Shown here: piece after piece, positions 1 to 64,000 of the stretch
Position numbering within the stretch: position 1 is the stretch's first letter
Layout of the letters: each line of letters begins with the position of its first letter
Assembly (NCBI GenBank): GCA_009837085.1
Contig: VXUF01000048.1
Location: 14,111 to 78,110 of the forward strand
Reading direction: 5' to 3'
DNA length: 64,000 bases
Source of the DNA: Holophagales bacterium
GTDB taxonomy: Bacteria; Acidobacteriota; Thermoanaerobaculia; Multivoradales; Multivoraceae
Notes under the pieces: generated by a model
Seen by the model: only the letters and a program-made list of their open reading frames with translations
What the model was told of the DNA's origin: nothing
The model's database searches: none
Made by a program: the position numbers and the translations under genes

Positions 1-30
1 GTCGCCTTGAGCGGTCGCGCTTCGCGGCAC
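1..30 (-). repeat. Distal-module fragment of the dispersed hairpin repeat family (R0), cut by the window edge
   Basis: gtcgccttgagcggtcgcgcttcgcggc at 1-28 matches gtcgccttgagcggtgccgcttcgcggc at 1618-1645 (26/28 by eye). Confidence 0.5.
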
Positions 31-82
31 TTCCACTCGGTACGATGAGCCGCCCTCGAACCGAAGCCCCCGGGAGGATCGA

Positions 83-445
83 TTGAACGAAATGAAGCCG
101 GCGGAGGTCAAGCCCGCGATCAGCATCGATGTCGTCAACCAGCTCGACGCTCGGGTCGGGACGATCGAGAGCGTCACGGATGTCGAGGGCTCCAGCAAGC
201 TCGTCAGACTCAGGGTCGATTCCGGCGACCACAAGCGGACGATCCTCGCGGGGATGAAACAGGAGCGCGAAGATCCGACCGAGATCGAAGGTCGTCAGGC
301 GTTGTTCATCGTCAACCTGGAGCCGAGGAAGATGATGGGGGAGACCTCGGAGGGCATGGTCTTCGACGTCGGTTACGAGGACGGGTTTCAGCCGGCGTTG
401 CTGCTCCCGGAGCGGCCGGTGCCGAACGGCGCTCGCGCCGGTTGA
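83..445 (+). CDS. tRNA-binding domain protein (CsaA/YgjH, EMAP-II-like OB fold)
   Basis: 120-aa ORF. LDARVGTI..KLVRLRVDSGD..RTILAGMK..ALFIVNLEPRKMMGETSEGMVF fits the tRNA-binding domain pattern. SD-like gggagga at 72-78 precedes TTG 83; ATG 92 is an alternative start. Confidence 0.85.
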   Translation: MNEMKPAEVKPAISIDVVNQLDARVGTIESVTDVEGSSKLVRLRVDSGDHKRTILAGMKQEREDPTEIEGRQALFIVNLEPRKMMGETSEGMVFDVGYEDGFQPALLLPERPVPNGARAG

Positions 446-457
446 GTCGCGGAGTGT

Positions 458-541
458 CGTCGCCGCTTCACGGCGCGAGTCGTTGGCCGTCTGCGGCGGC
501 AGCCGGCCAGAAGGCCGGCGCACCCAGTGTGGGGCGCTGCC
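458..541 (-). repeat. Hairpin repeat copy R1 (long-form variant) between convergent genes
   Basis: The reverse complement reads cacactgggtgcgccggccttctggccggctgccgccgcag...cgccgtgaagcggcg. It lies between the stop at 445 (+) and the stop at 552 (-). Confidence 0.8.
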
Positions 542-551
542 ATAGAAGGCC

Positions 552-1562
552 TTAGCCTTGCTGCCCTTCTGGAGGAGCTTCGTCTGGCTCCCGGACTTCA
601 TAGCCTCTCTGTCGGAGCCATGACAGGGGTCCGTCGGGCCGGAGCAGGCGCTCGAGCGGCAGGATGGCGAAGGTGGAGTCGTTGTCGGTCACGGCACGAT
701 CGACGTTCTCGAGCCAGAGCTTCCAAACGCGCGATTCGATCTGGCTCAGCACCTCCGGGTCGGCGAGCGTGAAGGAACCGCAGACCCCGGTGGCCGAGTC
801 GCCTGAATGGGCCCTGATCGAGGCCAGATCGCCTACGGCCCAGGCGGTCGCAAGACGTGCGTGCGCCTCGAGCTGGGCATCGAGCCCCTGCAGACCTGCC
901 TGAAGACAGGTCTGCTCCGCCTCGGGCGACATCTCCTGAGTCGAATCGAAGAGAGGCAAGTCCTTGTGGCGCTCGGACAGGCGCGTTGGCACCTTCTTGA
1001 CGTTGCGCTTCCTCGCTCGCTTCTCGATCGCCCGACCAATCGTTAGGCCCGACTCCAGGCCGGCGGATTGCGCCGCCGAGTCGAAGAGCTCCTCGGCCGC
1101 GACGATAGGCCGCAGTTCTTCGAGGCCGTCCCGCTTCGGTGCGTATCTGAGTCTGGTCTCCGAGAAGAGCCGGTACAGGTTCTCCGGCAGCACGTCCTCC
1201 AGGGTTCCGCGGTCCGGGATCCGTCGTATGAGCTTCCACAGCCGCCGTGCTCTCACCGGGTTTGTCACCCCGAAAACGCGCGTGGATGGAAGCGGTAGGT
1301 ACTCGCTGGAGTGGGCCAACGCGTGTTCGATGGAGTCCGGATGCCAGAGGAGATCGTTCGGCACGAGTCTGGGAATGCCGAGGATCCACAGGACGTGGTC
1401 GTCCTTCGTGACCTTCCAGAGGGGCGGCCCAGGGAGATCTCCCATGACCTGGATCTCTTCCTCGACGACGTCCACCGGGGCCGGCTGGGATGCGTCGTTC
1501 TCCTGGGCGATCGCTCCAGGTACTGCCACCGAGGTCGCGAGTAGCAAGGCTCTCCAGTTCAT
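552..1562 (-). CDS. TraB/GumN family protein, secreted
   Basis: ORF 552..1922 is trimmed to ATG 1562, which has an aaggag SD upstream. The rest of that ORF only translates repeat R2. Signal peptide MNWRALLLATSVAVPGAIAQ. GPPLWKVTKDDHVLWILG and the overall length fit the TraB/GumN family by recollection. Confidence 0.7.
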   Translation of the reverse strand: MNWRALLLATSVAVPGAIAQENDASQPAPVDVVEEEIQVMGDLPGPPLWKVTKDDHVLWILGIPRLVPNDLLWHPDSIEHALAHSSEYLPLPSTRVFGVTNPVRARRLWKLIRRIPDRGTLEDVLPENLYRLFSETRLRYAPKRDGLEELRPIVAAEELFDSAAQSAGLESGLTIGRAIEKRARKRNVKKVPTRLSERHKDLPLFDSTQEMSPEAEQTCLQAGLQGLDAQLEAHARLATAWAVGDLASIRAHSGDSATGVCGSFTLADPEVLSQIESRVWKLWLENVDRAVTDNDSTFAILPLERLLRPDGPLSWLRQRGYEVREPDEAPPEGQQG

Positions 1563-1617
1563 CGAGGGGCTCCTTTCGCCCCAAGAACGGTGGACCGCTG
1601 TCTTTTGTTCCACTGGT

Positions 1618-1729
1618 GTCGCCTTGAGCGGTGCCGCTTCGCGGCGCGTTCTTTCCGGAAAGCCGGCGGGGACGCCGGCGCACCCAGTGTGCGGCGCATC
1701 GGTGGGGACCCAGTGTGGGGCGCTGTACC
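1618..1729 (-). repeat. Hairpin repeat copy R2 (composite, with an extra partial core end) in a divergent intergenic region
   Basis: agccggcggggacgccggcgcacccagtgtg at 1661-1691 is the reverse-complement core. A second gacccagtgtggggcgctg lies at 1708-1726. The distal part at 1618-1645 matches window positions 1-28. Confidence 0.85.
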
Positions 1730-1737
1730 ATCCACTC

Positions 1738-2124
1738 ATGATTCCCTGGAGCAACCTGAAATCGACCCTGGAGCAGGACGCCGAGTTCCGGTACACGATC
1801 CGGCACTGGACGGCGAGCCTGCGGCTGAGCGTGGGTGACCGGCACCATGCGATCCGCTTCGAGGATGGCGCCGTTGCGGCGGTCGAGCCGTGCGACGCGG
1901 ACAGCCCTGCCGACGTCTTCATCGCCGGCCCGGAGGAGGAATGGCGGGAACTCCTGCGCGAGGTGCCGCGGCCCTTCTACCAGGACCCGTTCTTCGCCAG
2001 CGTGCATCACGGCATCGAGCTGAACCAGGATCAGCTCGACTACGCCGCCTACTACCCGGCGCTGCGGCGGCTGGTCGGTGTGCTGCGCGAGATGTCCAAC
2101 CCAACCGAGGGAGCTTCCGCATGA
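1738..2124 (+). CDS. Hypothetical protein (possibly SCP2-like fold)
   Basis: 128-aa tail of ORF 964..2124 from ATG 1738, directly after repeat R2. Its stop overlaps the next start (ATGA at 2121). Only a weak resemblance to sterol-carrier-like proteins. Confidence 0.6.
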   Translation: MIPWSNLKSTLEQDAEFRYTIRHWTASLRLSVGDRHHAIRFEDGAVAAVEPCDADSPADVFIAGPEEEWRELLREVPRPFYQDPFFASVHHGIELNQDQLDYAAYYPALRRLVGVLREMSNPTEGASA

Positions 2125-2465
2125 ACGCGTTTCGCCTGCTGCTTGGCGTCATCTTCGGCGTGATCGTCGTCTACACGGTGTTCGTCGCCATGGAACATGG
2201 CCTGGGCCTCTTCGGCGTCTTCTTCGGCGACATAGCCGAAGTGGGGTGGCCGGGCCAGTTCAACCTGGACTTCATGGGCATGCTGATCCTCTCCGGGTTC
2301 TGGATGGCCTGGCGTAACCACTTCACGCCCGGCGGCCTCGTGCTCGGCGTCGGGGGCCTTCTCCTCGGCGCGCCGATCCTGACGCTCTACCTCTTCATCC
2401 TGAGCCAGCAGACGAACGGTGACGTGAAGCGGATGCTCCTCGGCGACCAGCGGGCAGCGGCCTGA
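2121..2465 (+). CDS. Small integral membrane protein, unknown function
   Basis: 114 aa from ATG 2121. Hydrophobic helices LLLGVIFGVIVVYTVFV, GMLILSGFWMAW and GLVLGVGGLLLGAPILTLYLFIL. Coupled to both neighbouring genes. Confidence 0.65.
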   Translation: MNAFRLLLGVIFGVIVVYTVFVAMEHGLGLFGVFFGDIAEVGWPGQFNLDFMGMLILSGFWMAWRNHFTPGGLVLGVGGLLLGAPILTLYLFILSQQTNGDVKRMLLGDQRAAA

Positions 2466-3367
2466 TGCCCACCTTTGCGCGGCGCGTCGGCCGCTACATG
2501 GACCTCCAAGTCCAAGGCGTTTCCTACGAGGTCTACTTCGAGTCGGCCGGGAACCCGGACGGCATTCCGCTCGTGCTGCAGCACACCGCCGGCTCCGACG
2601 GCCGCCAGTGGCGCCACCAGTTGGAGGACGAACGGATCGGCCGGCACTTCCACCTGCTGGCCTACGACCTGCCCTACCACGCCAAGTCCGTGCCGCCGGC
2701 GGGAGTCGAGTGGTGGAAGCAGGAGTACAGGCTGACGAAGAGCTTTCTGCTCGACTTCGTCGCCGCCTTTGTGGGCGAGCTCCAGCTCGAAGACCCGGTC
2801 TACATGGGTAGTTCGATCGGCGGTCACCTGGCCCTCGACCTCGCCCTGCACCGGCCGGGCCTGTTCCAGGCCGTCATCGGGCTGGAGGCGGCGATCAAGT
2901 CGGACCCCGGCAACATCGACCTGCTCGACCACCCCGAGATCAACAACGGTTACAAGGGCGAGCTGATGATCGGCATCACGTCGCCCGAGGCGCCGGAGGC
3001 GTTCCGGCGCGAGGTCGGCTGGTGCTACAGCCAGAGCGCGCCGCGAGTGTTCCGGGGCGACCTCTTCTACTGGGGCACCGACCACGACCTGGGCGACCGC
3101 GCGTCGGAGATCGACACGTCGCAGACGCGGGTGTTCCTGCTGACCGGCGAGTACGACGCGGCCACGCCGCCCGCGGCGTCCAAGGAAGTTGCCGGGCAGA
3201 TCAAGGGAGCGACGTACCGGACGATGAAGGGCCTGGGCCACTTCCCGATGTCCGAGGACCCGGAGCGGTTCTACGGGTACATCGAGCCGGTCCTGGAGGA
3301 GATCGTCGGTGATCAGACGCGGCTGGGGTCGCCGGACTTTTCGCCGGCTGCGGCGGCTGGCCGCTAG
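2465..3367 (+). CDS. Alpha/beta-fold hydrolase
   Basis: 300 aa. GxSxG nucleophile elbow GSSIGG and C-terminal GLGHFPMSE His motif. ATG 2465 overlaps the preceding stop. Confidence 0.85.
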   Translation: MPTFARRVGRYMDLQVQGVSYEVYFESAGNPDGIPLVLQHTAGSDGRQWRHQLEDERIGRHFHLLAYDLPYHAKSVPPAGVEWWKQEYRLTKSFLLDFVAAFVGELQLEDPVYMGSSIGGHLALDLALHRPGLFQAVIGLEAAIKSDPGNIDLLDHPEINNGYKGELMIGITSPEAPEAFRREVGWCYSQSAPRVFRGDLFYWGTDHDLGDRASEIDTSQTRVFLLTGEYDAATPPAASKEVAGQIKGATYRTMKGLGHFPMSEDPERFYGYIEPVLEEIVGDQTRLGSPDFSPAAAAGR

Positions 3368-3377
3368 CGATGCGCTT

Positions 3378-3455
3378 CACACTGGGTGCGCCGGCGTCCC
3401 CGCCGGCTGCCGCCGAAGGCGGCCAGAGAGACGCGCCGGCCTAAGGGCCGGCGTC
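3378..3455 (+). repeat. Hairpin repeat copy R3 (full long form), intergenic
   Basis: cacactgggtgcgccggcgtccccgccggc / tgccgccgaaggcggc / cgccggcctaagggccggcg gives three consecutive hairpins (A, B, C). Confidence 0.9.
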
Positions 3456-3478
3456 CAACACGACCACGAGAGAGCACC

Positions 3479-3913
3479 ATGCCGACTATGTCCCACTCAG
3501 AGATCGACGAGTTCCTGAGCAAACCGCGAATCGGCGTCCTCTGCACCAACGAACTCGACGGATCGCCGAACGGCGTGCCCGTCTGGTTCGAGTGGGACGG
3601 CGAGCGGATCCTGATGTTCAGCAGTGCCTCGCACAGGAAGATCGCCCGGCTCGAGAACGATCCAAGGGCGTCGTTGCTGGTAGCTCGGGAAGTCGGCGAA
3701 CCGGAGGCGTGGGTTGCCGTCGACGGTGTCGTATCGATGAGCGAGGGGGGCGTCGTGCCGCTCATGGAACGGCTCGCCGCGCGCTACTGGGTCGACGAAG
3801 ATCCGGCGGTCGCGGCGGCGCACGCGGAGACGGTCGAGTCGTGGCGCCAGGCTGCGGCGCAGTTGCGGGTGCTGACGATCGTTCCGGAGGAGATCAGGAG
3901 CTATCGCGCCTGA
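3479..3913 (+). CDS. Pyridoxamine 5'-phosphate oxidase family / PPOX-class (possibly F420-dependent) protein
   Basis: 144 aa from ATG 3479; the upstream part of ORF 3386.. is repeat R3. PRIGVLCT..DGSPNGVPVWFEWDGERILMFS..LENDPRASLLV fits the split-barrel PNPOx-like pattern. Confidence 0.8.
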   Translation: MPTMSHSEIDEFLSKPRIGVLCTNELDGSPNGVPVWFEWDGERILMFSSASHRKIARLENDPRASLLVAREVGEPEAWVAVDGVVSMSEGGVVPLMERLAARYWVDEDPAVAAAHAETVESWRQAAAQLRVLTIVPEEIRSYRA

Positions 3914-3949
3914 GAGCGGAAGGTCTTCAGACCCAGATCCCGCACGCGC

Positions 3950-4198
3950 TCAGTCGGTCCGGTGTCGCTTCCGGAGTCGCTGGAACACATCGGACGCCGG
4001 CTCAACCTGGCCGGCCTCGATCTGGCGGTCGCCTAGCTCAAGGATCTTGAGTAGAGCCATCCGGCTGTACTCCCGGTTCCATTCGGAGAGCGACTCGGGT
4101 ACCGGAAGCGGCTCGATCGCAGCGAGTCTGTCGATCGCGTCCAGTTGGCGCCGCCGCTTGTCGCGCTCTTCGTGGGACTGCTCGTCTGGGCCAGTCAC
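3950..4198 (-). CDS. Small hypothetical protein, possibly an addiction-module/antitoxin-like component
   Basis: 82-aa ORF. The C-terminal ..EWNREYSRMALLKILELGDRQIEAGQVEPASDVFQRLRKR loosely resembles putative addiction-module component or ParD-type C-termini. The start is uncertain. Confidence 0.35.
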   Translation of the reverse strand: MTGPDEQSHEERDKRRRQLDAIDRLAAIEPLPVPESLSEWNREYSRMALLKILELGDRQIEAGQVEPASDVFQRLRKRHRTD

Positions 4199-4300
4199 GA
4201 TCTTCCTCTCCGTATTCGGCCGACGTGAATCGATCGGGTCTTGACGACGCTAACAGGACTGCCGAAGTGCTGGCGGTCGAGCGACGTGGATCCACGCGAT

Positions 4301-4329
4301 AGCGCCTGGTTCGGTTGCCGCCAGGCGCT
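4301..4329. promoter_or_regulatory. Perfect 9-bp inverted repeat (agcgcctgg N11 ccaggcgct) in a divergent intergenic region
   Basis: Read directly from the sequence: 4301-4309 and 4321-4329 are reverse complements. Confidence 0.4.
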
Positions 4330-4333
4330 TACA

Positions 4334-4357
4334 CGTATACGATGCGTGGTATACGTA
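4334..4357. promoter_or_regulatory. Candidate VapB operator/promoter: two GTATACG motifs 14 nt apart, each within a palindrome
   Basis: cGTATACGatgcgtgGTATACGta. CGTATACG at 4334-4341 is palindromic, and GTATAC/TACGTA lie at 4349-4357. This is an AT-rich island about 25-45 nt upstream of vapB ATG 4381. Confidence 0.4.
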
Positions 4358-4380
4358 TTGCCGTGTCAGGAAGGCAGATC

Positions 4381-4602
4381 ATGAAGAGCAAGCTGACAAT
4401 CACCGTCGACAGTGAGTTGGTTCCCAGAGCCAAACAGTACGCAGAGGCTCGGGGAGTCTCGCTGTCGTCTCTGATCGAGGCATCGCTGAGAGAGATGGCG
4501 GGCGAGAAGACACCCTCGTTTGCATCGCGGTGGCGGGGTCGATTCAAGCCGGCACGGCGGGCGGACGGCCGCTACGCAGCGCTCGCCCGCAAGTACCTCT
4601 GA
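4381..4602 (+). CDS. Type II antitoxin (VapB-like) paired with a PIN toxin
   Basis: 73 aa from ATG 4381 (aggaagg SD). MKSKLTITVDSELVPRAKQYAEARGVSLSSLIEASLREM is a typical short antitoxin found upstream of PIN genes. Its stop overlaps the vapC start by 1 nt. Confidence 0.7.
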   Translation: MKSKLTITVDSELVPRAKQYAEARGVSLSSLIEASLREMAGEKTPSFASRWRGRFKPARRADGRYAALARKYL

Positions 4603-5006
4603 TGCTGCTGGACACGGACGTCCTGATCGACGTCGCCCTGGACCGGCGCCCTCACTCGGAAGCGTCCACCGAACTCCTCGAACGAATCGAGCGGTCGTCC
4701 CGTCGCGTGTTCGTGGCGTGGCACAGCCTGTCGAACTTCTACTACCTGGTGACTTCCGAACGTGGAGCCCGCGACGCCCGGGACTTCATCGCCGAGTTGA
4801 TCCGCTTTGTCGCCGTTGCGCCCGCTGATACGGCGACTCTCCGCTACGCGATCTCCCTCCCGATGACGGACTTTGAAGATGCGATGCAGGTTGCGGCTGC
4901 GCGGGCGTGCGGAGCGGAGCACATCGTTACGAGGAACGTCCGGGACTTCAGGCTGTCCCCGATCCCGGCCGTGACCCCGCGAGAGGCGCTAGCGCGCCTG
5001 TTCTAA
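4602..5006 (+). CDS. vapC: PIN-domain ribonuclease toxin VapC
   Basis: 134 aa. It opens MLLDTDVLID (first acidic PIN residue), with later ..MTDFEDAMQVAAA.. and ..IVTRNVRDF. It is coupled to the upstream antitoxin. Confidence 0.85.
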   Translation: MLLDTDVLIDVALDRRPHSEASTELLERIERSSRRVFVAWHSLSNFYYLVTSERGARDARDFIAELIRFVAVAPADTATLRYAISLPMTDFEDAMQVAAARACGAEHIVTRNVRDFRLSPIPAVTPREALARLF

Positions 5007-5088
5007 GGGTGCCACGATTGCGCTCCTCTACCCATCGCCCTAAGCTGAACGGCCACTCATCAGTCTCGCCCAGGGAGGACGACCGGCA

Positions 5089-6288
5089 GTGGACACCGGC
5101 ATGAACGAAGCGCAGAAGACCGTCGGCTACATGACCCCGGAGCGCGAGATGCTCCGCCGGATCGCGCGGGACTTCACGGACAAGGAGGTCCTCCCGGTCG
5201 CCAACGAGCTGGACCCGAAGAAGGAGACGATTCCGCAGTCGTTGATCGACCAGATGGGCGAGCTGGGCTTCTTCGGCATCACGATCCCGGAGGAGTACGG
5301 CGGCGCCGGGCTGGGTGCGTTCGAGTACTGCCTGGTGGCCGAGGAGCTGGCGCGGGGCTGGATGAGCGTGGCGAGCATCATCGCCCGCGGCAACGGCTTC
5401 CACCGCTCGATCCCGTTCGAGGGCGAGGAGCGGCGGAAGCGCATCGAGCTGATGGCGCAGGGCAAGTATCTTGGCGCGCTCGCCATGTCGGAGCCGGAGG
5501 TCGGCTCGGACATCTCGTCGATCACCTGCCGGGCGCGGATGGAGGACGACCACTGGGTGATCACCGGCAACAAGTACTGGTGCACGTTCGCCGACGGCGC
5601 GAACTTCATCCAGGTCATCGCGCGGACGGAGGGCGATCCGGCGAAGCGCCACGCCGCCCTGACCGGGATCGGGATCGAGAAGCCGCCCGGCGAGCTGCCG
5701 GAGGGCGTCACCGGATCGCCGATTCCGAAGATCGGCTACCACGGCTGGAAGACCTGGGAACTCCACTTCGAGAACGTCCGCGTGCCGATCACGAAGCAAC
5801 AGCGCGAGTCCAAGGGTCAGGCGTTCTACGGCATGACGCGCGGCCTGCAGACGGCGCGGGCCCACACCGCGGCGCGCTCGATCGGCCTTGCCCAGGGCGC
5901 GCTGGAGCAGGCGATCGCGTACTCGAAGGAGCGCATCCAGTTCCGGCGCCCGATCGCCGACTTCCAGGCGATCCGCTTCAAGATCGCGAACATGGCCGCG
6001 GAGGTCGAGGCGGCGCGCCAGTTGAACTACTCGGTCTGCGCCAAGATCGACACCGGCGTGTCGTGCGCCAAGGAGGCGGCGATGGTGAAGTACTACGCCG
6101 CCGAGATGTCGGAGCGGGTGTGCTCCGACGCGCTGCAGGTGCTCGCGGGCGCCGGCTACACGACGGACTACCCGGTCGAGCGCTACTGGCGCGACGCGCG
6201 GCTGACGAAGATCTTCGAGGGGACGTCGGAGATCATGCTGAAGATCGTGTCGGACGAGCTGCTGGGGAAGCCGTCGAGGAGGAGCTGA
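5089..6288 (+). CDS. Acyl-CoA dehydrogenase
   Basis: 399 aa. GFFGITIPEEYGGAG, AMSEPEVGSDI and C-terminal TKIFEGTSEIM (catalytic Glu context). gggagga SD 10 nt before GTG 5089. Confidence 0.93.
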   Translation: MDTGMNEAQKTVGYMTPEREMLRRIARDFTDKEVLPVANELDPKKETIPQSLIDQMGELGFFGITIPEEYGGAGLGAFEYCLVAEELARGWMSVASIIARGNGFHRSIPFEGEERRKRIELMAQGKYLGALAMSEPEVGSDISSITCRARMEDDHWVITGNKYWCTFADGANFIQVIARTEGDPAKRHAALTGIGIEKPPGELPEGVTGSPIPKIGYHGWKTWELHFENVRVPITKQQRESKGQAFYGMTRGLQTARAHTAARSIGLAQGALEQAIAYSKERIQFRRPIADFQAIRFKIANMAAEVEAARQLNYSVCAKIDTGVSCAKEAAMVKYYAAEMSERVCSDALQVLAGAGYTTDYPVERYWRDARLTKIFEGTSEIMLKIVSDELLGKPSRRS

Positions 6289-6290
6289 CG

Positions 6291-7649
6291 ATGAGACTCG
6301 CGAACCATCTCTGGGATCGCTTCGGCGGTCTGACCCTCGACGAGATTCCGGAGTCGTCCCGCACGGTCGCCGGCCAGTGCGTGCTCGACTGGTTCGGCTG
6401 CGCGCTGGCCGGCAGCCGCGAGCCGCTGTCGGAGATCCTGCGCGACGAACTGGGCGGTCAGACCGGGCCGTGCTCCATCGTCGGCACGGATTTGCACTGC
6501 GCGCCGGGCGTCGCCGCGCTGGTCAACGGCGCCGCTGGGCATGCGCTGGACTTCGACGACACCCACAGCATGATGGGCGGCCATCCCACGGTGCCGGTGT
6601 TCCCGGCCGCCCTGGCGCAGGCCCAGGAGATGGGCGCGAGCGGCGAGCGGCTGCTCGTTGCCTTCGTTGTCGGCGTGGAGGTGGAGTCGCGGGTCGGCGC
6701 GCTGGTTGGTGGCGCTGCCTACAGGAAGGGCTGGCATTCGACTTCGACGATCGGCGTCCACGGTGCCGCGGCGGCGGCCTGCTACTTGCTGGGCGCGAGC
6801 AACGAGCAGTTCGCGCACGCGCTTGGGCTGGCCGCATCGCAGGCGAGCGGCCTCAAGGCGAACTTCGGCACGATGACGAAGCCGTTCCACGCCGGTCACG
6901 CCGCCGAGCGCGGCCTGCTGTCGGCGCGGCTGGCGATGCGAGGCTTCACCTCGAACCCCGAGGCCGTCGACGGCCGGCAGGGCTACGCCGACGCCGCGGC
7001 CGCCGGCCACGAAGAGGTCAAGTGGGAGCGGCTAGAGGAGCAGGACGGCCGCTTCCTGATCGAGGACACGCTGTTCAAGTACCACGCCGCCTGCTACCTG
7101 ACCCACGCGGCGATCGAGTCGGTGGGGCGTCTGCGTCCGCAGTTGTCGGCCGCGGGGGTCTCGGCAGGGGACGTCGAAAAGGCGATCGTCACGGTGCATC
7201 CGGGGTTGCTCGATGTCTGCGGCATCCCGGAGCCGAAGACGGGCCTGGAGGCGAAGTTCAGCCTGGTCGCCACGACGTCGCTGGCGATGCTGGGGATCGA
7301 TACGACGGACACCGGGACCTTCGTCGACGCGACGCTGGACGATCCGGAGGTTGCGCGGATGATCGACCGGGTCGAGGTGCGGACGGATCGCGGCTTGGGG
7401 CACACGCAGGCGCGGGTGGAGTTGCGGGCGAATGGGCACTCGCTCGAGGAGTTCCACGACACGGGGATCCCGGCGACGGACCTGGAGGCGCAGGGGGCGA
7501 AGCTGGCGGCGAAGATGACCGGTCTGACGGCGCCGTTGCTTGGCGCGAAGGCGAGCGACCGGTTGCGGGAGCTGTCGCTGAGTCTGGACGCCGTGGAGGA
7601 CGTTCGCGACCTGGCCGGGCTCCTCGCGGGTTCTCGCGAAGCCGCATGA
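6291..7649 (+). CDS. MmgE/PrpD family protein (2-methylcitrate-dehydratase-like)
   Basis: 452 aa from ATG 6291 (ggagga SD); the rest of ORF 5580.. is out-of-frame overlap with the previous gene. DWFGCALAG, GHALDFDDTH, GWHSTSTIG and KPFHAGHAA motifs. Confidence 0.9.
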   Translation: MRLANHLWDRFGGLTLDEIPESSRTVAGQCVLDWFGCALAGSREPLSEILRDELGGQTGPCSIVGTDLHCAPGVAALVNGAAGHALDFDDTHSMMGGHPTVPVFPAALAQAQEMGASGERLLVAFVVGVEVESRVGALVGGAAYRKGWHSTSTIGVHGAAAAACYLLGASNEQFAHALGLAASQASGLKANFGTMTKPFHAGHAAERGLLSARLAMRGFTSNPEAVDGRQGYADAAAAGHEEVKWERLEEQDGRFLIEDTLFKYHAACYLTHAAIESVGRLRPQLSAAGVSAGDVEKAIVTVHPGLLDVCGIPEPKTGLEAKFSLVATTSLAMLGIDTTDTGTFVDATLDDPEVARMIDRVEVRTDRGLGHTQARVELRANGHSLEEFHDTGIPATDLEAQGAKLAAKMTGLTAPLLGAKASDRLRELSLSLDAVEDVRDLAGLLAGSREAA

Positions 7650-7663
7650 CGGGCGAGGTAGTC

Positions 7664-7693
7664 CACACTGGGGACGCCGGCGCACCCAGTGTG
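7664..7693. repeat. Minimal palindromic repeat copy R4 (9-bp stem), a terminator-like hairpin between convergent genes
   Basis: In cacactggg gacgccggcgca cccagtgtg the arms are exact reverse complements. It lies 15 nt after the stop at 7649 (+) and 27 nt after the stop at 7720 (-). There is no T-tract. Confidence 0.8.
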
Positions 7694-7719
7694 CGAGCGG
7701 ACCGGTTGCCGACCTTCTC

Positions 7720-9222
7720 CTACCCCTCGATCCCCCCGATGCACATGTACTTGATCTCGAGGTAGTCGTCCAACCCGTACTTCGACCCTTCGCGGCCGTG
7801 GCCGGACTCCTTCATGCCGCCGAAGGGGGCCATCTCGTTGGAGATGATGCCTTCGTTGATTCCGACGATGCCGTACTCCAGCGCTTCGCTGACGCGCCAG
7901 ATGCGGCCGACGTCGCGGGCGTAGAAGTAGCTGGCAAGGCCGAACTCGGTGTCGTTGGCCATGGCGATCGCTTCCTCTTCGGTGCTGAACTTCATCAGCG
8001 GCGCGATGGGGCCGAAGATCTCTTCGCGGAAGACGCGCATGTCGTCGGTCACGTTGGTGAGGATCGTGGGCTGGACGAAGCACTCGCCGAGGTCGGACTG
8101 ACCGCCGCCGATCTCGACTGTGGCGCCGCGGTCGACCGCGTCGGTGACGCGGCTGGTCACGTTCGCGACGGCCTCGGTGCTGATCAGCGGGCCCACGGTG
8201 ACGCCGTCCTCGGTGCCGTCGCCCATCTTGATCCCGGCCACCGCGGCGGCGAGTTTCTCGGCGAACTCGTCGTAGACGCCTTCCTGGACCAGGATGCGGT
8301 TGGCGCAGACGCAGGTCTGGCCGGCGTTGCGGAACTTGCAGATCATGGCGCCGGCCACCGCCGCGTCCAGGTCGGCGTCGTCGAACACGATGAAGGGCGC
8401 GTTGCCGCCGAGTTCCATCGACAGCCGCTTCATCGTGCCCGCGCACTGAGACATGAGCAGCTTGCCCACCGCGGTGGAGCCGGTGAAGGTGAGCTTGCGG
8501 ACGGTGGGGTTGGACGTCAGTTCCTTGCCGATCTCCTCGGTCTGGCCGCAGAGGATGTTGATCACTCCGGCCGGGATGCCCGCCCGCTCCGCCAGCTCGG
8601 CCAGTGCATTGGCTGACAGGGGCGTTTCGTTGGCCGGCTTGCAGACCACCGTGCAGCCGGCCGCGAGGGCCGGTGCGATCTTGCGCGCGAGCATGGCGTT
8701 GGGGAAGTTCCAGGGCGTGATGCAGGCCACCACGCCGACCGGCTGCTTGATGGTGACGACCCGCTTGTCGTTGGCAGGCTGGGGGATCGTGTCGCCGTAG
8801 ACCCGCTTGGCCTCTTCGGCGAACCACTCGACGTAGCTGGCGCCGTAGGCGATCTCCCCGCGGGCCTCGAACAGGGGCTTGCCCTGTTCCGCGGTCATCA
8901 TCCGGGCCAGGTCTTCCTGGCTCTCCATCATCAGGTCGAACCAGCGGCGCAGCAGCGCGGCGCGCTCCTTGGCGGTGGTCTGCCGCCACTGCTCGAAGGC
9001 CCTTCCGGCAGCCTCGATGGCTCGCCTCGTTTCGGCGCCGCCGCAGCAGGCGACTTCGGCCAGGACCTCGCCGGTGGCCGGGTTCTCGACGGCGAAGGTC
9101 TCGCCGGAGTCCGCGGCGACCCACTGGCCGTCGACGTAGGCCTGGTCACGGAGCAGACCGGGGTCGGCCAGCTCGATGCGGGTGGCCGGGACTCGGGTGG
9201 CTACGGAGGCGGCAATGCTCAT
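7720..9222 (-). CDS. gabD: NAD(P)+-dependent succinate-semialdehyde dehydrogenase
   Basis: 500 aa. ITPWNFP, FTGSTAVGK, ELGGNAP, catalytic Cys context NAGQTCVCANR, and C-terminal PFGGMKESGHGREG. Overall GabD-like. Confidence 0.9.
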   Translation of the reverse strand: MSIAASVATRVPATRIELADPGLLRDQAYVDGQWVAADSGETFAVENPATGEVLAEVACCGGAETRRAIEAAGRAFEQWRQTTAKERAALLRRWFDLMMESQEDLARMMTAEQGKPLFEARGEIAYGASYVEWFAEEAKRVYGDTIPQPANDKRVVTIKQPVGVVACITPWNFPNAMLARKIAPALAAGCTVVCKPANETPLSANALAELAERAGIPAGVINILCGQTEEIGKELTSNPTVRKLTFTGSTAVGKLLMSQCAGTMKRLSMELGGNAPFIVFDDADLDAAVAGAMICKFRNAGQTCVCANRILVQEGVYDEFAEKLAAAVAGIKMGDGTEDGVTVGPLISTEAVANVTSRVTDAVDRGATVEIGGGQSDLGECFVQPTILTNVTDDMRVFREEIFGPIAPLMKFSTEEEAIAMANDTEFGLASYFYARDVGRIWRVSEALEYGIVGINEGIISNEMAPFGGMKESGHGREGSKYGLDDYLEIKYMCIGGIEG

Positions 9223-9227
9223 GGACG

Positions 9228-10835
9228 TTACTCCCTGCTGGTCGGTGGCGTAGCCGGTTCGACGGGCTCGAAGTTCCGATAGTCGTTGGGATCGCCGCTG
9301 CCCTTGTATCGCGCCTGCAGCGGGTAGGGATAGTGGGGCCGCGTGAACGTGTAGCTATCGGGGACCGCGGTGTTCGCTTCAACATAAGCTCTCGCAGTCC
9401 GTCTGCCGGAGGGGTCTTCTTCTGGATGGTAGCCCACGATCATGTCGGGCGCCTGACCCTCTTCGACCCAGGCTTCGAGATAGCTGAGATAGTCGCCGCT
9501 GGTCGCGCCAACGCCACCATAGCAATGGGTACGGCCCGGAATCATGAACAGGCGAACCGCCTCTTGGGCGCTGGCTCGTCCCCCCATGATGCGTTCCGCC
9601 ATCTCATAGTAGTCGATGCTGACTCGTGGGCTGGGCAAACCAGAGTCTTCCCAACCCTGGATGATCAGCAGCTTGCCACCCGCCGTCTTGAAATTGCGTA
9701 GATCGGGATTGCTGAAACCATTCACCAGCGCATCTGAAATCCCCATGCGCTTGTAATCGTGGTCCCAATCGAAGTCGGACGCCTTCCAGCTCGGTCCCGG
9801 ATCCGGGTTGAACGCCTTGAACCGCCCCCACGAGGTCCTTGACTCGAGATCCATGGAGAAGTAGTTGCCCTTCTCCGAACCGGGCAAGGCAGGATAGAAC
9901 GGGAAGTACTTGCTGAGCTTCTCTCCGGTCGATGTCACCGGCCCGGTGTACTTTTTCTTGGCCGCCTCCACCTGGACCGGCGATAGACAGCCCGATGTCT
10001 GCCCCGACGCGCAGGCGAGGTCGGCCGGATCGAATTGGCAAGTGCGCGGATCGCCACCGATGATCCCATCCTCGAGGCCATCGTCCGCATCGCAGGCGGC
10101 AATGGCCCCCGCGTGCAGCACGTCCAGATCGGCGGGTGTGAACAGCGGCTGGCCGTCCGCGTCGTACGATGCCAGGGCGTTCCACAGGATCATCACGCCC
10201 ACGGCCGTTACGTTCGCGGGCTCCTGGGCGAGAATGCCGTCGAAGTTCCAGGGAAAGCGACTCGCCTGGACCATTCCCTGCTTCCCGCCGGCGGAACAGC
10301 CCACATGATAGGAGAACGCCGGCGCCCGGCCGTAGTAGTGCTCGGTGATGGCCTTGCCCGCCAGAGCGGCGACATGGTGACCGCGGATGCCGTAGTCGAG
10401 CTCCGCCTGGAGATTGTTGTAGGCCCACGAGGACCTTCTTGTCATGCCGAAATGCCCCGTATCGTGTGTGAGACAGGCATAGCCTCTCCGCAAGGCCTCA
10501 TCGCACCAGCCGGCCTCCTGTTCCGTCGAGCCGCCCTGGCCACCAGGGCTCGCCTGCAGATACTTGCCGTTCCACGAGGCGCTGTTGGGCAGGTCTAGCA
10601 CGATCCGGACATTGGGCGTGACATACCCATCCATCCGGCAATGGGCGGGCACCTCGCCGGTGGCCTCCACCGTTCGGGTCGCCGTCGCCTGCGTCGGCGC
10701 ATCCGGAATGCTTGTGAAGTCCATCGCCGGCAAGGCCTCGCAGTCATCAACGGCGCGCGAGCTGCCGGCTCCGACCGCCATCGCGCTGATCGCCAGCGCC
10801 AGAACCAACGGGAATCGCTTGAAGGTGCGCGCCAT
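9228..10835 (-). CDS. Tannase/feruloyl esterase family protein, secreted
   Basis: ORF trimmed to ATG 10835 (aaggagag SD). Signal peptide [24 protein letters not shown]. Nucleophile motif GCSAGG and the Cys-rich lid typical of the family. It lies 5 nt upstream of gabD. Confidence 0.85.
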
Positions 10836-11019
10836 AGGTCTCTCCTTTGTTGCCTGCAGCGAGGCCTGGGTTCGACAGTTTCTCGGTATCTCGCCAGGTT
10901 CCGTTAGGAACTGGATTCGAGCGCGAGCGCGACCACGCCGCCCGTCGGACTGCCGTCCCTCGCGGCAGCCTCTCTTCCGCCGCCGACGCTCGCCGCGAGA
11001 TACTGACGCCCCCCAACTT

Positions 11020-11393
11020 CGTAGGTGATGAGCTCTCGGCGTAGAGGTTGTCGCCAAGGCGGTGACCACCGTAGAGGTCACTCGTCGGTGTGCCGATCGG
11101 AAGATAGGCGAGGCCGAGCTCTTCGTCGACGGTGATCAGGCATCGGGTCTTCCGGTCGACGCGTCGAGCGAAAGCAGCCGCCGGTCGTGGGTAGCCAGCA
11201 CCGCGCTCGGTCAGGTGGCGGCAATCGACGCCGCCTCGGGGTTCGTGGCGTCTATCTGGGCCAGCGGTGAGTACTTCGAGTTGCCGGCGTCGTTGCCGTA
11301 GTTAGGCCAGTCGGTGTCGGCGGCAGTCGCGGCAGCGGTACCGAGCAGCGACACCGCGCACCAGGAGAGGAGCAGGGTCTTGGCCACGTTCAT
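11020..11393 (-). pseudogene. Remnant of a PQQ-dependent (quinoprotein) dehydrogenase
   Basis: Fragment 1 (11393-11214) is a signal peptide plus [24 protein letters not shown], then a stop. Fragment 2 (about 11160-11030, in a different frame) reads [33 protein letters not shown]. These two motifs are normally a couple of hundred residues apart in intact enzymes. Confidence 0.6.
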
Positions 11394-11444
11394 GGAGCAT
11401 AGCTGGTGTAGCGTCGACGACCCACGCTCCAAAGAGAGGACATA

Positions 11445-12953
11445 GTGATGATGGCACTCCGATTCCGAAACTGTGTGCTCACCGTGGGACTGATCGCCGC
11501 GTTCGCTTGTCAATCTTCCGAGCCGGCTCCGGAGGCCTCGACTGCCTCACCGGCGCCACCACCGCCGAACATCGTCGTCATCGTCGGTGACGACCTGGGC
11601 TACGGAGATGTCGGCGTGTACGGCTCGCAGATCCCCACGCCTCACATCGACCAGTTGGCACGCGACGGCGTGCGCCTGACCGACGGTCATGTGTCCGCAG
11701 CCGTCTGCAGTCCGATGCGTGCGGGTTTCCACACCGGGCAGTATCAGAATCGTTTCGGCTGGGAGTACAACCCGACCGACCACGACCTCGGACTTCCGTT
11801 GGATCAGAAAACGGTCGCCAACCACTTTCAGGACGCCGGCTACGTCACCGGCCTGATCGGCAAGTGGCACCTAGGGGTGCCCGAGCCCTATCATCCACTC
11901 CACCGCGGTTTCGACGAGTTCTACGGCATCCTGGGAGGCGTCACCAGCTATATCGACTCCCGACTTCCAGGCACCCACGAGTGGCCCGCCGAGAGAGCCC
12001 CCACCACCCGCACCCGCGAGTCGCAGGTCATCCGCGACGGCTTCGAGGTGGTCGAGGTCGAGGAGTATCTGACGGACGTCTTTGCCGAGAGGGCGGTCGA
12101 CTTCATCGATCGCCACGCCGACGAGCGCTTCCTCCTGATGCTGACACCCAACACTCCGCACACCCCGCTGCAGGCGATCGACGAGTACATGGAGCGGGTG
12201 CAGCACATCGAAGGCGATGGAGCGCGCGTCTACGCCGCGATGGTCGTCTCGCTCGACGACTACGTCGGCGACGTCGTCGCGGCACTACGCAAGCACGATC
12301 TGGAGCGCGACACGCTGGTCGTCTTTCTCTCCGACAATGGGTGCATCAACTACATGCCCGAGCCGATCTGCACCAACGCGCCGCTGGCGGGGCATAAGCG
12401 CTACCACCTGGAAGGCGGTCATCGCGTCCCCTTCATCCTCAAGTGGCCGGCGGGCCTTCCTCAGGGCGAGGTCTACCACGGGCTTGCCAGCGCTCTCGAC
12501 CTCTATGCCACGTTCACTGCCGCGAGCGGTTTCGAAGCGGATAGCCCGGACAGCGTCAATCTGCTTCCGCATCTGCGCGGCGAGACCAGCGAACCGCCGC
12601 ACGAGTTCCTCTACTGGCGGGCGGCACCGAACATCGCCATCCGCTGGGGCAAGTGGAAGATGTGGAAAGTGAACAACACCGATATCGAGATCCCCGCCGG
12701 GCCACCGGGCCAGGTCCTGCCGTCGATGGAGTACCCACCCGACCACTCACCTATGGGCCAGACCACCGTTCTGTACGACCTGGAGGCCGATCTCGGGGAA
12801 GCCAGCAACATCGCGGATCAGCACCCGGAGATCGTCGAGCGCCTGGAGAGGGAACTCGAAGCCTGGGAGGCCGAGCTCGCCGAACCACTCTGGGTCAACC
12901 ATCGCGGGACTCTTCACTCGCTTCACGGTCAGACGGTTCAGCTCTTCTTCTGA
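11445..12953 (+). CDS. Sulfatase (formylglycine-dependent arylsulfatase family), exported
   Basis: 502 aa. NIVVIVGDDLGYGDVG and the CSPMR formylglycine motif. Cys-containing signal peptide LIAAFAC. Confidence 0.9.
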   Translation: MMMALRFRNCVLTVGLIAAFACQSSEPAPEASTASPAPPPPNIVVIVGDDLGYGDVGVYGSQIPTPHIDQLARDGVRLTDGHVSAAVCSPMRAGFHTGQYQNRFGWEYNPTDHDLGLPLDQKTVANHFQDAGYVTGLIGKWHLGVPEPYHPLHRGFDEFYGILGGVTSYIDSRLPGTHEWPAERAPTTRTRESQVIRDGFEVVEVEEYLTDVFAERAVDFIDRHADERFLLMLTPNTPHTPLQAIDEYMERVQHIEGDGARVYAAMVVSLDDYVGDVVAALRKHDLERDTLVVFLSDNGCINYMPEPICTNAPLAGHKRYHLEGGHRVPFILKWPAGLPQGEVYHGLASALDLYATFTAASGFEADSPDSVNLLPHLRGETSEPPHEFLYWRAAPNIAIRWGKWKMWKVNNTDIEIPAGPPGQVLPSMEYPPDHSPMGQTTVLYDLEADLGEASNIADQHPEIVERLERELEAWEAELAEPLWVNHRGTLHSLHGQTVQLFF

Positions 12954-12964
12954 GGCTCCGTGGC

Positions 12965-14041
12965 CTAGTTTCCGGAGTTCCCCAGTGCGTCCGCCTCGAG
13001 CACGCGAGCGCCGCGCAGGATGTTCCCCATGGAGTAATTCCCCTCGTGGCAGGCGTACTCGAAGACCCGGTCGGTCGTCGAACGCAACACATACTCGCCG
13101 GTCCAGGTCGCTGTCCACGATGAGGGATCGTCCACCGTGAAGCGGTAGAGCACGTCGCCGTCCTCGAGCTTTGTAAAGCGCTCGACAACGTGCATCTCCG
13201 TGGAACCACCAAGGAGAAATGCGTCGGGATGGAAGTTTGTCGTGTCGACGACCAACGTGTCGCCCTCCCACCACCCGATCGAATCGCCGGCCCACTTCTT
13301 GATCTCCGACGGCAGATGCTCCACGGCGCGCCCCTCGGACTTCATCCGCACCACCCGCGCGTCGTGAACCATCTCGATCAGGATCATGACGTGATCCTCG
13401 GTCTGGACGATGGTCTTGTAGTTGTTGTAGCCGCTGGGGAGCGTCGGCGCGGCGCCGGTGAACCCCACGATGCAACGCTCCTGGGCCAGCAGCGACTCCG
13501 GACCATCGAACGGTCCGGGCTCGTCGCTGTCGAGCCAGAATGCTGTGCCGTCGTTGTCGCCGCGCACGATCTTGGCATTGGTCGCGGCCGCACGCCTGGC
13601 CGCACTCTCGGTCATCGGCGGAAAACGACCGTTCAGTGGATCGATCAGAATCGAGGTGCGAAACTTGCCGTCCACCGCGAAGGCCTCAGTGCCCCGGTCG
13701 AGCCAGAAGAAGTTGTAGCCGCCGACGTTGCCAGAACCGCCGTCCGATCCGTCGCCACCCTCGGGTGGCGCCTCACGTTCCGGGTCGCTCGCCTCGGATT
13801 CCTCCTCGATTCGCGCAGCCATGTCGCCCTCCATCCGCGTGGCCTCTTCCCTGCTGAGATAGAGGTTGTCACCGTAGCGTTCCGGGCGCTGGAGCGGGGT
13901 CACCGTCGCGGCGTTGTAGTTACCCGTGAGATCGGGACGGCCACTGGCCGTGCGCGGCACCCCGTCGTCGTCGGCGGCGATTCCGGGATTGAGGGCGAGC
14001 ATGAGTGCGACGATAGCCAGGGATCGGATGACTCTCTTCAT
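12965..14041 (-). CDS. Conserved secreted protein of unknown function, paralog A
   Basis: 358 aa. Signal peptide MKRVIRSLAIVALMLALNPGIAA. The C-terminal half is alignable to 16128..17111 (..HDARVV..W.GDS.G.WEGDTLV..T.NF..VERF..DDP..W..PW..FE(Y/F)ACHEGNY..IL.GAR). ggagagg SD. Confidence 0.75.
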   Translation of the reverse strand: MKRVIRSLAIVALMLALNPGIAADDDGVPRTASGRPDLTGNYNAATVTPLQRPERYGDNLYLSREEATRMEGDMAARIEEESEASDPEREAPPEGGDGSDGGSGNVGGYNFFWLDRGTEAFAVDGKFRTSILIDPLNGRFPPMTESAARRAAATNAKIVRGDNDGTAFWLDSDEPGPFDGPESLLAQERCIVGFTGAAPTLPSGYNNYKTIVQTEDHVMILIEMVHDARVVRMKSEGRAVEHLPSEIKKWAGDSIGWWEGDTLVVDTTNFHPDAFLLGGSTEMHVVERFTKLEDGDVLYRFTVDDPSSWTATWTGEYVLRSTTDRVFEYACHEGNYSMGNILRGARVLEADALGNSGN

Positions 14042-14109
14042 ACGTCCTTACCTCTCCAGGACTCTCGAGTATAGTCGTATAACGCCTAGCTCCGTACAGG
14101 AGAATCGTC

Positions 14110-15714
14110 ATGAAAGAAAACGCGACCCGCTCGGGTATCAACCTGTCACCCGTTTACGGGCCCTCCGATGGCAATGGCGACTACAGCAGGCGCTTCGGCA
14201 ATCCAGGGGAGTACCCGTTTACCCGCGGTACCCGTGCCTATTCCGGGCGGGGCTGGATTCAGCGCGAGTTGTCCGGTGAAGGCGATCCCAAACGCTCGAA
14301 TGAGCAATTCAAGTACCTGATGACTCTGGGCCAGACCGGTCTCGATGTGATCGGTGACAGTCCGACGATGTCGTTGATGGATCCCGATCACCCACTCGCG
14401 CGATACACCGTTGGCACGCAGGGCGTCTCACTCTGTCGTCATGATGACTACCGCCAACTGCTCGACGGCATTCCGCTCGACCAGATGTCGATTTCGAGTT
14501 CCGGTCCGTCGATGTTCACGGTGGCAAGCCTCTATCTGCTCGCGAAGGAACGCGGTGTCTCGCCGGGCGTCCTCCGCGGTTCTGTGATCGAGTGGCCGTT
14601 CTACTCCGAACACTGCTCCTATGCGTACAAGATGCCCTTCGATCTCCACCTGCGGATGTCCTGCGACGTCATCGAGTTCTGCAGCAAGGAGATGCCGAGA
14701 TTCCACGGTTTTCTCGAAGACACCTACTTCTTCAGTGAAGCGGGCCTGAACGCGGTCGAGGAGGCGGCCCTCGGCTTCGTCGAGATACGGCACATCGTAC
14801 GCGCGCTTCTCGCACGCGGTCTCGACATCGACAGCTTCGCCCCGCGCATCGCCATCCTCACGAATTGCTCGATGGACTTCTACGAGGAGATCGCGAAGAT
14901 TCGCGCCATGCGTCGCATCTTCGCGCGCATGATGAAAGAAGAGTTCGGCGCCAAGGACCCGCGCTCTCAGGCGGTCAATATCGCAGTGCACACCTCGGGA
15001 CTTTCGCTGACGACCGAGCAGCCAGCCAACAACATCGTGCGCGGCGCGGTCCAGACGGTCGCACTCGGACTGGCCGGGGTCACCGCGCTCGAGATCTCGA
15101 CCTTTGACGAGGGCTACCGAACCCCCAGCAAGGAGGCGCATCTGGTCGGGCTGCGCACGCAGCAGGTGATTGATCTCGAGACGAACATCAACAGCGTGCA
15201 GGATCCGTTCGGTGGATCGTGGTTCATGGAGTCGCTCACCGATGAGGTCGAGGCCAGGATTCTGGACATGGTCAACGAGATCGAGTCGCTCGGCGATCCG
15301 GCCGAGCTGGTCAGCAGTGGTTACTTCAAGCAGTTCTTCCACGGCACGATGGGCCGCTACCACCGGCAGGTGCACGACGGGGAAGTGCTGAAAGTCGGAA
15401 TGAACGTACACCAGATGCCCGCCGAGCAGGACACGCTGCTGCGGGATATCAGCGAGGAGAAGATCGAACCCCTCTTCGATCGAGTTGAGGAGATATCGGC
15501 TTACCGCGACAAGCGCGATCAGAGACCATTGCTGGATTCGCTTCAGCGCTTGCACGACGTCGTGCAGACCGACGAGAACATGCTTGAAGCGGTGCTCGAG
15601 TGCACGCTGGCCGGAGCGACCATGGGTGAGATCGCCGGCATTCTCCGTCAAGCCTGGGGCACGCCCTATGACCCCTACGGTTTTCTCGAGTCGCCCATCG
15701 GAAGTACGCAGTGA
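14110..15714 (+). CDS. Methylmalonyl-CoA-mutase-family large (substrate-binding TIM-barrel) subunit, divergent
   Basis: 534 aa. GEYPFTRG, GQTGLDV..D.PT, EAG..AVEEAA, TSG.SLT.EQP.NNIVRG..Q..A and DP.GGS.F.E.LT motifs match the acyl-CoA mutase family. The canonical RQYAGF and GTVQNDILKE motifs are replaced (see findings). Confidence 0.85.
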   Translation: MKENATRSGINLSPVYGPSDGNGDYSRRFGNPGEYPFTRGTRAYSGRGWIQRELSGEGDPKRSNEQFKYLMTLGQTGLDVIGDSPTMSLMDPDHPLARYTVGTQGVSLCRHDDYRQLLDGIPLDQMSISSSGPSMFTVASLYLLAKERGVSPGVLRGSVIEWPFYSEHCSYAYKMPFDLHLRMSCDVIEFCSKEMPRFHGFLEDTYFFSEAGLNAVEEAALGFVEIRHIVRALLARGLDIDSFAPRIAILTNCSMDFYEEIAKIRAMRRIFARMMKEEFGAKDPRSQAVNIAVHTSGLSLTTEQPANNIVRGAVQTVALGLAGVTALEISTFDEGYRTPSKEAHLVGLRTQQVIDLETNINSVQDPFGGSWFMESLTDEVEARILDMVNEIESLGDPAELVSSGYFKQFFHGTMGRYHRQVHDGEVLKVGMNVHQMPAEQDTLLRDISEEKIEPLFDRVEEISAYRDKRDQRPLLDSLQRLHDVVQTDENMLEAVLECTLAGATMGEIAGILRQAWGTPYDPYGFLESPIGSTQ

Positions 15715-16115
15715 GTCCGATTCGTGTGCTGGTCGGCGTGCTGGGTATGGACCAGCACGAACTGGGCGCAGTCGGCATCGCCAGGATGCTTCGCGACCAG
15801 GGTATGGAGGTCATCTATACCGGTTGCTTCAACACCCCGGAGACCATCGTGCAGGCTGCCATGCAGGAAGACGCGGATGTCATCGGCATCAGCTCTCATT
15901 CCTGGGAGTATCTGTACTACACACCCGAACTACTCGAGCTGCTGAAACAGAACGACCTCGACGTGCCCGTGGTTCTCGGTGGTTCGGTCATTACCGAGGA
16001 GGACGCCGGGAAGATGCTCGACAAGGGTGTCGCGGCAGTGTTCGGCTCTGGTAGCGCGATGACCGACATGATCGACACCGTCAGAAACCTGGCGGCCGGT
16101 GCCGCGACGTCCTGA
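15711..16115 (+). CDS. Cobalamin (B12)-binding small subunit of the mutase
   Basis: 134 aa. DxHxxG motif as MDQHELG, then GISSHS and VVLGGSVI. GTG 15711 overlaps the upstream stop (GTGA). Confidence 0.88.
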   Translation: MSPIRVLVGVLGMDQHELGAVGIARMLRDQGMEVIYTGCFNTPETIVQAAMQEDADVIGISSHSWEYLYYTPELLELLKQNDLDVPVVLGGSVITEEDAGKMLDKGVAAVFGSGSAMTDMIDTVRNLAAGAATS

Positions 16116-16127
16116 GCCCACAGTCGC

Positions 16128-17111
16128 CTACCTTGATGCCGCCAAGGCCGCCTCTTCTGCCCGCGCCCCGGCGAGGATCCCCTCCAGGCCGTAGTTGCCC
16201 TCGTGACAGGCGAACTCGAAGAGATCGTCGGGCGACTTCCTGAGCGGGATCATCACGGTCCACGGCTCCGTCCAGGTCTGCGGATCGTCGAGCGTGACCA
16301 CGTACTCCAGGGTCTCGGGCCCCACCCGAGTCAGCCGTTCCACGAGCTGTAGGTTGCCGGTCGCTCCCCGATAGCCACCGGTGTCCGAGAAGTTGCGGGT
16401 CTCGATGACCAGAGTCTCGCCTTCCCAGTGACCCCTCGAGTCGCCGTGCCAAAGCCGGACGTCCTCCGGCAGGTGGGGCCTGCCGTCGATCGGGACGACG
16501 CGCGCGTCGTGGATCATCTCCATGAGCAAGACGACATGGTCCTCGCCCTGAAAGATCTGGGTGTAGCTGTTGTAGGCGGCGCGGAGGCGAGGTACGCCGA
16601 AGGAGATGCAGCGCTCGGTGAGGCTGCGATCCTCCGGACCCGCTGCCCGTGCGTTTCTGGCCGCACGAAGCGCGGCGGCACGCTTCTCGCCTTCGTCCGT
16701 CAGGGGGGGCAGGCGGCCGTTCGGAGGGTCGACGATCAGCGAAGTGCGGTTGTCCCAGTCGCGCTCGGCGACCCAGAACTGGTTGTAGTTGCCGGTGGCG
16801 GCGTCCGTCGACGTGAACGACTCTGCTCCGTTCAGAGCGAGGTTGAAGACGCTGTCGCCAAACGCGGCATCGTCACTATCGAGACCGAAGAGCGACTCCG
16901 CCCTCTGCCGGATCGCGGCCAGCTCGGCGTCGGTGAGGGTCTCCCGACCGGCCAGGGCCTCGGGCCGCTCGAGCGGAGTCGCGATGTTGTTGGCCCAGAC
17001 CCCCTGAAGATCAGGCTGACCGAAGGCGTTGCGCGGCGCTTTCCAGCCGCTCTCGGCGGCGGCCCCGGACGCAAGAGCCAGAACAAGCAGTGCGAGAGAA
17101 ACGCTTCGCAT
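16128..17111 (-). CDS. Conserved secreted protein of unknown function, paralog B
   Basis: 327 aa. Signal peptide MRSVSLALLVLALASGAAA. Shares N-terminal G.PDL.G.....ATPLERPE and C-terminal FEFACHEGNY motifs with 12965..14041. Confidence 0.75.
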   Translation of the reverse strand: MRSVSLALLVLALASGAAAESGWKAPRNAFGQPDLQGVWANNIATPLERPEALAGRETLTDAELAAIRQRAESLFGLDSDDAAFGDSVFNLALNGAESFTSTDAATGNYNQFWVAERDWDNRTSLIVDPPNGRLPPLTDEGEKRAAALRAARNARAAGPEDRSLTERCISFGVPRLRAAYNSYTQIFQGEDHVVLLMEMIHDARVVPIDGRPHLPEDVRLWHGDSRGHWEGETLVIETRNFSDTGGYRGATGNLQLVERLTRVGPETLEYVVTLDDPQTWTEPWTVMIPLRKSPDDLFEFACHEGNYGLEGILAGARAEEAALAASR

Positions 17112-17193
17112 GGGTCCTCCCTTCGCCGCTGCGGCGGAGGTTCTCGATCGTGCTCTCTACGAGAATGTGTAGCCTACACCGCTCGGGGTCAGC

Positions 17194-18216
17194 CTACGGC
17201 CGACGATACAAGCTCGCCGGCGCCAGCACTTTCCGGTCCTGTCCTGTTATCGGGCTTGGACCGAAGTCGATCTCGATGGTGATGTAGCGAACCAGCTCGA
17301 GCCCCAGGTCAATCTCATCAGGAGGTCGGCTCGGCCGGTACAGGTGCAACGTCATCGCGGCACATGTTTCCACCTTGACTCCCTGAGCATCGGACACCAT
17401 TTCGACGTGGAACATGTCCTCGAAATGATGCTCAAGGTAGTACTCAAGAGGGATGAATCCACGCGGCACTTCCACAAACGCAAGACTGTACCCGGTATCC
17501 ATCCCGATCAGGTGACACATCCCCATCGAGTCCGCGTTTCCCTGAAACAGCTGACGCAAGACACCAAGGTAAAGCGGCAGCCTGTCAGGACTGTACTGAC
17601 GCGCCCCTTGCTGCTCGAACCAGAGAACCGGTTGGGCGATTCGTTCGGGGATGAGTGCATTCCTCAACACATCTTCGGCCATGCCATGCGGCAGAAAGGC
17701 AAGTCCGCTCATCAGACAGGCCATGATCTCCGCGAGTACCGCGCGGTCCGTTGCATCGGGTTGCAGCTCCAGGGTCTTGCACAAGGCCCTTCGAACCAGC
17801 CCGTCGACGGCCACTCCCTGGCGTGATAGATCACGAAAGACCTGATCCATATGGCCCTGCGCATCCAGGGCCAGGTAGTGGACGACGCCAGGGCCACGCG
17901 CCATATGCTGTCTCTTGATGCCAAGCGCGCCGACACCTACACCACACCCTGTTTCGATAATGACGGCACCAGGCGGCGCCGTCAGAACCCTTTCAAAGAC
18001 AGGACCGAGGTTCCGGCGGTAGAGGCTCGCCGGGCGGATGACTCCGCACTGAGCACTGTACTGCCGATAGTCTGCCGCGAAACCCACATTGTCGTTCCCA
18101 TGGGCGTTCGTGCTTTGAGGATTCTCGTCGAGGACTCTGAAGAGCACGCCCGCATCTGACTCTCGTGGCGGGTACCAGGTTGTCTGAACGAGATCGGCGT
18201 AGTTCTCTAACGCCAT
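17194..18216 (-). CDS. Putative class I SAM-dependent methyltransferase-like protein (orphan, low GC)
   Basis: 340 aa from ATG 18216 (aggaga SD). Motif-I-like VIIETGCGVGVGALG. No other family signature recognised. G+C is visibly lower than in the surrounding sequence. Confidence 0.55.
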   Translation of the reverse strand: MALENYADLVQTTWYPPRESDAGVLFRVLDENPQSTNAHGNDNVGFAADYRQYSAQCGVIRPASLYRRNLGPVFERVLTAPPGAVIIETGCGVGVGALGIKRQHMARGPGVVHYLALDAQGHMDQVFRDLSRQGVAVDGLVRRALCKTLELQPDATDRAVLAEIMACLMSGLAFLPHGMAEDVLRNALIPERIAQPVLWFEQQGARQYSPDRLPLYLGVLRQLFQGNADSMGMCHLIGMDTGYSLAFVEVPRGFIPLEYYLEHHFEDMFHVEMVSDAQGVKVETCAAMTLHLYRPSRPPDEIDLGLELVRYITIEIDFGPSPITGQDRKVLAPASLYRRP

Positions 18217-18265
18217 GCCCTTCTCCTGGATTGAACGAGGTGTAGAGTCATCGCTGGAGATTGAC

Positions 18266-19969
18266 GTGAAGGGTCGCGCATTGGTCACAGCTTACATATG
18301 CGCCGCCTTCGCCATGGCGACGGGGAATCTCTTGCAGGCCCAAGGCCGGGACTTCACCCCGGTCACGGACGCGATGCTCCAGAATCCCGACCCGGCGGAC
18401 TGGTTGAACTGGCGGCGCACCCTGAATGCGTGGGGGTACAGCCCGCTTGAGCAAATCGACCGGAGCAATGTCGATGAGCTCCGGCTCGCCTGGTCGTGGG
18501 GTCTCGAACGCGGAGTGTCGCAGACGACGCCGATCGTGCACGACGGCGTCATGTATGTCGCGAACCCGGGCAATGTGGTCCAGGCGCTCGACGCGCGCAC
18601 CGGCGACTTCATGTGGGAGTACCGCCGTGAGCTGGACGCGCGACGCCGAAGCGCGGCGCAGACGCGCAGCATGGCTGTCTACCAGGATCTGGTGATCCTG
18701 AACACGGTCGATGCGCACATCGTCGGGCTGGATGCCCGGACGGGCGAGGCGCGCTGGGACACGCCGGTCGGGGGCGATCAGGAAGGCTTTACCTTTTCGA
18801 ACGGACCGATCGTCGCCGATGGAACGGTCGTCGCCGGGCTGACAGGCTGCGGGCGCTACCGTGACGACACCTGCTACGTCGTCGGCGTCGACGGCCGCAC
18901 CGGCCGGTTGCTCTGGCGAACCTCGACGATCGCCCGGCCCGGCGAGCGCGGCGGCGACACCTGGGGCGATCTGCCGCTCATGTTTCGCGCGGGGAGCGAC
19001 GCCTGGATGACCGGGAGCTATGACCCGGTCACCGGGCTCGTCTACTGGGGTACGTCGCAGCCCAAGCCGCACAACCGCGACGCACGCGGGACCGACGGCG
19101 CCGCCCTCTACAGCAACTCGACGCTCGCGCTCGACCCTGCGACCGGTGAGATGAGGTGGTACTACCAGCACATCCCGGGCGATGCGCACGACATGGACGA
19201 GTCGTTCGAGCGCATCCTGATCGACTACGACGGCAAGCGTTCGCTGTTCACGATGGGCAAGCTCGGGATTCTCTGGGAAGTCGACCGGGTCACGGGCGAG
19301 TTCGGGCGCGCGACCGACCTCGGCTATCAGAACATCCTGGATGTCGACTCGCGGACCGGTGAGGTGACTTACCGGGACGGAATGCTGACTGACGTCGGCG
19401 AAGAGCTCTCCTTCTGCCCCAGCACTGCTGGCTTCAAGAGCCTGCGGGCGATGGCGTATCACCCCGGGACCGAGGCGTTGTACGTGCCGCTCAATCTCAG
19501 TTGTCAGACCGTCACATTCGGCCCGGTCGAGAAACGCGCCGGGGGCGGCGGCGGGGGCAGCAGGCCCGGACGGACGAATCACTTTCATCCGCAGGCGCCG
19601 AACGAACTGGGCGAGTTTCGAGCGCTGGACCTGCGGACCGGCGAGACCCTCTGGCGCCAGCGCCTCCGGGTGCCCTACAACACGGCGGCGCTGACGACCG
19701 GCGGGGACCTGGTGTTCATCGGCGACTGGGGCCGGCACGTCTACGCCTACGACGTGCGGAACGGCGAGCCGCTCTGGCGGAGCCGGCTCCCGACGATGGC
19801 GAACGGGTTCCCGATCACTTATGCCGTTGACGGCAAGCAGTTCGTCGCGTTCGTGGCCGGCCCGTCGATCAGCCGCTCGAGCTGGGCCACACTTCTCCCG
19901 GCCGACCTCATACCCGACGAACATAACCCGCGGGGCGGTAGCGGCGTTTTCGTGTTCGCGTTGCCCTAG
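18266..19969 (+). CDS. PQQ-dependent dehydrogenase, methanol/ethanol family (8-bladed propeller), periplasmic
   Basis: VTDAMLQNPDPADWLNWRRTLNAWGYSPLEQIDRSNV is the family N-terminal signature, with repeated W-motif blades. GTG 18266 (ggag SD) gives signal peptide VKGRALVTAYICAAFAMATG; ATG 18215 is an alternative start. Confidence 0.85.
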   Translation: MKGRALVTAYICAAFAMATGNLLQAQGRDFTPVTDAMLQNPDPADWLNWRRTLNAWGYSPLEQIDRSNVDELRLAWSWGLERGVSQTTPIVHDGVMYVANPGNVVQALDARTGDFMWEYRRELDARRRSAAQTRSMAVYQDLVILNTVDAHIVGLDARTGEARWDTPVGGDQEGFTFSNGPIVADGTVVAGLTGCGRYRDDTCYVVGVDGRTGRLLWRTSTIARPGERGGDTWGDLPLMFRAGSDAWMTGSYDPVTGLVYWGTSQPKPHNRDARGTDGAALYSNSTLALDPATGEMRWYYQHIPGDAHDMDESFERILIDYDGKRSLFTMGKLGILWEVDRVTGEFGRATDLGYQNILDVDSRTGEVTYRDGMLTDVGEELSFCPSTAGFKSLRAMAYHPGTEALYVPLNLSCQTVTFGPVEKRAGGGGGGSRPGRTNHFHPQAPNELGEFRALDLRTGETLWRQRLRVPYNTAALTTGGDLVFIGDWGRHVYAYDVRNGEPLWRSRLPTMANGFPITYAVDGKQFVAFVAGPSISRSSWATLLPADLIPDEHNPRGGSGVFVFALP

Positions 19970-19982
19970 GCTGGACGCCGCC

Positions 19983-21893
19983 ATGCCGAAACTCCTTCGT
20001 GTTTCGTTGACAATGGCTGCGATCCTGACGCCCGTGGCTGGATGGGCCCAGCCCGGCGGCTCATTGTTCGAGGAGCACTGCGCGCCCTGTCATGGAAACC
20101 CGGAGCCCGGCTCCCGAGCCCCGGATCGGGAGGCGCTGCGGCAGTTCACGCCCGAGCTCGTGCTCGAGTCGCTGACGACCGGCGCGATGTCGGTGGAGGT
20201 GCCCGGACTGACCGACGAGGAGAGGCGAGAGGTGGCTCAGTGGACCGCGGGCCGTGCCCTTGGGACGGCCGGCGGGGATGCCTCATCGATGCCCAATCAG
20301 TGTCCGAGCAAACCGTTCGGCGACCCGTTCGCCGGCGCCGGGTGGAACGGCTGGAGCCCGGATGGCGGCAACTCGCGCTTCCAGCCGGCCGCGGCCGCCG
20401 GGTTGACCCCGGACCAGGTGCCGCGCCTGACGTTGAAGTGGGCATTCGGATACCCGGGCGGGGTCAGAGCCGCCGCCGGTTCGCCGACGGTCGTGGGGGG
20501 AAGGCTCTACGCGGGATCCGACACCGGCTATGTCTACTCCCTGGATGCGGCGACCGGCTGTGTCTACTGGTCGTTCGAGTCGAAATGGGTCGTCCGCTCC
20601 TCCGTCACCATCGGACCCGTCACGGGCGCGGGGACGGCGCGCTACGCCGCGTACTTCGGGGACGCCAGGGCGAACGTGTATGCCGTCAATGCCGAAACCG
20701 GTGAGTTGCTGTGGAAGCAACGTGCCGACACTCATCCGATCGCGCGCATCACCGCCGCCCCCAAGCTTCACGCCGGCCGGCTCTACGTGCCCGTTTCCTC
20801 ACTGGAAGAACTGGCGGGCCGCCACCTCTGGTACGAGTGCTGCACGTTCCGGGGCAGCGTGGTGGCGTATGACGCGAACACCGGCGAGCAGATCTGGAAG
20901 AGCTACGCGATTGCCGAAGAACCCAGGCCCACGACGAAGAACGCGCAGGGCACTCAACAGTGGGCCCCGGCCGGGGGGGCGGTCTGGGGCGCGCCGGTCA
21001 TCGATGCGGCTCGAGGGGCCTTGTACATCGGTAGCGGAAACGGCTATACCGCGCCCGCGGCCAGTGACACCGACGCCGTCATCGCCTTCGATCTCGAGAC
21101 CGGGAAGCGGCTGTGGCTGAACCAGTTGACGGCCATGGATGCCTACCTCAGCAGGTGTCCCGGCCGGATCGATGTCCAAGGCCGCGCGAGGGATCCCAAG
21201 CGAGCGGATCCCCAGCGCATCGCGAACCTCAACTGCCCCGACCCCGAGAAGCTCGCAGAGAACGTCGATGTCGATGTGGTGGCGGTCATGCTTCACATGC
21301 TGCCGGACGGGCGGACGATTCTCGTCGTTGGGCAGCAGAATGGCCGGGTCTATGCGCTCGACCCTGACCGCGAGGGGGCGGTGCTGTGGGAACTCTACGC
21401 GGGCGCGGACACGGAGAAGCGCGCGAACATCACGTTCGGTGGCGCCACCGACGGGCGGCTGGCCTACTTCCCCCTCCTGTACCAACCGTCGGAGCACCGC
21501 GGAATCGCTGCGCCGTCGCGGTCGAAGGGCGGCCTGGCCGCGATTCGCGTGGAGACGGGCGAGCTGGTGTGGTACACGCCGACGCCGCCGGCCAACTGTC
21601 CCGACCCCTCCCCGCAACGGTGCGGCTCCGGGCAGGACGCGGCGGCGACGGCGATCCCGGGCGTGGTCTTCGCCGGCGCGATGGACGGCATGCTTCGCGC
21701 GTACTCGACCGCCGACGGCCGCGTCATCTGGGAGGTCGACACGGCCCAGGAGTTCGAGACCGTCAACGATGTGCCGGCCAGGGGCGGCATGCTGAACGGC
21801 CCGGGGCCAACCGTCGTCGACGGCATGCTGTTCACGGGGTCGGGCTACGCGTCGGGGACGGGCAACGTGCTGCTGGCGTTCGGACCCGAATAG
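19983..21893 (+). CDS. Cytochrome c fused to a PQQ-like beta-propeller (polyvinyl-alcohol-dehydrogenase-like architecture)
   Basis: 636 aa from ATG 19983. Signal peptide, heme motif CAPCH (20079-20093) with downstream Met, then propeller repeats (GGRLYAGSDTGYVYSLDAATG, GRVYALD, DGMLRAYSTADGRVIWE). Confidence 0.8.
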   Translation: MPKLLRVSLTMAAILTPVAGWAQPGGSLFEEHCAPCHGNPEPGSRAPDREALRQFTPELVLESLTTGAMSVEVPGLTDEERREVAQWTAGRALGTAGGDASSMPNQCPSKPFGDPFAGAGWNGWSPDGGNSRFQPAAAAGLTPDQVPRLTLKWAFGYPGGVRAAAGSPTVVGGRLYAGSDTGYVYSLDAATGCVYWSFESKWVVRSSVTIGPVTGAGTARYAAYFGDARANVYAVNAETGELLWKQRADTHPIARITAAPKLHAGRLYVPVSSLEELAGRHLWYECCTFRGSVVAYDANTGEQIWKSYAIAEEPRPTTKNAQGTQQWAPAGGAVWGAPVIDAARGALYIGSGNGYTAPAASDTDAVIAFDLETGKRLWLNQLTAMDAYLSRCPGRIDVQGRARDPKRADPQRIANLNCPDPEKLAENVDVDVVAVMLHMLPDGRTILVVGQQNGRVYALDPDREGAVLWELYAGADTEKRANITFGGATDGRLAYFPLLYQPSEHRGIAAPSRSKGGLAAIRVETGELVWYTPTPPANCPDPSPQRCGSGQDAAATAIPGVVFAGAMDGMLRAYSTADGRVIWEVDTAQEFETVNDVPARGGMLNGPGPTVVDGMLFTGSGYASGTGNVLLAFGPE

Positions 21894-21896
21894 GCC

Positions 21897-23753
21897 TTAG
21901 GGGACGTACCAGATGGGCGACGACCAGGCGCGCTCCTGGATGGTGGGAGGCAGGCCGGGCTTCGGCGCCGTTCCCGCCCGGATCGCATCCCACGTCGACC
22001 AGCGGCAGGTCGGATTCTGCAGCACGCGAACGTAGTAGAAGGCGCGCTGGCCAGGATCGAAGTCGGGGTCCTGCCACAACGCCTCGAGCTCTGAAGCACC
22101 TCGGCCTTCCGTCGTCGCGCACGTGCTCAGATCCACCGTAGCCCCGTTGTCGGGGCAGCGGTGGGTGTCGTCCGGGGTCGAGCCTTCGGAGCAGGCTGCG
22201 TCGTAGACCCGCTCATGCTTCGCGCCGTCCGCCGTCCATCCCTTGATCACCTGCAATCGAGCAAGGGGAGCGGCGGTGGGATCCCTGGTCGCCCAAAGCA
22301 GAAAGCGGGGAGCGCGTTGCTCGCCGTCGGCCATCAGGTCTCCTCCCATGGGGACGCCGTCGGCATAGGCCCTCGTGAGCCTGTCCGATCCAGCCAGCGT
22401 CGTCTCGTCGAGGTCGTAGCCGGCGAAGAAGCGGACCCGCATGCGAGGGCCGCTGGTGCCAAAGGTCTCCTTCCGCTGCAAGGCGCGAAAAATGTCCTCC
22501 CTGGTGTTCGATTCGGCCCACACTCCGGCCAGGCCCGAGGCACCCCAGTACTGACTGGACCCGTCGCTGTACTCGCCGGTTTCGGCCCGGGGAACCGACC
22601 CTCGCTGTTCCGGTGTGATGTCCAACAGGCCGGCCTTGCTCCAGTAGTCCTTTTCCCGAAACGACCCGGCTGCATTGTGCGTATCCGAGGAGCCGATGAG
22701 GCCGAAGCGAAAGGGATTGAAGCCCTGCTCCTCTTCCATGGCCAGGCCGTTCAGGTAGGCATCGCGTACGTAGCTGCCCTGGGGCCTGCTCGGAGAGTCA
22801 TTGCCGATGGTCCCTTCGATGATCCCGAAGTCAGCCCACTCATCGTTCGGAGACAGGAGCGGATGCGTGTCCGAGGTGCCCTTGACCTGGGTTACCTCGA
22901 CCAGCGGCTCGTTTCGCATCCGCTGCTCGGCGCCGGCCTGGTCGAGAGGGTTGCCTTCCCTGTCGGTCAACCGGAACATCCATCCGTCTGAACCGTTGGA
23001 GTTGTGGGGGATCGCCAGAGACTCGATGCCCTGCTCGCGCTGCCGGTCCATCCAGTCCCACAGCTTCTCCGGGTTGTTCCTGGCGTCAATGCGACTGAAA
23101 GGAATGCCCGGCACGTTCGAGCCACGGAAGATCACGTTTCGATGCAGGTTCTCCCCTGTGGGACCGCTGGCAGTGAACTCGTAGGCGATGAGGGTGGTGA
23201 AAGTGCCTGGATCGTTGTGGCGCTCAGCGGCGGCGATGATCTCCCGCCATGCGCTCGCTACGATGCCGAGATCGAGCAGGTCGTCCGAATCGACATAGCC
23301 TCTCTGACGCGGCATTACTTCCCGGAAAACGGCGGTGCGATCGTCGGGCGTTTCAGCGCTCCGAAGTGCGATCGACAGCGGATGCCGGCCAACCGCGGAA
23401 TCGGGGTTGTCCATCTGATCGAACATGCCCAGATAGGTGGCGTGGTCGGCAACCGCGAGGAAGTCCAGCGGCGCTTTCAGGCGCATTTCGATGCCGGCCG
23501 CGTGCATCAGCGGTTCTCCCTTGGCGAACCTGTAGGCGTCGTCCGGATCGTTGCGGGTGCCGTAGATGTAGGCGTCGAAGGAGTACTTCGTGTGGACGTG
23601 AAGGTCGCCGAAGTACGCGTTTCGAGTCGATGATCTCTGCTCTATTGGAGCGGCCTCTTCGCTGGCTCGAGCCGGAACCTCGGCAGGTTCATCCGCACAA
23701 CCGAGAGGCAGGAGAAGAAGAGCTGTGAGCCCGACACCGCTACGCGCACACAT
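21897..23753 (-). CDS. DUF3604 family protein (PHP-like metal-dependent hydrolase), exported
   Basis: 618 aa. The hallmark N-terminus is AYFGDLHVHTKYSFDAY. Signal peptide LLLLPLGC. Confidence 0.85.
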   Translation of the reverse strand: MCARSGVGLTALLLLPLGCADEPAEVPARASEEAAPIEQRSSTRNAYFGDLHVHTKYSFDAYIYGTRNDPDDAYRFAKGEPLMHAAGIEMRLKAPLDFLAVADHATYLGMFDQMDNPDSAVGRHPLSIALRSAETPDDRTAVFREVMPRQRGYVDSDDLLDLGIVASAWREIIAAAERHNDPGTFTTLIAYEFTASGPTGENLHRNVIFRGSNVPGIPFSRIDARNNPEKLWDWMDRQREQGIESLAIPHNSNGSDGWMFRLTDREGNPLDQAGAEQRMRNEPLVEVTQVKGTSDTHPLLSPNDEWADFGIIEGTIGNDSPSRPQGSYVRDAYLNGLAMEEEQGFNPFRFGLIGSSDTHNAAGSFREKDYWSKAGLLDITPEQRGSVPRAETGEYSDGSSQYWGASGLAGVWAESNTREDIFRALQRKETFGTSGPRMRVRFFAGYDLDETTLAGSDRLTRAYADGVPMGGDLMADGEQRAPRFLLWATRDPTAAPLARLQVIKGWTADGAKHERVYDAACSEGSTPDDTHRCPDNGATVDLSTCATTEGRGASELEALWQDPDFDPGQRAFYYVRVLQNPTCRWSTWDAIRAGTAPKPGLPPTIQERAWSSPIWYVP

Positions 23754-23820
23754 GGTCTTCTCGTTTCTCTTCGGTTCGATGACCGGAGTGGATGCGATCT
23801 GTTCCCGGAGCCCTCATCCT

Positions 23821-23865
23821 AGCGCCGGAGTGGGTGCGCCTGCGTCCCCGCCGGCATCCGGCGCT
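23821..23865 (+). repeat. Hairpin repeat copy R5 (short form), divergent intergenic region
   Basis: agtgggtgcgcctgcgtccccgccggcatccggcgc, flanked by agcgccgg / ccggcgct arms. Confidence 0.8.
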
Positions 23866-23877
23866 AGCATCGGCCGC

Positions 23878-23931
23878 ATGAACATCGAGAGCGAGACGCG
23901 GGACACGGGCCGGCAGGGGGAGTCACCCTGA
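23878..23931 (+). other. 17-codon upstream ORF whose TGA overlaps the inferred CTG start of livH
   Basis: atg aac atc gag ... tca ccc tga. The stop is at 23929-23931 and the CTG at 23928-23930. No SD precedes the ATG. Confidence 0.3.
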
Positions 23932-24800
23932 GTCAGCTCCTGCAGGTTCTCGTCAACGGTCTGGCCGTCGGCTGCATCTACGGCCTGATCGCTCTCGGCT
24001 TCGTCCTCGTCTACAAGGCGACCGAGATGGTGAACTTCGCCCAGGGCGATCTCATGATGCTGGGCGCCTTCGTGGCGGTGACCCTGATCGGCGACTTCGG
24101 TCTGCCCTGGGCGCTGGGGTTGTTGCTGTCGGTCCTGGCGCTGGCGGTCTTTGGCTATCTGCTCGACGCCTTCGTGCTGCGCCGCGTTCTGGGCGAACCC
24201 CAGTTCGCCATCGTGATGCTGACGATCGGGCTGGGCTTCATCTTCCGCGCCGTGGCGGGACTGGTGTGGGGCTACGACCCGCAGAGCTTTCCCACTCCGT
24301 ACACCGGCAAGTCGCTGCGTGTCGGCGAAGTCGTCGTGAGCTACGAGAACTTCGCGATCCTGCTGGGCACGCTCGTCCTCTGCGTCGTGCTCTTCCTGTT
24401 CTTCCGCCGCACGCGGCTCGGCATCGCCATGCAGGCCACGTCGCAGAACCAGCTCGCGGCCTATTACGTCGGCATCCCGGTCAAGCGGGTCTTCTCCCTG
24501 GTGTGGGCGATCTCCGCCGGAGTCGCCGCCGTGGCCGGGATCCTCCTGGCGCCCGTCTCGCTCGTCCAGCCCGGGATGGGATTCATCGGGATCAAGGCCT
24601 TCGCGGCCGCGGTGATCGGCGGCTTCGGTTCGATCCCCGGCGCGCTGCTCGGCGGCTGGATCATCGGCATCGCCGAGCAATTCGCGGGGGTCTACCTGCC
24701 CGCCGGTTTCCAGGAGATGTCCGCCTACGGCATTCTCATTCTGGCCCTGATCCTGCGGCCCCAGGGCCTGTTCGCGCAGATTCAGCGAAAGAAAGTCTGA
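23928..24800 (+). CDS. livH: Branched-chain amino acid ABC transporter permease (LivH family)
   Basis: The annotated ORF starts at ATG 24027, which would delete the conserved first helix. In-frame upstream LSQLLQVLVNGLAVGCIYGLIALGFVLVYKATE matches the LivH N-terminus. There is no ATG/GTG/TTG between the in-frame stop at 23865-67 and 24027. gggggag SD lies 5 nt before CTG 23928. Confidence 0.8.
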   Translation: MSQLLQVLVNGLAVGCIYGLIALGFVLVYKATEMVNFAQGDLMMLGAFVAVTLIGDFGLPWALGLLLSVLALAVFGYLLDAFVLRRVLGEPQFAIVMLTIGLGFIFRAVAGLVWGYDPQSFPTPYTGKSLRVGEVVVSYENFAILLGTLVLCVVLFLFFRRTRLGIAMQATSQNQLAAYYVGIPVKRVFSLVWAISAGVAAVAGILLAPVSLVQPGMGFIGIKAFAAAVIGGFGSIPGALLGGWIIGIAEQFAGVYLPAGFQEMSAYGILILALILRPQGLFAQIQRKKV

Positions 24801-24817
24801 CGGGCGGCGAGCATCGA

Positions 24818-25894
24818 ATGCGGTTCCTCTTCAAGACCCACTACAACCAGGACATCGACCACCTCAAGCACGGTGGCGACCGGTTCTGGTACGGCCTGCT
24901 CCTGGTGCTGGCCGCCGCGGCGCCGGCGGCGCTCGGCACCTTCTATCTGGGCGAGCTCAACCTGGTGATGATCTACGCCATCGCCGGCGTCGGCCTGATG
25001 CTGCTGGTGGGCTACACCGGCCAGGTGAGCCTGGGCCACGCGGCGTTTCTGGCGATCGGCGCCTATACCCACTCGCTCCTTCTGGGCGCCGGTCTGCCGT
25101 TCCTGCTCTCGATCGTCGCGGCGGTCCTGGTCTCGGCGCTGGTCGGCGCCGGCGTGGGGTGGATCGCGCTCCGGATGACGGGCATCTATCTCGCCATCGC
25201 CACCCTGGCCTTCGCCATGCTCACCGAGCAGACGATCTCGCGCGCCGAGTGGCTCACCGGGGGCTTTCGCGGCCTCGCCGTTCCTCAGGCGAGCCTCTTC
25301 GGGATGCCGCTCACGCAGGGCTGGCAGCACTACTACGTGACGCTCACGCTCCTCGTCGTGACGCTCCTCGCGGCGCTCAACATCCTGCGGTCCTCGACGG
25401 GAAGGGCCATGGTCGCCATCCGTGACTCGGAGATCTCGGCGGAGAGCGTCGGCATCAACCTGGCCGTCTACAAGACCTTCGCTTTCGCTCTCAGCGCCGG
25501 CATCACCGGCCTCGCCGGCGCTCTCTTCGCGCATCGCCTCGGCTACCTATCGCCCGACGCCTTCACGTTCCTCATCTCGCTGCAACTCCTCCTGATGGTC
25601 GTGGTCGGCGGGGTTGGCTCGATGCGGGGCGTCATCTACGGCGCGCTCTTCATCGGCTTCCTGCCTCAGCTCCTCGCCATCGCCCGCGACACGCTGCCGC
25701 CGCAGATCGCTCAGGCTCCCGGCCTCGAGCCGGGCATCTTCGGCCTCATCCTCGTGCTGGTGATCCTCTTCGAGCCCCAGGGCATCTTCGGCCGCTGGCT
25801 CAAGATCAAGAGCTACTTCCAGTTGTTCCCGCTCTATCGCCGGGCGACGCATCGGCGCCAGAAGACCTACCTGCGCACGGAGCGACTGAGGTGA
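24818..25894 (+). CDS. livM: Branched-chain amino acid ABC transporter permease (LivM family)
   Basis: 358 aa from ATG 24818. GQVSLGHAAFLAIGAY and the typical multi-TM profile. Confidence 0.9.
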   Translation: MRFLFKTHYNQDIDHLKHGGDRFWYGLLLVLAAAAPAALGTFYLGELNLVMIYAIAGVGLMLLVGYTGQVSLGHAAFLAIGAYTHSLLLGAGLPFLLSIVAAVLVSALVGAGVGWIALRMTGIYLAIATLAFAMLTEQTISRAEWLTGGFRGLAVPQASLFGMPLTQGWQHYYVTLTLLVVTLLAALNILRSSTGRAMVAIRDSEISAESVGINLAVYKTFAFALSAGITGLAGALFAHRLGYLSPDAFTFLISLQLLLMVVVGGVGSMRGVIYGALFIGFLPQLLAIARDTLPPQIAQAPGLEPGIFGLILVLVILFEPQGIFGRWLKIKSYFQLFPLYRRATHRRQKTYLRTERLR

Positions 25895-26652
25895 GCTACC
25901 TCGCCGTCGAGGACCTGTCGATCAGCTTCGGGGGCATCCGTGCCGTCGACGACGTGAGCTTCGACGTCGAGGAGGGCGAGGTGTTCGCCATCATCGGACC
26001 GAACGGAGCCGGCAAGACGACGCTCTTCAACCTGGTGAGCGGCATCTACTCCCCCGACGGCGGGAGCGTTCGGTTCGCGGGCCGCGACATCACCTCGCTG
26101 CCGGCGCATCGCATCGCGCCGCTCGGCCTCGCGCGCACCTTCCAGAACATCGAGCTCTTCGAGCACGCCACCGTTCTGCAGAACCTCCTCATCGGCCGTC
26201 ATGTCCACCGGCGCTCGACGGCGCTGTCCCATCTCCTGTTCCTCCCCGCGGTGAGGCGGGAGGAGCTCGAGCACCGGCGCCGCGTGGAAGACGTCATCGA
26301 CCTCCTCGAGCTCGCGCACTACCGCGAGCAGAGGATCGCCAACCTCCCCTACGGAGTGCGCAAGGTCGTGGAGGTGGGCCGCGCGCTCTGCCTGGAGCCG
26401 AAGCTGCTGCTCCTCGACGAGCCGACCTCCGGGCTGAACCCCGAGGAGAGCGAGGACATGGGGTTCTGGATTGAGGACATCAACCGCGACCTCGGCGTCA
26501 CGGTCGTCATGGTGGCGCACGACATGGGTCTCGTGAGCCGGGTGGCGGGGCGGGTGCTGGCCCTCAACGAGGGTCGCGTGATCGCGGAGGGCAGCGCCGC
26601 GGAGGTGCAGAAGAACCCCGCCGTCGTCGACGCCTACCTGGGAGCGGACTAG
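25891..26652 (+). CDS. livG: ABC transporter ATP-binding protein (LivG family)
   Basis: Walker A GPNGAGKTT, Walker B LLLDEP, and C-terminal NPAVVDAYLG. GTG 25891 overlaps the livM stop. Confidence 0.93.
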   Translation: MSYLAVEDLSISFGGIRAVDDVSFDVEEGEVFAIIGPNGAGKTTLFNLVSGIYSPDGGSVRFAGRDITSLPAHRIAPLGLARTFQNIELFEHATVLQNLLIGRHVHRRSTALSHLLFLPAVRREELEHRRRVEDVIDLLELAHYREQRIANLPYGVRKVVEVGRALCLEPKLLLLDEPTSGLNPEESEDMGFWIEDINRDLGVTVVMVAHDMGLVSRVAGRVLALNEGRVIAEGSAAEVQKNPAVVDAYLGAD

Positions 26653-27417
26653 GTGCTGCTCGAGCTCAAGAACGTCGAGACCTACTACGGTCCGATCATG
26701 GCGATCCGCGGCGTCAGCCTGGCGGTGCCGGAAGGCCGGATCGTGGCCGTTCTGGGCGCCAACGGCGCGGGCAAGACGACCATCCTCCGTACGATCTCCG
26801 GCGTGATGGATCCCCAGAAGGGCGAGATCGTCTTTGCCGGGGAGGACATCGCGCGTCGCGATCCCGACGCCGTCATGCGCCTCGGCCTGAGCCACGTGCC
26901 GGAGGGCCGGGAGGTCTTTCCCTTCCTCTCGGTGAACGAGAACCTGCGCATGGGCGCCTACAGCCGCCGCGACCGCGCCCGCATCGCCGACGATCTCGAG
27001 CGCGTCTACGACTACTTCCCGGCGCTCGCCGATCGGGGCTCGCAACAGGCGAGCCAGCTCTCCGGCGGCGAGCAGCAGATGCTCGCCATCGGACGCGCCC
27101 TGATGGCGCATCCGAGGATGCTGCTGCTCGACGAGCCGTCGCTCGGGCTGTCTCCGATCCTGGTCCACCAGATCTTCGAGATCATCAACCGCATCAACGC
27201 GGAGCAGGGCATGACGATCCTCGTCGTCGAGCAGAATGCCCACGTCGCGCTGCGACACTCGCACTACGGCTACGTGCTCGAGAACGGAAGGGTGGTCATG
27301 GACGACACGTGCGAGAAGCTCGAGAGTTCGCCGGACATCCAGGAGTTCTATCTCGGGATGAAGGACCAGATGCCGAGAGGGGTCCGCCGGTGGAAGAAGC
27401 GGAAGACCTGGAGGTGA
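26653..27417 (+). CDS. livF: ABC transporter ATP-binding protein (LivF family)
   Basis: Walker A GANGAGKTT, signature LSGGEQQML, Walker B LLLDEPS. It carries a basic C-terminal tail RGVRRWKKRKTWR. Confidence 0.93.
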   Translation: MLLELKNVETYYGPIMAIRGVSLAVPEGRIVAVLGANGAGKTTILRTISGVMDPQKGEIVFAGEDIARRDPDAVMRLGLSHVPEGREVFPFLSVNENLRMGAYSRRDRARIADDLERVYDYFPALADRGSQQASQLSGGEQQMLAIGRALMAHPRMLLLDEPSLGLSPILVHQIFEIINRINAEQGMTILVVEQNAHVALRHSHYGYVLENGRVVMDDTCEKLESSPDIQEFYLGMKDQMPRGVRRWKKRKTWR

Positions 27418-27419
27418 GG

Positions 27420-29315
27420 ATGGGCGGCCCCGAATCGAACCCCGATCTCGTGCGTGAGACGCGCACGGCCGACGACGGCCGCGAGCTCGTGTTCTGGCGC
27501 GACACCAGCTTCGCCGGCACCGTGCCGACAATGTTCTGGAGCCGCGTCGAGAAGTACGGCGACCGCATCGCGATGCGGGAGAAGGACTTCGGCATTTGGC
27601 AGGACGTCTCCTGGCGCACCTTCGGCGAGAAGGCGCGCCACACGGGGCTGGCGCTGCGGTCGCTCGGCTTCGGCAAGGGCGACGTCGCCTGCATCCTCTC
27701 CAACACGATCACCGAGTGGATGTTCGCCGACATGGGGGTGCTCGGCGCCGGCGGCGTGTGCGCCGGGATCTACCCGACGGACGCGGCCGAGCAGGTGGAC
27801 TACCTGGTCAACGACTCGGGCTGCAAGGTGATGTTCGTCGAAGACGAGGAGCAGCTCGACAAGGTGCTCGAGGTGCGCGAGAAGTGCCCGACGCTCGAGC
27901 AGATCGTCATCTTCGACATGGAGGGCCTGCGGGACTTCGAAGATTCGCGGGCCATGAGCTACGACGACCTGCTCGCGCTCGGCCGCGAACAGGACGAGCT
28001 CCACCCCGAGGCCTGGGCCGAGTGCCTCGAGCTGGCGAGGCCCGAGGACCTCGCGATCCTCGTCTACACCTCCGGCACCACCGGGCCTCCGAAGGGGGCG
28101 ATGATCAGCCACCACAACCTCGTGTTCCAGTGCGTCAACGCCCCGCACGTCCTCTCGCAGAACGAGGACGACGAGCGCATGGCCTTCCTGCCGTTGTGCC
28201 ACATCGCCGAGCGGATCTTCGTCTACGGTTCGCTCTACACCGGCACGAAGCTGAACTTCGTCGAGAACCCGGAGACGGTGCCCGAGAACGCTCAGGAGAT
28301 CCAGCCGACGCTGTTCTTCTCGGTGCCGCGCGTGTGGGAGAAGTTCTACTCGGCCATCAGCATCGCCCTCTCCGACGCCACCTCCTTGCAAAAATGGGCC
28401 TACGAAAAGGCGATCGGGATCGGGTTCAAGCGAGCGGACAAACGCCTCGCGGGCGAGAAGCCGGGGGCGGTCCTGGAGCTCGCCTACCGCGTCGGCGATG
28501 CGCTCGTGCTGCGCAACATTCGCAGGTTCCTGGGCCTCGACCGCTGTCGCTGGATCGGCACCGGGGCCGCGCCGATCTCACCCGATCTGATCCGCTGGTA
28601 TCTCGCACTCGGCATCGACATGGTGGAGGGCTACGGCCAGACCGAGAACACCGGCATCGCCTCCATCCTGGAGCCGGGCGAGATCAGGCCCGGCACCGTC
28701 GGCCGTTCCGTTCCCTACGGCGAAATCAGGATCTCCGATGAGGGCGAGATCCTGATCCGCGGAGAGTTCGTCTTCATGGGCTACCTCAACCAGCCGGAGA
28801 AGACGGCCGAGACGATTCGTGACGGGTGGCTTCACACCGGCGACGTCGGCGAGATCGACGACGACGGCTTCCTCAAGATCACCGACCGCATGAAGGACAT
28901 CATCATCACGGCCGGCGGCAAGAACATCACCCCGAGCGAGATCGAGAACCAGCTCAAGTTCTCGCCCTACATCGCCGACGCGGTGGTGATCGGCGACAAG
29001 CGCAAGTTCCTGACGTGTCTCGTGATGATCGACCACGACAACGTCGTCAAATACGCTCAGGATCATCATGTGCCCTTCACCAACTACCAGAGCCTCTGCG
29101 CGGCGGAGAAGATCGTCGAGCTGATCCAGGCTGAGGTGGAGGCCGTCAACGCGAAGTTCGCGCGCGTCGAGCAGGTGAAGAAGTTCCGCCTGATCGACCA
29201 GGAGCTGACCCCCGAGGACGACGAGCTCACGCCGACGATGAAGCTCAAGCGCAAGTTCGTGAACGAGAAGTACCGACCCCTGATCGATTCGATGTACGGA
29301 GGACAGCAAGCATGA
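27420..29315 (+). CDS. AMP-dependent long-chain acyl-CoA synthetase (FadD-like)
   Basis: 631 aa from ATG 27420 (ggaggtgagg SD). AMP-binding motif YTSGTTGPPKGA, GYGQTE, GWLHTGDVG and the C-terminal KLKRKF motif. Confidence 0.9.
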   Translation: MGGPESNPDLVRETRTADDGRELVFWRDTSFAGTVPTMFWSRVEKYGDRIAMREKDFGIWQDVSWRTFGEKARHTGLALRSLGFGKGDVACILSNTITEWMFADMGVLGAGGVCAGIYPTDAAEQVDYLVNDSGCKVMFVEDEEQLDKVLEVREKCPTLEQIVIFDMEGLRDFEDSRAMSYDDLLALGREQDELHPEAWAECLELARPEDLAILVYTSGTTGPPKGAMISHHNLVFQCVNAPHVLSQNEDDERMAFLPLCHIAERIFVYGSLYTGTKLNFVENPETVPENAQEIQPTLFFSVPRVWEKFYSAISIALSDATSLQKWAYEKAIGIGFKRADKRLAGEKPGAVLELAYRVGDALVLRNIRRFLGLDRCRWIGTGAAPISPDLIRWYLALGIDMVEGYGQTENTGIASILEPGEIRPGTVGRSVPYGEIRISDEGEILIRGEFVFMGYLNQPEKTAETIRDGWLHTGDVGEIDDDGFLKITDRMKDIIITAGGKNITPSEIENQLKFSPYIADAVVIGDKRKFLTCLVMIDHDNVVKYAQDHHVPFTNYQSLCAAEKIVELIQAEVEAVNAKFARVEQVKKFRLIDQELTPEDDELTPTMKLKRKFVNEKYRPLIDSMYGGQQA

Positions 29316-30571
29316 CCGATAGACACCTGGGACCGTCCGCAGTAGAAACTGGGTGCGCCGGCGTCCCCGCCGGCATCCGGCGCGAAGCGCCGGCTTCCGG
29401 ACCTGTCAATGCGCTGGCGGTCGCTTGCTTGTTGCTTGGCGCCGTCCTGCCGGGATGCGGGAGCTCCGATCCCGAGACCTCGGACGCGGCCGGGGAGATC
29501 GTGCTCGGCACCTACACCGACCTGTCCGGTCCGGCCGCGGCCATCGGTGTCGGCAGCATCAACGCGGCGCGAATGATCTTCGATGCCGTGAACGAGGATG
29601 GCGGCATCCACGGCCGCCAGATCCGCTTCATCGTCGAGGACAATCAGTACCAGGTGCCTCGCGCCGTTCAGGCGGCCAACAAGCTGATCCACCGCGACCG
29701 GATCTTCGCCATGGTGGGCGCCCTCGGGACGCCGATGAACAACGCCGTCATGACCAGCCAGTTCGAGGCGGGCGTTCCGAACATCTTCCCGCTCTCGGGC
29801 GCGCGTTCGATGGCGGAACCGCTGCATCGGCTGAAGTTCGCCGGTGTCTCCACCTACTACGACCAGATGCGCGCCGCCATCAAGTACTTCGTCGAGGAGA
29901 GGGGCAAGGAGCGCATCTGCACCATGACCCAGGACACCGACTACGGAACCGAGATGACCGACGCGGCGAACGATCAGCTCGGCGAGATGGGGCGGGAGGT
30001 CATCGACTCGACGGCCCACAGGCCTCTCGACACCGACTTCAGCGCGGCGATCCTCAAGCTCCGGCAGGCCGACTGCGACCTGATCGTGCTCGGAACGATC
30101 ATCGGCGACACGATCCTGGCGATCTCGGCGGCACGGGGGATCGACTGGGACGTCGACTTCGTCGGCCCGATCGCGGCGTTCGAGTCCGAGGTCGCGGAGG
30201 CGGAGGGCGGTGTGACCAACGGCTTCTTCGCGATGACGTCGTTCGAGTTCCCCTACGCCGATCATCCCAGCCAGGAGGTCCGCGACTTCCTCGCCGGCTA
30301 CGAGGAACGCTACGGCCAGGAGCCCAACACCGGCTCGCTCCTGGGCTGGTTGGTCGCCGACTTCACGGTCAGGGCTCTACGCGACGCCGGGCCGGATCTC
30401 ACGGTCGATTCGCTGGTCGCCGCGATCGAGTCGATCGACGACTACCAGGACATCTTCGGCGGCCCGGTCCTGAGCTTCGGGCCGGAGAAGCGGATCGGCA
30501 CGGACGAGTCGTTCCTCGCCGAGGTACAGGACGGACGCTGGGTACGCGTGACCGAGAACCTGTCCTACTGA
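29312..30571 (+). CDS. ABC transporter substrate-binding protein (Leu/Ile/Val-binding, Peripla_BP_6-like), lipoprotein-like
   Basis: 419 aa. ATG 29312 overlaps the upstream stop (ATGA). The h-region is LAVACLLLGAVLPGC. No alternative in-frame start lies after repeat R6, so the repeat is translated in the n-region. Confidence 0.85.
   Translation: MTDRHLGPSAVETGCAGVPAGIRREAPASGPVNALAVACLLLGAVLPGCGSSDPETSDAAGEIVLGTYTDLSGPAAAIGVGSINAARMIFDAVNEDGGIHGRQIRFIVEDNQYQVPRAVQAANKLIHRDRIFAMVGALGTPMNNAVMTSQFEAGVPNIFPLSGARSMAEPLHRLKFAGVSTYYDQMRAAIKYFVEERGKERICTMTQDTDYGTEMTDAANDQLGEMGREVIDSTAHRPLDTDFSAAILKLRQADCDLIVLGTIIGDTILAISAARGIDWDVDFVGPIAAFESEVAEAEGGVTNGFFAMTSFEFPYADHPSQEVRDFLAGYEERYGQEPNTGSLLGWLVADFTVRALRDAGPDLTVDSLVAAIESIDDYQDIFGGPVLSFGPEKRIGTDESFLAEVQDGRWVRVTENLSY
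29348..29400 (+). repeat. Hairpin repeat copy R6 (short form) inside the 5' coding region of the SBP gene
   Basis: aactgggtgcgccggcgtccccgccggcatccggcgcgaagcgccggcttccgg, translated as TGCAGVPAGIRREAPASG. Confidence 0.85.
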
Positions 30572-30613
30572 CGCGGGCCTCGATCGCCCACGGACGTCTC
30601 CCGGCCTGCTCGG

Positions 30614-31909
30614 CTACTCGCCGCCGGCGGTGGTCTCAGTCGCTCGACCGCGTCCCTGCCGCGTGGGCGGCTCCCCGTCGCTGTAGACGCAGGAGATGAA
30701 GCCCATCAGCATCTCGTCGGTTGACATGGGGCCGAAGACGACGTCGCGGTCCGGGTTGAAGCCCCAGCGTTCCGCCTCCTCCGGCGAGTTGTCGAACCAC
30801 ATGTCGATCCGCAGGCGGCTGCCCTTGGGTAGCACCTTGGGCTCGGAGTACCAGTAGATCTCCTGCCAGTCGAAATCCCAGTCGGGTACATGGAGGATCT
30901 GCTCCTCGCTGCCGTCGGGATAGAAGACGGTGTACTTCGCCTCGCGGCCGCGCATGTGCATGTGGGGGAGCATGCCGAGGATCGTCACTTCCTGTTCGAA
31001 GGTGCGCTCGGCGGTGTCGTGCCAGTAGGCGTGGCGGGCCGGAATCTCGAACTCGTAGTTGCTGATCGGGAAGAAGTGGACCGGGTGTGTGACCGGCCTG
31101 GTCGCGAACTTGAGCGCGATCGATGACTGGTCCCAGCCGCCGCTGCCGGGGCCCGGCTCCTTGTGGTAATGCAGGTCGAAGGTGAGCGTGGCGCCGACCT
31201 CGAGCAGTGAGCCGTAGCCCTCGGGCCAGACATGGGGAGGCGACCCGGAGGTGGCGCCGCCGAGGAAGTGGCCGTCGCCGCGGGTCTCTTCGTCGTTCGG
31301 CCCCTTGACGAAGATGTTGAAGTGGTGGACTAGTTCGCTGCCGCGGCGGAACTCGATCTCCTGCACCCACTTGTCCTCGGGCAGGAGGTCCGGCGTCAGG
31401 ACCAGACGGTGCTTGGTGTAGATGTCCTTGATGTCGTCCTCGACGTAGTAGGGCTCGGGCATCTTGAGCACCAGGTCGGGGTCGGTGAACACCCAGCCGT
31501 CGTCGTCGGGCCACTGGATCGGTGCCGGACCGTCTTCCGGCCGGCCCGGTTGCGCGCCCGCCTCGACCCAGCGCCTGATCGTCGCGATCTCCCCGTCGGT
31601 CAGGCCGCGCTCGTTCCTGAACACGCCGTCGAAGTGCTCGGAGGCGTCCCAGGGCGGCATCTCCTTGGAGGCCGTCATGCGGACGATGGCGCGCGCCCAG
31701 GGCCGGGCTTCCTCGTAGGTCGTGAGCGACATCGGCACGCCGCCCCGGTAGATCTTGCTGCCCGAGGGCCGGTGACACTCCTGGCAGTTCTGCTGCAGGA
31801 TGGGCAAGACATCCTCGTAGAATGTCGGCCCTTCCGCCTCAGCGGCGCCGTGGGCGGCCGCGGCAAAGACCAGGCAGAGCGCAAAACCAACCAGGCGTCG
31901 ACTCGTCAT
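30614..31909 (-). CDS. Monoheme cytochrome c fused to a copper type II ascorbate-dependent-monooxygenase-like (PHM/DBH-like) domain, exported
   Basis: 431 aa. Signal peptide, then CQECH (31772-31786). LVHHFNIF and LHYH resemble CuH-site histidines. LPHMHMRG resembles the HxH of the CuM site, and STDEMLMGF resembles the CuM Met context. Confidence 0.7.
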   Translation of the reverse strand: MTSRRLVGFALCLVFAAAAHGAAEAEGPTFYEDVLPILQQNCQECHRPSGSKIYRGGVPMSLTTYEEARPWARAIVRMTASKEMPPWDASEHFDGVFRNERGLTDGEIATIRRWVEAGAQPGRPEDGPAPIQWPDDDGWVFTDPDLVLKMPEPYYVEDDIKDIYTKHRLVLTPDLLPEDKWVQEIEFRRGSELVHHFNIFVKGPNDEETRGDGHFLGGATSGSPPHVWPEGYGSLLEVGATLTFDLHYHKEPGPGSGGWDQSSIALKFATRPVTHPVHFFPISNYEFEIPARHAYWHDTAERTFEQEVTILGMLPHMHMRGREAKYTVFYPDGSEEQILHVPDWDFDWQEIYWYSEPKVLPKGSRLRIDMWFDNSPEEAERWGFNPDRDVVFGPMSTDEMLMGFISCVYSDGEPPTRQGRGRATETTAGGE

Positions 31910-31940
31910 CGCTACCCTCCTGCAGAACCGGTTCGGATCC

Positions 31941-34562
31941 GTGCGAGCTTACCGCAGCCGTTGGGCCCGTGGAGCTGCCGCACTGGCCCTCATCGTCGGT
32001 CTGGCAGGCGGTCGCACACTGGGTGCGCCGGCGTCCTCGCCGGCTGCCGCCGCAGGCGGCCAGGTAAACGCGCCGGCCGCAAGGCCGGCGACCGCTGCCG
32101 ACAGCGCCCAGGAGGCCGCCGGGCCGGACGCGGACGACTACCAGGCCGCCGCCGCACTGGTCGAAGGCAACCTGCTGGCCCTGCTGCGCAACGCGGACGT
32201 CACCCCGCACTGGCTCGCTGCCGACCTGGGCACGCCAGGCTTCTGGTACGGCCGCGACGGCGACTCCGGCCCGGAGCTCGCGATCTTCGACCTGGAGACG
32301 CAATCGCGCCGGCCCGCCTTCGACCATGCCCGGATGGCTGCCGCGATCTTCGAGGCGCTGACCGCCGCTGACGCGCCGACCGGGGAGCGAGACAAGGCGA
32401 GCCTCGAAGGGCTCCTGGGCCTCTCGCTCTCGAGTGATCTGGCAACGCTGACCGCCCGCCACGGCGCCCATCGCGTCACCTGCTCGGTGGCCGATTTCGG
32501 CTGCGCCGCGGCGGCGATCACGCCGCCCGAGCCCGGCCTGCTGCCGTCGCCGGACGGCGCCCGCGCGGCCTTCACACGCGACGACAACCTGTTCTGGCGC
32601 GATCTCAAGAACGGCTTGGAGGCTGGCCTCACGCACGACGGCAAGCCGTACTTCTCCTACGGCAAGTGGCCCGATTCCTCGCTGCTGACGGTGGTCGCGA
32701 GGAAGACGGGATTACGGCAGCCGCCGTACCTGTCGAGCTGGTCGCCGGATAGCCGCTACCTGCTCGCGCCGCGCATCGACGAGCGGCTGCTCGAGGCGGT
32801 GCCCTTCGTCGAGTGGGTGCCGACCGACGGCAGCCGTCGGCCGGTCGTGCACCTGCTGCGCGAGCCGGTCGCGGGCGACGAGGACGAGATGGGCGTCGGC
32901 TGGTTCCTGTTCGACACGGAGGAGGGCGGACGGGTCCAGGTCGAGCTCGATGGCGCTTCGCTCCCTGAAGGGATCGACACCCCTGGGCTCGGCGGCGGCG
33001 TCATCGGCTGGGACCTGGAGCGGAACCGTCTCTACATGCTGGGGTCCGCCTACGCCGGCAAGAGCGCCGCCCTGGTCGCCGTCGACGTCGAGTCGGGCAA
33101 GGCCACGCCGGTGGTGTGGGAGACGAACGAAACGCGGGTCGAGGCGAACACGCACATGTACAACCGGCCCAACGTCCGCCTGGTGCGCGGCCCGAACGAC
33201 GAACGGCGGGTGCTCTGGTACTCGGACCGCACCGGCTGGGGGCACCTCTACCTGTACGAGCTGGCCGGCGACGACACGGCCGATCTCGTAGGCACGGTGA
33301 CCGCGGGCGACTGGACGGTGCTCGACATCATCCACGTCGACGAGGGCGGCCAGCAGGTTTACTTCACGGGCGGCGGCCGCGAGCCCGGCGATCCGTACCT
33401 GCGCCATCTCTACCGCGCGTCGTTCGATTCCGGCTCGCTCGGTGGCGGCGAGGTCACGCTGCTGACCGCGAACGAGGCCGACCACCACTTCGAGCCGGCG
33501 CCGGTGCCGATGATGCAGGTCCTGTTCGGCCTCGCTCCGCCGCCGCCGCGGATCCGGCCCGATCTCGGGGTCTTCCTCGACACGTACTCGACCGTCGACC
33601 GGCCGCCGGTCACCGTGCTGCGTTCGACCAAGGACGGCAAGGTGCTCGCCGAGATCGAGCAGGCGGACGCTTCCAGGCTGTTCGAGGCGGGGTTCGTGCC
33701 GCCCGAGCGCCGCGCCTTCGTCGCCGCCGACGGCGAGACGGAGGTGTACTCGGTCTACTTCGCGCCGCAGCGCGAGGTCGATGGCCACCGTCACCCGGTG
33801 ATCGACGCGGTCTACGGAGGCCCCCAGGTGTTCGTGGCGCCGCGGAACTTCGTGCAGGCCGTGGGCGCGCGCAACCCGGCGGCAGAGCCGGCGCTGGCCC
33901 GCCTCGGCTTCGCGGTCGTCGTCACGGACGGCCGCGGCACGCCGGGCCGCTCGAGCGCGTTCCGCGACGCGGGCTACCCGGAGTTCACGCAGGTCGGCGT
34001 CGACGATCACGTGGCGGTCATCCGCCAGTGGGCGGAGCTCAAGCCCGAGATGGACCCGGAGCGGGTCGGCATCTACGGCTGGTCCTGGGGCGGGACGTTC
34101 ACCGCCCAGGCGATCCTCAGCCGGCCGGACTTCTACGACGTGGCCGTCTCCGGCGCCGGCGTCTACGACTACGCCGCGATCTACCCCGGCTTCGAGGCGT
34201 TCACAGGCCCGGCGGTCTACTCCGACGGCGGCAGGACCCGGACCCGCCCCGACGAGGCACCGAAGAGCTGGGAACCGCTCGACATCACCGCAATGGCCGG
34301 GAACCTCGAGGGGCGACTTCTCATCGTCTACGGCGACATGGACGAGAACGTGCCGCCGGCCCAGGCCTTCCGGCTCGTCGACGCGCTGATCCAGGCGAAC
34401 AAGCCCTACGACCTGCTCTACCTTCCGAACCGCAATCACGGCGGCGGCGCCGAGCCGTACGCCCTGCTCCGTACATGGGACTACTTCGTCGAGCACCTGC
34501 TCGGCGTCCAGCCGCCGCGCGACGTGACCTTCGAGGTCAAGCCGGCGGCGATGGTGTTCTGA
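31941..34562 (+). CDS. S9 family serine peptidase (dipeptidyl-peptidase IV / prolyl oligopeptidase-like), exported
   Basis: 873 aa. N-terminal propeller region, nucleophile GWSWGG, then DENVP and NRNHGG for Asp/His. Signal peptide MRAYRSRWARGAAALALIVGLAGG is followed by repeat-encoded TLGAPASSPAAAAGG. Confidence 0.9.
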   Translation: MRAYRSRWARGAAALALIVGLAGGRTLGAPASSPAAAAGGQVNAPAARPATAADSAQEAAGPDADDYQAAAALVEGNLLALLRNADVTPHWLAADLGTPGFWYGRDGDSGPELAIFDLETQSRRPAFDHARMAAAIFEALTAADAPTGERDKASLEGLLGLSLSSDLATLTARHGAHRVTCSVADFGCAAAAITPPEPGLLPSPDGARAAFTRDDNLFWRDLKNGLEAGLTHDGKPYFSYGKWPDSSLLTVVARKTGLRQPPYLSSWSPDSRYLLAPRIDERLLEAVPFVEWVPTDGSRRPVVHLLREPVAGDEDEMGVGWFLFDTEEGGRVQVELDGASLPEGIDTPGLGGGVIGWDLERNRLYMLGSAYAGKSAALVAVDVESGKATPVVWETNETRVEANTHMYNRPNVRLVRGPNDERRVLWYSDRTGWGHLYLYELAGDDTADLVGTVTAGDWTVLDIIHVDEGGQQVYFTGGGREPGDPYLRHLYRASFDSGSLGGGEVTLLTANEADHHFEPAPVPMMQVLFGLAPPPPRIRPDLGVFLDTYSTVDRPPVTVLRSTKDGKVLAEIEQADASRLFEAGFVPPERRAFVAADGETEVYSVYFAPQREVDGHRHPVIDAVYGGPQVFVAPRNFVQAVGARNPAAEPALARLGFAVVVTDGRGTPGRSSAFRDAGYPEFTQVGVDDHVAVIRQWAELKPEMDPERVGIYGWSWGGTFTAQAILSRPDFYDVAVSGAGVYDYAAIYPGFEAFTGPAVYSDGGRTRTRPDEAPKSWEPLDITAMAGNLEGRLLIVYGDMDENVPPAQAFRLVDALIQANKPYDLLYLPNRNHGGGAEPYALLRTWDYFVEHLLGVQPPRDVTFEVKPAAMVF
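32015..32090 (+). repeat. Hairpin repeat copy R7 (long form) inside the S9 peptidase 5' coding region
   Basis: cacactgggtgcgccggcgtcctcgccggc tgccgccgcaggcggc ... cgccggccgcaaggccggcg. Confidence 0.9.
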
Positions 34563-34568
34563 CCACGC

Positions 34569-36350
34569 GTGCAGGTCGTCGCACACTGGGTGCGCCGGCG
34601 TCCTCGCCGGCTGCCGCCGGAGGCGGCGGAAAGAACGTGCCGGCCGCAAGGCCGGCGAACGCTTTGCCTGCTCGTCGCGCTCGCCCTCGGTTGCACCTCG
34701 GCGCCCGACGGCGACGCCGACCTGATCCTCACCAACGGCCGCATCTACACCCTCGAAGCCGCGCAGGCCTGGGCCGAAGCGGTCGCGATCGCCGGCGGCG
34801 AGTTCACGTTCGTCGGCTCGACCGCGGAGGCGCTGGAACGGCGCGGCCCGAACACCGAAGTCCGCGACCTCGAAGGCCGCATGGCGATGCCGGGCATCTA
34901 CGACGCCCACGTTCATCCCGTCCTCGGCGGCACCGAGGTGCTGCTTCAGTGCCTGTTCCCGCCCACCGCGGGACCGGCGGAAATCGAGGAGACCCTGTCG
35001 GCCTGCGTCGCGGCCGATCCCGCCGCGGCCTGGATCGAGGGCGGGCGCTGGACGAGCAACTTCTTCGTCGAGCACGACATCGGCTCGCCGCGCGAGTGGC
35101 TGGACCGGTTCTCGGGCGACGTGGCGATCAGCCTGGCGGACGACACCGGCCACAACCGCTGGGTGAACAGCAAGGCCCTGGAACTGGCCGGCATCGACGC
35201 CGGCACGGTGGTCGAAGGCGGCGAGGTCGTGCTGGACGAGGCGACCGGCGAGCCGAACGGCCTGCTGCTCGAAGCGGCGATGTACCCGGTGTTCCAGGCG
35301 ATCCCCGACAAGACGGCGGAGCAGTTCCTGCGCGCCGCCCGCGAATCGATCCGGACGGCGAACCGCTTCGGCATCGTCGGCGTCAAGGAGGCGGGCGATG
35401 CGGGCACCGGCGTCGCGGCCTACAAGGCACTGGCCGACGAGGGCGCCCTGACCGTCCACATGGCGGCCTCGATCGCCATTCCGCTGGTCGCCGGCTCGCT
35501 CGATCTCGACGTCGACGCCCTGGAGCGGCTGCGCGAGGAGAACCGGGCCGCCAACCTCGACGCCGACCACGTGAAGATCTTCCTCGACGGCGTGCCGTCC
35601 GTCGCGCGGACGGCGGCGATGCTCGACGACTACGAGCCGGAAGTGCCGGGCGGACCGGCTCACAACGGCGAACTGCTGGTGCCGCCGGAAGCGCTCCACG
35701 CCTGGCTCCAGCAGCTCGACGCGCTGGGCGTCACGGTGAACATCCACACGGCGGGCGACCGGGCGGTCCGGGTCGCGCTCGACGCGATCGAGTTCGCGCG
35801 CGAACAGAACGGCGACTCCGGGCTGATGCACCAGCTCGCCCATTCCGGTTTCGTGGCGGTCGACGACGTGCCGCGTTACGCCGAACTCGGCGCGGTCGCG
35901 GACATGTCGCCGGCCATCTGGTACCCGTCCCTGATCTCCGACTCCATCCGCGCCGCCATCGGCGACCGCGCCGACCGCTCCTGGCCGGTGCGGGAGTTGC
36001 TCGACGCCGGCGCGCACGTCATCGTCGGCTCGGACTGGCCGGCCGTCATCCCGGACATGAACCCCTGGCCCGGCATGGAGGCGCTGGTCACCCGCGCCGA
36101 CCCCTGGGGCGGGTATCCGGGGACGCTGGCGCCGGAGCAGGCGGTGAGTCTGGAAGAAGCGATCGAGCTCTACACGCTCGCGGGCGCCCGGCTGCTCGGC
36201 GTCGAGTCGCGGGCCGGCACGATCGCCGCCGGCAAGTCAGCCGACCTGATCGTGCTCGATCGCAACCTCTTCGAGGTGCCGATCGAGGACGTCAGCGAGA
36301 CGAGCGTCGAAATGACTGTCTACGCAGGAGGAATCGTCCATGAGAAGTAG
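34569..36350 (+). CDS. Amidohydrolase family protein (Amidohydro_3 / YtcJ-like metal-dependent hydrolase), exported
   Basis: 593 aa. PGIYDAHVHP (HxH), FLDGV, NIHTAGD, HSGF and GSDWP motifs. h-region LCLLVALALGC. The start is GTG 34569, or the in-frame GTG 34590 that lies inside repeat R8. Confidence 0.88.
   Translation: MQVVAHWVRRRPRRLPPEAAERTCRPQGRRTLCLLVALALGCTSAPDGDADLILTNGRIYTLEAAQAWAEAVAIAGGEFTFVGSTAEALERRGPNTEVRDLEGRMAMPGIYDAHVHPVLGGTEVLLQCLFPPTAGPAEIEETLSACVAADPAAAWIEGGRWTSNFFVEHDIGSPREWLDRFSGDVAISLADDTGHNRWVNSKALELAGIDAGTVVEGGEVVLDEATGEPNGLLLEAAMYPVFQAIPDKTAEQFLRAARESIRTANRFGIVGVKEAGDAGTGVAAYKALADEGALTVHMAASIAIPLVAGSLDLDVDALERLREENRAANLDADHVKIFLDGVPSVARTAAMLDDYEPEVPGGPAHNGELLVPPEALHAWLQQLDALGVTVNIHTAGDRAVRVALDAIEFAREQNGDSGLMHQLAHSGFVAVDDVPRYAELGAVADMSPAIWYPSLISDSIRAAIGDRADRSWPVRELLDAGAHVIVGSDWPAVIPDMNPWPGMEALVTRADPWGGYPGTLAPEQAVSLEEAIELYTLAGARLLGVESRAGTIAAGKSADLIVLDRNLFEVPIEDVSETSVEMTVYAGGIVHEK
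34582..34657 (+). repeat. Hairpin repeat copy R8 (long form) inside the amidohydrolase 5' coding region
   Basis: cacactgggtgcgccggcgtcctcgccggc tgccgccggaggcggc ... gccggccgcaaggccggc, translated as HWVRRRPRRLPPEAAERTCRPQGRR. Confidence 0.9.
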
Positions 36351-38130
36351 AAGCGGCCGCCGCCGTCTGCGGCTGCCACACACTGGGTGCGCCGGCGTCC
36401 CCGCCGGCATCCGCTTTGCCCTCCTCGCGCTGACCATCGCCGCCCAACCCGCCGTCGCCCAGTTCCAGGACGGCGAGCCGGCGCCGTCGCGCAACGACCC
36501 GGCCGACACCATCCTCGACGGCGGCAACGTCTACACGCCCGACGGCTGGGCAGAGTCCATCGCGATCCGCGACGGCGTCATCGTCGCGGTCGGCAACAGC
36601 GCTTCCGTCGCCGCGTTCCGCGCCGACGCCACCGAGTTCGTCGACCTGGCGGGCCGGACCGTCTTCCCCGGCTTCCACGACGTCCACGTGCATCCGTTGA
36701 TCGCGGGCATGCAGGAGTTCTCGTGCCGGCTGCCTCCGGGCGCGACACCGGACATCATCAGCGAGTCGGTCGGCGAGTGCGCTTCAAAGGCCGAGCCGGG
36801 GGAGTGGATCAACGGCGGCAACTGGGTGGCGGCGGTGTTCGAGCCCGGCCAGCAGACCAGGCAGTTCCTCGACGCCGTGTCGCCGGACAACCCGGTCTTC
36901 CTCTACGACGAGTCCCACCACAGCGTCTGGGTCAACACGATGGCGCTGGAAGTGGCCGGCATCGACCGCGACACGCCGGACCCGGAGGGCGGGATCATCG
37001 AGCGCGACCAGGACGGCAACCCGACCGGCCTGCTGCGCGAGACGGCCAACGCGATGGTGGCTTCGGTGATTCCTCCGGCCTCGGACGCGCGGAAGATGCA
37101 GGGCATGAAGATCGCCACCGACGAGATGCTGGCCCACGGCATCACCTCGTTCACCGTCGCCTACGCGAACTCGTGGCAGCTCGGCGCGCTGGCGCAACTG
37201 GCGCGTGAGGGAACGTTGAAGCAGCGGGTGCGGGCCTGCGTCGCCTGGGCGCACAATCCGGCGCTCGCCGATGCAGCCGAGTCCCAACTCGCGATCCGGG
37301 CGACCTACGCGAGCGAGCGACTGAAGGTCGACTGCGTGAAGATCATGCTCGACGGCGTACCGACGGAGAGCCACACCGCGGCGATGCTCGCGCCCTACGA
37401 GGACTCGACCGGCGAGGACGATCCGCGGCCCAAGCTCGGGCTGCTCCTGGTGCCGCAGGAGGCGCTGAACGACGCGGTCACGGCGTTCGACCGCCAGGGG
37501 CTGCACGTCAAGATGCACGCCGCCGGCGACGGCGCGGTGCGGGCCGCGATCGACGCCGTCGCGGCGGCCCGGGAACGGAACGGCTTCGGCGGCCCGATGC
37601 ACGACGTCGGCCACAGCACCTTCGTTGACCCGGCCGACATTCCCCGGCCGCGCGAACTGGGGATGGCCTGGGAGTTCTCGCCCTACATCTGGTTCCCCAC
37701 GCCGATGGCGGCGATCGACATCCGCAAGGCGGTCGGCGACGAGCGGATGAAGCGATGGGTGCCGATCAGGGACGCCCTCGAGACGGGCGCCCTCGTGGCG
37801 GCCGGCTCGGACTGGCCGGTGGTGCCTCTGGTCGACCCGTGGCTCGCGGTCGAGACGATGGTGACCCGGCAGGTTCCCGGCGGCAGCGAGGAGACGCTCG
37901 GCCTCCAGGGACAGGTGAGGCTCGAGGACGCTCTTCGCATCATGACCTGGAACGGCGCGCGCCTGATGGGCCAGGACGACAAGGTCGGCACGATCGAGGT
38001 TGGGAAGGAGGCCGACCTCGTCGTGACCTCGCAGAACCCGTTCGACGTCGAGCCGACCCAGGTCCACCGGACGAAGGTGGAGATGACGTTCATCGCCGGC
38101 GAGAGGGTGTACACCGCCGGTGCGAACTAG
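36340..38130 (+). CDS. Amidohydrolase family protein (Amidohydro_3), exported; paralog of the preceding gene
   Basis: 596 aa. Strong aggagga SD 7 nt before ATG 36340, overlapping the upstream gene by 11 nt. PGFHDVHVHP, MLDGV, KMHAAGD, HSTF and GSDWP. Signal region RRRLRLPHTGCAGVPAGIRFALLALTIAAQPAVAQ. Confidence 0.9.
   Translation: MRSRSGRRRLRLPHTGCAGVPAGIRFALLALTIAAQPAVAQFQDGEPAPSRNDPADTILDGGNVYTPDGWAESIAIRDGVIVAVGNSASVAAFRADATEFVDLAGRTVFPGFHDVHVHPLIAGMQEFSCRLPPGATPDIISESVGECASKAEPGEWINGGNWVAAVFEPGQQTRQFLDAVSPDNPVFLYDESHHSVWVNTMALEVAGIDRDTPDPEGGIIERDQDGNPTGLLRETANAMVASVIPPASDARKMQGMKIATDEMLAHGITSFTVAYANSWQLGALAQLAREGTLKQRVRACVAWAHNPALADAAESQLAIRATYASERLKVDCVKIMLDGVPTESHTAAMLAPYEDSTGEDDPRPKLGLLLVPQEALNDAVTAFDRQGLHVKMHAAGDGAVRAAIDAVAAARERNGFGGPMHDVGHSTFVDPADIPRPRELGMAWEFSPYIWFPTPMAAIDIRKAVGDERMKRWVPIRDALETGALVAAGSDWPVVPLVDPWLAVETMVTRQVPGGSEETLGLQGQVRLEDALRIMTWNGARLMGQDDKVGTIEVGKEADLVVTSQNPFDVEPTQVHRTKVEMTFIAGERVYTAGAN
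36379..36413 (+). repeat. Hairpin repeat copy R9 (short/truncated) inside the signal-peptide coding region
   Basis: cacactgggtgcgccggcgtccccgccggcatccgc. Confidence 0.85.
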
Positions 38131-40993
38131 GGCGGAGCCGGCCTTTCGGCCGGCGCGTGCTTCTGGCCGCCTTCGGCGGCAGCCGGCGGGGACGCCGGCG
38201 CACCCAGTCTGTGCGGCGCGAGGTGCTGGCTGGCTCGTCCTTGGGATCGTGCTTCGGTTGCTCGCGGCCGCGCCCGTCGCGGCCGCCGAGCCGGACGCGC
38301 GCGCCCTCTACCGCCTCCATTGCGGCGGCTGTCACGGGCAGGCGCTCGAAGGCGGGCTCGCGGAGCCGCTGATCAAGTCGGACTGGCGGTTCGGCCGGGA
38401 CGGCTTCTCGGTGGAGAGCAACATCCGGCACGGCATCCCGGGCACCGACATGCCGGGCTACCTCGGCGAACTCTCGAACGAGGAGATGGCGGCGCTCGTC
38501 GAGCTGATCTACAGCCTGCAGACGGAGGAGGTCTGGATCGCGAAGCCGCTGCCGCCGGCGGTCGAGACGGAGCACTACACGCTCCGGGTCGAGTACCTGG
38601 CCACCGACGAACTGGAGAACCCCTGGGGCATCGAGTTCACGGGTCCGTCGGAAGCGCTGATCTCCGAGGACGCGGGGTACCTGATCCGGTACCGGGACGG
38701 CAGGGTGGATCCGGAGCGGATTACGGGGCTGCCGCCGGTTGACCTCGCGACCTCGACCGGCGGGCTGATGGACATCGCGCTCGATCCGGACTATGCGGAG
38801 AACGGATGGGTCTACGCGGCGATCAGCCACTCGGAAGATCCGAACGACCGCTACGCCCGCGGGCTGACCCGGATCATCCGCGGCCGGGTCGACGGCAACC
38901 GCTGGCGGGACACGGAGTACCTCTTCCGGCTCGATCCCGGGTACCACCTGCCCGACAGCAAGCACTGGGGCGGCCGCCTGCTGTTCGACCGCGACGGCTT
39001 CCTCTACTTCTCGATCGGCGACATGAGCGCGGCGATGAACTCGCAGGATCCGGCCATGCCGTCGGGCAAGGTGTTCCGCATCCGGCCCGACGGCGGCATC
39101 CCGGACGACAACCCCTTCGCCGGCCAGGACGGAGCGCTCGGCGCGGTGTTCACTCTCGGCAACCGGAACGTCCAGGGCATGGCGCAGCATCCGGAGACCG
39201 GCGGGATCTGGGCCGCCGAGCACGGTCCGCGCGGCGGCGACGAACTGAATCTCCTCGTCAAGGGCCGGAACTACGGCTGGCCGGTCGTGACGTTCGGCGT
39301 CAACTACGACGGCTCGGTGATCAGCGACCGGACCCGCGCCGACGGCATCGAGCCCCCGGTCGTCGAGTGGACGCCGGCGCTCGCCGTCGGCCCGATCGAG
39401 TTCGTGGCGAGCCCGGCTTTCGAGCAGTGGCGAGGCAACCTGCTGGTCGGTTCGCTCTCCTTCGAGGAACTCCGGCGCCTGGAGCTCGACGGCGGCCGGG
39501 TCACTCGCCAGGAACTCCTGTTCAAGGGCCATGGCCGCATCCGCGACATCAAGACCGGCCCCGACGGCGCGATCTACCTGCTCCTCAACAACCCCGGCGC
39601 CCTGGTCCGCCTGACGGCCGCCGAGACGACCAACGTCACCGCGATCGAACACGCGGCCCTCATCCCGATGACTTCGCGCACGCCGCTCGTGCTGGAGGAT
39701 CACACCCTGGTCGTCCGCGACGAACGGATCGCCGACATCTGCCCCAGCAGCCCAGGCTGCACGCCGGCGGATGCCCGCGTCGTCGACGGCGCCGGCAAGT
39801 TCGTCATCCCGGCGCTCGCCGACATGCACAACCACTTCGATGGCTTCGCCTGGGACGGCACGGACGCCTCACGCATCCGGATGCGCGACCAGAACCTGAG
39901 GCAGTACGTCATGTTCGGGGTCGCCACGGCGAGGGACCCCTCCGGCGGCCCCCTGGTCCTGGAGGCGCGCGACGCGATCGAGCGCGGCGAGCTGTTCGGG
40001 CCGCGGATCTTCGTTTCGTCGCCGCTGATGGACGGCGACCCGCCGCTCTTCCCGATTCCGCGGACGTTCACGGAGCCCGGGGAGGCGGCTGACTTCGTCC
40101 GCCGGAGCGCGGCGGAAGGGTACGACCTGGCCAAGGTCTACACCACGCTCAGCCTCAAGGTGTTCGACGCGGTGATGGCGGCCGCCGCGGAGGTGGGCCT
40201 TACGGTCGCGGCCCACGTGCCGATCCGCGTGCCCCTGGAGCACGCCCTGGAGCGCGGGCTGCGCTCGATCGAGCACCTGACCGGCTACGACGTCGCCTGC
40301 GCGGCCCCGCACGTGAAGATGGAGCCGGTCCGGCAGGACATCTACCAGGGCTGGGCGTGGTGCTCGCCGGAGAAGGTGGCCGAGCTGGCGGCGCTGACCG
40401 CGAAGTACGAGGTCTGGAACGTGCCGACCCTCGCCCTGTGGGACAGCACGGTGACCGAGTTCGACCGGCCGCAGCGCGACGCGGGCGAGATCGGCAAGTA
40501 CGAGCACCCGACGACGCCCGGCGGCATCGAGTGGCTCTACACCCTGTACGGACCGCGCGAGCGGGCGGGGATCACCGGGACGCGCTCGGTGCGGCTCGGC
40601 CTGGTCAAGGCGCTCCACGACGCGGGCGCGCCGCTCCTCGTCGGCACCGACATCTCGGCCACCGGCTATACCGTCCACCGGGAGATGGGCCTCTTCGTCG
40701 AGGCCGGCCTGACGCCGTACCAGACGCTGGAAGCCGCGACCTCGGAGGCGGCCCGCTACATGGACCGGGAAGGCGAGTTCGGGGTGCTCGCCACGGGCGC
40801 GCGGGGCGACGTTCTGCTCCTGGACGCGAACCCGCTCGACGACATCGGCAACGCACGTAGGATCCGCGGCCTGATGTTCCGCGACAGGTGGTGGTCGAAG
40901 CAGGCGATCGACGCCGAGCTGGAAGCGATCCAGCGCGAGTACGCGGAAGACGAGGCGCGTCTGCGGGAACTGGGGATCGGACCGCGGCCGTGA
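38120..40993 (+). CDS. Three-domain fusion: cytochrome c + PQQ-dependent sugar (glucose/sorbosone) dehydrogenase + amidohydrolase, exported
   Basis: 957 aa. CGGCH at about aa 68-72. The sGDH-like six-blade region runs about aa 150-500 (ENPWGIEF, GGLMDIALDP, HWGGRLLFDRDGFLYFSIGD, GKVFRIRPDG, GNRNVQGMA, EHGPRGGDELN, GRNYGWP). The amidohydrolase runs from about aa 505 (ADMHNHF, AAHV, IEHL, VGTD). GTG 38120 overlaps the upstream gene. Confidence 0.85.
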   Translation: MRTRAEPAFRPARASGRLRRQPAGTPAHPVCAARGAGWLVLGIVLRLLAAAPVAAAEPDARALYRLHCGGCHGQALEGGLAEPLIKSDWRFGRDGFSVESNIRHGIPGTDMPGYLGELSNEEMAALVELIYSLQTEEVWIAKPLPPAVETEHYTLRVEYLATDELENPWGIEFTGPSEALISEDAGYLIRYRDGRVDPERITGLPPVDLATSTGGLMDIALDPDYAENGWVYAAISHSEDPNDRYARGLTRIIRGRVDGNRWRDTEYLFRLDPGYHLPDSKHWGGRLLFDRDGFLYFSIGDMSAAMNSQDPAMPSGKVFRIRPDGGIPDDNPFAGQDGALGAVFTLGNRNVQGMAQHPETGGIWAAEHGPRGGDELNLLVKGRNYGWPVVTFGVNYDGSVISDRTRADGIEPPVVEWTPALAVGPIEFVASPAFEQWRGNLLVGSLSFEELRRLELDGGRVTRQELLFKGHGRIRDIKTGPDGAIYLLLNNPGALVRLTAAETTNVTAIEHAALIPMTSRTPLVLEDHTLVVRDERIADICPSSPGCTPADARVVDGAGKFVIPALADMHNHFDGFAWDGTDASRIRMRDQNLRQYVMFGVATARDPSGGPLVLEARDAIERGELFGPRIFVSSPLMDGDPPLFPIPRTFTEPGEAADFVRRSAAEGYDLAKVYTTLSLKVFDAVMAAAAEVGLTVAAHVPIRVPLEHALERGLRSIEHLTGYDVACAAPHVKMEPVRQDIYQGWAWCSPEKVAELAALTAKYEVWNVPTLALWDSTVTEFDRPQRDAGEIGKYEHPTTPGGIEWLYTLYGPRERAGITGTRSVRLGLVKALHDAGAPLLVGTDISATGYTVHREMGLFVEAGLTPYQTLEAATSEAARYMDREGEFGVLATGARGDVLLLDANPLDDIGNARRIRGLMFRDRWWSKQAIDAELEAIQREYAEDEARLRELGIGPRP
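38131..38213 (-). repeat. Hairpin repeat copy R10 (long form, inverted) inside the 5' coding region of the fusion gene
   Basis: The reverse complement reads cacagactgggtgcgccggcgtccccgccggc tgccgccgaaggcggc ... gccggccgaaaggccggc. In the gene frame it is translated as AFRPARASGRLRRQPAGTPAHPV. Confidence 0.9.
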
Positions 40994-42435
40994 GCGAAGG
41001 CGCGCCCCAGTCCCTGCGCTCAGGCGCGCTCGGCCTCTGGGGCGTCGTGTTCCTGGTCGTCGGCTCGGCGGCGCCGCTGACGTCGATGATGGGCGCGGTG
41101 CCGCCGCCGCTGTCGATCGGCAACGGCATCGGCGCGCCCGGGGCCTGGGTGCTGACGGGTCTGGTGCTGACCCTGTTCGCGGTCGGCTACGCGACGATGA
41201 GCCGGTTCGTCACGAACGCCGGCGCGTTCTACGCCTACATCGCGCGCGGCCTCGGGCGGCCGGCGGGCCTGGGGGGCGCGCTGGTGGCCGTCCTCTCCTA
41301 CAACACGATCCAGTGCGCGCTTTGGGGGCTGTTCGGCTTCTTCTCCGTGAACATCCTGAATCCCAAGCTGGGCGTCGACGTCGCTTGGTACTGGTGGTCC
41401 TTCGTGCTGATGGCGATCACCGCGGTGCTCGGCTACTTCGGGATCGAGATCTCGGCCAGGGTCCTGGGCGTGCTGCTGATCCTCGAGGTCCTCGTCCTCC
41501 TGGTGCTCGACGTCGCCGTCGTGTTCACCGGCGGCGCGAGCGGCCTCCAACTCAACTCGTTCAACCCGGCCGAGATCTTCTCGGGCGCGCCGGGGGTGAC
41601 CTTCGTCTTCGCCTTCGCGACGTTCGTCGGCTTCGAGGCGACCGCGATCTACGGCGAAGAGACCCGGGATCCGAAGCGCACCGTGCCGCGGGCGACCTAC
41701 GTGGCGGTGGCGATCATCACCGTCTTCTACGCCCTGACCTCCTGGTCGATCGTCCAGGCCTACGGCGAGGACGAGGCCGTCGCCGCGGCCACCGGGAATC
41801 CGGACGGGCTGTTCCTGGACGCGAGTGCGAGCTACGTCCACCCGCTGTCGGCGAGCATGATGGAGTGGCTCATCCTCACCTCCATCTTCGCCGCCCTGCT
41901 GGCGTTCCACAACGCGGCCGCGCGCTACTTCTACGCGATGGCGCGGGAGGGCCTGCTGCCGCGGCGGATCGCCCGCACCCACCCGCGCTACGGCTCGCCC
42001 TACCTCGCCGGACTCCTGCAGGCCGAGGTCGCCTTCGTCATCACGCTGGTCTTCGTGCTGGCCGGACTGGATCCGTACGCCGGCCTGTTCGCCTGGCTGA
42101 GCGGCATCGCGGCGCTGGGGATCATCGGCCTGCAGTGCCTGACCTCGCTGTCCGTCATCGCGTTCTTCCGGCGGACCGGTCTGGACGCGCGGCCGTGGCA
42201 CACGAAGGTGGCGCCGGGGCTGGGCGCGCTCGGCCTGGCGGCGGCGATGGTGTTCGTCGTCGTCAACTGGGACGCGCTGACCGGGGCGAGCACCGGCCTG
42301 GTCGGCTCGCTGTGGGCTGCCGTGCCGATCTTCTTCGTGTGCGGCGTCGTCTGGGCCGCCGCCATCCGCCGCCGCGACGCCGCGGCCTACGAACGCCTGG
42401 GCCACTTCATCGACGAATCACCGGACGCGGCGTAG
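40990..42435 (+). CDS. APC superfamily amino acid/polyamine permease
   Basis: 481 aa from GTG 40990 (GTGA overlap with the upstream stop). About 12 TM helices, with GAPGAWVLTGLV...GYATMS and the FVGFEATAIYGEE motif. Confidence 0.9.
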   Translation: MSEGAPQSLRSGALGLWGVVFLVVGSAAPLTSMMGAVPPPLSIGNGIGAPGAWVLTGLVLTLFAVGYATMSRFVTNAGAFYAYIARGLGRPAGLGGALVAVLSYNTIQCALWGLFGFFSVNILNPKLGVDVAWYWWSFVLMAITAVLGYFGIEISARVLGVLLILEVLVLLVLDVAVVFTGGASGLQLNSFNPAEIFSGAPGVTFVFAFATFVGFEATAIYGEETRDPKRTVPRATYVAVAIITVFYALTSWSIVQAYGEDEAVAAATGNPDGLFLDASASYVHPLSASMMEWLILTSIFAALLAFHNAAARYFYAMAREGLLPRRIARTHPRYGSPYLAGLLQAEVAFVITLVFVLAGLDPYAGLFAWLSGIAALGIIGLQCLTSLSVIAFFRRTGLDARPWHTKVAPGLGALGLAAAMVFVVVNWDALTGASTGLVGSLWAAVPIFFVCGVVWAAAIRRRDAAAYERLGHFIDESPDAA

Positions 42436-42465
42436 CTGAAGCCACGTCGTCAAAAGGGACTGCAC

Positions 42466-43791
42466 ATGAGCGACATCGAACGCACCGAACAGCTCGTCGA
42501 GCAGGGCGCCAGGACACTGCGGGTCATGTACCCCGACCTCCACGGGATCGCCCGCGGCAAGGACCTGGTGCTCGCCGACGCCGGCCACGAGATCGAGGAC
42601 GGGGTCGCCTTCTGCTCGGCGATCATGACCACGGACCTGGCGCACACGCCGGTGATGGGCGGCGAGATCGGTTACCCGGACTTCTTCGCGCGGCCGGATC
42701 TCTCGACCGCCGCGGCGCTGCCGTGGGCGCCGGACGTCGCCGCCTGCCTGGTGGACCTGGTCGACGAGGAGGGCAATCCCCATCCGTTTGACCCGCGCGG
42801 CGCGGTGCGGCGGGCGGCGGACGGCCTGGCCGAGCTGGATCTTCTGCCGATCGTCGGCCCGGAGCTCGAGTTCTTCCTGTTCAAGCCGGACGACGCCGCT
42901 CCGGAAGGCGCCGTCCGCTACGTCGACACGCTGTCGCGGGTCTACACCGTCGGCGCCGAGAGCGACCCGGGCGGCATCTCGGGCCGGATGCTCCACGCCT
43001 GCGCCGAGATGGGCCTGGGCGCCTACGCCGCGAACCACGAGTTCATGAACTCCCAGTACGAGATCAACCTCCGCCACGGCCCCGCCCTCGACGCCGCCGA
43101 CCGCGCCTTCCGTCTCAAGGCGACGGTCAAGGAGATGGCCGTGCTGGAGGAGATGCGGGCCACCTTCATGGGCCGGCCGTTCAACGACCAGGGCGGTTCG
43201 GGGCTCCACCTCCACGTGTCGCTCCAGGACGGCGACGGCGCCAACCGGATCGGCGATCCGGCGGGCCCGGACGGCCTGAGCGCGGCCGCGCTCTCCTTCA
43301 TCGCCGGCGTGCTGGAGCACGCCGGGGCGCTGATGGCCTTCCTCAACCCGACGGTCAACGCGTTCAAGCGGATCGCGCCCGACTCGCTGGCGCCGATCAA
43401 CGTCTCCTGGGGCCTCGACAACCGGACGACCTTCGTCCGCGTGCCGCCCGAGCGCGGCAAGGCGGCCCGCCTGGAGATCCGTGTCGGCGACGGCACGGCG
43501 AACTGCCACCTGGCGATCGCCGCGCTGCTCCAGGCCGGGCTCGACGGCGTGCGGCGGGAACTCGAGGCGCCGGAACAGACCGCGGGCGACGCCTACCGGC
43601 GGGAGGATCTCGCCCCGCTGCCGAGCTCCCTCGACCAGGCCCTCGACGCGCTGGAGGCCGACGAACTGCTTTGCGACGGCGTCGGCCGCGAGATCGTCGA
43701 CGCCTTCCTGACCCTCAAGCGCTTCGAGCTCGAGCGCTACCACGGCTGGGTGACCGACTGGGAGCGCAACGAGTACAGGATTCAACTCTAG
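42466..43791 (+). CDS. Glutamine-synthetase-like gamma-glutamyl-amide (gamma-glutamylpolyamine/alkylamine) synthetase
   Basis: 441 aa. GPELEFFLF, NHEFMNSQYEINL, GSGLHLHVSL, NAFKRI and the RVGDG motif match GS catalytic-domain signatures. The size and absence of an adenylylation loop fit the PuuA/GlnA2-4-like class. Confidence 0.9.
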   Translation: MSDIERTEQLVEQGARTLRVMYPDLHGIARGKDLVLADAGHEIEDGVAFCSAIMTTDLAHTPVMGGEIGYPDFFARPDLSTAAALPWAPDVAACLVDLVDEEGNPHPFDPRGAVRRAADGLAELDLLPIVGPELEFFLFKPDDAAPEGAVRYVDTLSRVYTVGAESDPGGISGRMLHACAEMGLGAYAANHEFMNSQYEINLRHGPALDAADRAFRLKATVKEMAVLEEMRATFMGRPFNDQGGSGLHLHVSLQDGDGANRIGDPAGPDGLSAAALSFIAGVLEHAGALMAFLNPTVNAFKRIAPDSLAPINVSWGLDNRTTFVRVPPERGKAARLEIRVGDGTANCHLAIAALLQAGLDGVRRELEAPEQTAGDAYRREDLAPLPSSLDQALDALEADELLCDGVGREIVDAFLTLKRFELERYHGWVTDWERNEYRIQL

Positions 43792-43802
43792 GGACTGGGC
43801 CG

Positions 43803-45053
43803 GTGGCGCACGCAGCCAACGCCTCGCTCGCGGCCGAGATCGACCTCTGCGATCACGACCGGTTCGCCCAGGGTGTGCCGCACGAGTGGTTCGCCCGGCT
43901 GCGGGCGGAGGCGCCGGTGTACTGGCAGCCGGAGCCGAAGGGCCCCGGCTTCTGGTCGATCACGCGGCACGAGGATGTCGTCCGCGTCTCGAAGGACCCG
44001 AAGCGCTTCTCGTCCGAAGTCGGCGGCACCTCGCTCGAGGACCTGGAGCCGGAGCACGTCGAGGCCCGCAAGTCGATGATCGACATGGATCCGCCACGCC
44101 ACTACAAGCTGCGGTCGCTGATCAGCAAGCGTTTCCTGCCGCGGGCGCTCACCGCCTTCTCGGACCACATCCGGCAACTGTTCCGGGGCATTCTGGAGAC
44201 CGCAATCGCCCGGGGCGACTTCGACTTCGTCGACGACGTGGCGGTCGAGCTGCCGATGCGGGTGTTCGCCGAGATGCTGGGCGCGCCCCAGGAGGACCGG
44301 CGGTTGATCGTCGACATCGGCAATCGCATCCTCGGCGCGACCGACCCGGAGTACGTCGACGACTACGAGACGGAGCGGGAGCGCTTCAAGCACCTGCCGT
44401 TCTCGAGCCCGGCGAGTCTCGAGATGTTCGAGTACGGGCGGAAGCTGGCGGCGCAGCGCCGCGCCGAACCGCGCGACGACATCGTGACCGACCTGGTGTT
44501 CGCCGAGGTCGACGGCGAGCCGCTCACGCCGCACGAGTTCGATCTCTACTTTCTGCTGCTGGCGGCGGCCGGCAACGAGACGACGCGCCACTCGCTGTCG
44601 GGCGGCATGCACGAGCTGCTGCGCCAGCCCGACGAGGGGTTGCGCGTGGTCGCGGGCGACGAGGACCTCGCGACAACCGCCGCCGACGAGGTGCTGCGGA
44701 CGGTGACGGCGGTTCACCACTTCCGCCGCACGGCGACCGAGGACGTCGAGATGCGCGGCGAGGTCGTCCGCGCCGGCGACAAGGTCGCGATGTGGTACAC
44801 GAGCGCCAACCGGGACGAGGACGTGTTCGAGGATCCCTACAGATTCGATGTCGGCCGCAAGCCGAACCGGCACCTGACCTTCGGCATCGGGCCGCACTTC
44901 TGCCTGGGCGCGTACCTGGCGCGGCTCGAGATCAAGATCGCGCTGGAGGAGCTGCGGCCCCATCTCGGTCGCCTCGAACTGGTCTCGGAGCCGGAGCGGC
45001 TGCGCTCCAACTTCTTCAACGGCATGAAGCACATGGGAGTTCGCTACCGATGA
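43803..45053 (+). CDS. Cytochrome P450 monooxygenase
   Basis: 416 aa from GTG 43803. I-helix AAAGNETTRH, ExxR (EVLR), and heme loop FGIGPHFCLGAYLAR. Confidence 0.93.
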   Translation: MAHAANASLAAEIDLCDHDRFAQGVPHEWFARLRAEAPVYWQPEPKGPGFWSITRHEDVVRVSKDPKRFSSEVGGTSLEDLEPEHVEARKSMIDMDPPRHYKLRSLISKRFLPRALTAFSDHIRQLFRGILETAIARGDFDFVDDVAVELPMRVFAEMLGAPQEDRRLIVDIGNRILGATDPEYVDDYETERERFKHLPFSSPASLEMFEYGRKLAAQRRAEPRDDIVTDLVFAEVDGEPLTPHEFDLYFLLLAAAGNETTRHSLSGGMHELLRQPDEGLRVVAGDEDLATTAADEVLRTVTAVHHFRRTATEDVEMRGEVVRAGDKVAMWYTSANRDEDVFEDPYRFDVGRKPNRHLTFGIGPHFCLGAYLARLEIKIALEELRPHLGRLELVSEPERLRSNFFNGMKHMGVRYR

Positions 45054-45838
45054 GTGGAGGCGCCCCCGGCAACTCGGGCACCAACTCCGGGCGCGGACGC
45101 AGGCCGCGGATCGGCATCGTCGGCGACGTCCGGGACGCGATCATCGGCCCTTGGGACGAGGTCGTCTCGATGGTCCCGCACGACTACGTCTCGGCGATTG
45201 CCGCCGCCGGCGGGGCGCCGGTCATCATCCCGAGCGTCGAGCCTTACGACGAGGAACCCGGGGCCGCGCTCGACGACCTCGACGGGATCGTCTTCATGGG
45301 CGGCAAGGACTTCGATGCGCAGATCTACGGCGCGGAACCGCACCCGGAGAACGACGAGCACGACGAGACGCGTGACCGGGTCGAACTGGCGATCGGCCGC
45401 GCCGCGCTCGAACGCAGGATGCCGATCCTCGGGATCTGCCGCGGTTTCCAGCTCCTGAACATCCTCTACGGTGGCGACCTGGAACAGCACCTCGGCGACC
45501 GGCTCGACATGAAGCCGCACCGCGACGTCCTGGGCGAGTTCACGCGGCACATGGTGACGATCGAGCCGGGGACGCACCTGGCGGCGGCGATGGAGGCGGG
45601 CAAGGAAGACGGAGACGTCGAGATCGCCTCGCACCATCACCAGGGCGCCGGCCGGCTGGGCGAGGGGCTCCGTGTGGCCGCCACCGCGCCGGACGGCGTG
45701 ATCGAGGCGCTGGAGGATCCCCGGCTTCCGTTCTGCCTCGGTGTCCAGTGGCACCCCGAGGTCACCGCGCCGGAGGACGGCGGCCGGCTGTTCCGCGCCC
45801 TGGTCGACTTCTGCTCATCCCATCCGTCAACGGCCTGA
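45050..45838 (+). CDS. Gamma-glutamyl-amide hydrolase, class I glutamine amidotransferase / peptidase C26 (PuuD-like)
   Basis: 262 aa. ATG 45050 overlaps the P450 stop (ATGA). Nucleophile GICRGFQLLN and the His/Glu context GVQWHPE. Confidence 0.9.
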   Translation: MSGGAPGNSGTNSGRGRRPRIGIVGDVRDAIIGPWDEVVSMVPHDYVSAIAAAGGAPVIIPSVEPYDEEPGAALDDLDGIVFMGGKDFDAQIYGAEPHPENDEHDETRDRVELAIGRAALERRMPILGICRGFQLLNILYGGDLEQHLGDRLDMKPHRDVLGEFTRHMVTIEPGTHLAAAMEAGKEDGDVEIASHHHQGAGRLGEGLRVAATAPDGVIEALEDPRLPFCLGVQWHPEVTAPEDGGRLFRALVDFCSSHPSTA

Positions 45839-45850
45839 GGTTCGACGCAC

Positions 45851-46654
45851 ATGCCACTCAAGGGCTACAGCGGCCCCCTCTCCGCCAGCGGTCGCGGCGG
45901 CCTCGTGCCGGCGCCGCCCTGGCACTACTCCTGCGACTTCCTGATCGTCGAGTACCGCACCGATGCGGACGCGATCACGGCCCTGCTGCCGGCGGAGCTC
46001 GAGCCGGCCGAGCGGCCGGACATGGCCTGCGTCATCTTCGCCGACTGGCAGTCCTGCTCCGACGATCTGCACGAACTGGAGGACCCGATCCAGTCCCAGT
46101 ACAAGGAGTACTTCATCGTCGTCGGCGCCAGCTTTCAGGGCGAGCCGGTCTCGCGTTGCGTCTACATCTGGGTCGACAAGGACTTCGCGATGTTCCGCGG
46201 CTGGGTGCAGGGCTTCCCGAAGAAGCTCGGCTCGATCCACATGACCCGCAGCTTCGAGGTCGGCAAGGCGGCTTGCCGGCTCGCCCCCGGCGCCCGCTTC
46301 GGGGCGACCTGCACCGCCAACGACCGCCAGATCGTCCGCGCCGTCGTCGAGCTCGAGGGGATCAGCGAGACGGGGCCGACGGTGAACGCTCCGCCGATGT
46401 TCAACACGCGCCACTTTCCGGCCGCCGCCGGGCTCGAACCCACGGTGTTCGAGATGGTTCGCGCCGGCGGCTACGACCGGGACTCGACCGACGTCTGGGA
46501 AGGGCCGGCCACGCTGGCCTTCGGCGAGGACACGCTGGAGGACCTGCAGGCGATCGCGCCGCGCGAGGTGCACTGCGGCTTCCGGTTCTCCTTCGCCTAC
46601 AGCGTCGACGGCGTGGAGGTCGTCGGACCGCATGACCGGGAGCAACTGCGATGA
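45851..46654 (+). CDS. Acetoacetate decarboxylase (ADC) family protein
   Basis: 267 aa. The N-terminal PAPPWHYSCDFLIVEYRTD and the beta-cone-sized length fit the ADC family by recollection. Confidence 0.75.
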   Translation: MPLKGYSGPLSASGRGGLVPAPPWHYSCDFLIVEYRTDADAITALLPAELEPAERPDMACVIFADWQSCSDDLHELEDPIQSQYKEYFIVVGASFQGEPVSRCVYIWVDKDFAMFRGWVQGFPKKLGSIHMTRSFEVGKAACRLAPGARFGATCTANDRQIVRAVVELEGISETGPTVNAPPMFNTRHFPAAAGLEPTVFEMVRAGGYDRDSTDVWEGPATLAFGEDTLEDLQAIAPREVHCGFRFSFAYSVDGVEVVGPHDREQLR

Positions 46655-47442
46655 GACATGAGCGCCGCGCCGGCGACGGCACCTGGCTGCCTCCGATCGA
46701 TCCGCCGTCGAAGATCATCGCCGTCCACCTGAGCTACCGCTCGCGCTGCGTCGAGTACCAGATGGAGCGCATCCCGGAGGTGCCGTCCTACTTCATGAAG
46801 CCCACCTCCTCGCTGAGCGCCCACGAGGCGCCGGTGGCGCGGCCGCGCGGCTGCCGCTTCCTGAACTACGAGGGGGAGTTCGCGGTCGTCATCGGCCGGC
46901 GGGCGATCGGCGTGGCGATCGAGGAGGCGCTCGACTATGTCCGCGGCTACACGCTGGTCAACGACTTCGGCATCCATGACTTCCGGCACGCGGACCGCGG
47001 CTCGATGCTGCGGGTCAAGGGCCAGGACGGCTTCGGGCCGATGGGCCCGGCCCTGGTCGACGCCGGCGACGTCGACCCGAACGACCTGACACTGCGCACC
47101 CTGGTCAACGGCGAGGTGGTGCAGGAGGGGAACACGGGCGAGGACCTCCTGTTCTCGTTCGCGTACCAGGTCGCCGACCTGAGCCGGCTGATCACGCTCG
47201 AACCCGGCGACGTCATCATGACCGGCACGCCGGCGAACTCGCGGCCGGTCGAGCCGGGCGACGTGGTCGAGGTGCAGTGCGACGAGATCGGCACCCTGCG
47301 CAACCCGATCGTCGAGCTGGACCGGGACCTGCAGCCGGTCGGCGAGCAGCCCCAGGTGACCGGCAACACGCTGCACGTCGCGCTCTGCGTGCCGGAGGAC
47401 GAGGCGGAGGTCGTCGCGGCGGCGGAGGCGGCGGGCTCGTGA
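46651..47442 (+). CDS. Fumarylacetoacetate hydrolase (FAH) family protein (HpaG/2-oxo-dienoate hydratase/isomerase-decarboxylase type)
   Basis: 263 aa. YFMKPTSS, NYEGEFAVVIG, NDFGIHDF..KG.DGF.PMGP and PGDVIMTGTP motifs. ATGA overlap with the upstream stop. Confidence 0.9.
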   Translation: MRHERRAGDGTWLPPIDPPSKIIAVHLSYRSRCVEYQMERIPEVPSYFMKPTSSLSAHEAPVARPRGCRFLNYEGEFAVVIGRRAIGVAIEEALDYVRGYTLVNDFGIHDFRHADRGSMLRVKGQDGFGPMGPALVDAGDVDPNDLTLRTLVNGEVVQEGNTGEDLLFSFAYQVADLSRLITLEPGDVIMTGTPANSRPVEPGDVVEVQCDEIGTLRNPIVELDRDLQPVGEQPQVTGNTLHVALCVPEDEAEVVAAAEAAGS

Positions 47443-48974
47443 CGGCCGACGCGACACTGGGTGCGCCTGCGTCCTCGCCGGCATCTGGCGCTGGTGAGGA
47501 GCGAACCGACGTTGAGGGCGTCGCCGTTCCGACCGGCCATCTGATCGGCGGCCGGCGGGTCGGCGCCGGCGCCGGCTTCGAGGTGCGCTCGCCGATCGAC
47601 TGGGAATGGAAGCTGGCCGAGTTTCCCGAAGCGGGGGCGGTGGAGGTCGACGCCGCCGTCGACGCCGCGCGGGGGGCGTTCCCGGACTGGGCGGCGCTGG
47701 GACCGGAGGGACGCGCGCCGTACCTGCTGCGCCTGGCTGCCGGGGTCGAACGGCGGGCCGCCGAGATCGCCCAGGTCGAGACGGTCGACAACGGTTCGCT
47801 GCTGGAAGCGATGCGCGAGCGGGTGATTCCGCGCGGCGGGATGAACTTCCGCTTCTTCGCCGAGTACGCGGTGTCGCGTCTGGCCGAGCCGTCGCGGATC
47901 CTGCATGGCGGCGAGCGGAACACGGTCCGCCACGATCCGGCCGGCGTCGTCGCGGTGTCGACGCCGTGGAACGCGCCCTTCATGCTGGCGACCTGGCGGG
48001 TCGGCCCGGCCCTCGCCGCGGGCAACACCGTGGTCCTCAAGCCGCCGGAGTGGGCGCCGCTGACGTGCTCACTGCTAGGCGATCTGGCGGAGGAGGCGGG
48101 GCTGCCGCCGGGCGTGCTCAACATCGTCCACGGCGGGCCGGAGACCGGCGCGATGCTGACCGGCCACGCCGGCGTCGACCGGATCGCCTTCACCGGATCG
48201 CCGGCCACTGCCCGCACGGTCGGCGCCGCGGCCGCGGCGGAGTTGACGCCCGTCTCCTTCGAACTCGGCGGCAAGTCGCCGTTCCTCGTCTTCGCCGACG
48301 CCGACCTGGAGGCCGCTGCCCGCACCGCGGCGTACCAGTACGACAACTCAGGCCAGGTCTGCCTGGCCGGCACCCGGTTGCTAGTGGAGCGGAGCTGCCT
48401 CGACGCCTTCATGGAGCGGTTCCTGGCGGAAGTCGAGGCGATCCGGGTCGGCGATCCGCGGGAGGCCGCGACGACCTACGGTCCGCTGATCCACCCGCGG
48501 GCGCTTTCGCGGGTCGAGGCACACGTCGAGAAGGCGCTGGCCCAGGGCGCGGCGCTCCGCTTCGGCGGCAAGAGCAGCGGCGGGCTCTACTTCCCGCCGA
48601 CGCTGTTCACCGACGTGCCGTCCGGCGCCGACATCCTGCGCGAGGAGGTGTTCGGGCCGGTGCTGACCCTGCAGGCGTTCGAGGACGACGACGAGGCGAT
48701 CGCGTTGGCCGAGTCGACGGACTACGGGCTCGCCACGATGATCTTCACCGGCGACGAGTCCCGCGCGGGCCGGCTCTCGCGCCGGATCAGCGCCGGCACG
48801 ATCTGGGTGAACTGCTTCTACGTCCGCGACCTCGAGACGCCCTTCGGCGGGACGAAGCACTCCGGCATCGGCCGCGAGGGCGGGCGGCATTCGTTCGACT
48901 TCTACTGCGACGTGAAGACGGTCTGCGAGCGCACTGCCGCGTTCGCGGCCGCCGGGACAGGAGGTGGCTCGTGA
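47439..48974 (+). CDS. NAD+-dependent hydroxymuconic-semialdehyde-type aldehyde dehydrogenase (HpaE/XylG-like)
   Basis: 511 aa from GTG 47439 (GTGA overlap). NFRFFAEY, STPWNAPF, FTGSPATAR, ELGGKSP, catalytic Cys SGQVCLAG, and C-terminal VRDLETPFGGTKHSGIGREGGRHSFDFY, which closely resembles HpaE-type enzymes. Repeat R11 is translated near the N-terminus. Confidence 0.9.
   Translation: MTADATLGAPASSPASGAGEERTDVEGVAVPTGHLIGGRRVGAGAGFEVRSPIDWEWKLAEFPEAGAVEVDAAVDAARGAFPDWAALGPEGRAPYLLRLAAGVERRAAEIAQVETVDNGSLLEAMRERVIPRGGMNFRFFAEYAVSRLAEPSRILHGGERNTVRHDPAGVVAVSTPWNAPFMLATWRVGPALAAGNTVVLKPPEWAPLTCSLLGDLAEEAGLPPGVLNIVHGGPETGAMLTGHAGVDRIAFTGSPATARTVGAAAAAELTPVSFELGGKSPFLVFADADLEAAARTAAYQYDNSGQVCLAGTRLLVERSCLDAFMERFLAEVEAIRVGDPREAATTYGPLIHPRALSRVEAHVEKALAQGAALRFGGKSSGGLYFPPTLFTDVPSGADILREEVFGPVLTLQAFEDDDEAIALAESTDYGLATMIFTGDESRAGRLSRRISAGTIWVNCFYVRDLETPFGGTKHSGIGREGGRHSFDFYCDVKTVCERTAAFAAAGTGGGS
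47453..47491 (+). repeat. Hairpin repeat copy R11 (short form) inside the aldehyde dehydrogenase 5' coding region
   Basis: gacactgggtgcgcctgcgtcctcgccggcatctggcgc. It shares the cctgc arm variant with R5. Confidence 0.85.
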
Positions 48975-49969
48975 TCCGCGGCATCCACCACGTCGGGCTT
49001 GCCGTCACCGACCTCGCCGAGGCCTCGGCGCGCTGGCGGCGGCTGCTCGGCCTGACCCTGGCCGGAGACGACGGTGCCTCACCACTGGGTGCGCCGGCGT
49101 CCCCGCCGGCTGCCGCCGCAGGCGGCCGGGAGACGCGCGAGGCGCAAGCCTCGCTCCCTTCCGCCCTGCTCCGCTGCGCCTATGAAGACTTCTGCGTCCG
49201 CCTGACCGCCGGCGACCGAGGCTGCGTCGACTACATCGCCTACGAACTCGAAGCCGGCGTGACGCTGGCCGAGGCCGGCGGCCGGCTGTCCGACGCCGGA
49301 ACGCTCGCCGTGCCCTTCGAGCTGCCGGCCGGCCGGTTCGGGTTGCGCACCGCCGACCCGGACGGCAACGGCGTGGCCGTCGTCGAGCACGTTGCGCCGA
49401 ACGACCCGCGTCCCGACGTCTGCAAGCACTCGGACACCCTGCCCGGCTTCCATCCGCGCCGGCTCCAGCATGTGAACTACCTCACTGCCGACACCCCGCG
49501 CGCCGTCGACTGGTACGTCGAGGCTCTCGGCCTCAAGATCACCGACTGGATCGGCGACGACGCCTGCTGGCTCCACGCCGACCGCGACCATCACGTGCTC
49601 GCCTTCCTCGACAAGGGCTATGCCCACATCCACCACGTCGCCTTCGAACTGACCGACTGGGGCGAGATGCGGGTCGGCCTTGATCACCTGGCGGCCCACC
49701 GGCGACCGATCGTCTGGGGGCCCGGCCGCCACGGCATGGCCCGGAACCTGTTCGCCTACTGGCGGATGCCCGAGGAGGACACGTTCATCGAGTTCTTCGC
49801 CGACATGGAAGTGCTCGGCCCGAACCACCAGGTCCGCCACTTCCCGGACGATGCCTTCGCCTCGAACACCTGGGGTCAGCTCCCCCCGCGGTCCTACTTC
49901 CGGTTCGACGAAGAAGCGATCCGCGCCGAGTGGGAGCAGTCGCAGCAACTGGGCGATCCGCTCTCGTAG
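48971..49969 (+). CDS. Type I extradiol ring-cleavage dioxygenase (two-module VOC fold) carrying an in-frame repeat insertion
   Basis: 332 aa from GTG 48971 (GTGA overlap). N-terminus IRGIHHVGLAVTDLAEASARWRRLLGL. Putative 2-His-1-carboxylate ligands lie in LQHVNY, HIHHVAFEL and FIEFFAD. Residues about 37-65 are encoded by repeat R12. Confidence 0.85.
   Translation: MIRGIHHVGLAVTDLAEASARWRRLLGLTLAGDDGASPLGAPASPPAAAAGGRETREAQASLPSALLRCAYEDFCVRLTAGDRGCVDYIAYELEAGVTLAEAGGRLSDAGTLAVPFELPAGRFGLRTADPDGNGVAVVEHVAPNDPRPDVCKHSDTLPGFHPRRLQHVNYLTADTPRAVDWYVEALGLKITDWIGDDACWLHADRDHHVLAFLDKGYAHIHHVAFELTDWGEMRVGLDHLAAHRRPIVWGPGRHGMARNLFAYWRMPEEDTFIEFFADMEVLGPNHQVRHFPDDAFASNTWGQLPPRSYFRFDEEAIRAEWEQSQQLGDPLS
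49080..49156 (+). repeat. Hairpin repeat copy R12 (long form) inserted in-frame within the dioxygenase gene
   Basis: caccactgggtgcgccggcgtccccgccggc tgccgccgcaggcggc ... gcgaggcgcaagcctcgc, translated as SPLGAPASPPAAAAGGRETREAQASLPSA. Confidence 0.9.
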
Positions 49970-50004
49970 ACCGCTTCCCGCCGCAGGCGTTGGGGTAGTC
50001 GTCA

Positions 50005-50068
50005 CCGGCCTTCGGCCGGCGGCTGTGTTGGTTCGGAAGGCCGACGAGGACGTCGGCGCACCCAGTAG
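50005..50068 (-). repeat. Hairpin repeat copy R13 (divergent long form), head-to-head with R14
   Basis: The reverse complement reads ctactgggtgcgccgacgtcctcgtcggc...ccggccgaaggccgg. Hairpin A arms have changed to gccgac/gtcggc. Confidence 0.8.
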
Positions 50069-50077
50069 CACCGCCAG

Positions 50078-50151
50078 CACCCACTGGGTGCGCCGGCGTC
50101 CTCGCCGGCTGCCGCCGAACGCGGCTGGAGAACGCCGCCGCGAAGCGGCGA
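50078..50151 (+). repeat. Hairpin repeat copy R14 (long form)
   Basis: cacccactgggtgcgccggcgtcctcgccggc tgccgccgaacgcggc ... cgccgcgaagcggcg. Confidence 0.85.
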
Positions 50152-50274
50152 CGACACTGCGAGCGGCCTGATACGGTGCCTCGGCACAGATGGCGTCAGC
50201 CAAGCGTGAGGGGCCGCAAGCAACCCGGAGCGACCGCTGGCGTCCGCCCGCCTGGATTCGTCTAGTGGAAGGTC

Positions 50275-51774
50275 ATGCCGATGCAACCCACTCGACGCGA
50301 TCTTCTGGCCAGGAGCGCCGCCGTGGCGGCCGTGGCCGCGCTGCCGCCGCTCCGCGCAACCTTCGGCCAGACCGCTCCGGCCGACGAGGGCCCCGGCGCC
50401 ACCGACCTGCAGCGCGACCTCGAACAGGCGATCGCGCGTCACCGGGTCATCGGCGCGAGCGCGGCCGTCTACCACGCCGGTGAGATCGAGACCGCGTCGG
50501 CCGGGATCCTGAACGCGACCACTGGCGTCGAGGTCACCCCCGAAACGGTGATGCACATCGGTTCGATCACGAAGACCCTGAACACGACCCTGGTCATGCA
50601 ACTCGTCGACGAAGGTCTGGTCGACCTCGACGCGCCGGTGCTCGACTACGTGCCCGACTTCGCGGTCGCCGACCCGGAAGCGACCCGGGCGATCGAGGTC
50701 GGCATGCTGCTCAACCACACGAGCGGCATCGACGGCGAAATGATCCCCGACCACGGCCCCGATCAGGAGGCCATCCTTCAGGCGGTCGAACGCGCCCGCG
50801 ATCTCGGCCAACTGTTCGCTCCCGGCGAGGACTGCTCGTACTGCAACACGGCGATGGTGGTCGCCGGCCACGTCGCCGAACGGGTGCTCGGGGACAGTTG
50901 GTACAACCTGATCGAGGACCGCATCTTCGGCCGCATCGGTCTGGAGCACTCGGTGGTCCAGCCCCAGGATGCCCTGCTCCACCGCGCCTCCGTCGGCCAC
51001 TTCCTCGATCCGGCCACCGGCACGCAGCAGAGGACGTCGAAGGCCTTCCTGCCGCTGAGCTTCGCTCCGGCCGGCTCCACCGCCATGATGTCGGCGCCCG
51101 ACCTGCTCGCCTTCGTCGCCGCCCACCTCCGCGGCGGCGAGGGACTGAACGGCGAGCGCCTGCTGTCGGAGGACAGCTCGAAGGCGATGCGCACCGCCAC
51201 CGCCGCGGTCCAGGGGATCGGCGCCGTTCGCTCCTTCGGCCTCGGCTTCATGCTCGGTCCCAACGGCGACTTCGGCCACGGCGGCGGCGGCCCGGGCATC
51301 CTCTCCTGGTTCTCGGCGCACGAGGAGTCCGACTTCGCGATGGTCGTCCTGACCAACTCGGCGCACGGCGGCCTGGTCGCCTTCGAGCTCGTGAACGCCT
51401 GGATGAAGAAGGCCTCCGGCTTCGAGCCGCTGGCGGCGCAGCGGTTCCCGCCGCTCGACATCGAGATCGATCCGCGGCTCTACGCCGGCGTCTACGAGGA
51501 CGTCGCCGCCGAGCACACGATCACCGAGCGCGACGGCCGCCTGAGCGTCAGTTCACGCGCCAAGGTCGCCTTCTACGACACGACCTCGACCGACGCGACG
51601 CCGGCCTTCCCGCTCGACCCGGTGGGCGAGCACTCCTTCGTCGTCTCCCTGCCGGAGGCGATCGCGGCCACCGCGCCGCAGACTCTCCTGTCGTTCGTCA
51701 ATCCGCAGGCCGACGGGCGGATGCGGCATGTGTCGACGGGTGGGCGGCTCTACCTGAGGCGAAGCGGGTCCTGA
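50275..51774 (+). CDS. Serine hydrolase, beta-lactamase/transpeptidase-like (class C family), Tat-exported
   Basis: 499 aa. Twin-arginine-like signal MPMQPTRRDLLARSAAVAAVAAL. SxxK as SITK, and YxN as YCN. Confidence 0.85.
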   Translation: MPMQPTRRDLLARSAAVAAVAALPPLRATFGQTAPADEGPGATDLQRDLEQAIARHRVIGASAAVYHAGEIETASAGILNATTGVEVTPETVMHIGSITKTLNTTLVMQLVDEGLVDLDAPVLDYVPDFAVADPEATRAIEVGMLLNHTSGIDGEMIPDHGPDQEAILQAVERARDLGQLFAPGEDCSYCNTAMVVAGHVAERVLGDSWYNLIEDRIFGRIGLEHSVVQPQDALLHRASVGHFLDPATGTQQRTSKAFLPLSFAPAGSTAMMSAPDLLAFVAAHLRGGEGLNGERLLSEDSSKAMRTATAAVQGIGAVRSFGLGFMLGPNGDFGHGGGGPGILSWFSAHEESDFAMVVLTNSAHGGLVAFELVNAWMKKASGFEPLAAQRFPPLDIEIDPRLYAGVYEDVAAEHTITERDGRLSVSSRAKVAFYDTTSTDATPAFPLDPVGEHSFVVSLPEAIAATAPQTLLSFVNPQADGRMRHVSTGGRLYLRRSGS

Positions 51775-51789
51775 TCGGCACCAGGACTG

Positions 51790-52434
51790 TCAAGACATAG
51801 CGAGTTCACGTTCCGTCGCAGGGGAAACCGGTCCCTCGAGAACGGCCGCCATCGCGTCCAGCAGCGTTTCGAAGAACAGTTCGGCATCGGGTCCGTCGAA
51901 GCTGCCGCCGGAGAGCGCGCGCTGAGCGAGCGCCAGCGCCGCCATCCGGTGCATCAGGTCGAACCGCCGGTCCGCCAGCGCCCTGGGGATCCGAAGCTGC
52001 GCGCGGATGCGCTTCGCCACCTCCCCCACCCCCGCGCCCGTGTAGCGGGTCGCGCCCTCGCGGAGCTCCTCGCCGGGTAGAAACACGAGCTGCCCGATCA
52101 CCTTCAGGAAGAGCGCGAACTCCGGATCCCGTCGGGCGATCCGCACCGGAGGCATGACCGCCACCTCGCACAACCGGCGCACGTCCTGAACCCCGCCGGC
52201 CTCATCCAGCTCGCGCAGCATGTGCTCCCGCTCTTCCCCGATCTGCGCGCCGCGCTTGACGTACATGGCGTCGATGAGCCCTTCGCGGCCGCCGAAGTGG
52301 TACTGGAGGGCCGATTCGTTGCGTTGGCCCGCTTCGCGCAGGATGGCGCGAGTGGAGGTCGGCCCGACGCCCTGCTCGGCGAACAGCTTCTCGGCGGCGC
52401 GAAGGATCTTCTCTCGCGTGCTAATGACTTCCAT
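51790..52434 (-). CDS. TetR/AcrR family transcriptional regulator
   Basis: 214 aa. N-terminal HTH REKILRAAEKLFAEQGVGPTSTRAILREAGQRNESALQYHFG. Confidence 0.9.
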   Translation of the reverse strand: MEVISTREKILRAAEKLFAEQGVGPTSTRAILREAGQRNESALQYHFGGREGLIDAMYVKRGAQIGEEREHMLRELDEAGGVQDVRRLCEVAVMPPVRIARRDPEFALFLKVIGQLVFLPGEELREGATRYTGAGVGEVAKRIRAQLRIPRALADRRFDLMHRMAALALAQRALSGGSFDGPDAELFFETLLDAMAAVLEGPVSPATERELAMS

Positions 52435-52439
52435 CAGAA

Positions 52440-52456
52440 CTAATGATAGACATTAG
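52440..52456. promoter_or_regulatory. Candidate TetR operator: CTAATG-N5-CATTAG palindrome in the tetR/sulfatase divergent region
   Basis: ctaatgatagacattag is a 17-bp AT-rich dyad in a 40-bp intergenic gap of an otherwise GC-rich region. A third half-site gctaatg lies at 52420-52426. Confidence 0.45.
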
Positions 52457-52474
52457 CAGACGAGGTTCAGAGCG

Positions 52475-55072
52475 ATGAGACCCGGGTTCATCTTCAGCCG
52501 ACGAAGGAGGCGCCGTGGCGGTCTGCGAGTCCTGGCGGCGACGCTCGCGGCGGTCGCGGCCCTTCAGGCGTCGGCGTCGACGGCAGCGGAATCCGAGGCC
52601 CCGGCCTCACCCCGGCCGAACGTCGTCGTCGTGGTCGCGGACGACGTCGGCTTCACGGACCTGGGCGCGTACGGCAGCGAGATTCGCACCCCCCACATCG
52701 ACGCGATCGCCTCGCGCGGCGTCCTCTTCACGAACTTCCACGCCTCGCCGATGTGCTCGCCGTCGCGGGCCATGTTGCTCACCGGGGTCGACTCGCACCT
52801 GACCGATGTCGCCAGCCTGCACGTGGCCACGCCGCTTCGTCATCGCGGCCGACCCGGCTACCGAGGCGAGTTGAGCACGGACGTGATCACGATCGCCAGC
52901 CGCCTGCGCGCCGCCGGCTACCGCACGTACCTGAGCGGCAAGTGGAACCTCGGTCACGCTCCGACCTCGCTGCCCAGCGCGCGCGGGTTCGATCGGACGT
53001 TCGCGCTTGACGCCACCGGCGCCGACAACTTCGAGAAGAAGCCCTACCTGCCGATCTACGGGGAGCCCCCCTGGTTTGCCGACGGCGAACCGACCGACCT
53101 GCCGGACGACTTCTACTCGTCGGAGCACCTCGTGGACAGGCTCGTCGAGTTCATCGACACGGATCGGGTCACGGATGGGGAGCGACAACCGTTCTTCGCC
53201 TACCTCGCCTTTCAGGCGGTCCACCTGCCGGTTCAGGCGCCGCGCGAGTTCATCGAGGGCTACGAGGGCGTGTACGACGAAGGATGGGACGCGCTGCGGA
53301 GGGAGCGTCATCGCGGCGCCGTCGAAGCGGGCGTCTTTCCGCCCGGGGCCGTAGCGTCGACCACGCCCGAGCAGGCGGACTGGGAGGCTCTCTCGCCCGG
53401 CGAGAAGGCGTTCGCCGCCAAGAACATGGCGGTCAACGCGGCGATGCTCGAAGCGATGGACCATCACTTCGGGCGGTTGGTCGAGTACCTCGGGAACGAG
53501 GGACTCCTGGAGAACACCGTCTTCGTGGTGCTGTCCGACAACGGTCCGGAGGCGGGTGACCCGGCGCAGAGCGGTCAGTTCGACCGGTGGGCGAAGCGCG
53601 TCGGCTACCGCCGCGACCTCGAGACGCTCGGTGAGAAGGGGAGCTACGGCATCATCGGCCCGCACTTCGCGCGGGCGGCGGCCGCTCCGCTCGCGTACTA
53701 CAAGTTCCACGGCGGAGAGGGAGGAATTCGCGTTCCCCTGATCATCGCCGGGCCGGGGGTGGAGGCGCGAGGGATCGCTCCGGCCTTCACCTTCGTGACG
53801 GACCTGGTTCCCACGATTCTCGAGCTCACCGGCGCGGGCGACGCCACTCCGTCCGGCAAGCATCCCATCGATGGCCGCAGCCTGGCCCCGGCGCTGCGCG
53901 ATCCTTCGGCCCTGGTCCATCCGTCGCATGAGGCGGTCGGATTCGAGACGGCGGGCCACAGGGGCGTCTTCAAGGGCGACCACAAGCTCGTTCGGGTCGG
54001 CGCTCCCGTGGGCGATGGCCGCTGGCGCCTGTTCGATCTGGCGGAGGACCCGGGCGAGACCCGCGACCTGGCCGCGGAACAACCCGAGCGGTTCTCCGAG
54101 ATGCTGGCGGACTACGAGGCCTACGCCGAGCGCGTGGGAGTGCTCGAGGTGCCTGCCTTCTACTCGCCGACTCGACAGCTAGCGATCAACTACTTCTACG
54201 ACCGCGCAAAGGAGACCTTCATGAAGACCAGGGTATGGACCGGAGCAGGGCTGGCCGTCGTCGTGCTGGCGGCCGCCGTCTGGCTGGGTTTGCCGAGGGT
54301 GCTCGTCGGCCTGGGCCTTCACGCCCACTATGAGATTCCCGCGATCGATCTCGCCGGCCACCGCGCCCTCATCGTGACCACCAGCCACGACACGCTGGGC
54401 GACTCGGGCAAGGCGACCGGCGTCTGGGCGTCGGAGATGACGGTGCCCTACTACGCATTCACGGACGCCGGAATGACGGTCGACGTGGCGAGCATCCAGG
54501 GCGGCGCCATCCCGGTCGAGCGCCAGTCGGTGCGGTGGCCGGTGGCCACGCCGGAGGACAAGCGCTATCTCCGGGATGCGGAGTTTCGATCCAGGGTCGA
54601 GAACTCGTTGGCGATCGCCGACGTGGACGGCAGCGCCTACGACATCGTGTTTCTGGCAGGCGGCTGGGGCGCCGCGTACGACCTCGGCCAGTCGGAAGAA
54701 CTGGGCAGGAAGGTCAGCGAGGCGTACGCCCGCGAATCGGTAGTCGGCGGCGTGTGCCATGGTCCGCTGGGACTGCTTCAGGCGGTGACTCCGGGCGGAG
54801 AACCGCTGGTGCGGGGCCGCCGCGTCTCGGCCGTTTCGGACAAGCAGATCGAGGAACTCGGCATCACCTTCACGCCGATGCACCCGGAGCGTGACCTGCG
54901 CGCCGCCGGAGCGCTGTTCGAGAGCGAGACCAGGTTTCGCGACATGCTCGCGAGCCGCGTCGTCGTCGACGGGCGCCTGGTGACCGGTCAGAACCAGAAC
55001 AGCGGCGCCGAAACGGCGCATCGCATGATGGAGGTTCTGCTGGGGTCGCGGCCGGCCTACGCCGAGAAGTAG
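52475..55072 (+). CDS. Sulfatase (formylglycine type) continuing in-frame into a TM-anchored DJ-1/PfpI (class I glutamine-amidotransferase-like) domain
   Basis: 865-aa uninterrupted ORF. Signal region SRRRRRRGGLRVLAATLAAVAAL. NVVVVVADDVGFTDLG and CSPSR. From aa 583 it reads MKTRVWTGAGLAVVVLAAAVWLGL (TM), then a DJ-1/PfpI-like domain with nucleophile elbow GGVCHGP. Confidence 0.8.
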   Translation: MRPGFIFSRRRRRRGGLRVLAATLAAVAALQASASTAAESEAPASPRPNVVVVVADDVGFTDLGAYGSEIRTPHIDAIASRGVLFTNFHASPMCSPSRAMLLTGVDSHLTDVASLHVATPLRHRGRPGYRGELSTDVITIASRLRAAGYRTYLSGKWNLGHAPTSLPSARGFDRTFALDATGADNFEKKPYLPIYGEPPWFADGEPTDLPDDFYSSEHLVDRLVEFIDTDRVTDGERQPFFAYLAFQAVHLPVQAPREFIEGYEGVYDEGWDALRRERHRGAVEAGVFPPGAVASTTPEQADWEALSPGEKAFAAKNMAVNAAMLEAMDHHFGRLVEYLGNEGLLENTVFVVLSDNGPEAGDPAQSGQFDRWAKRVGYRRDLETLGEKGSYGIIGPHFARAAAAPLAYYKFHGGEGGIRVPLIIAGPGVEARGIAPAFTFVTDLVPTILELTGAGDATPSGKHPIDGRSLAPALRDPSALVHPSHEAVGFETAGHRGVFKGDHKLVRVGAPVGDGRWRLFDLAEDPGETRDLAAEQPERFSEMLADYEAYAERVGVLEVPAFYSPTRQLAINYFYDRAKETFMKTRVWTGAGLAVVVLAAAVWLGLPRVLVGLGLHAHYEIPAIDLAGHRALIVTTSHDTLGDSGKATGVWASEMTVPYYAFTDAGMTVDVASIQGGAIPVERQSVRWPVATPEDKRYLRDAEFRSRVENSLAIADVDGSAYDIVFLAGGWGAAYDLGQSEELGRKVSEAYARESVVGGVCHGPLGLLQAVTPGGEPLVRGRRVSAVSDKQIEELGITFTPMHPERDLRAAGALFESETRFRDMLASRVVVDGRLVTGQNQNSGAETAHRMMEVLLGSRPAYAEK
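54221..55072 (+). CDS. Possible independently initiated DJ-1/PfpI family protein (nested in-frame in the sulfatase ORF)
   Basis: ATG 54221 is preceded by aaggag at 54209-54214 (6-nt spacing). It would give a 283-aa protein with an N-terminal TM/signal anchor. Confidence 0.45.
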   Translation: MKTRVWTGAGLAVVVLAAAVWLGLPRVLVGLGLHAHYEIPAIDLAGHRALIVTTSHDTLGDSGKATGVWASEMTVPYYAFTDAGMTVDVASIQGGAIPVERQSVRWPVATPEDKRYLRDAEFRSRVENSLAIADVDGSAYDIVFLAGGWGAAYDLGQSEELGRKVSEAYARESVVGGVCHGPLGLLQAVTPGGEPLVRGRRVSAVSDKQIEELGITFTPMHPERDLRAAGALFESETRFRDMLASRVVVDGRLVTGQNQNSGAETAHRMMEVLLGSRPAYAEK

Positions 55073-56688
55073 ACCATCACCGCGGCGACGATCAGGACCA
55101 GCACAACCGACAGCGTCCGGTCCAGCCGGCGCTTCGCCGGGTCGGACTCGGCGAGAAGCTCGGCGTTGCCCGCCCGGCTCCAGGTCAGGCCGGCGACGCG
55201 CTGCTCGGAGGGCGGCGGGAACCAGAGGCTCACCGCGACCAGCACGGCCGCGCAGATCAGGAACAGGAAGATCGCGACGTGCATGAAGTTGATGTCGGCG
55301 AAGGTGTAGAGGAAGCCGCTGAGGCTGTCCTTGTTGAGCTCCGCCACCAGACGGCCCATTCCCAGCACGAAGCCGACGGCCAGTGACGCGATCGCGCCCT
55401 GGGCGTTGAGGCGCTTCCAGAACAGGCCCAGCAGGAAGACCGCGGTGATGGGCGGCGAGATGTAGCCCTGGACGCTCTGGAGGTACTGGTAGAGCGTGCC
55501 CGAGATGTTCTGCATCAAGGGGATCCAGAGCAGGCCCAGGCCCACCAGCCCGATGGTGGCCGTCTGCCCGACCAGGACCAGGCGCCGCTCCGAGACGCCG
55601 GGGTGGAGCTTCTTGTAGATGTCGATCGTGATCAGCGTCGAGCACGAGTTGAAGACGGAGGAGAGGCTGCTCATCAGGGCCGCCAGCAAGCCCGCGACGA
55701 CCAGTCCCCGGAAGCCGGCCGGCAGCAGCGCCACCACCAGGGCGGGCAGCGCCTGGTCGGAGGAGGCGAGTTCGAGCTTGCCGGACTGCGACAGGCAGTA
55801 GGCGATCACGCCGGGCACCACGAACAGGAACAGCGGCAACTGCTTGAGGAAGCCGGCGAAGATCGTGCCGCGCCGGGCGTCGTCGATGCCGCGCGCGGAG
55901 AGTGCGCGCTGAACGATGAACTGGTCGGTGCACCAGTACCAGACCGCGATGATCGGCGCGCCGAAGGCGATGCCGGTCCACGGGAAGTCCGGATCGGACA
56001 TCGGCTTCCACATGTCGAAGAAGCCGTCGCCGGCGGTCTCGACCATGACCCGCCAGCCGCCGAGTTCGGCGAGTCCGAGGATGGTCACCGTGGAGGCGCC
56101 GACGATCAGGACGATGGCCTGCAGCAGGTCGGTGTAGACGACGGCGCGGAGGCCGCCGAGCACGGTGTAGACCCCGGTGATGACGACGACCACCAGGGCG
56201 CCGGTCCAGAAGTTGATCCCCATCAGGGTCTCGAAGACGACGCCGCCCGCGTAGATCGTCACCGAGATCTTGGTCAGGACGTAGCCGATGACCGAGATCA
56301 CCGAGAGGTACCAGCGGGCCGCGGGCGAGTAGCGCCGCTCCAGGAACTCCGGCATCGTGAAGATGCCGCTCTTGACGTAGAACGGCACGAAGAGCCAGCC
56401 GAGGATGAGCAGAATGAGCGAGGCCTGGAGCTCGAACTGGCCGAGAACGAGGCCGCTCTCGGCGCCGGTGCCAGCCAGGCCGACGAGATGCTCGGAGCCG
56501 ATGTTCGAGGCGAACAGCGACGCGCCGACGACGAACCAGCCGACGTTGCGGCCGGCGAGGAAGTAGCTCGACGACGTGCGTTCGCCGTGCTGGACGCGCC
56601 TGATGGCCCAGAGCGCGATGGCGAAGACGCCGGCGAAGTAGAGGGCGACGACGGTCCAGTCGAGGGTGGTGATCTTCGCCGTCAGCAT
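55057..56688 (-). CDS. Sodium:solute symporter (SSS family, SGLT-like sugar transporter)
   Basis: 543 aa. YFLAGRNVGWFVVGASLFASNIGSEHLVGLAG and FTMPEFLERRY are typical of Na+/glucose-type SSS transporters. Confidence 0.93.
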   Translation of the reverse strand: MLTAKITTLDWTVVALYFAGVFAIALWAIRRVQHGERTSSSYFLAGRNVGWFVVGASLFASNIGSEHLVGLAGTGAESGLVLGQFELQASLILLILGWLFVPFYVKSGIFTMPEFLERRYSPAARWYLSVISVIGYVLTKISVTIYAGGVVFETLMGINFWTGALVVVVITGVYTVLGGLRAVVYTDLLQAIVLIVGASTVTILGLAELGGWRVMVETAGDGFFDMWKPMSDPDFPWTGIAFGAPIIAVWYWCTDQFIVQRALSARGIDDARRGTIFAGFLKQLPLFLFVVPGVIAYCLSQSGKLELASSDQALPALVVALLPAGFRGLVVAGLLAALMSSLSSVFNSCSTLITIDIYKKLHPGVSERRLVLVGQTATIGLVGLGLLWIPLMQNISGTLYQYLQSVQGYISPPITAVFLLGLFWKRLNAQGAIASLAVGFVLGMGRLVAELNKDSLSGFLYTFADINFMHVAIFLFLICAAVLVAVSLWFPPPSEQRVAGLTWSRAGNAELLAESDPAKRRLDRTLSVVLVLIVAAVMVYFSA

Positions 56689-56696
56689 GGCCCCCT

Positions 56697-56738
56697 CTCC
56701 TCGCTCAGCAAGCCGGCCTCCTCGCTCAGCAACCGGCC
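56697..56738. repeat. Imperfect 21-nt tandem duplication spanning the GH3 stop codon and the SSS ribosome-binding region
   Basis: ctcctcgctcagcaagccggc (56697-56717) is followed by ctcctcgctcagcaaccggcc (56718-56738). Confidence 0.8.
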
Positions 56739-59272
56739 GTCAGCGCGGTGGAATCGGGGGGCGCGATCGCGATGCGTGAGAAACGAAGCGTGAACGGCCT
56801 GTCCGTCGTGATCAGGAAGGGTGTGTCGATGCGGTCCATCTCGGCGCCGGAGTTCTCGAAGCAGCGGAGAGGAATCTGCAGAGTGTCCCATGCTCCTTCG
56901 GGCACGCCCGCGAAGATCGGCGAGACGAGAAGACCGCCGGTACACGGGTAGCCGCAGTCCATCCGCATCTGGACTCGTCCAGCAGGCGCTTGCTCCACCA
57001 GGAAATCGATCTCGAGAGTCATGCCGCTCGCCGTTTCGGCGCGCAGGTCGATGGGATTCGACTGGAGGTAGATCTGGGCCTCGTTGCGGCCTCTCCACTG
57101 CGCCTTCCTCGCGTCTTCCTGGACGTTGCGGTCGACGGCCGAGAGCACGACACCGGATACGCGGCGGCGGGTCTGGCCGCGGCCGTCGGGAGCGGTAACC
57201 CGCCAGTCCGCCTCGTCGCCCACGTAGAACTGCCACCCTTCCGCCGTCCGTCCGTCGAACAGAACGCGGTCTGCTGTCCCGCCTGCATCCGTCGTGCGCA
57301 CCGGCGATGCACCGGCCGGCCGCGTCTCGTCCAGTTCGGGGAGATCGCCGTCGTCGGCGTAGGTCAGGCCGTAGCCGTAGGGGAAGAGCGGGTCGTAGTC
57401 CGGGTCGCCGACGTTGAGAACCGTCTGGTCCAGCGACCGCGGCCAGGAGAAGGAGAGCTTTCCCTGGAAGTCGTGAGTAACTCCGCCGTCCGCCGAGCCG
57501 AAGATGACGTCGGCGACGCCGCCGCCCTCGGAGCCCGGCAACCAGGCGGCGACGAAGGCGTCGGAGGCGTTGATCTCCGGGTTCGTCCACAGCGGGCGCC
57601 CGGACAGGAAGATCGTGACGACCGGAATGCCGGCGGCCCGAAGCCTCCCCATCAACTCGACGTCGGACTTGTCCGCCGGGCTGTACTCGAGGCTCGTCAC
57701 ATCGCCCTGGCCCTCGGCGTAAGGCATCTCGCCGGTCACGTAGATGGCGGCGTCGGGCAGCTCGCCGCTGTACGCGCATCCCTGGCAGAGGACGGCCCGG
57801 CCGCCCGCCGCCTCGACGGTCCGTTCGATGCCGGTCCAGATCGAGGTGGCGCCCGGGAAGTCGTCGTTCGTGTTCTCGGTTCCCTGCCAGGTCAGCGTCC
57901 AGCCGCCGCTCTGCCGGCCGATGTCGTCGGCCGCGGGACCCGCGACCAGCACCAGCGACGTCGGAGGCAGGGGCAGAAGACCGTCGTCGTTCTTCAGCAG
58001 GACGAGAGACTCACGCACCGCCTGCCGGGCCACCTCGCGGTGCTCGGGAGCGCCGAGCAGTTCGAAGCGTCCGCCGAGCGCTCGCTCCGACGGCCGGCCG
58101 CTGTCGAGCAGGCCGGCGCGGGCCTTCACCCTCAGGATGCGCCGCACCGCGTCGTCGAGCCTCTCCTCGGGAATCGCGCCGGAACGTACCTGGCGGAGCG
58201 TGTTCCTGTGGAGCGCCCTCCAGTCTTCCGGGACCATGAAGAGGTCGAGGCCGGCTCGTAGCGTGTCGGCGCAGTCGTCGTTTGTGCAGTTCGGCAACTG
58301 GCCGTGTCCGTTCCAGTCGCCGACAACGAGCCCGTCGAAGGCCATGCGGCCCTTGAGCACGTTCGTCAGCAGCTCGGCGTGGCCGTGCATCTTGCGGCCG
58401 TGCCAACTGCTGAACGAGGCCATCACCGCCTGCGCGCCGGCATCGAGCGCGGCGACGTAGGCAGCGCCGTGGATGTCGCGGAGTTCCTCTTCGCTCGCCC
58501 GCGTGTCTCCCTGATCGATGCCCTCGAAGGTGCCGCCGTCGCCCAGGAAGTGCTTCGCCGTGGCGATCACCCGCTCCTCGCCCAGGAAGTCAGGACTGCC
58601 GACCGCGCCCTGGAGTCCCTCGACCAGGGCGCGCGCGTAGTCGACGACGATCTCGGGATCTTCCGAGTAGCTCTCGTAGGTGCGGCCCCAGCGATCGTCC
58701 CGGGCCACGGCGACGGTCGGCCCGAAGTTCCAGTCGAGGCCGGTAGCGAGCACTTCCCGCGCCGTGACCTCACCGATGCGGCGGATCAGATCCGGATTCC
58801 GCGCCGCGCCGAGCCCGATGTTGTGCGGGAAGATCGTCGCGCCGATCACGTTGTTGTGGCCGTGCACCGCGTCCACGCCCCAGATCACCGGGATGCCGAC
58901 GCCGCCGTCCGAGGTGTCGGTCGAGGCTTCGTGGAACGCGTCGGCCAGGGCCAGCCAGCTTTCCGGCGAGGCGTGCTTGTTCTCGTCGGGAAACGAGCCG
59001 CCGCCGTTCAGCACCGAGCCCAGGTCGTATCGCCGCACGTCCCGCGGCGTGACCGAGCGGATCTCCGCTTGTATGACCTGACCGACCTTCTCGCGGACGG
59101 TCATCCGCTCGATGAGGGCTTCGACGCGCGCTTCGAGCGCCGGATCGGCCGGGAGCGGCGGAGTCAGTTCAGGCCAGACTTCGGCGCGAACCTCGGGGGC
59201 CGGAGCCTGCTGCGCCGGCGCTGGAACCGCCCAGGCGATTACCAGCGCAAGCGCTAGCAGAGGGGCCGTCAC
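56726..59272 (-). CDS. Glycoside hydrolase family 3 exo-beta-glucosidase with a C-terminal ExoP-like galactose-binding-like domain, periplasmic
   Basis: 848 aa. GVDAVHGHNN, KHFLGDGG, nucleophile context GLVVGDWNGH, then Fn3-like and C-terminal extra domains. Signal peptide LLALALVIAWAVPAPAQQ. Confidence 0.95.
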   Translation of the reverse strand: MTAPLLALALVIAWAVPAPAQQAPAPEVRAEVWPELTPPLPADPALEARVEALIERMTVREKVGQVIQAEIRSVTPRDVRRYDLGSVLNGGGSFPDENKHASPESWLALADAFHEASTDTSDGGVGIPVIWGVDAVHGHNNVIGATIFPHNIGLGAARNPDLIRRIGEVTAREVLATGLDWNFGPTVAVARDDRWGRTYESYSEDPEIVVDYARALVEGLQGAVGSPDFLGEERVIATAKHFLGDGGTFEGIDQGDTRASEEELRDIHGAAYVAALDAGAQAVMASFSSWHGRKMHGHAELLTNVLKGRMAFDGLVVGDWNGHGQLPNCTNDDCADTLRAGLDLFMVPEDWRALHRNTLRQVRSGAIPEERLDDAVRRILRVKARAGLLDSGRPSERALGGRFELLGAPEHREVARQAVRESLVLLKNDDGLLPLPPTSLVLVAGPAADDIGRQSGGWTLTWQGTENTNDDFPGATSIWTGIERTVEAAGGRAVLCQGCAYSGELPDAAIYVTGEMPYAEGQGDVTSLEYSPADKSDVELMGRLRAAGIPVVTIFLSGRPLWTNPEINASDAFVAAWLPGSEGGGVADVIFGSADGGVTHDFQGKLSFSWPRSLDQTVLNVGDPDYDPLFPYGYGLTYADDGDLPELDETRPAGASPVRTTDAGGTADRVLFDGRTAEGWQFYVGDEADWRVTAPDGRGQTRRRVSGVVLSAVDRNVQEDARKAQWRGRNEAQIYLQSNPIDLRAETASGMTLEIDFLVEQAPAGRVQMRMDCGYPCTGGLLVSPIFAGVPEGAWDTLQIPLRCFENSGAEMDRIDTPFLITTDRPFTLRFSRIAIAPPDSTALTAGC

Positions 59273-59312
59273 GACGTGGAGTCGTCCGTTTTCCGGCGTC
59301 CCGTGGTGTGCT

Positions 59313-62300
59313 CTAGAACAGCAGCTTGAAGCCGAGCTGCACCTGCCTCGGATCGCGGGCCGCCTGCGCCTCGCCGAAGTTGTTCGGCAGGGTGTAGCCG
59401 GTGATCGCCCTTCTCTCCGTGGCGACGTCGCTGTCGTAGGTGACGCTGCTCGGGTTCATCACCGTGTTGATGCCCACGAAGTTGTCGCGGTTCGTCACGT
59501 TGAACACCTCGAACCGGAACTGGCCGGTCACGCGGTCGGTGATGCGGATGTTCTTGGTCAGCGAGAAGTCGACCTGGAAGAAGTCCGCTCCCTCGCACGC
59601 GCCGGGCCGGGTGTTGCTCAGCGTGCCGAGCTGCCAGCCGACCAGCGTGAAGGCGTCGGGATTGATGACCTGCAACCCACTGCCGCCGCACGCGACCCCC
59701 GTGAGGAGCGGCCGCATGTTCTCGGTGTAGCCGGTGCCGCCGGCGCCGTTGACCCCGGTCAGGTTTCCGGTTCTCACCGTCAGGGCCTGGCCCGAGGAGT
59801 ACTGGACGATCCCGCCGAACTGCCAGGCTCCGAACAGCGCGCGGACGAAGCCGCTCTGGTTCTCGAGCGTGGGCAGGTTGTGGAGCACGTTGGCGTTGAA
59901 CACGTGATCCCGATGCAGGCCTGCGTAGCCGAAGTCGAGATCCGGGTTCTCGCGATCCGTGATCTGACCGGCGAACGAGCCGGCCCCCGCGTCGTTCAGC
60001 GGGTCGTTGGCCTTGAAGCTCGAGAGCGTGTACGAGGCCTGGAACTGGGAACCATTTCCGTACCGCTGCACGTACTGCATCTGGAGACCGTCGTACTCGG
60101 AGATGCCGTTCGACTCCCAGAACAGGATGTTGCCGTCACCGAAGACCGAGAACGGTCGCAGGGCGCCTCGCACCCCGGCGCCGCCGTCGCCCTCGGGGGC
60201 GGTCACGTACTCGAGCCGGTCGGGGATGCCGTTGCCGTTGTTGTCGCCGGAGGCAACCTGGTTGATGTCCGAGCGCCTCGTGATGTGGCGCCCGCGGGTG
60301 CCGACGTAGGCGATCTCGATCGTGCTGCTCCGGCCGAGCCGCTGCTCCCAGGCCACGTTGAACTGGAGGTTGTACGGCGTCTGGAAGTTCGGGTCGATGC
60401 CCGTCTGCGGTCTTCCGAGGCCGCAGTCGAGGCAGGGTTCCGGCGCTTCGTCCAGCTTCCGGATGCCGTTCAGGCTGGAGCGGAAGGGCGGGTTGCCCGC
60501 GAACTCGAGCTGAATGTTCACGCGGTCACGCTGGAAGAACTGGCCGAAGCCGGCCCGGACCACGCTCCTGCCGTTGCCGAAGATGTCGTAAGCCAGACCG
60601 AGGCGCGGCGCGAAGTTGTCCGTGTCGCTGTCCACCAGCCCGCGGCCCGGACCGGTAGAGCCGCCCATCAGGCCCGCATCGCCGCAGGGGTCCGTTCCCG
60701 GTACCTGGAGCAGACCGTTGCACGGGTCGCCGCCCAGCGCGGGATCGAAGGTTCTCGGATCGAATGCCGTGAGCAGGTCGTCGCTGGCGTAGGGCCACTT
60801 GTAGTTCGAGTAGCGGACGCCGTAGTCGAGGTTGAGGCGGGGGTTCACCTGCCAGGAGTCGGCGACGTAGAACTCGACGTCCTCCCAGTTCAGCTCCGGC
60901 GTCGGCTGGTGCGAGTTCTCCGCGTAGCCGAAGGTCATGTCCTGGAGCAGGAAGTCGGCCAGGATGTTGCCGGTGTTGGCGCCCCAGCCGTTGTGACCGG
61001 TGCTCGGGCCCCAGAACTGCGGCGTCTCGGACGCCGAGCTGCCGCCGATGTACTCCTTCTTCTTGTTCTCGCTGTAGAGGGCGCCCACCTTGAGCCAGTG
61101 CTTGCCGAACACCTGCGAGTAGTCGTCCTTGAGCACCATCAGGTCCTGCTTGTTCTCCCAGGGCGCGATGTTCCACAGCGCTCCGTAGCCGGCCGCGCCC
61201 CAGAACACCGGGTGGCTACGGTCCGCGCCGCCCGTCTTGCCGTCGAAGATCGCGGGGATTGCCGCGTTGATCTGGCTGTTCAGCCCCGGGTTGGTGCCGC
61301 CCCGGTTGAGGCTGATCTCGTTGCCCGAGTAGGAGAAGGTGACCGTGTTGACGCTGTTGTCGCCGATCGTCTGGCTGAGCTGGGCCACGAGGGAGTGGCC
61401 GGGCTGGTCCCAGTTCGTGTCGACGGCGGGGTAGGGGTCGTCGCCCCACAGGCCGTTCGCTTCGCCGGCGTTCGGAGCGCCGTTGACCCAGTTGTCCCGG
61501 GTGTAGCGAAGCATCAGCCGGCTGCGATCAGTGGCGTCGTAGTCGAGCCGCAGGTTCGCCTGATCCCAGTCGATCGGCGTAACCACGGCCTCGACCCAGT
61601 TGTTGCAACTGCCGGCCACCGGCGTCACGTTGGGCAGGGGGTAGAGATTCAGCATGCCCTGGCCGCCGGCGTTGATCCGGTCCGATGGAATCATGTTGCC
61701 GGGGAACGGCTGGCCGGTGGTCGGATCGGTCGGGATCGCCGGGGTGCACCCGGGGATCGACGGACCGCTGAAGTCACCGGCGCGCTCGGCCGCCGTGGGG
61801 ACGAAGCCCGTCCGGGCGATGCCGCGCTCTTCCTGGTTCCACTCGCCGGAGAGGAAGAAGTGCAGCTTGTCCTGCTGGATCGGGCCGCCGAGGGTGAAGC
61901 CGTAGTCCTGACGGTCGAGGGGCTCCGTGTCCAGGCCGGCCTGCTCCAGGAAGTAGTTCGTCTCGTTCCAGGAGTCGTCGCGCATGAACGTGTAGGCGCT
62001 GCCGCGGAACTCGTTCGTGCCGCCGCGCGTCACGATGTTGATCTGGCCACCGGCGGCGCCCCCGAACTCGGGGCTGTAGCTGTTCCGGTGGATCTTGAAC
62101 TCCTCGATCGCGTCGACCGAGGGGTAGATGAGGATCGTGCGGTTGGAGCCGACGTCGTTGTTGTTCGCGCCGTCGACCGTCCACAGGTTGCCGGTGGTGC
62201 CGCTGCCGCTGATCGACAGGTCGACGCCGGCCAGCAGGCCCTTGTTCTTCGTATCGAAGCCCTCGGGCGAGCTCACGCCCGGCTGCAGGAGCGTCAACTG

Positions 62301-62753
62301 GACGAAGTTGCGTCCGTTGAGCGGCAGCTCGCGGATCTGTTCGCCGGTCATCAGGCCGGCGACCTCGCCGCTCATCGTTTCGACCGGGATGGCCTCGGCT
62401 TCGACCGTGATCGTCTCCGAGACGTCGCCGAGTTCGAGTTGCGCGTTCACCTCGCGGACGTCGGCGACGTTCAGTGCGATATCGCTGATCACGGACGACT
62501 TGAAGCCGTCCAGGGTGACCGTGATCTCGTACGCGCCGACCGGCAGGTCGCCGAAGGTGTAGATGCCGGAAGGGTTGGTGAAGGTCGTCCGGTTGAGACC
62601 GGTTTCGGTCCCTTCCAGGTTCACGGTGACGCCGGGCAGGGCGCTTCCGTTCGGGTCGGTGACGGTGCCCCGGATGCTGGCCGTGAACCGCTGCGCCACG
62701 AGGGGCGCCGCCAGCAGCGAGAGGATGAGGATGAGGGCGAGTCTTCGTGCCAT
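59313..62753 (-). CDS. TonB-dependent receptor with an N-terminal carboxypeptidase-regulatory-like domain
   Basis: 1146 aa. Signal peptide, then IRGTVTDPNGSALPGVTVNLEGTETG..TNPSGIYTFGDLPVGAYEITVTLDGFKS. Plug domain motifs and a C-terminal beta-barrel ending ..QLGFKLLF. aaggagg SD. Confidence 0.92.
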   Translation of the reverse strand: MARRLALILILSLLAAPLVAQRFTASIRGTVTDPNGSALPGVTVNLEGTETGLNRTTFTNPSGIYTFGDLPVGAYEITVTLDGFKSSVISDIALNVADVREVNAQLELGDVSETITVEAEAIPVETMSGEVAGLMTGEQIRELPLNGRNFVQLTLLQPGVSSPEGFDTKNKGLLAGVDLSISGSGTTGNLWTVDGANNNDVGSNRTILIYPSVDAIEEFKIHRNSYSPEFGGAAGGQINIVTRGGTNEFRGSAYTFMRDDSWNETNYFLEQAGLDTEPLDRQDYGFTLGGPIQQDKLHFFLSGEWNQEERGIARTGFVPTAAERAGDFSGPSIPGCTPAIPTDPTTGQPFPGNMIPSDRINAGGQGMLNLYPLPNVTPVAGSCNNWVEAVVTPIDWDQANLRLDYDATDRSRLMLRYTRDNWVNGAPNAGEANGLWGDDPYPAVDTNWDQPGHSLVAQLSQTIGDNSVNTVTFSYSGNEISLNRGGTNPGLNSQINAAIPAIFDGKTGGADRSHPVFWGAAGYGALWNIAPWENKQDLMVLKDDYSQVFGKHWLKVGALYSENKKKEYIGGSSASETPQFWGPSTGHNGWGANTGNILADFLLQDMTFGYAENSHQPTPELNWEDVEFYVADSWQVNPRLNLDYGVRYSNYKWPYASDDLLTAFDPRTFDPALGGDPCNGLLQVPGTDPCGDAGLMGGSTGPGRGLVDSDTDNFAPRLGLAYDIFGNGRSVVRAGFGQFFQRDRVNIQLEFAGNPPFRSSLNGIRKLDEAPEPCLDCGLGRPQTGIDPNFQTPYNLQFNVAWEQRLGRSSTIEIAYVGTRGRHITRRSDINQVASGDNNGNGIPDRLEYVTAPEGDGGAGVRGALRPFSVFGDGNILFWESNGISEYDGLQMQYVQRYGNGSQFQASYTLSSFKANDPLNDAGAGSFAGQITDRENPDLDFGYAGLHRDHVFNANVLHNLPTLENQSGFVRALFGAWQFGGIVQYSSGQALTVRTGNLTGVNGAGGTGYTENMRPLLTGVACGGSGLQVINPDAFTLVGWQLGTLSNTRPGACEGADFFQVDFSLTKNIRITDRVTGQFRFEVFNVTNRDNFVGINTVMNPSSVTYDSDVATERRAITGYTLPNNFGEAQAARDPRQVQLGFKLLF

Positions 62754-62774
62754 GGCTTCGTGCCTCCTTGACGG

Positions 62775-62790
62775 GTAAACCGATTTAGCC
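62775..62790. promoter_or_regulatory. Candidate LacI-family operator site 1 (upstream of the TonB receptor gene)
   Basis: The reverse complement of gtaaaccgatttagcc is ggctaaatcggtttac, which nearly matches site 2 (ggctaaatcgttttag). CG-centred AAATCG/CGATTT half-sites. Confidence 0.4.
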
Positions 62791-62840
62791 GGTAGCCGTA
62801 CAAAACGCCCGGCATCCTGCCGCTGCAGACGGAGGGGTCG

Positions 62841-62856
62841 GGCTAAATCGTTTTAG
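62841..62856. promoter_or_regulatory. Candidate LacI-family operator site 2 (upstream of lacI-family gene)
   Basis: ggctaaatcgttttag is a pseudo-palindrome (CTAAA tcgt TTTAG). It is an inverted copy of site 1, about 50 bp away. Confidence 0.4.
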
Positions 62857-62918
62857 CATGCTAGTCTGCACTGTACACACCGCGTCGGATTTGTCAAGAA
62901 GTCGGCAAAGAAGCCCCA

Positions 62919-64000
62919 GTGAGCAGCGACAGACCTGAAGAAGCCAGCGGCCGCGAGCCGAAGCCCGGGCGACGGGTCCGTCTCAAGGACGTGGCGGCGC
63001 ATCTCGGCCTGTCGCCCACGACGGTTTCTCTGGTCATGAACCGCTCGCCGGCCGCCAGGGGAATCCCCCCGGAGACCCAGGACCGGGTCCGCGCCGCGGC
63101 GGAAGAACTCGGCTACCGCCCCAACTTCATCGCCCGGTCGCTCCGGCGTCAGCGGACGTTCGCGGTCGGCGTGCTCCTGCCGGAGATCAGCGAGGGCTAC
63201 GCGGCGGGCGTCCTCGGCGGCATCGAGGACCAGCTCCTGCAGGAGGGGTATTTCTACCTGGTCGCCGGTCACCATTCGAAGCAGGATCTTCTGGACGACT
63301 ACCTGCAGCTCCTCACGGAACGCTCGGTCGAGGGACTGATCCTGGTCAACACCCCGATGGACCAGCCCCTGTCGCTGCCGGCGGTGGTGGTGGCCGGGCA
63401 CCGGGAGCTGCCGGGCGTGACGAACGTGGTCCTCGATCACGAAGTCGCCGCGCGACTGGCGTTGACCCACCTGGTTGAACGCGGCCACCGCCGGATCGCC
63501 TTCTTCAAGGGGCATCCGCACTCGGCCGACACCGAGTCACGACGGCAGGCGATCGTCGCGGCGTCCGCGGAACTCGGCCTCGAGATCGACCCGCGGTTGA
63601 CGCTCCAGCTCTCCGGAGGGCCGGCCGGCGAGCAGTTCTCGCCCGAGGAGGGCTACCGCGAGGGGCACGTGTTCGGCCAGAAGCTGCTCGCCGTCGGTGC
63701 GCCCTTCACCGCGCTCTTCGCATTCAACGACGTCTCGGCGATCGGTGCGATGCGGGCGATCGTCGAGAGCGGGCTGCGGATCCCGGACGATGTCTCGGTC
63801 GTCGGTTTCGACGACATTCTCAGCGCGGCCTTCCAGAACCCGAGCCTGACCACCGTGCGGCAGCCGTTGCACGAGATGGGCCGGAGGGCAGCCGCCGAGT
63901 TGCTGCACAAACTTGGCGCGTCCGGAGGCGATTCGCCGGCGAAGGTCACGATCGAGCCGACCCTCGTGCTCCGCGACTCGACCGGTCCCGCGCGCGATCG
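62919..64000 (+). CDS. LacI family transcriptional regulator (3' end beyond the window)
   Basis: Not in the ORF track because it runs off the window; translated by hand from GTG 62919. ..RVRLKDVAAHLGLSPTTVSLVMNRSP..RVRAAAEELGYRPNFIARSLR is the HTH, followed by a periplasmic-binding-fold core (..FAFNDVSAIGAMRAI..IPDDVSVVGFDD..TTVRQP). Confidence 0.85.
   Translation, partial: MSSDRPEEASGREPKPGRRVRLKDVAAHLGLSPTTVSLVMNRSPAARGIPPETQDRVRAAAEELGYRPNFIARSLRRQRTFAVGVLLPEISEGYAAGVLGGIEDQLLQEGYFYLVAGHHSKQDLLDDYLQLLTERSVEGLILVNTPMDQPLSLPAVVVAGHRELPGVTNVVLDHEVAARLALTHLVERGHRRIAFFKGHPHSADTESRRQAIVAASAELGLEIDPRLTLQLSGGPAGEQFSPEEGYREGHVFGQKLLAVGAPFTALFAFNDVSAIGAMRAIVESGLRIPDDVSVVGFDDILSAAFQNPSLTTVRQPLHEMGRRAAAELLHKLGASGGDSPAKVTIEPTLVLRDSTGPARD

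Follow-up and report, generated by a model that had tools for sequence, protein, structure and literature searches.

A probable REP/RPE-like family of mobile GC-rich hairpin repeats in sponge-symbiont Acidobacteria

Introduction

Bacterial genomes host several kinds of short repeat with which the sequences described here can be compared. Correia elements of Neisseria end in inverted repeats of 26 bp, and their TA target is duplicated. RPEs, reportedly described by Ogata et al. in 2000, form hairpins and lie in frame within protein-coding genes. Published REP families show a location bias, dimers and intragenic copies comparable to those found here (PMC3733652). Within them, the CGTC class is characterized by a CGTC (or TGTC/CCTC) tag, A/T pairs where the stem begins and a CCA tail (PMC3733652). 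A 2013 survey does not list Acidobacteriota for GTAG or CGTC repeats and brings in the phylum solely in connection with RAYT-like transposase genes that have long terminal inverted repeats on either side (PMC3733652). Here we set against these systems a repeat that recurs through a 64-kb window (the whole stretch of DNA that was analysed) and through related genomes.

Results

Copies in the window

Across the 64-kb window, a 30-mer core with at most 3 mismatches has 11 matches against 0 expected, ACTGGGTGCGCC with at most 1 mismatch has 14 against 0.59, and GCCGGC-N6-GCCGGC has 15 against 0.08. A first-pass annotation had placed copies of a GC-rich repeat here, in both orientations and at irregular spacing, and had proposed a covariance model as a check. 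We built such a model on the repeat head and scanned the window with filters off. It recovers 13 full heads (E<1e-6) and one truncated palindromic copy, 14 copies in all, whose positions agree with those claims (Table 1). No credible match falls in 7.7-23.8 kb or beyond 50.2 kb, the two stretches (the latter reaching to 64 kb) already described as empty. The distal fragment proposed at the window's first bases is likewise borne out by its alignment with the tail of the 1618-1660 copy; in the relatives L068 and L070, other copies occupy its spacer.

Table 1. Repeat copies and fragments in the window (positions in nucleotides; head, covariance-model match).
Position	Strand	Head	Feature	Basis	Setting
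1-30	-		tail-only fragment, no head	homologous to distal tail of 1618-1692 copy (1-33 vs 1618-1651, ~27/30 bases)	
458-541	-	497-532	full long copy, variant head (stem GCCGGCC, loop TTCT) plus hairpins B and C	covariance model 57.7 bits; fold	convergent spacer between tRNA-binding-domain gene (83-445) and TraB/GumN gene (552-~1570, minus strand)
1618-1729	-	1657-1692	head 1662-1688, type-3 tail with GCCGC-GAA-GCGGC; second, truncated head at 1700-1718 (partial covariance-model match)	covariance model 53 bits	divergent spacer, 5′ of TraB/GumN gene
3378-3455	+	3377-3412	long copy: head, B (loop GAA), C (loop TAAG)	covariance model; fold	between hydrolase-gene stop (3367) and PNPOx-like gene start (3479); orthologous copy in L070
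7664-7693	-	7671-7694	truncated palindromic remnant: first 21 nt of head fused to inverted CACACTGGG	covariance model, E 0.002	convergent spacer between PrpD-like and aldehyde dehydrogenase genes
23826-23865	+	23825-23860	short degenerate copy, AGTGGGTGCGCCTGCGTCCCCGCCGGC then ATCCGGCGC	covariance model 35.8 bits	divergent spacer upstream of branched-chain permease operon
29345-29402	+	29344-29379	short type-2 copy, head plus CCGGCGC-GAA-GCGCCGG	covariance model	between ATG 29312 and lipoprotein signal peptide of periplasmic binding protein
32015-32090	+	32014-32049	long copy	covariance model; fold	5′ of S9 peptidase coding sequence
34582-34657	+	34581-34616	long copy	start codons, coding signature, Pfam	N-terminal coding region of amidohydrolase 34569-36350
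36379-36413	+	36378-36413	short copy, head plus ATCCGC	start codons, coding signature, Pfam	N-terminal coding region of amidohydrolase 36340-38130
38131-38213	-	38177-38212	long copy	covariance model; fold	antisense to both neighbour genes, between stop at 38130 and cytochrome-c/GSDH gene start (~38249)
47446-47505	+	47452-47487	short copy, insertion polymorphism	51-column alignment gap in L050; boundaries approximate (~5 nt)	in frame past about codon 4 of aldehyde dehydrogenase (GTG 47439, overlapping upstream stop)
49077-49160	+	49080-49115	long copy, 84 nt (28 codons), in frame		first VOC domain of extradiol-dioxygenase-like gene 48971-49969
50005-50068	-	50035-50070	left half of head-to-head inverted pair, compensated stem GCCGACG/CGTCGGC	covariance model 45.5 bits	orthologous site in L050: single plus-strand copy, stem GCGGGTC, overlapping stop codon
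50078-50151	+	50079-50114	right half of head-to-head pair, long copy, C = CGCCGC-GAA-GCGGCG then ACGACACTG	covariance model 57.2 bits	upstream of beta-lactamase-family gene (50275)

A conserved head with modular tails

The element is ~35-110 nt long with a GC content of ~80%. Its 5′ boundary is sharp and its sequence information is confined to a head of ~26 nt, the only part that is truly conserved. The head consists of an unpaired tag, (A)CTGGGTGC, a 7-bp stem GCCGGCG, a 4-nt pyrimidine loop (TCCC, TCCT or TTCT) and CGCCGGC, and the flank opposite the tag reads (T/A)(G/T)CCG. Six stem variants occur, all of them complementary; in four of the seven pairs both partners have changed (49 cells), and slid controls collapse. 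The head stem is thus maintained through compensatory changes.

A limited repertoire of tail modules, of several types, supplies one to three additional GC-rich hairpins behind the head; these are closed by G-N-A or G-N-N-A loops, which on the head strand read GAA 73 times and GCA 41 times versus TTC 5 times. In a type-2 subfamily the two ends are 11-nt inverted repeats (GCGCGGCAGAA...TTCTGCCGCGC), whose sequences co-vary from locus to locus. Folding z-scores of copies lie between -2 and -4; neither the strand nor the choice of DNA or RNA makes a difference to how well the copies fold. Folding reproduces the three hairpins in series that had been proposed and adds a weak fourth mini-hairpin, (G)CAC-ACTGG-GTG(C), 5′ of hairpin A. 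Hairpin A does exist, but the GCCGGC-N6-GCCGGC form first given to it is better drawn as a 7-bp stem with a 4-nt pyrimidine loop (GCCGGCG-TCCC-CGCCGGC). Since no T-tracts were found at the copies, they are not intrinsic terminators. Some copies form tandem arrays with a 34-nt period; neighbour pairs among 189 heads comprise 8 head-to-head, 10 tail-to-tail and 12 tandem, the 18 inverted pairs take up ~36 heads, and about two thirds of heads are singletons.

Position relative to genes

Across 340 heads in ~1.7 Mb sampled, copies favour the 3′ ends of genes: they accumulate in the first tens of bases behind stop codons and prefer the upstream gene's strand. Head-bearing spacers are convergent in 86 cases versus divergent in 33, although the two kinds of gene pair are about equally common (192 versus 187); codirectional heads are sense in 92 cases versus antisense in 47, and the median head starts ~25 nt past a same-strand stop. 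Copies also lie in divergent promoters and in coding sequence, in all three frames. Two features had gone unremarked in the first-pass annotation: the short distance from stop codon to copy, and the placement of 6 of the 14 window copies (~40%) within coding sequence.

At abutting or overlapping genes, a copy is found in frame among the opening codons of the following gene or within a permissive loop; the near absence of stop codons from all six frames of the element makes this possible. Two of the six coding copies are proven insertions, through relatives that lack the insert: 28 codons in the dioxygenase-like gene and 17 codons (51 nt) at the aldehyde dehydrogenase N-terminus, the latter missing in the 94%-identical orthologue L050. 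In the dioxygenase-like protein, the Pfam N-terminal-domain match is broken at residue 33, the offset against 3b59 is ~21 residues, and the 28 residues are missing in eight of nine homologues, one of them 73% identical; L050 holds an identical copy.

Three further coding copies occupy N-terminal regions. Upstream of the periplasmic binding protein, ATG 29312 overlaps the preceding stop as ATGA, the copy is read as ...TGCAGVPAGIRREAP..., and the coding signature picks up directly after it; besides ATG 29312, the mature protein is preceded in frame by no start except TTG 29429/29432, within the signal-peptide h-region. In the first amidohydrolase the copy translates as an Arg-rich stretch (HWVRRRPRRLPPEAAERTCRPQGRR) before the lipobox LVALALGC, and the only in-frame starts are GTG 34569 and GTG 34590, the second of which falls within the repeat head. 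The other amidohydrolase has ATG 36340 as its sole start and reads its copy as HTGCAGVPAGIR before the signal peptide FALLALTIAAQPAVAQ. The copy at the S9 peptidase gene probably lies inside the coding sequence, there being no canonical in-frame start from the copy to 79 clearly coding codons. Repeat inserts were also seen in an ABC exporter linker in L032 (~35 aa) and in a signal peptide (29 aa, L095 versus L056).

Spread among genomes and mobility

Looking for the motif outside the window, we found its exact 27-mer in >103 stretches from about 20 species-level assemblies of sponge-associated Thermoanaerobaculia (Ca. Multivoraceae / Ca. Multivorans), and in >120 metagenome stretches as well; the hosts are a family of uncultivated sponge-symbiont Acidobacteria. 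With >220 further stretches in other genomes and metagenomes, the repeat is dispersed, as had been proposed, and not a local duplication. The head is identical across genomes whose genes are only 65-70% identical, an identity that could alternatively mean a host-level function.

Thirteen orthologous sites carry a copy in one genome and lack it in a relative, with head and tail missing together; a 15-bp direct duplication accompanies one of these insertions, and the rest show no duplication. Copies come and go quickly between genomes 90-95% identical, and the same spacer has different occupants in relatives. The spacer of the palindromic remnant is a hot spot, as the orthologous L167 spacer holds a tail-to-tail dimer plus fragments. 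On this comparative evidence the repeat element is mobile. The DNA from insertion point to head varies from 2 to 22 nt, at odds with a fixed cleavage geometry.

Searches for a mobilising enzyme and for known families

Pfam annotation of the window's ~46 genes yields no transposase, as the first-pass annotation had stated, and the window holds no integrase or cas genes. Integron attC sites, which come one per cassette with an R''-L''...L'-R' structure and an integrase, and CRISPR arrays, with their regular repeat-spacer pattern, were rejected as identities for the repeat, given the irregular spacing, both orientations, copies within coding sequence and lack of integrase or cas genes. Searches with tblastn (4ER8 and IS608 TnpA) and with a profile of 120 RAYTs found no RAYT/IS200-like protein in 1.71 Mb around the 340 heads, a weak test because the profile is solely enterobacterial and only ~1-2% of the genomes was sampled. 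Nor does the 1.7 Mb around heads contain a full-length IS bearing the head or a repeated transposase gene. Rfam gave 0 matches at gathering thresholds over the window and 0 at E<=1 over 29-39 kb, the plasmid collection gave one partial 36-nt match only (an unannotated Streptomyces record), and the repeat was not found in the searched literature, all in keeping with the earlier view that it belongs to no named family.

Discussion

The copies probably constitute a mobile, non-autonomous repeat family of REP/RPE-like character. A trans-acting enzyme working on the folded single strand would recognise and cut the element at its head; the most likely candidate would be an HUH tyrosine transposase of RAYT/IS200 type whose gene lies elsewhere in the genome. 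For a RAYT-like mobiliser specifically, our confidence is tentative and falls short of even. The distribution of copies may be the outcome of selection on insertions, which would persist wherever a hairpin does no harm or brings a slight benefit, for instance at the 3′ end of an mRNA. Counting against a REP-type family are the lack of a transposase in our searches, a tag that is neither GTAG nor CGTC, and the two-thirds share of singletons.

Much of the distribution could also be read from the host's side, with the copies as functional RNA elements first and mobility secondary: 3′-UTR hairpin cassettes that stabilize or punctuate operon transcripts, or the site of a global RNA-binding protein. 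The enrichment at 3′ ends and in convergent spacers, the sense-strand bias (92:47), the tight placement behind stop codons, the stable hairpins, the G-N-A and G-N-N-A loops on the head strand and a head identical throughout a bacterial family would all suit such a role. Yet one third of codirectional copies are antisense, others sit in divergent promoters and in all three coding frames, presence turns over fast with different occupants at one site, and tandem arrays occur; moreover, the copies lack the T-tracts of intrinsic terminators, match no Rfam family and fold equally well on either strand, as DNA or RNA. We regard a primary host function as quite unlikely.

Derivation from a conventional IS, with the copies as MITEs or PATEs whose head is one subterminal end and which a cognate transposase cuts and pastes with target duplication, strikes us as decidedly improbable. 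The co-varying inverted termini of the type-2 subfamily, the 15-bp duplication at one insertion and the single conserved end, like those of the IS200/IS605 type, point that way, but most copies have neither inverted termini nor target duplication, and the sampled 1.7 Mb and the plasmid collection offered no parent element beyond the partial Streptomyces match. Although several copies are translated (for example as TGCAGVPAGIR or HWVRRRPRRLPP), a repeat acting at the peptide level is hard to square with identical DNA read in three frames and on both strands, and with most copies being intergenic; local duplication or assembly artefact is countered by the family's occurrence in independent assemblies from many samples. 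Frame and distribution data refute these readings, and we rejected them as having a negligible chance of being correct.

Within the mobile REP/RPE-like interpretation, a bolder version can be framed that we consider unlikely: the CTGGGTGC tag would define a third REP superfamily beside GTAG and CGTC, and a putative enzyme other than a canonical RAYT would target the DNA or the transcription/translation boundary directly behind stop codons. If true, the repeat would systematically supply tightly packed sponge-symbiont genomes with new N-terminal peptide segments, for instance linker inserts and Arg-rich signal-peptide n-regions, and would remodel the host's secreted proteome, not spacers alone.

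Comparison with known repeat systems

Of the analogies first drawn, Correia elements are the unfit one, since terminal inverted repeats and TA duplication are missing from most copies. Correia elements and other MITEs are also small, non-autonomous and abundant, with co-transcription and RNA hairpins possible, whereas here inverted termini are restricted to the type-2 subfamily and target duplication is not regular. In IS200/IS605 ends and PATEs, a subterminal hairpin with a short single-stranded motif is the recognised unit, as it would be in our repeat; both are strand-specific and insert without target duplication. Our repeat differs in that the distance from target tetranucleotide to hairpin is not fixed, a distinct second end is missing and no TnpA was found nearby.

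REP and RPE fit best. Like RPEs, the copies form hairpins, have no associated transposase in the DNA searched, occur in host-associated bacteria and make in-frame inserts of 17-35 residues in loops, linkers or N-termini; they differ in being ~80% GC where RPEs are AT-rich, in being shorter and modular, and in their strong preference for the first tens of bases past a stop codon. REP, REPIN and BIME sequences with RAYT transposases (the GTAG-tagged REPs of Enterobacteriaceae, Pseudomonas and Stenotrophomonas SMAG) are likewise short, GC-rich palindromes of high copy number in which one side bears a conserved unpaired tag, and they too follow genes and occupy convergent and unidirectional spacers. 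Further common ground lies in dimers, both head-to-head and tail-to-tail (here in a minority of heads), in arrays, mosaics with other motifs, compensated stem variants and occasional intragenic copies, and the size described for REPs (an imperfect palindrome of 20-40 nt present many times) is matched by a 26-nt head with a 7-bp stem, found 340 times in 1.7 Mb.

There are also differences. The tag is the 8-nt CTGGGTGC, with no GT(A/G)G tetranucleotide at the palindrome end; relative to the CGTC class and RPEs, the stem opens with G-C and C-G pairs, CGTC stands at neither flank and only a loose CCCAG occurs on the reverse strand. In contrast to REPINs, most copies are singletons with additional tail hairpins, the coding share (6 of 14) is far larger than in REPs, and no RAYT was detected near the 340 heads by the weak, enterobacterial-profile test. 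The repeat looks like a new and apparently undescribed family of the familiar REP/RPE kind, with a new tag of its own that is neither GTAG nor CGTC.

Copies, anatomy and spread of the repeat family

The first-pass annotation had described a GC-rich multi-hairpin repeat family in the window from sequence alone, and its copies are real and lie where it placed them. A 30-nt core with up to three mismatches matched 11 times where none was expected, and the 12-mer ACTGGGTGCGCC with up to one mismatch matched 14 times against 0.59 expected. A covariance model of the head (the conserved unit of about 26 nt), built from 55 diverse copies and run on the window with filters off, returned 13 matches with E<1e-6, all at the annotated coordinates, and also recovered a truncated palindromic copy. 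The same model found no credible copy in 7.7-23.8 kb or beyond 50.2 kb, which bears out the two zones that had been marked as copy-free. What had been listed as a distal fragment at the window's start belongs to a further copy, as its tail, and folding recovered the proposed serial hairpins (z-scores between -2 and -4).

The first copy-free region includes the stretch of lowest G+C in the window; this low-G+C, copy-poor DNA may be a more recent acquisition or be under different constraints. Elsewhere in the window, a PIN-domain gene and a small neighbouring ORF are likely to form a toxin-antitoxin pair that is not connected with the repeats.

Information content across 174 unique copies is restricted to the sharply delimited head, which runs from (A)CTGGGTGC through the 7-bp stem GCCGGCG and a 4-nt pyrimidine loop (TCCC, TCCT, TTCT, CCCC and others) to CGCCGGC. 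A weakly conserved CAC, which can pair with GTG, lies directly 5' of it. In the sampled DNA, 191 of 249 occurrences of CTGGGT(G/A)C have a perfect stem of at least 4 bp within 3 nt downstream, and nearly all of these are 7-bp family stems. Other stems occur as well (GCCGGCC, GCGGGTC, GCGGACC, GCCGACG and GCTGGCG), each of them fully complementary. Both sides of the stem change in four of its seven pairs (49 cells). Pairing in the alignment reaches 99% of cells, compared with 21-56% in slid controls; the 99% is inflated by pre-selection of the alignment for at most one stem mismatch, which leaves the existence of several compensated stem types unaffected.

Sequence 3' of the head is modular and falls into four tail types: TGCCGCC-GNA-GGCGGC plus a third hairpin, such as GCCGGCC-GCAA-GGCCGGC; ATCCGGCGC-GAA-GCGCCGG-CTTCCGGA, closed in some copies by the inverted termini GCGCGGCAGAA/TTCTGCCGCGC; TTCTGAGGAAAACGCGCCGC-GAA-GCGGCGAC(C/G)A(T/C)ACTG; and a longer hairpin with GAGGCC-GAAG-GCCTC after it. 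The loops of the tails are asymmetric between the strands (GAA 73, GCA 41, GGA 10 and GTA 8 versus TTC 5), and folding energies discriminate neither DNA from RNA nor one strand from the other. C-GNA-G loops are exceptionally stable in single-stranded DNA, as is known from the literature on d(GCGAAGC), a property that fits, rather than proves, HUH-type handling of a folded single strand.

The exact head, searched as a 27-mer, occurs in more than 103 stretches from at least some 20 species-representative genomes, and in metagenomes on more than 120 contigs, both counts being lower bounds. Complete chromosomes that bear the head include OZ244786.1, OZ220688.1, OY762911.1 and OZ246956.1. Its presence so far outside the window makes this a dispersed family, as had been proposed. 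The genomes are metagenome-assembled genomes (MAGs) labelled Thermoanaerobaculia, Candidatus Multivorans (family Ca. Multivoraceae), 'Holophagales' or Acidobacteria, many of them of sponge origin. Heads are identical in genomes whose genes share only 65-70% DNA identity with the window; one window protein is identical to a protein in NCBI assembly GCA_009842005.1.

Features of the repeat family in the window and in compared DNA stretches from relatives (L handles)
Feature	Position	Observation
Tail of a further copy	1-30
Truncated palindromic copy	7671-7694
In-frame insert	49077-49160	84 nt; extradiol-dioxygenase-like (VOC) gene, Pfam domain interrupted at the insert
In-frame insert	47446-47505	51 nt; after the first aldehyde dehydrogenase codons; missing in the L050 orthologue
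N-terminal coding copies	29345-29402, 34582-34657, 36379-36413	Between start codon and signal-peptide hydrophobic core
Further copy	32015-32090	Probably placed like the N-terminal coding copies
Dioxygenase-like gene	48971-49969 (L104 529-1695)	388 aa as publicly annotated on an identical contig at NCBI
TAG stops before a head	3365-3367, 29339-29341, 23819-23821
Order of tRNA-binding-domain and TraB/GumN genes	1-1730; L070 6600-8000 (and L068)	Swapped relative to L070
Spacer with different occupants	49970-50270	Head-to-head pair; single copy in L050
Spacer with different occupants	7650-7720	30-nt remnant; dimer plus fragments in L167
Region with the beta-lactamase-family gene	50275-55057; L050 5102-7386	Gene inverted in L050
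Head-to-head pair	50005-50151	Coincides with the left breakpoint of that region
Tandem array	L038 3950-4125	Five heads, 34-nt period (ATCCGCC + head)
Sister subfamily	L070 7120-7270; L050 5020-5055	CTGGGT(G/A)C kept; stem GCGGGTC; loop TTCT/CTCT
Low-G+C stretch	12000-18000	G+C 0.60-0.65 versus 0.70 in 32-52 kb; methylmalonyl-CoA mutase genes and three ORFs without a Pfam match
PIN-domain (VapC-like) gene	4530-5006	Small upstream/opposite ORF without a Pfam match (region 3950-5006)

Mobility of head and tail

At thirteen pairs of orthologous sites, one genome has a copy and a relative does not, with flanks 80-95% identical. Empty sites are without head and tail alike, so the tails are part of the mobile unit. 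The DNA between insertion point and head is 2-22 nt long and junctions are non-uniform; one insertion carries a 15-bp direct duplication that keeps two overlapping convergent gene ends intact, and no direct duplication was found in the other pairs. The same spacer may also hold different occupants in different genomes: the single L050 copy that stands in place of a head-to-head pair has another stem and overlaps the stop codon. Where sister-subfamily copies are present, they fill sites that hold a standard head in relatives, which indicates that subfamilies replace each other at the same spacer. The tandem array in L038 combines three loop and stem variants, showing that heads can amplify locally besides dispersing.

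Hot spots of rearrangement, too, are marked by the repeats. Each of the three junctions of the tRNA-binding-domain/TraB-GumN swap has a copy or a fragment, which suggests a repeat-mediated rearrangement. In the region of the inverted beta-lactamase-family gene, about 0.8 kb in L050 replaces about 3.3 kb of the window, comprising a TetR gene and a sulfatase/DJ-1 fusion gene.

Position relative to genes

Placement was counted for 340 unique heads in 1.71 Mb with a simple GC3-based gene caller. Convergent spacers hold 86 heads and divergent spacers 33, although the two kinds of gene pair are about equally common (192 versus 187). Unidirectional spacers hold 92 heads in sense and 47 in antisense orientation (p = 2e-4), and 40 heads lie inside called ORFs. 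What the copies share is their placement with respect to the preceding stop codon, the head usually starting 5-50 nt past a same-strand stop; where genes overlap (ATGA, GTGA), a site just after a stop is already within the next gene. TAG is the stop codon of 67 of the 114 genes with a same-strand head within 400 nt downstream, as against 165 of 494 other genes (odds ratio 2.8, p = 1e-6, all loci), and in several empty sites the insertion point is at or beside CTAG/TTAG. The distance from TAG to head is variable, so that the enrichment is at most a possible target preference. On complete chromosomes no replichore or strand bias was seen, with too few points for a pattern.

Copies inside coding sequence

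Six of the 14 window copies lie within coding sequence, that at 32015-32090 probably so. Of nine aligned homologues of the dioxygenase-like protein, eight lack exactly the 28 inserted residues, and one of these eight is 73% identical; DDGASPLGAPASPP is an example of a predicted peptide across the insert's junctions. The public call for this gene starts within the upstream aldehyde dehydrogenase gene, whereas the expected form has 332 aa from the GTGA overlap; it is an example of a translated repeat and open GC-rich frames misleading gene callers. For the three copies ahead of signal-peptide cores, the start codon is at or overlaps the upstream stop, and a clear coding signature begins at the hydrophobic core. 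The copies at 34582 and 36379 have no alternative usable start, and that at 29345 has no other option than a pair of TTG codons within the h-region of the signal peptide. Parallels in relatives are a lipoprotein signal peptide with 29 inserted codons (L095 versus L056) and an ABC exporter linker longer by about 35 residues (L032).

Search for the mobilising enzyme

As the first-pass annotation had stated, there is no transposase or integrase among the approximately 46 window genes. Genes between inverted heads are ordinary only, and 674 predicted proteins near copies clustered into sulfatases, ABC transporters and similar families, with no transposase among them. A search near copies for dispersed near-identical, IS-like segments returned only syntenic blocks. 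RAYT/IS200 regular expressions gave no matches, the first pattern set being blind to E. coli RayT itself. No match was obtained in 1.71 Mb, a sample of about 1-2% of the genomes, either by tblastn with E. coli TnpArep (a query identical to PDB 4ER8) and IS608 TnpA or, in six-frame ORFs, with a narrow profile of 120 RAYTs from Enterobacteriaceae. A protein search seeded with RayT reached Enterobacteriaceae only and is thus uninformative on the Multivoraceae clade. With so small a sample and so narrow a profile, these are weak tests.

HUH tyrosine transposases of the RAYT/IS200 kind recognize a single-stranded tag beside a hairpin, with strand asymmetry and no regular target duplication (PMC3733652 and established knowledge). 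The repeats have this architecture, which favours such an enzyme; it may be the mobilizer, an attribution that we regard as possible but tentative. The family itself, with its distinct tag, offers a way towards the enzyme by which such elements are moved.

Discussion

Several other readings of the repeats were weighed against that of a mobile REP/RPE-type element. Heads might have inserted beside pre-existing hairpins, and this is ruled out by empty sites that are also without tails. Translated copies could be read as a peptide repeat; yet their DNA is read in three different frames, from either strand, and is almost without stop codons in any frame, which argues for tolerated insertion and not a coding module. 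An intrinsic terminator is ruled out by the lack of T-tracts. The initial label of an unnamed REP/BIME-, Correia- or RPE-like family stands for its REP/RPE-like part, and a Correia-type MITE is excluded, most copies having no terminal inverted repeats and no TA duplication.

Rfam gave nothing at gathering thresholds for the whole window or at E<=1 for 29-39 kb, a full copy searched in PLSDB with blastn matched a single Streptomyces record, unannotated and only partially, over 36 nt, and no paper was found on the core sequence or on 'Candidatus Multivorans'. Judged against Rfam, PLSDB and the literature, the family appears to be previously undescribed, although the type of element is well known. 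It adds sponge symbionts among the Acidobacteriota to the hosts of selfish hairpin repeats of the REP/RPE type, and its interest lies in the new tag, in the mobilizer and in how often copies reside in frame within protein loops and the n-regions of signal peptides. An unusually large proportion of copies is translated as part of genes; many of these are in n-regions, where they constitute a natural experiment on the insertion tolerance of exported proteins. On the practical side, short-read assemblies of these MAGs will break at the repeats, and gene callers will be misled by them.

Di Nocera et al. 2013 (PMC3733652) sorted prokaryotic REPs into GTAG- and CGTC-tagged superfamilies, assigned the Rickettsia palindromic elements (RPEs) to the CGTC class, for whose repeats no transposase was found, and for Acidobacteria mentioned nothing but RAYT-like transposases with long inverted repeats on either side. 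Known REPs show the same location bias, dimers and intragenic copies as found here (PMC3733652). The Multivoraceae repeats behave like members of the two superfamilies but carry neither of the two defining tags, and differ from both in their 8-nt recognition tag, their modular multi-hairpin tails and the high proportion of copies situated where coding sequences begin.

Follow-up and report, generated by a model that had tools for sequence, protein, structure and literature searches.

What does a B12-dependent mutase-like enzyme act on when the residues that determine its substrate differ from the canonical ones? This question is raised by a pair of genes in a 64,000-nt stretch of DNA from a Holophagales bacterium (contig VXUF01000048.1; the window), whose features are listed in Table 1. 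To our knowledge, few acyl-CoA mutase specificities have been described (methylmalonyl-, ethylmalonyl-, isobutyryl-, pivalyl- and 2-hydroxyisobutyryl/3-hydroxybutyryl-CoA), and each addition so far has led to a pathway or to a biotechnological route for making branched building blocks. We put the probability at about 0.7 that the pair encodes an active AdoCbl-dependent acyl-CoA mutase of a distinct, widespread and uncharacterised subfamily with a new, non-carboxylated substrate. The CoA-bound acid that it rearranges is probably outside the range of all mutases studied so far.

Table 1. Features of the mutase locus (window positions)
Feature	Position	Strand	Basis
Acyl-CoA mutase large subunit (substrate-binding TIM-barrel), 534 aa	14110..15714	+	ORF call; PF01642, TIGR00641
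B12-binding small subunit, 134 aa	15711..16115	+	PF02310, TIGR00640; D13-Q-H15-E-L-G18
AGGAG, Shine-Dalgarno-like, 7 nt 5' of the large-subunit ATG	14100..14104	+	sequence reading
meaB deletion scar: GTG and the next eight codons (VPRRPEPTV)	16099..16128 (nine codons 16099-16125)	+	junction comparison

The limits of both open reading frames agree exactly with those given in the preliminary description, and all motifs quoted there are present: MDQHELG in the small subunit (residues 12-18) and RELSGEG (52-58), GSVIEWPFYSEHCSYAYK (157-174) and TYFFSEAG (205-212) in the large subunit. The GTG start of the small-subunit gene overlaps the TGA stop of the large-subunit gene (GTGA), which implies translational coupling. 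No cobalamin riboswitch or other RNA is found around the operon at E<=1. The neighbourhood consists of secreted proteins, a sulfatase and PQQ dehydrogenases, the two genes flanking the pair have no Pfam or NCBIfam match, and the neighbouring genes offer no metabolic clue to the substrate. The G+C content of the pair is 0.598, compared with about 0.65 in the flanks, suggesting a foreign origin.

The large subunit belongs to the acyl-CoA mutase superfamily, as indicated by full-length matches above curated cut-offs and by the mutase TIM-barrel fold of its model. It matches PF01642 over profile positions 2-512 of 512 (E 7.8e-127; 424.3 bits, cut-off 22.1) and TIGR00641 with 370.8 bits (cut-off 303.8). 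The AF2 model (pLDDT 83, pTM 0.87) aligns in Foldseek with a TM of 0.87 to HcmA (4r3u_A, 30% identity) and of 0.85-0.86 to MMUT/MutB, while its confidence is lowest in the pocket loops, with a pLDDT of 59 in block 201-210 and 65 in block 291-300. HcmA 4r3u is also the top match when the PDB chains are searched with phmmer (E 1.2e-80). The large subunit scores far below the cut-offs of the MCM equivalog NF006944 (301.5 against 876 bits), with Leu54, Ser170 and Phe207 at the Tyr89, Arg207 and His244 sites, and of the IcmF equivalog NF045497 (158.6 against 1500 bits), the same sites being Phe, Gln and His in the genome's IcmF-like gene. No other NCBIfam equivalog matches it at E<0.01.

The small subunit matches PF02310 (E 3.2e-24) and TIGR00640 (105 bits, cut-off 57.45), and its top PDB match is HcmB (4r3u_C, E 3.2e-24), in which GMDQHELG is aligned with GLDGHDRG. 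AdoCbl-binding subunits of the base-off/His-on type carry a DxHxxG motif followed downstream by SxL and GG motifs. The small subunit has DxHxxG, as had been noticed before, and retains GG (VVLGGS), while the SxL position reads S-S-H, a minor deviation from Leu to His. By these motifs, it is predicted to be an AdoCbl-dependent, base-off/His-on B12-binding subunit, and by analogy with HcmAB the large and small subunits would form a two-subunit assembly.

The substrate pocket was compared by phmmer against the PDB chains and by a gapless profile-profile alignment (hhalign) to the canonical profile. RQYAGF aligns with RELSGE, replacing Tyr89 by Leu54; GTIQNDILKEFMVRNTY aligns with GSVIEWPFYSEHCSYAY, replacing Gln197 by Ile160 and Arg207 by Ser170; and GYHMQEAG aligns with TYFFSEAG, replacing His244 by Phe207. 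The Arg207 loop is aligned with low confidence (HMMER places a gap there against HcmA, MAFFT shifts it by two residues, and hhalign was used to settle it), and none of the alignments places Arg or Gln at the Arg207 site. Three independent alignments agree with the earlier reading by eye that the canonical pocket residues are not conserved. All three divergent stretches proposed in that reading are confirmed, but they are too few, since the pocket is rebuilt far more widely. Gln330 is His294, His328 is Ala292 and Lys202 is Tyr165, and acidic residues replace canonical Gln88, Ser114, the Ile and Ser before Tyr243, and the beta8 His (Glu53, Asp79, Glu203, Asp204 and Glu328, respectively).

The preliminary description had also held that known specificity variants differ at exactly these positions, which is true of the Tyr89 and Arg207 sites but not of His244. 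His244 is kept in every aligned characterised reference (human MUT, HcmA and Xanthobacter HcmA) and in the genome's own MCM and IcmF-like genes, and therefore the change to Phe207 exceeds what is known among specificity variants. In MCM, His244 has an important part in catalysis, and without it activity could be low or altered. With Ser/Gly in place of Arg207 and Leu in place of Tyr89, the substrate would be expected to lack a carboxylate; a branched and/or hydroxylated acyl-CoA of short to medium length is the probable candidate. The earlier proposal of a different substrate is borne out as far as the changed pocket and the position of the large subunit outside the characterised clades go, and from these a different substrate is inferred.

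Residues of the cofactor and CoA scaffold are retained. Arg87, Tyr243, Arg283 and Asp-Glu370 correspond to Arg52, Tyr206, Arg246 and Asp333-Glu334, and the small barrel-strand residues Ser129, Ser131, Ser158 and Ala248 are kept as in the canonical CoA channel. The retained Arg52, Arg246 and small channel residues, together with the CoA-metabolism neighbours of relatives, point indirectly to an acyl-CoA thioester as the probable substrate. A substrate other than a CoA thioester (a free acid, an acyl group carried on pantetheine or ACP, or a compound with an amino group) would fit the many pocket positions turned acidic, the replacement of Lys202 and Arg207 by Tyr165 and Ser170, and an N-terminal CoA-nucleotide region that is two residues shorter, with Arg82 not conserved in the family. 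We consider such a non-CoA substrate very unlikely, as the Arg87 and Arg283 equivalents and the channel lining are kept, the relatives have genes for CoA ligases, crotonases, acyl-CoA dehydrogenases and carboxylases around them, and the acidic side chains, placed by alignment, may or may not face the pocket.

The altered pocket is the state of a whole family. RELSGEG occurs in 117 of the 121 protein clusters of the family and EDTYFF-type motifs occur throughout, while Leu54, Asp79, Ile81, Glu167, Tyr171, His199, Tyr206, Phe/Tyr207, His294, Glu328 and Ser330 are invariant or near-invariant. Members occur in at least 119 species genomes, spread over about nine phyla, and identity falls sharply from about 54% within the family to about 42% outside. 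None of 72,556 plasmid records contains a member (best identity 35%), and a literature search found no publications on the mutase clade or on Ca. Multivorans. Databases annotate the family everywhere as "methylmalonyl-CoA mutase family protein". Cultured carriers are Desulfotruncus alcoholivorax DSM 16058, Novosphingobium sp. B1, Actinoplanes subtropicus and Dactylosporangium darangshiense.

In a tree built from 148 family representatives, with MCM, human MUT, HcmA and IcmF as the references, the family is monophyletic (support 100) with a long stem of 0.67, and branches of support 97 separate it from the group of these references. Together with the missed MCM and IcmF equivalog cut-offs, this places the large subunit outside these characterised clades, the alternative to which had been named at the outset as decisive against a new specificity. 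The family lies in a group of 53 of the 148 rows, nearly all of which lack His244 (Asp, Asn, Val and others instead). It shares this group and the His244 loss with other uncharacterised clades, but it differs from them in its own signature (RELSGEG, ED-T-Y-F-F and AVHTSG with His294), its private stem and its two operon types. The family is one of many uncharacterised clades, and the surprise is limited, since the representative tree holds dozens of comparable non-canonical clades.

Related loci were collected with a family-specific DNA pattern, as patterns common to all mutases gave mostly canonical enzymes. The loci fall into two subclades with different gene contexts. Relatives below 70% identity, including the cultured Desulfotruncus alcoholivorax, have SDR-L-S-(enoyl-CoA hydratase) modules, in many cases accompanied by a CoA ligase or TetR, and the NCBIfam names of their ligase, SDR and crotonase partners are generic and give no substrate clue. 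In D. alcoholivorax DSM 16058 the genes run TetR-L-S-crotonase-ligase-SDR-TetR. The window's subclade (at least 70% identity) has an L-S-MeaB operon that is spread across phyla; meaB adjoins the mutase genes in 14 of its 27 loci, and many of the rest end at the locus edge. Contexts within this subclade vary from genome to genome, and some of its operons adjoin acyl-CoA dehydrogenases, an acyl-CoA carboxylase or AMP-ligases. The two subclades also differ at pocket positions 161, 162, 168, 170, 173 and 174. One Desulfobacterales relative lies near an SDR and a TPP enzyme, the latter of the E1/transketolase type rather than the acetolactate-synthase type. The acetone/2-hydroxyisobutyrate system of Desulfococcus/Desulfosarcina was ruled out as a counterpart by its SDR-MeaB-S-L gene order and its 64.7 kDa large subunit (PMC7888143), and was kept as an analogy.

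These contexts also bear on whether the pair might catalyse a known reaction (that of 2-hydroxyisobutyryl-/3-hydroxybutyryl-CoA, isobutyryl-/butyryl-CoA or pivalyl-/isovaleryl-CoA) through a convergently rebuilt pocket. HcmAB is the closest solved relative of both subunits, and the sister-subclade mutase adjoins a FabG/acetoacetyl-CoA-reductase-like SDR, a crotonase and a CoA ligase, a layout that recalls the ligase-mutase-dehydrogenase logic of 2-hydroxyisobutyrate/acetone degradation (PMC7888143; Xanthobacter hcm cluster). A pivalate/isovalerate route would be consistent with the methylcrotonyl-CoA-carboxylase-like gene set that adjoins one relative, and the GEG of RELSGEG recurs in the genome's IcmF-like gene. 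However, the HCM determinants Ile90, Asp117, Gln208 and the catalytic His are Leu54, Ile81, Ser170 and Phe207 in the window's enzyme, the family is nested in no characterised clade of the tree, SDR and ECH partners occur in none of the 27 loci of the window's subclade, and the Desulfosarcina acetone-pathway mutase differs in size and gene order. A known reaction is thus unlikely, and a new substrate remains the preferred reading.

As the preliminary description had stated, no MeaB-type chaperone adjoins the pair: only a nine-codon remnant of meaB is left in the window. Three Ca. Multivorans loci with about 93% nucleotide identity carry a meaB of about 1.0 kb between window positions 16144 and 16129, where in the window the remnant runs straight into the 3' end of a convergent secreted-protein gene. 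The absence of MeaB is a recent, lineage-specific deletion of about 1 kb and not a trait of the enzyme, because close relatives carry L-S-MeaB operons. The sole MeaB of the genome is encoded on another contig (C159:66395-67177), beside a canonical MCM (C159:74008-75543), and the genome also encodes a PduO-type adenosyltransferase. The deletion, the missing catalytic His244 and the lower G+C content could together be taken as signs of a decaying, non-functional remnant or of a non-catalytic B12-binding protein. We regard this as highly improbable: both genes are intact, translationally coupled and under strong purifying selection (dN/dS 0.04-0.10, and 0.044-0.081 when the five genomes without an adjacent meaB are compared with one another), Phe207 is typical of the family rather than a lesion, the cofactor-binding residues are kept, and a MeaB elsewhere in the genome and an adenosyltransferase are at hand.

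An active mutase would be expected to work as follows. The small subunit would bind AdoCbl base-off/His-on via His15, and substrate binding would trigger Co-C homolysis; the 5'-deoxyadenosyl radical would then take a hydrogen from the acyl-CoA, which runs through the TIM barrel, the -C(=O)SCoA group would migrate 1,2, and the hydrogen would be returned. His294, invariant in the family and placed by the alignment at the Gln330 position where strand beta7 ends, may stand in for the lost His244. In the window's genome, the enzyme would work without a dedicated chaperone or borrow the MeaB encoded beside the canonical MCM. Taken together, and tentatively, at a little under even odds, the family could be a further specificity class without His244, in which the relocated His294 and the new acidic residues activate the thioester during its migration or hold a hydroxyl or amino substituent in place, and which accepts a non-carboxylated branched or hydroxylated acyl-CoA accepted by no known mutase. 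Each of the two subclades would then act on a substrate of its own, related to that of the other, given their differences at the six pocket positions listed above. This reading would also have the MeaB-linked subclade horizontally mobile among marine and sponge-associated bacteria, and the SDR/crotonase-linked subclade in anaerobes and soil bacteria.

Because the family is labelled as methylmalonyl-CoA mutase throughout the databases, metabolic reconstructions in which it is scored as MCM, for sponge symbionts, sulfate reducers, Binatia and actinomycetes, are probably wrong. If active without His244, the enzyme would test the accepted view of thioester-migration catalysis, and the cultured carriers are direct experimental handles.

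Compared to MCM (P. shermanii MutB 1REQ/4REQ; human MMUT 2XIJ), the window's enzyme has the same Pfam/TIGR family, fold and DxHxxG motif and retains the Arg87, Tyr243, Arg283 and Glu370 equivalents, but it lacks the carboxylate-binding Arg207 and Tyr89 and has other residues in place of His244, His328, Gln197 and Gln330. A canonical MCM with MeaB is already encoded in the genome. Like the window's enzyme, IcmF (Cupriavidus metallidurans 4XC6) and pivalyl-CoA mutase have a non-carboxylate pocket in which the Tyr89 position is hydrophobic, and RMFAGEG of the genome's IcmF-like gene shares G-E-G with RELSGEG. Of these two, the residue comparison covers IcmF, which keeps Gln197, a Gln at the Arg207 position and Tyr-His (GTVQADILKEDQAQN, SGYHIAEAG), whereas the window's enzyme does not. 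A candidate pivalyl-CoA mutase on the Xanthobacter Py2 plasmid proved to be a canonical HcmA orthologue; the HcmA orthologue used as a reference is Xaut_5018/5021 of Xanthobacter autotrophicus Py2 pXAUT01. HcmAB (Aquincola tertiaricarbonis, 4R3U) has the same split build, with a large subunit of about 535-560 aa and a small B12 subunit of about 135 aa, and is the closest sequence match for both subunits and the closest fold match. The hcm cluster adjoins a MeaB-type chaperone, as do close relatives of the window's genes. However, HcmA is not sister to the window's family in the tree, and its RQIAGF, STDFD, AQKEY, GYHISEAG and HCQT are RELSGE (Ile90 to Leu54), LDVIGD (Asp117 to Ile81), CSYAY (Gln208 to Ser170), TYFFSEAG (His to Phe207) and AVHT (Gln to His294) in the window's enzyme.

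Several features argue that the mutase pair of the window is an active AdoCbl-dependent acyl-CoA mutase, namely its cofactor-binding and CoA-scaffold features, a chaperone gene in close relatives, CoA-ester gene neighbourhoods and strong purifying selection. The ORF listing places both genes on one strand, with the coordinates of the preliminary description. AGGAG lies 7 nt upstream of the large-subunit ATG, and the GTG start of the small-subunit gene overlaps the large-subunit TGA stop as GTGA, an arrangement typical of translational coupling. The large protein matches PF01642 over its full length (E 7.8e-127) and exceeds the TIGR00641 cut-off, and the small protein matches PF02310 and TIGR00640. 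The AlphaFold2 model of the large subunit (pLDDT 83, pTM 0.87) superposes best on HcmA of 2-hydroxyisobutyryl-CoA mutase (4r3u_A; TM 0.87, 30% identity), followed by human MMUT and P. shermanii MutB. HcmB is nearest to the small subunit (E 3.2e-24), in which the DxHxxG motif is whole (GMDQHELG, aligned with GLDGHDRG of HcmB). The large subunit stays below the NCBIfam equivalog cut-offs for methylmalonyl-CoA mutase (MCM; 301 vs 876 bits) and the isobutyryl-CoA mutase IcmF (159 vs 1500 bits).

Coordinates of the mutase pair, its neighbours and related genes (C159 and C29, contigs of the same genome; L004 and L006, loci in other genomes)
Feature	Location	Strand	Remarks
Large-subunit gene	window 14110-15714	+	534 aa
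Small-subunit gene	window 15711-16115	+	134 aa
meaB deletion scar	window 16099-16128		GTG and eight further codons kept (16099-16125, VPRRPEPTV)
Secreted paralogue	window 12965-14041	-	358 aa
Secreted paralogue	window 16128-17111	-	327 aa
ORF	window 17194-18288	-	364 aa
Canonical MCM large subunit	C159:73993-75642	-	RQYAGY / ARGTHIYP / SGYHIREAG
Only MeaB of the genome	C159:66140-67369	+	~7 kb from canonical MCM
IcmF-type substrate domain	C29:14296-16455	-	RMFAGEG / AQNTCIF / SGYHIAEAG
Protein after small subunit	L004:12002-12637		
Protein after small subunit	L006:2935-3606		

The preliminary description had aligned three altered pocket motifs by eye, and the same alignment is reproduced by phmmer against PDB chains and by a profile-profile alignment, free of gaps, between 121 family and 30 canonical sequences. 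In canonical (P. shermanii) numbering, Tyr89 is replaced by Leu54, Gln197 by Ile160, Arg207 by Ser170 and His244 by Phe207, while Tyr243 is kept as Tyr206. In both profiles, an invariant Gly and Pro enclose an Arg207 loop of equal length (20 residues); its alignment confidence is low, and it is displaced by one or two residues by HMMER against HcmA and by MAFFT; none of the phmmer, HMMER, MAFFT and profile-profile alignments places Arg or Gln at this site. A site-by-site comparison shows that the pocket changes extend well past the three motifs. The following canonical residues are the same in human MUT, HcmA and the genome's own MCM, and, except for Phe92 and Asn236, in its IcmF-like gene, and are replaced by a different, family-invariant residue here: Gln88 (Glu53), Phe92 (Glu57), Ser114 (Asp79), Ala/Asp117 (Ile81), Phe118 (Gly82), Lys202 (Tyr165), Asn236 (His199), the Ile-Ser before Tyr243 (Glu203-Asp204), Phe287 (Leu250), His328 (Ala292), Gln330 (His294) and the beta8 His...Asn (Glu328...Ser330). 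Arg87 (Arg52), Arg283 (Arg246) and Asp-Glu370 (Asp333-Glu334) are kept, and the barrel strands still have their small Ser/Thr/Ala side chains (Ser129, Ser131, Ser158 and Ala248); in MCM structures, such residues are usually assigned to the CoA channel and to adenosine ribose binding.

Loss of both Arg207 and Tyr89 argues against carboxylated substrates of the methylmalonyl- or ethylmalonyl-type. With Leu54, Ile160, Ser/Gly170, Phe207 and Ser330 at the classical contact positions, the cavity would be larger and more hydrophobic, and it would contain one invariant new His (His294) and perhaps also the side chains of several new acidic residues. From its alignment position, we infer that His294 may stand in for His244. 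Our best guess for the substrate is an acyl-CoA of short to medium length, branched and/or hydroxylated.

At least 120 clusters of this family, at 59-96% identity, came out of a search of 5.8 billion proteins; 117 of the 121 sequences have RELSGEG, and ED(T/S)Y(F/Y)(F/I) is seen throughout. When representatives at 50% identity were searched exhaustively with HMMER, identity dropped abruptly from ~54% to ~42% at the family edge. A family-specific degenerate DNA pattern matched at least 119 species-representative genomes, and by tblastn only two of the 119 loci are not true members (L102, a fragment of 203 aa at 46%, and L189, at 33%). Among the genome-derived proteins, residues outside the search pattern are also retained (Phe/Tyr207 in 88/104 and His294 in 89/104, counts that include some ORF-calling noise). 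The carriers belong to Acidobacteriota, Pseudomonadota, Actinomycetota, Thermodesulfobacteriota, Myxococcota, Binatota, Chloroflexota, Spirochaetota and Bacillota, and cultured ones include Desulfotruncus alcoholivorax DSM 16058, Novosphingobium sp. B1, Actinoplanes subtropicus and Dactylosporangium darangshiense.

Two types of gene context are found, with counts that are lower bounds since most loci are 8 kb pieces. At the 98 loci below 70% identity to the window, a FabG/acetoacetyl-CoA-reductase-like SDR typically precedes the large subunit (at least 37 loci), a crotonase follows the pair in at least 14, and the surroundings often include TetR regulators, AMP-forming CoA ligases and Liv-type ABC transporters; D. 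alcoholivorax has a compact TetR-L-S-crotonase-ligase-SDR-TetR unit (L and S, large and small subunits). The SDR and crotonase suggest that either the substrate or the product in this sister subclade is a 3-hydroxy/3-oxoacyl-CoA. At the 27 loci of the window's subclade (at least 70% identity), neither gene is beside the mutase, and meaB, encoding the G-protein chaperone, directly follows the small subunit in at least 14. Wider surroundings vary within this subclade, from acyl-CoA dehydrogenases and luciferase-like oxygenases (L086) to a methylcrotonyl-CoA-carboxylase-like set with two ligases (L088) or restriction-modification and glycosyltransferase genes (L003). The two subclades also have different residues at pocket positions 161, 162, 168, 170, 173 and 174 (E-W-H-S-Y-K for the window's, Q-A-D-G-(M/V)-H for its sister), so they may not have a common substrate. 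In several Desulfobacterota-type relatives (L004, L006 and L117), a conserved protein of ~211-226 aa that matches neither Pfam nor NCBIfam fills the slot that holds MeaB in the window's subclade.

The absence of an adjacent MeaB, noted in the preliminary description, is correct, and it reflects a deletion. A ~1.0 kb meaB is present in three Ca. Multivorans loci (L110, L202 and L163; ~93% nucleotide identity), exactly between window positions 16144 and 16129, and in the window only a remnant is left, followed immediately by the convergent gene's end. The window and loci L104, L112, L150 and L184, from the five MeaB-less genomes, group together in the family tree (support 95) as the sister clade of those with MeaB, which implies a single deletion; the chaperone loss in this lineage is datable. 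Within this clade, the large subunit has a dN/dS of 0.044-0.081 and the small subunit one of no more than 0.16, indicating that the enzyme is still under strong constraint despite the loss. The genome (4.3 Mb, 96.6% complete) also encodes a PduO-type adenosyltransferase, and its IcmF-like ORF extends past the end of contig C29.

The relatives nearest to the window (95-99% identity) are Ca. Multivorans and Acidobacteriota bins from sponges (class Thermoanaerobaculia). Acidobacteriota, Gammaproteobacteria and Actinomycetota are intermixed on short branches within the MeaB-linked subclade (support 100), at 83-92% amino acid identity (L130, L151, L105, L158, L115 and L124 compared with the window), and G+C is lower in the operon (0.598, window 14001-16000) than in its flanks (~0.65). 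Together these suggest horizontal spread among marine, probably sponge-associated, bacteria, or mis-binning; the taxon labels come from MAG bins, some clearly unreliable (e.g., 'uncultured Klebsiella'). Two secreted paralogues with a common C-terminal FEYACHEGNY and no Pfam or NCBIfam match flank the pair on the opposite strand. Of the 14 loci at or above 90% identity (sponge Acidobacteriota and Ca. Multivorans), 12 have this family next to the mutase, frequently as multiple copies, and none of the relatives below 90% do; its members are probably exported proteins that have expanded in this lineage, and not functional partners. The 364-aa ORF adjoining the downstream paralogue, also without a Pfam or NCBIfam match, has a conserved 365-aa counterpart as neighbour in some relatives (L104 and L184).

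We compared the family with known mutases in a FastTree phylogeny of 148 sequences, comprising 22 family members, full-length representatives, HcmA and human MUT (both from PDB-alignment sequences) and the genome's own MCM and IcmF-like proteins. The family is monophyletic (support 100; stem of 0.67 substitutions per site) and falls within a group of 53 rows, almost all lacking His244, which branches of support 97 split from a 95-row group with all characterised references; the tree is quick and midpoint-rooted, and its deep relationships should not be over-read. The family lies outside the group of characterised mutases in this tree (MCM, human MUT, HcmA and IcmF), and its separateness is robust, in agreement with the missed equivalog cut-offs. 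Among the representatives at 50% identity that are closest to the large subunit (P0126-P0270), about half lack His244, with Asn, Asp, Val, Cys, Gln, Gly or others at the site, in many clades that each have their own pocket motifs; they are a large uncharacterised radiation of mutase-like proteins. Several other His244-less clades have His at the Gln330 position, which may weakly echo the His294 substitution and serves as a lead only. The numerous non-canonical clades in the tree temper the family's novelty. The preliminary observation on the pair is confirmed, and its reading that the enzyme may act on a different substrate is supported, with the corrections that His244 is kept in the characterised references aligned, that the remodelling is wider and that the MeaB absence is a deletion. 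An invariant signature, two operon types and cultured carriers make the family unusually well defined, and it is of moderate interest as one of many uncharacterised mutase clades within a known kind of enzyme.

What the first reader, a model, noticed from the sequence alone, without database searches (positions are those of the whole stretch)
29312..38213. Repeat copies are translated inside the N-terminal targeting regions of five consecutive exported-protein genes, in three frames and both orientations
No alternative in-frame start exists downstream of the repeat in the SBP gene (R6), amidohydrolase 2 (R9, strong SD at ATG 36340) or the triple fusion (R10). The repeat must therefore be translated. 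It reads TGCAGVPAGIR in R6 and R9, HWVRRRPRRLPPEAAERTCRPQGRR in R8, TLGAPASSPAAAAGG in R7 just after the signal peptide, and RLRRQPAGTPAHPV in R10 (inverted). In the amidohydrolase 1 frame the repeat supplies an in-frame GTG (34590) and an Arg-rich segment directly before the hydrophobic h-region. That segment would be a ready-made positively charged n-region. The element may be tolerated in, or even exploited for, signal-peptide n-regions and linkers.
Basis: partly seen in the sequence, partly recalled or inferred. Interest (0 to 1): 0.6.

Follow-up and report, generated by a model that had tools for sequence, protein, structure and literature searches.

The report
Hairpin repeats translated inside signal peptides
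A selfish, hairpin-forming DNA repeat of sponge-associated Acidobacteriota has landed just after stop codons in a tightly packed operon, where it is read in frame as extra residues at the start of five exported proteins, mostly in the signal peptide; this is a well-supported example of a known behaviour rather than a new kind of system.

Summary
Five copies of a GC-rich repeat (head CACTGGGTGCGCC plus 1-3 hairpins) lie inside the 5' ends of five + strand genes for exported proteins, in three frames and both orientations.

Close relatives (sponge-associated Thermoanaerobaculia / Ca. Multivorans MAGs, about 84-98% nucleotide identity over aligned segments) show empty and differently filled alleles at every junction. 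Where the conserved start codon lies upstream of the repeat, all 21 length variants differ by multiples of three and stay open. This covers four of the five junctions plus an aldehyde dehydrogenase N-terminus. At intergenic sites only 9 of 26 variants do (Fisher p = 1.3e-6). So the repeats are translated.

The family is a REP element with its own RAYT transposase: at least 8 relatives carry a RAYT gene flanked by inverted copies. Most copies are intergenic. In 67 of 170 measured copies the head lies 0-30 nt after a stop codon. With overlapping stop/start codons, that position falls in the next gene's N-terminus.

In relatives, 9 of 13 genes with an unavoidably translated 5' copy have a signal-peptide-like hydrophobic segment right after it. 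Signal-peptide n-regions therefore look like a safe harbour.

Tolerance is well supported. Exploitation is unproven; the only hint is that the repeat's GTG may serve as a start in amidohydrolase 1.

Closest known: intragenic REPs and Rickettsia RPEs.

The parts
29312..30571 (+). Substrate-binding lipoprotein gene (Peripla_BP_6). Its ATG overlaps the upstream stop as ATGA.
   Evidence: Pfam E 2.9e-66. The ATG is conserved in all relatives.
29328..29419 (+). R6: short-form repeat (head, hairpin 1 and a GGCGCGAAGCGCC hairpin). Net +81 nt (27 codons) in the signal-peptide n-region.
   Evidence: Empty allele MTDRHRSLTVACMLLGAVLAGC in 10 relatives. The same insert is in L109. A different +141 nt in-frame insert is in L111.
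31941..34562 (+). S9 / DPP-IV-type peptidase gene with a signal peptide.
   Evidence: Pfam Peptidase_S9 and DPPIV_N.
32010..32093 (+). R7: long-form repeat (3 hairpins). +84 nt (28 codons) directly after the h-region, read as an Ala/Pro/Gly-rich linker.
   Evidence: Absent in 10 relatives and shared with L155, a chromosome-level assembly.
34569..36350 (+). Amidohydrolase 1 (Amidohydro_3), lipoprotein-like signal. The start is GTG 34569 or GTG 34590.
   Evidence: Pfam E 1.4e-83. These are the only two in-frame starts after the in-frame upstream stop.
34571..34663 (+). R8: long-form repeat filling the whole space between the upstream stop (34560-34562) and the h-region. Its head supplies GTG 34590.
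   Evidence: Relatives without it (L108, L109) start at a different GTG in another register. Lengths at this junction are not constrained to multiples of 3.
36340..38130 (+). Amidohydrolase 2 (Amidohydro_3). ATG with AGGAGG SD, overlapping the upstream stop by 11 nt.
   Evidence: Pfam E 1.1e-93.
36351..36416 (+). R9: short-form repeat (head plus hairpin 1). +60 nt relative to the empty allele, in the n-region.
   Evidence: Seven allele lengths (211-511 nt between fixed anchor ends), all differing by multiples of 3 and all open from the conserved ATG.
38120..40993 (+). Cytochrome c + GSDH + amidohydrolase fusion gene. GTG overlaps the upstream stop by 11 nt.
   Evidence: Pfam. Empty allele MRTSLLVSVLLAVAPVAAA in L110.
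38131..38241 (-). R10: long-form repeat in inverted orientation. About +111 nt in the n-region.
   Evidence: Seven allele lengths (197-356), all differing by multiples of 3. Relatives carry other subfamilies and orientations at the same junction. A contig of run X10 joins 38132 to 38267 with about 20 nt between, an empty-type allele.
47439..47500 (+). N-terminus of an aldehyde-dehydrogenase-like gene (GTGA overlap with the upstream stop) carrying a short-form repeat at 47445-47491. No signal peptide.
   Evidence: Inter-anchor lengths 15, 18, 30, 66, 69, all multiples of 3 and open.
3368..3473 (+). Intergenic control copy: a 106-nt insert between a stop and the next ATG.
   Evidence: Empty alleles have a 4-nt spacer. 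Variant lengths are 109, 110, 112 and 113, not constrained to multiples of 3.

Best explanation
The repeat is a REP-type element: a conserved single-stranded head followed by 1-3 GC hairpins. It is probably spread by a cognate RAYT (REP-associated tyrosine transposase) in sponge-associated Thermoanaerobaculia.

Copies accumulate within a few tens of nucleotides downstream of stop codons. In this operon the next gene's start codon overlaps or abuts that stop, so the preferred landing zone is the first 5-40 codons of the downstream gene.

Only insertions and later length changes that keep the reading frame survive. The GC-rich palindrome usually carries no stop codon in any frame, so it can be read in any frame or orientation as an Arg/Ala/Gly/Pro-rich peptide.

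In R6, R8, R9 and R10 the peptide lies in the n-region of a Sec or lipoprotein signal peptide, which would be cleaved off. In R7 it is a linker just after the h-region. The mature enzymes are therefore little or not at all changed.

Shown: the polymorphism, the frame constraint, the REP/RAYT association in relatives, and the stop-codon proximity.

Inferred: RAYT-driven mobility, cleavage of the extended signal peptides, and near-neutrality of the insertions.
For: 1. Empty and filled alleles exist at all five junctions in relatives at about 84-98% nucleotide identity over aligned segments, including chromosome-level assemblies.
2. 21 of 21 length variants downstream of a conserved start are multiples of 3 and open, against 9 of 26 at intergenic junctions. 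Fisher p = 1.3e-6; binomial p = 1e-10.
3. The same junctions carry independent insertions of different subfamily, orientation and copy number.
4. Among 192 copies from relatives, 131 are intergenic and 5 internal, whereas 49% of random sites score as internal.
5. The head lies 0-30 nt after a co-oriented stop in 67 of 170 copies, against 0.8% of random sites.
6. Hairpin 1 shows compensatory changes at 4 of 7 pairs and no one-sided changes (three gapped cells in one shortened copy); hairpin 3 changes its whole stem between copies.
7. A RAYT gene (NCBIfam NF047646, 81.7 bits against a cutoff of 80; Pfam Y1_Tnp) is flanked by inverted copies of the repeat in a stereotyped layout in at least 8 relatives.
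8. 9 of 13 genes with an unavoidably translated 5' copy in relatives have a signal-peptide-like h-region right after it.
9. Predicted SD/start accessibility is about the same in filled and empty alleles at two of three junctions and higher in the filled allele at the third.
Against: There is no protein-level evidence: no proteomics, and no SignalP-type predictor was available, so export competence of the extended signal peptides is inferred.

The 21 variants are not all independent events, because some alleles derive from others.

The window's SBP allele has an unusual L-P-G-C lipobox, so that copy could be mildly impaired.

The preference for stop-proximal sites could reflect targeting, selection or both. 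This is unresolved.
Confidence: 0.8

Rival explanations
1. The repeats are untranslated leaders. Translation starts downstream of them at weak or non-canonical codons, or at the TTG/GTG codons inside the h-region, and the long ORFs are annotation artefacts. This is the published default view for REPs at 5' ends of ORFs (PMC3733652).
For: In-frame TTG/GTG codons exist after the repeat in R6 and R10. GC-rich sequence is open in most frames by chance. Di Nocera et al. argue that most N-terminal REPs are misannotations.
Against: A downstream start would put no constraint on insert length. Yet 21 of 21 variants are multiples of 3 at coding junctions, against 9 of 26 at intergenic ones. R9 has no downstream start at all. 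The downstream starts in R6 and R10 would leave 8-13 residue signal peptides with little or no n-region. Empty alleles show the conserved upstream start, with SD and stop overlap, to be the ancestral start.
Confidence: 0.05
2. The copies are exapted. They are kept because they supply a positively charged n-region or a start codon, or because their hairpins tune translational coupling, mRNA stability or export kinetics of the downstream exported enzymes.
For: J4 is occupied in 13 of 14 relatives and J5 in 9 of 12, by independently acquired versions. The commonest frame ends in Ile-Arg-Arg or Ile-Arg right before the h-region. The head gives an in-frame GTG plus Arg-rich stretch in R8 and in alleles of L110 and L114. 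REP hairpins near stop codons are reported to affect expression in E. coli (own knowledge: Liang, Rudd and Deutscher 2015; not found in the held library).
Against: Three frames and both orientations are used, giving unrelated peptides; some are neutral or acidic (R6 net about 0; the dehydrogenase copy net negative). Empty alleles with ordinary short signal peptides exist for every gene. The same element sits in cytoplasmic proteins and, mostly, in intergenic DNA. Start-region accessibility is little changed. Recurrent occupancy is equally explained by an insertion hot spot.
Confidence: 0.12
3. Assembly artefact or decaying pseudogenes: the repeats were mis-joined into gene starts by short-read assembly, or the genes are no longer functional.
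For: Unitigs of public runs break inside every repeat copy, so the assembly path through them had to be resolved.
Against: Identical filled alleles occur in independent MAGs from other samples, including chromosome-level assemblies (L155, L111, L120). Gene order matches the relatives. The ORFs are intact over 400-950 codons, with strong coding scores and 89-97% amino-acid identity for amidohydrolase 2 across species.
Confidence: 0.02

Closest known systems
REP / REPIN elements with RAYT transposases (Enterobacteria, Pseudomonas, Stenotrophomonas; survey in PMC3733652)
   Same: Short GC-rich hairpin repeats in high copy, mostly just downstream of genes. Hairpin stems are kept by compensatory change. 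A RAYT gene is flanked by inverted copies. Some copies lie inside ORFs, many at the N-terminus.
   Different: The head is CACTGGGTGCGCC, not a GTAG or CGTC tag. The element is modular, with up to three different hairpins. N-terminal copies here are shown to be translated, whereas the survey regarded most such cases as probable misannotation.
Rickettsia palindromic elements (RPE; Ogata et al. 2000, 2002, as summarised in PMC10969869)
   Same: A palindromic selfish repeat inserted in frame into functional protein-coding genes. It is present or absent among orthologues and is tolerated because it lands in permissive parts of the protein.
   Different: [quoted passage not shown] Here three frames plus the reverse strand are used. 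Copies concentrate at stop/start junctions and in cleavable signal peptides. There is no sequence relationship.
Mycobacterial interspersed repetitive units (MIRU; as described in PMC12548453)
   Same: A mobile repeat that settles at gene junctions inside operons in a way that preserves translation of the downstream gene.
   Different: A MIRU carries its own small ORF, coupled to the downstream start with a 4-nt overlap. Here no separate ORF is made and the repeat is fused into the downstream protein.
Naturally extended signal peptides (ESPR of autotransporters; long Tat n-regions) - own knowledge
   Same: 20-35 extra residues precede an otherwise ordinary h-region and cleavage site.
   Different: Those extensions are conserved, family-specific sequences. 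No ESPR family was reported by Pfam for these proteins, and no S/T-R-R-x-F-L-K motif is present. Here the extension is a polymorphic mobile-element remnant.

Membership tests
REP/RAYT (REPIN) elements | Short palindromic (hairpin) repeat dispersed in many copies | tested here: met
   14 copies in 64 kb. More than 107 loci across the clade hold the exact 27-mer. Depth over repeat bins is about 50-170 times that of the flanks. Long forms fold at -48 to -55 kcal/mol.
REP/RAYT (REPIN) elements | Predominantly extragenic, close to the 3' ends of genes | tested here: met
   131 of 192 copies intergenic and 5 internal, against 49% internal for random sites. The head is 0-30 nt after a stop in 67 of 170 copies.
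REP/RAYT (REPIN) elements | Cognate RAYT gene flanked by inverted copies of the same repeat | tested here: met
   NF047646 REP_Tyr_transpos, 81.7 bits against a cutoff of 80. Pfam Y1_Tnp, E 1e-7. Copies in opposite orientation flank the gene within about 30-230 nt upstream and 10-180 nt downstream in at least 8 relatives; homologues in other phyla lack them.
REP/RAYT (REPIN) elements | GTAG or CGTC tetranucleotide tag at one end of the hairpin (superfamilies of PMC3733652) | tested here: not met
   The consensus upstream of hairpin 1 is CaCACTGGGTGCGCC. GTAG occurs next to single copies only.
REP/RAYT (REPIN) elements | Stem maintained by compensatory substitutions | tested here: met
   4 of 7 pairs of hairpin 1 have both-sided changes and none has a one-sided change; three cells are gapped in one shortened copy. 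Hairpin 3 occurs with at least three unrelated stems.
RPE-like in-frame intragenic palindromes | Repeat lies in frame inside a functional ORF and is absent from orthologues | tested here: met
RPE-like in-frame intragenic palindromes | Copies encode one conserved peptide (single frame) | tested here: not met
   Three forward frames and the reverse strand are used.
MIRU-type junction elements | Element carries its own ORF whose ends overlap the flanking stop and start codons | tested here: not met
   At J1, J4 and J5 the frame runs from the conserved start through the repeat into the downstream protein without an internal stop or restart.
ESPR / Tat-type extended signal peptides | Conserved ESPR motif or twin-arginine S/T-R-R-x-F-L-K motif | tested here: not met
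   Pfam lists no ESPR family for the five proteins. Inspection of the N-termini shows no Tat consensus.

The most novel reading that the evidence does not exclude
In this clade, REP insertion is actively directed to the nucleotides just after stop codons. The copies in signal-peptide n-regions have become functional parts of the genes: they donate start codons and positive charge, and their hairpins set the strength of translational coupling or the pace of early elongation for exported enzymes. On this reading REP turnover is a routine way of retuning secretome expression between strains.
Probability: 0.12. Interest if true: 0.7.

Novelty: new variant of a known kind. Interest (0 to 1): 0.45.

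Why it matters
REPs at the 5' ends of ORFs are usually dismissed as annotation errors (PMC3733652). Here natural alleles from many related genomes act as a built-in frameshift test and show that such copies are really translated.

The result points to cleavable signal peptides, and N-termini at overlapping stop/start junctions, as places where selfish hairpin repeats can persist inside genes.

It matters for gene-start calling and signal-peptide prediction in REP-rich, high-GC genomes. It also offers a natural series of n-region extensions (about 5 to 100 residues) for testing what Sec and lipoprotein signal peptides tolerate.

It is not a new mechanism. It extends REP and RPE biology to another phylum and another protein context.

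Tried and rejected
- Rfam scan of the window at gathering thresholds: no family matched.
Copy number per genome and the RAYT in the window's own genome are therefore unknown. I used 107 repeat-bearing loci and syntenic loci from relatives instead.
- Target-site duplications: I looked at filled and empty pairs. Boundaries could not be placed precisely because the flanks and h-regions also diverge, so no claim is made.
- GGGGWSAS motif of acidobacterial TIRYT inverted repeats: the repeat's GGGGACGC differs at one fixed position, so it is not counted as a match.
- Tat-signal reading of the Arg-Arg pairs: rejected. There is no consensus motif and the empty alleles have a single Arg.
- RNA-seq evidence: the runs returned for an RNA query are of unknown library kind and are kept only as contigs. 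They confirm presence and allele polymorphism, not transcription or translation.
- Hairpins blocking initiation: mean unpaired probability of the SD-to-start region is 0.37 against 0.22, 0.50 against 0.50, and 0.26 against 0.28 in filled against empty alleles. No sequestration is indicated.
- Literature on REP effects on translation near stop codons: not found in the held library. It is cited from my own knowledge only.
Full report
**What is in the window.** The region is high-GC (about 70%). It holds the following genes (Pfam; ORFs):
- a substrate-binding lipoprotein gene (29312-30571);
- a divergent exported gene on the minus strand (30614-31909);
- an S9 peptidase (31941-34562);
- two Amidohydro_3 enzymes (34569-36350 and 36340-38130);
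- a cytochrome c + GSDH + amidohydrolase fusion (38120-40993).

The core TGGGTGCGCCGGCGTCCCCGCCGGC occurs 12 times in 64 kb with at most 3 mismatches, against 0 expected. Two further variants bring the total to 14. Full copies have a conserved head (CACTGGGTGCGCC) followed by up to three GC hairpins. Short copies keep the head and hairpin 1. Long forms fold at -48 to -55 kcal/mol as RNA. Rfam has no match.

Three of the genes start at codons that overlap the upstream stop: ATGA at 29312, an 11-nt overlap at 36340, and an 11-nt overlap at 38120. Amidohydrolase 1 starts 6 nt (GTG 34569) or 27 nt (GTG 34590, inside the repeat head) after the upstream stop.

Minor corrections:
- A repeat-free minus-strand gene interrupts the series.
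- In-frame TTG or GTG codons do exist after the repeat in R6 (29429, 29432) and R10 (38249, 38258), but they lie inside the hydrophobic core.

**Origin and relatives.** An exact 27-mer of the repeat is found in more than 107 loci. All belong to MAGs of Acidobacteriota labelled Thermoanaerobaculia, Holophagales or Candidatus Multivorans, and several come from sponge studies. Public sponge metagenomes hold the window almost word for word. A search with amidohydrolase 2 returned syntenic loci from about 17 related genomes at 89-97% amino-acid identity, some from chromosome-level assemblies. Nucleotide alignments to the window break exactly at the repeats.

**The natural frameshift test.** I extracted every junction between fixed anchors and read it in the frame of the downstream gene.

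- J1 (SBP): ten relatives have the ordinary lipoprotein signal MTDRHRSLTVACMLLGAVLAGC. The window and L109 have +81 nt. L111 has a different +141 nt insert a few codons further on.
- J2 (peptidase): the window and L155 have +84 nt right after the h-region. Other relatives differ by -6 or +6.
- J4 (amidohydrolase 2): seven allele lengths between fixed anchor ends (211, 226, 271, 298, 301, 316, 511). These run from an empty site (L119, MRSRFATLVLAAIVSQPALA) through a head remnant and one-hairpin and three-hairpin copies to two copies in opposite orientation.
- J5 (fusion protein): seven lengths (197-356), with different subfamilies and orientations in different lineages.

I also examined the aldehyde-dehydrogenase start at 47439, which carries a short copy and has no signal peptide. 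Its five inter-anchor lengths are 15, 18, 30, 66 and 69.

All 21 variants differ from the shortest allele by multiples of 3. All are open from the conserved start into the body of the protein.

Controls behave as chance predicts. These are the spacer after the stop at 3367 (a 106-nt insert into a 4-nt spacer), the convergent spacer at 7670, the leader at 1662, and J3, where the start is not fixed upstream of the repeat. Together 9 of 26 variants are multiples of 3. The contrast gives Fisher p = 1.3e-6.

Not all variants are independent events. Even so, a start codon downstream of the repeats would impose no such constraint. I therefore regard translation through the repeats as established short of protein data.

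**J3.** Relatives without the repeat use a GTG in another register (MPGRLLLVALAVAC). In the window and L122 the 79-nt longer junction brings GTG 34569 into frame and adds GTG 34590 from the repeat head. Either way hairpins 1-3 are translated. That the repeat supplies the start is possible but not shown.

**What the element is.** Head-anchored copies from relatives show a conserved head and hairpin 1, followed by interchangeable modules. In an alignment of 45 long copies, 4 of 7 pairs of hairpin 1 carry compensatory double changes and none a single-sided change (three cells are gapped in one shortened copy). Hairpin 3 appears with at least three unrelated stems.

Searching between inverted copies turned up a 216-aa ORF in L090. 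It matches Pfam Y1_Tnp and NCBIfam 'REP-associated tyrosine transposase' above its curated cutoff. A collection scan with it found homologues in the same clade. In at least 8 genomes the gene is flanked by copies in opposite orientation, within about 30-230 nt upstream and 10-180 nt downstream. These include the MAGs that are the window's closest relatives. Homologues in Verrucomicrobiota and Vicinamibacteria lack the repeat. This is the REP/RAYT arrangement described in PMC3733652. The element lacks the GTAG or CGTC tag of the two published superfamilies.

**Where copies live.** I trained a codon log-odds score on the window's long genes and classified 192 copies from 107 loci of relatives:
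- 131 intergenic;
- 10 in leaders;
- 32 possibly translated 5' ends;
- 14 unavoidably translated 5' ends;
- 5 internal.

Random sites in the same loci score as internal 49% of the time. The head lies 0-30 nt after the stop of a co-oriented gene in 67 of 170 cases, against 0.8% for random positions. Inverted copies sit with their 3' end equally close.

So the element's normal address is the first few tens of nucleotides after a stop codon. Where genes overlap, that address is the next protein's N-terminus.

**Why signal peptides.** The 14 unavoidable 5' copies fall in 13 genes. By my reading, 9 of these have a hydrophobic stretch (Kyte-Doolittle mean of at least about 2.0 over 11 residues) with a lipobox or A-x-A-like end directly after the repeat. 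One gene has two copies and another three in tandem. If about 30% of genes encode signal peptides, this enrichment has p of about 0.004; the 30% background is assumed, not measured.

The n-region is cleaved off, so insertions there leave the mature enzyme untouched. Cytoplasmic proteins can also carry a copy: the dehydrogenase here, and the dioxygenase at 49079-49165, which an earlier agent confirmed. So this is tolerance, not targeting to secreted proteins.

Predicted accessibility of the SD-to-start region is about the same in filled and empty alleles at J4 and J5 and higher in the filled allele at J1. This is consistent with hairpins that fold locally and do not block initiation.

**Reads.** Unitigs of four public sponge runs end inside each repeat, and summed depth there is about 50-170 times that of the flanks. 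One run contains a contig that joins 38132 to 38267 with about 20 nt between, an empty-type J5 allele, so the polymorphism also exists among natural populations. The library kind of the 'RNA' candidates is unknown, so I draw no conclusion about transcription.

**Comparison with the literature.**
- Intragenic REPs are known. The survey in PMC3733652 notes an excess at ORF N-termini but attributes most to misannotation.
- RPEs of Rickettsia are the classic in-frame palindromes (PMC10969869).
- MIRUs settle at operon junctions by carrying a coupled small ORF (PMC12548453).
- Coxiella QMITEs add terminal residues to some genes (PMC5896051).

I found nothing in the held library on REPs in signal peptides. 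The present case is thus a new family and a new context of a known behaviour, with unusually clean evidence for translation.

**Limits.**
- No proteomic, export or expression data exist.
- No signal-peptide predictor was available.
- The direction of each event (gain or loss) is not resolved.
- Whether stop-proximal placement reflects targeting or selection is open.

Noticed in passing
window 47439-47500: An aldehyde-dehydrogenase-like gene starts at a GTG overlapping the upstream stop (GTGA). It carries a short repeat copy as an 18-residue N-terminal extension. Relatives have 0, 1, 5, 17 or 18 extra codons, always in frame. It has no signal peptide.
   Followed up: yes
L090:2943-3593 (minus strand) and L254-L272: A RAYT gene (REP-associated tyrosine transposase) is flanked by inverted copies of the repeat in a stereotyped layout in at least 8 genomes of the clade.
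   Followed up: yes
window 29441-29449: The window's SBP allele has the lipobox L-P-G-C. All relatives, including L109 with the same repeat insert, have L-A-G-C. Pro at -2 is unusual for a lipobox.
   Followed up: no
L112:5784-8416, also L155, L117, L118: Several relatives carry an extra gene of about 800 codons with a signal peptide (MSKRIMFIA...) between the S9 peptidase and amidohydrolase 1. It is absent from the window.
   Followed up: partly
L002 (minus strand, repeat head at about 1400 of the reversed locus): One long ORF runs through an inverted repeat copy. Its upstream part begins MAPIVIGTRATPLARIQ... The repeat may have fused two adjacent genes or replaced a stop/start junction; neither half was identified here.
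   Followed up: no
L099 and L091 (coordinates): Lipoprotein-like genes carry three (L099) and two (L091) tandem repeat copies in the n-region, all in the TGCAGVPAG frame.
   Followed up: partly
window 3368-3473 and L176, L177, L182: The 106-nt intergenic insert ends in GAGAGAG, GGGAGAG or GGAGGAG 5-7 nt before the downstream ATG. The insert appears to bring a Shine-Dalgarno-like sequence with it.
   Followed up: no
window 50040-50110: Two copies lie head to head, 45 nt apart, in the spacer before a gene whose N-terminus reads MQPTRRDLLARSAAVA (Tat-signal-like). This is a REPIN-like doublet.
   Followed up: no
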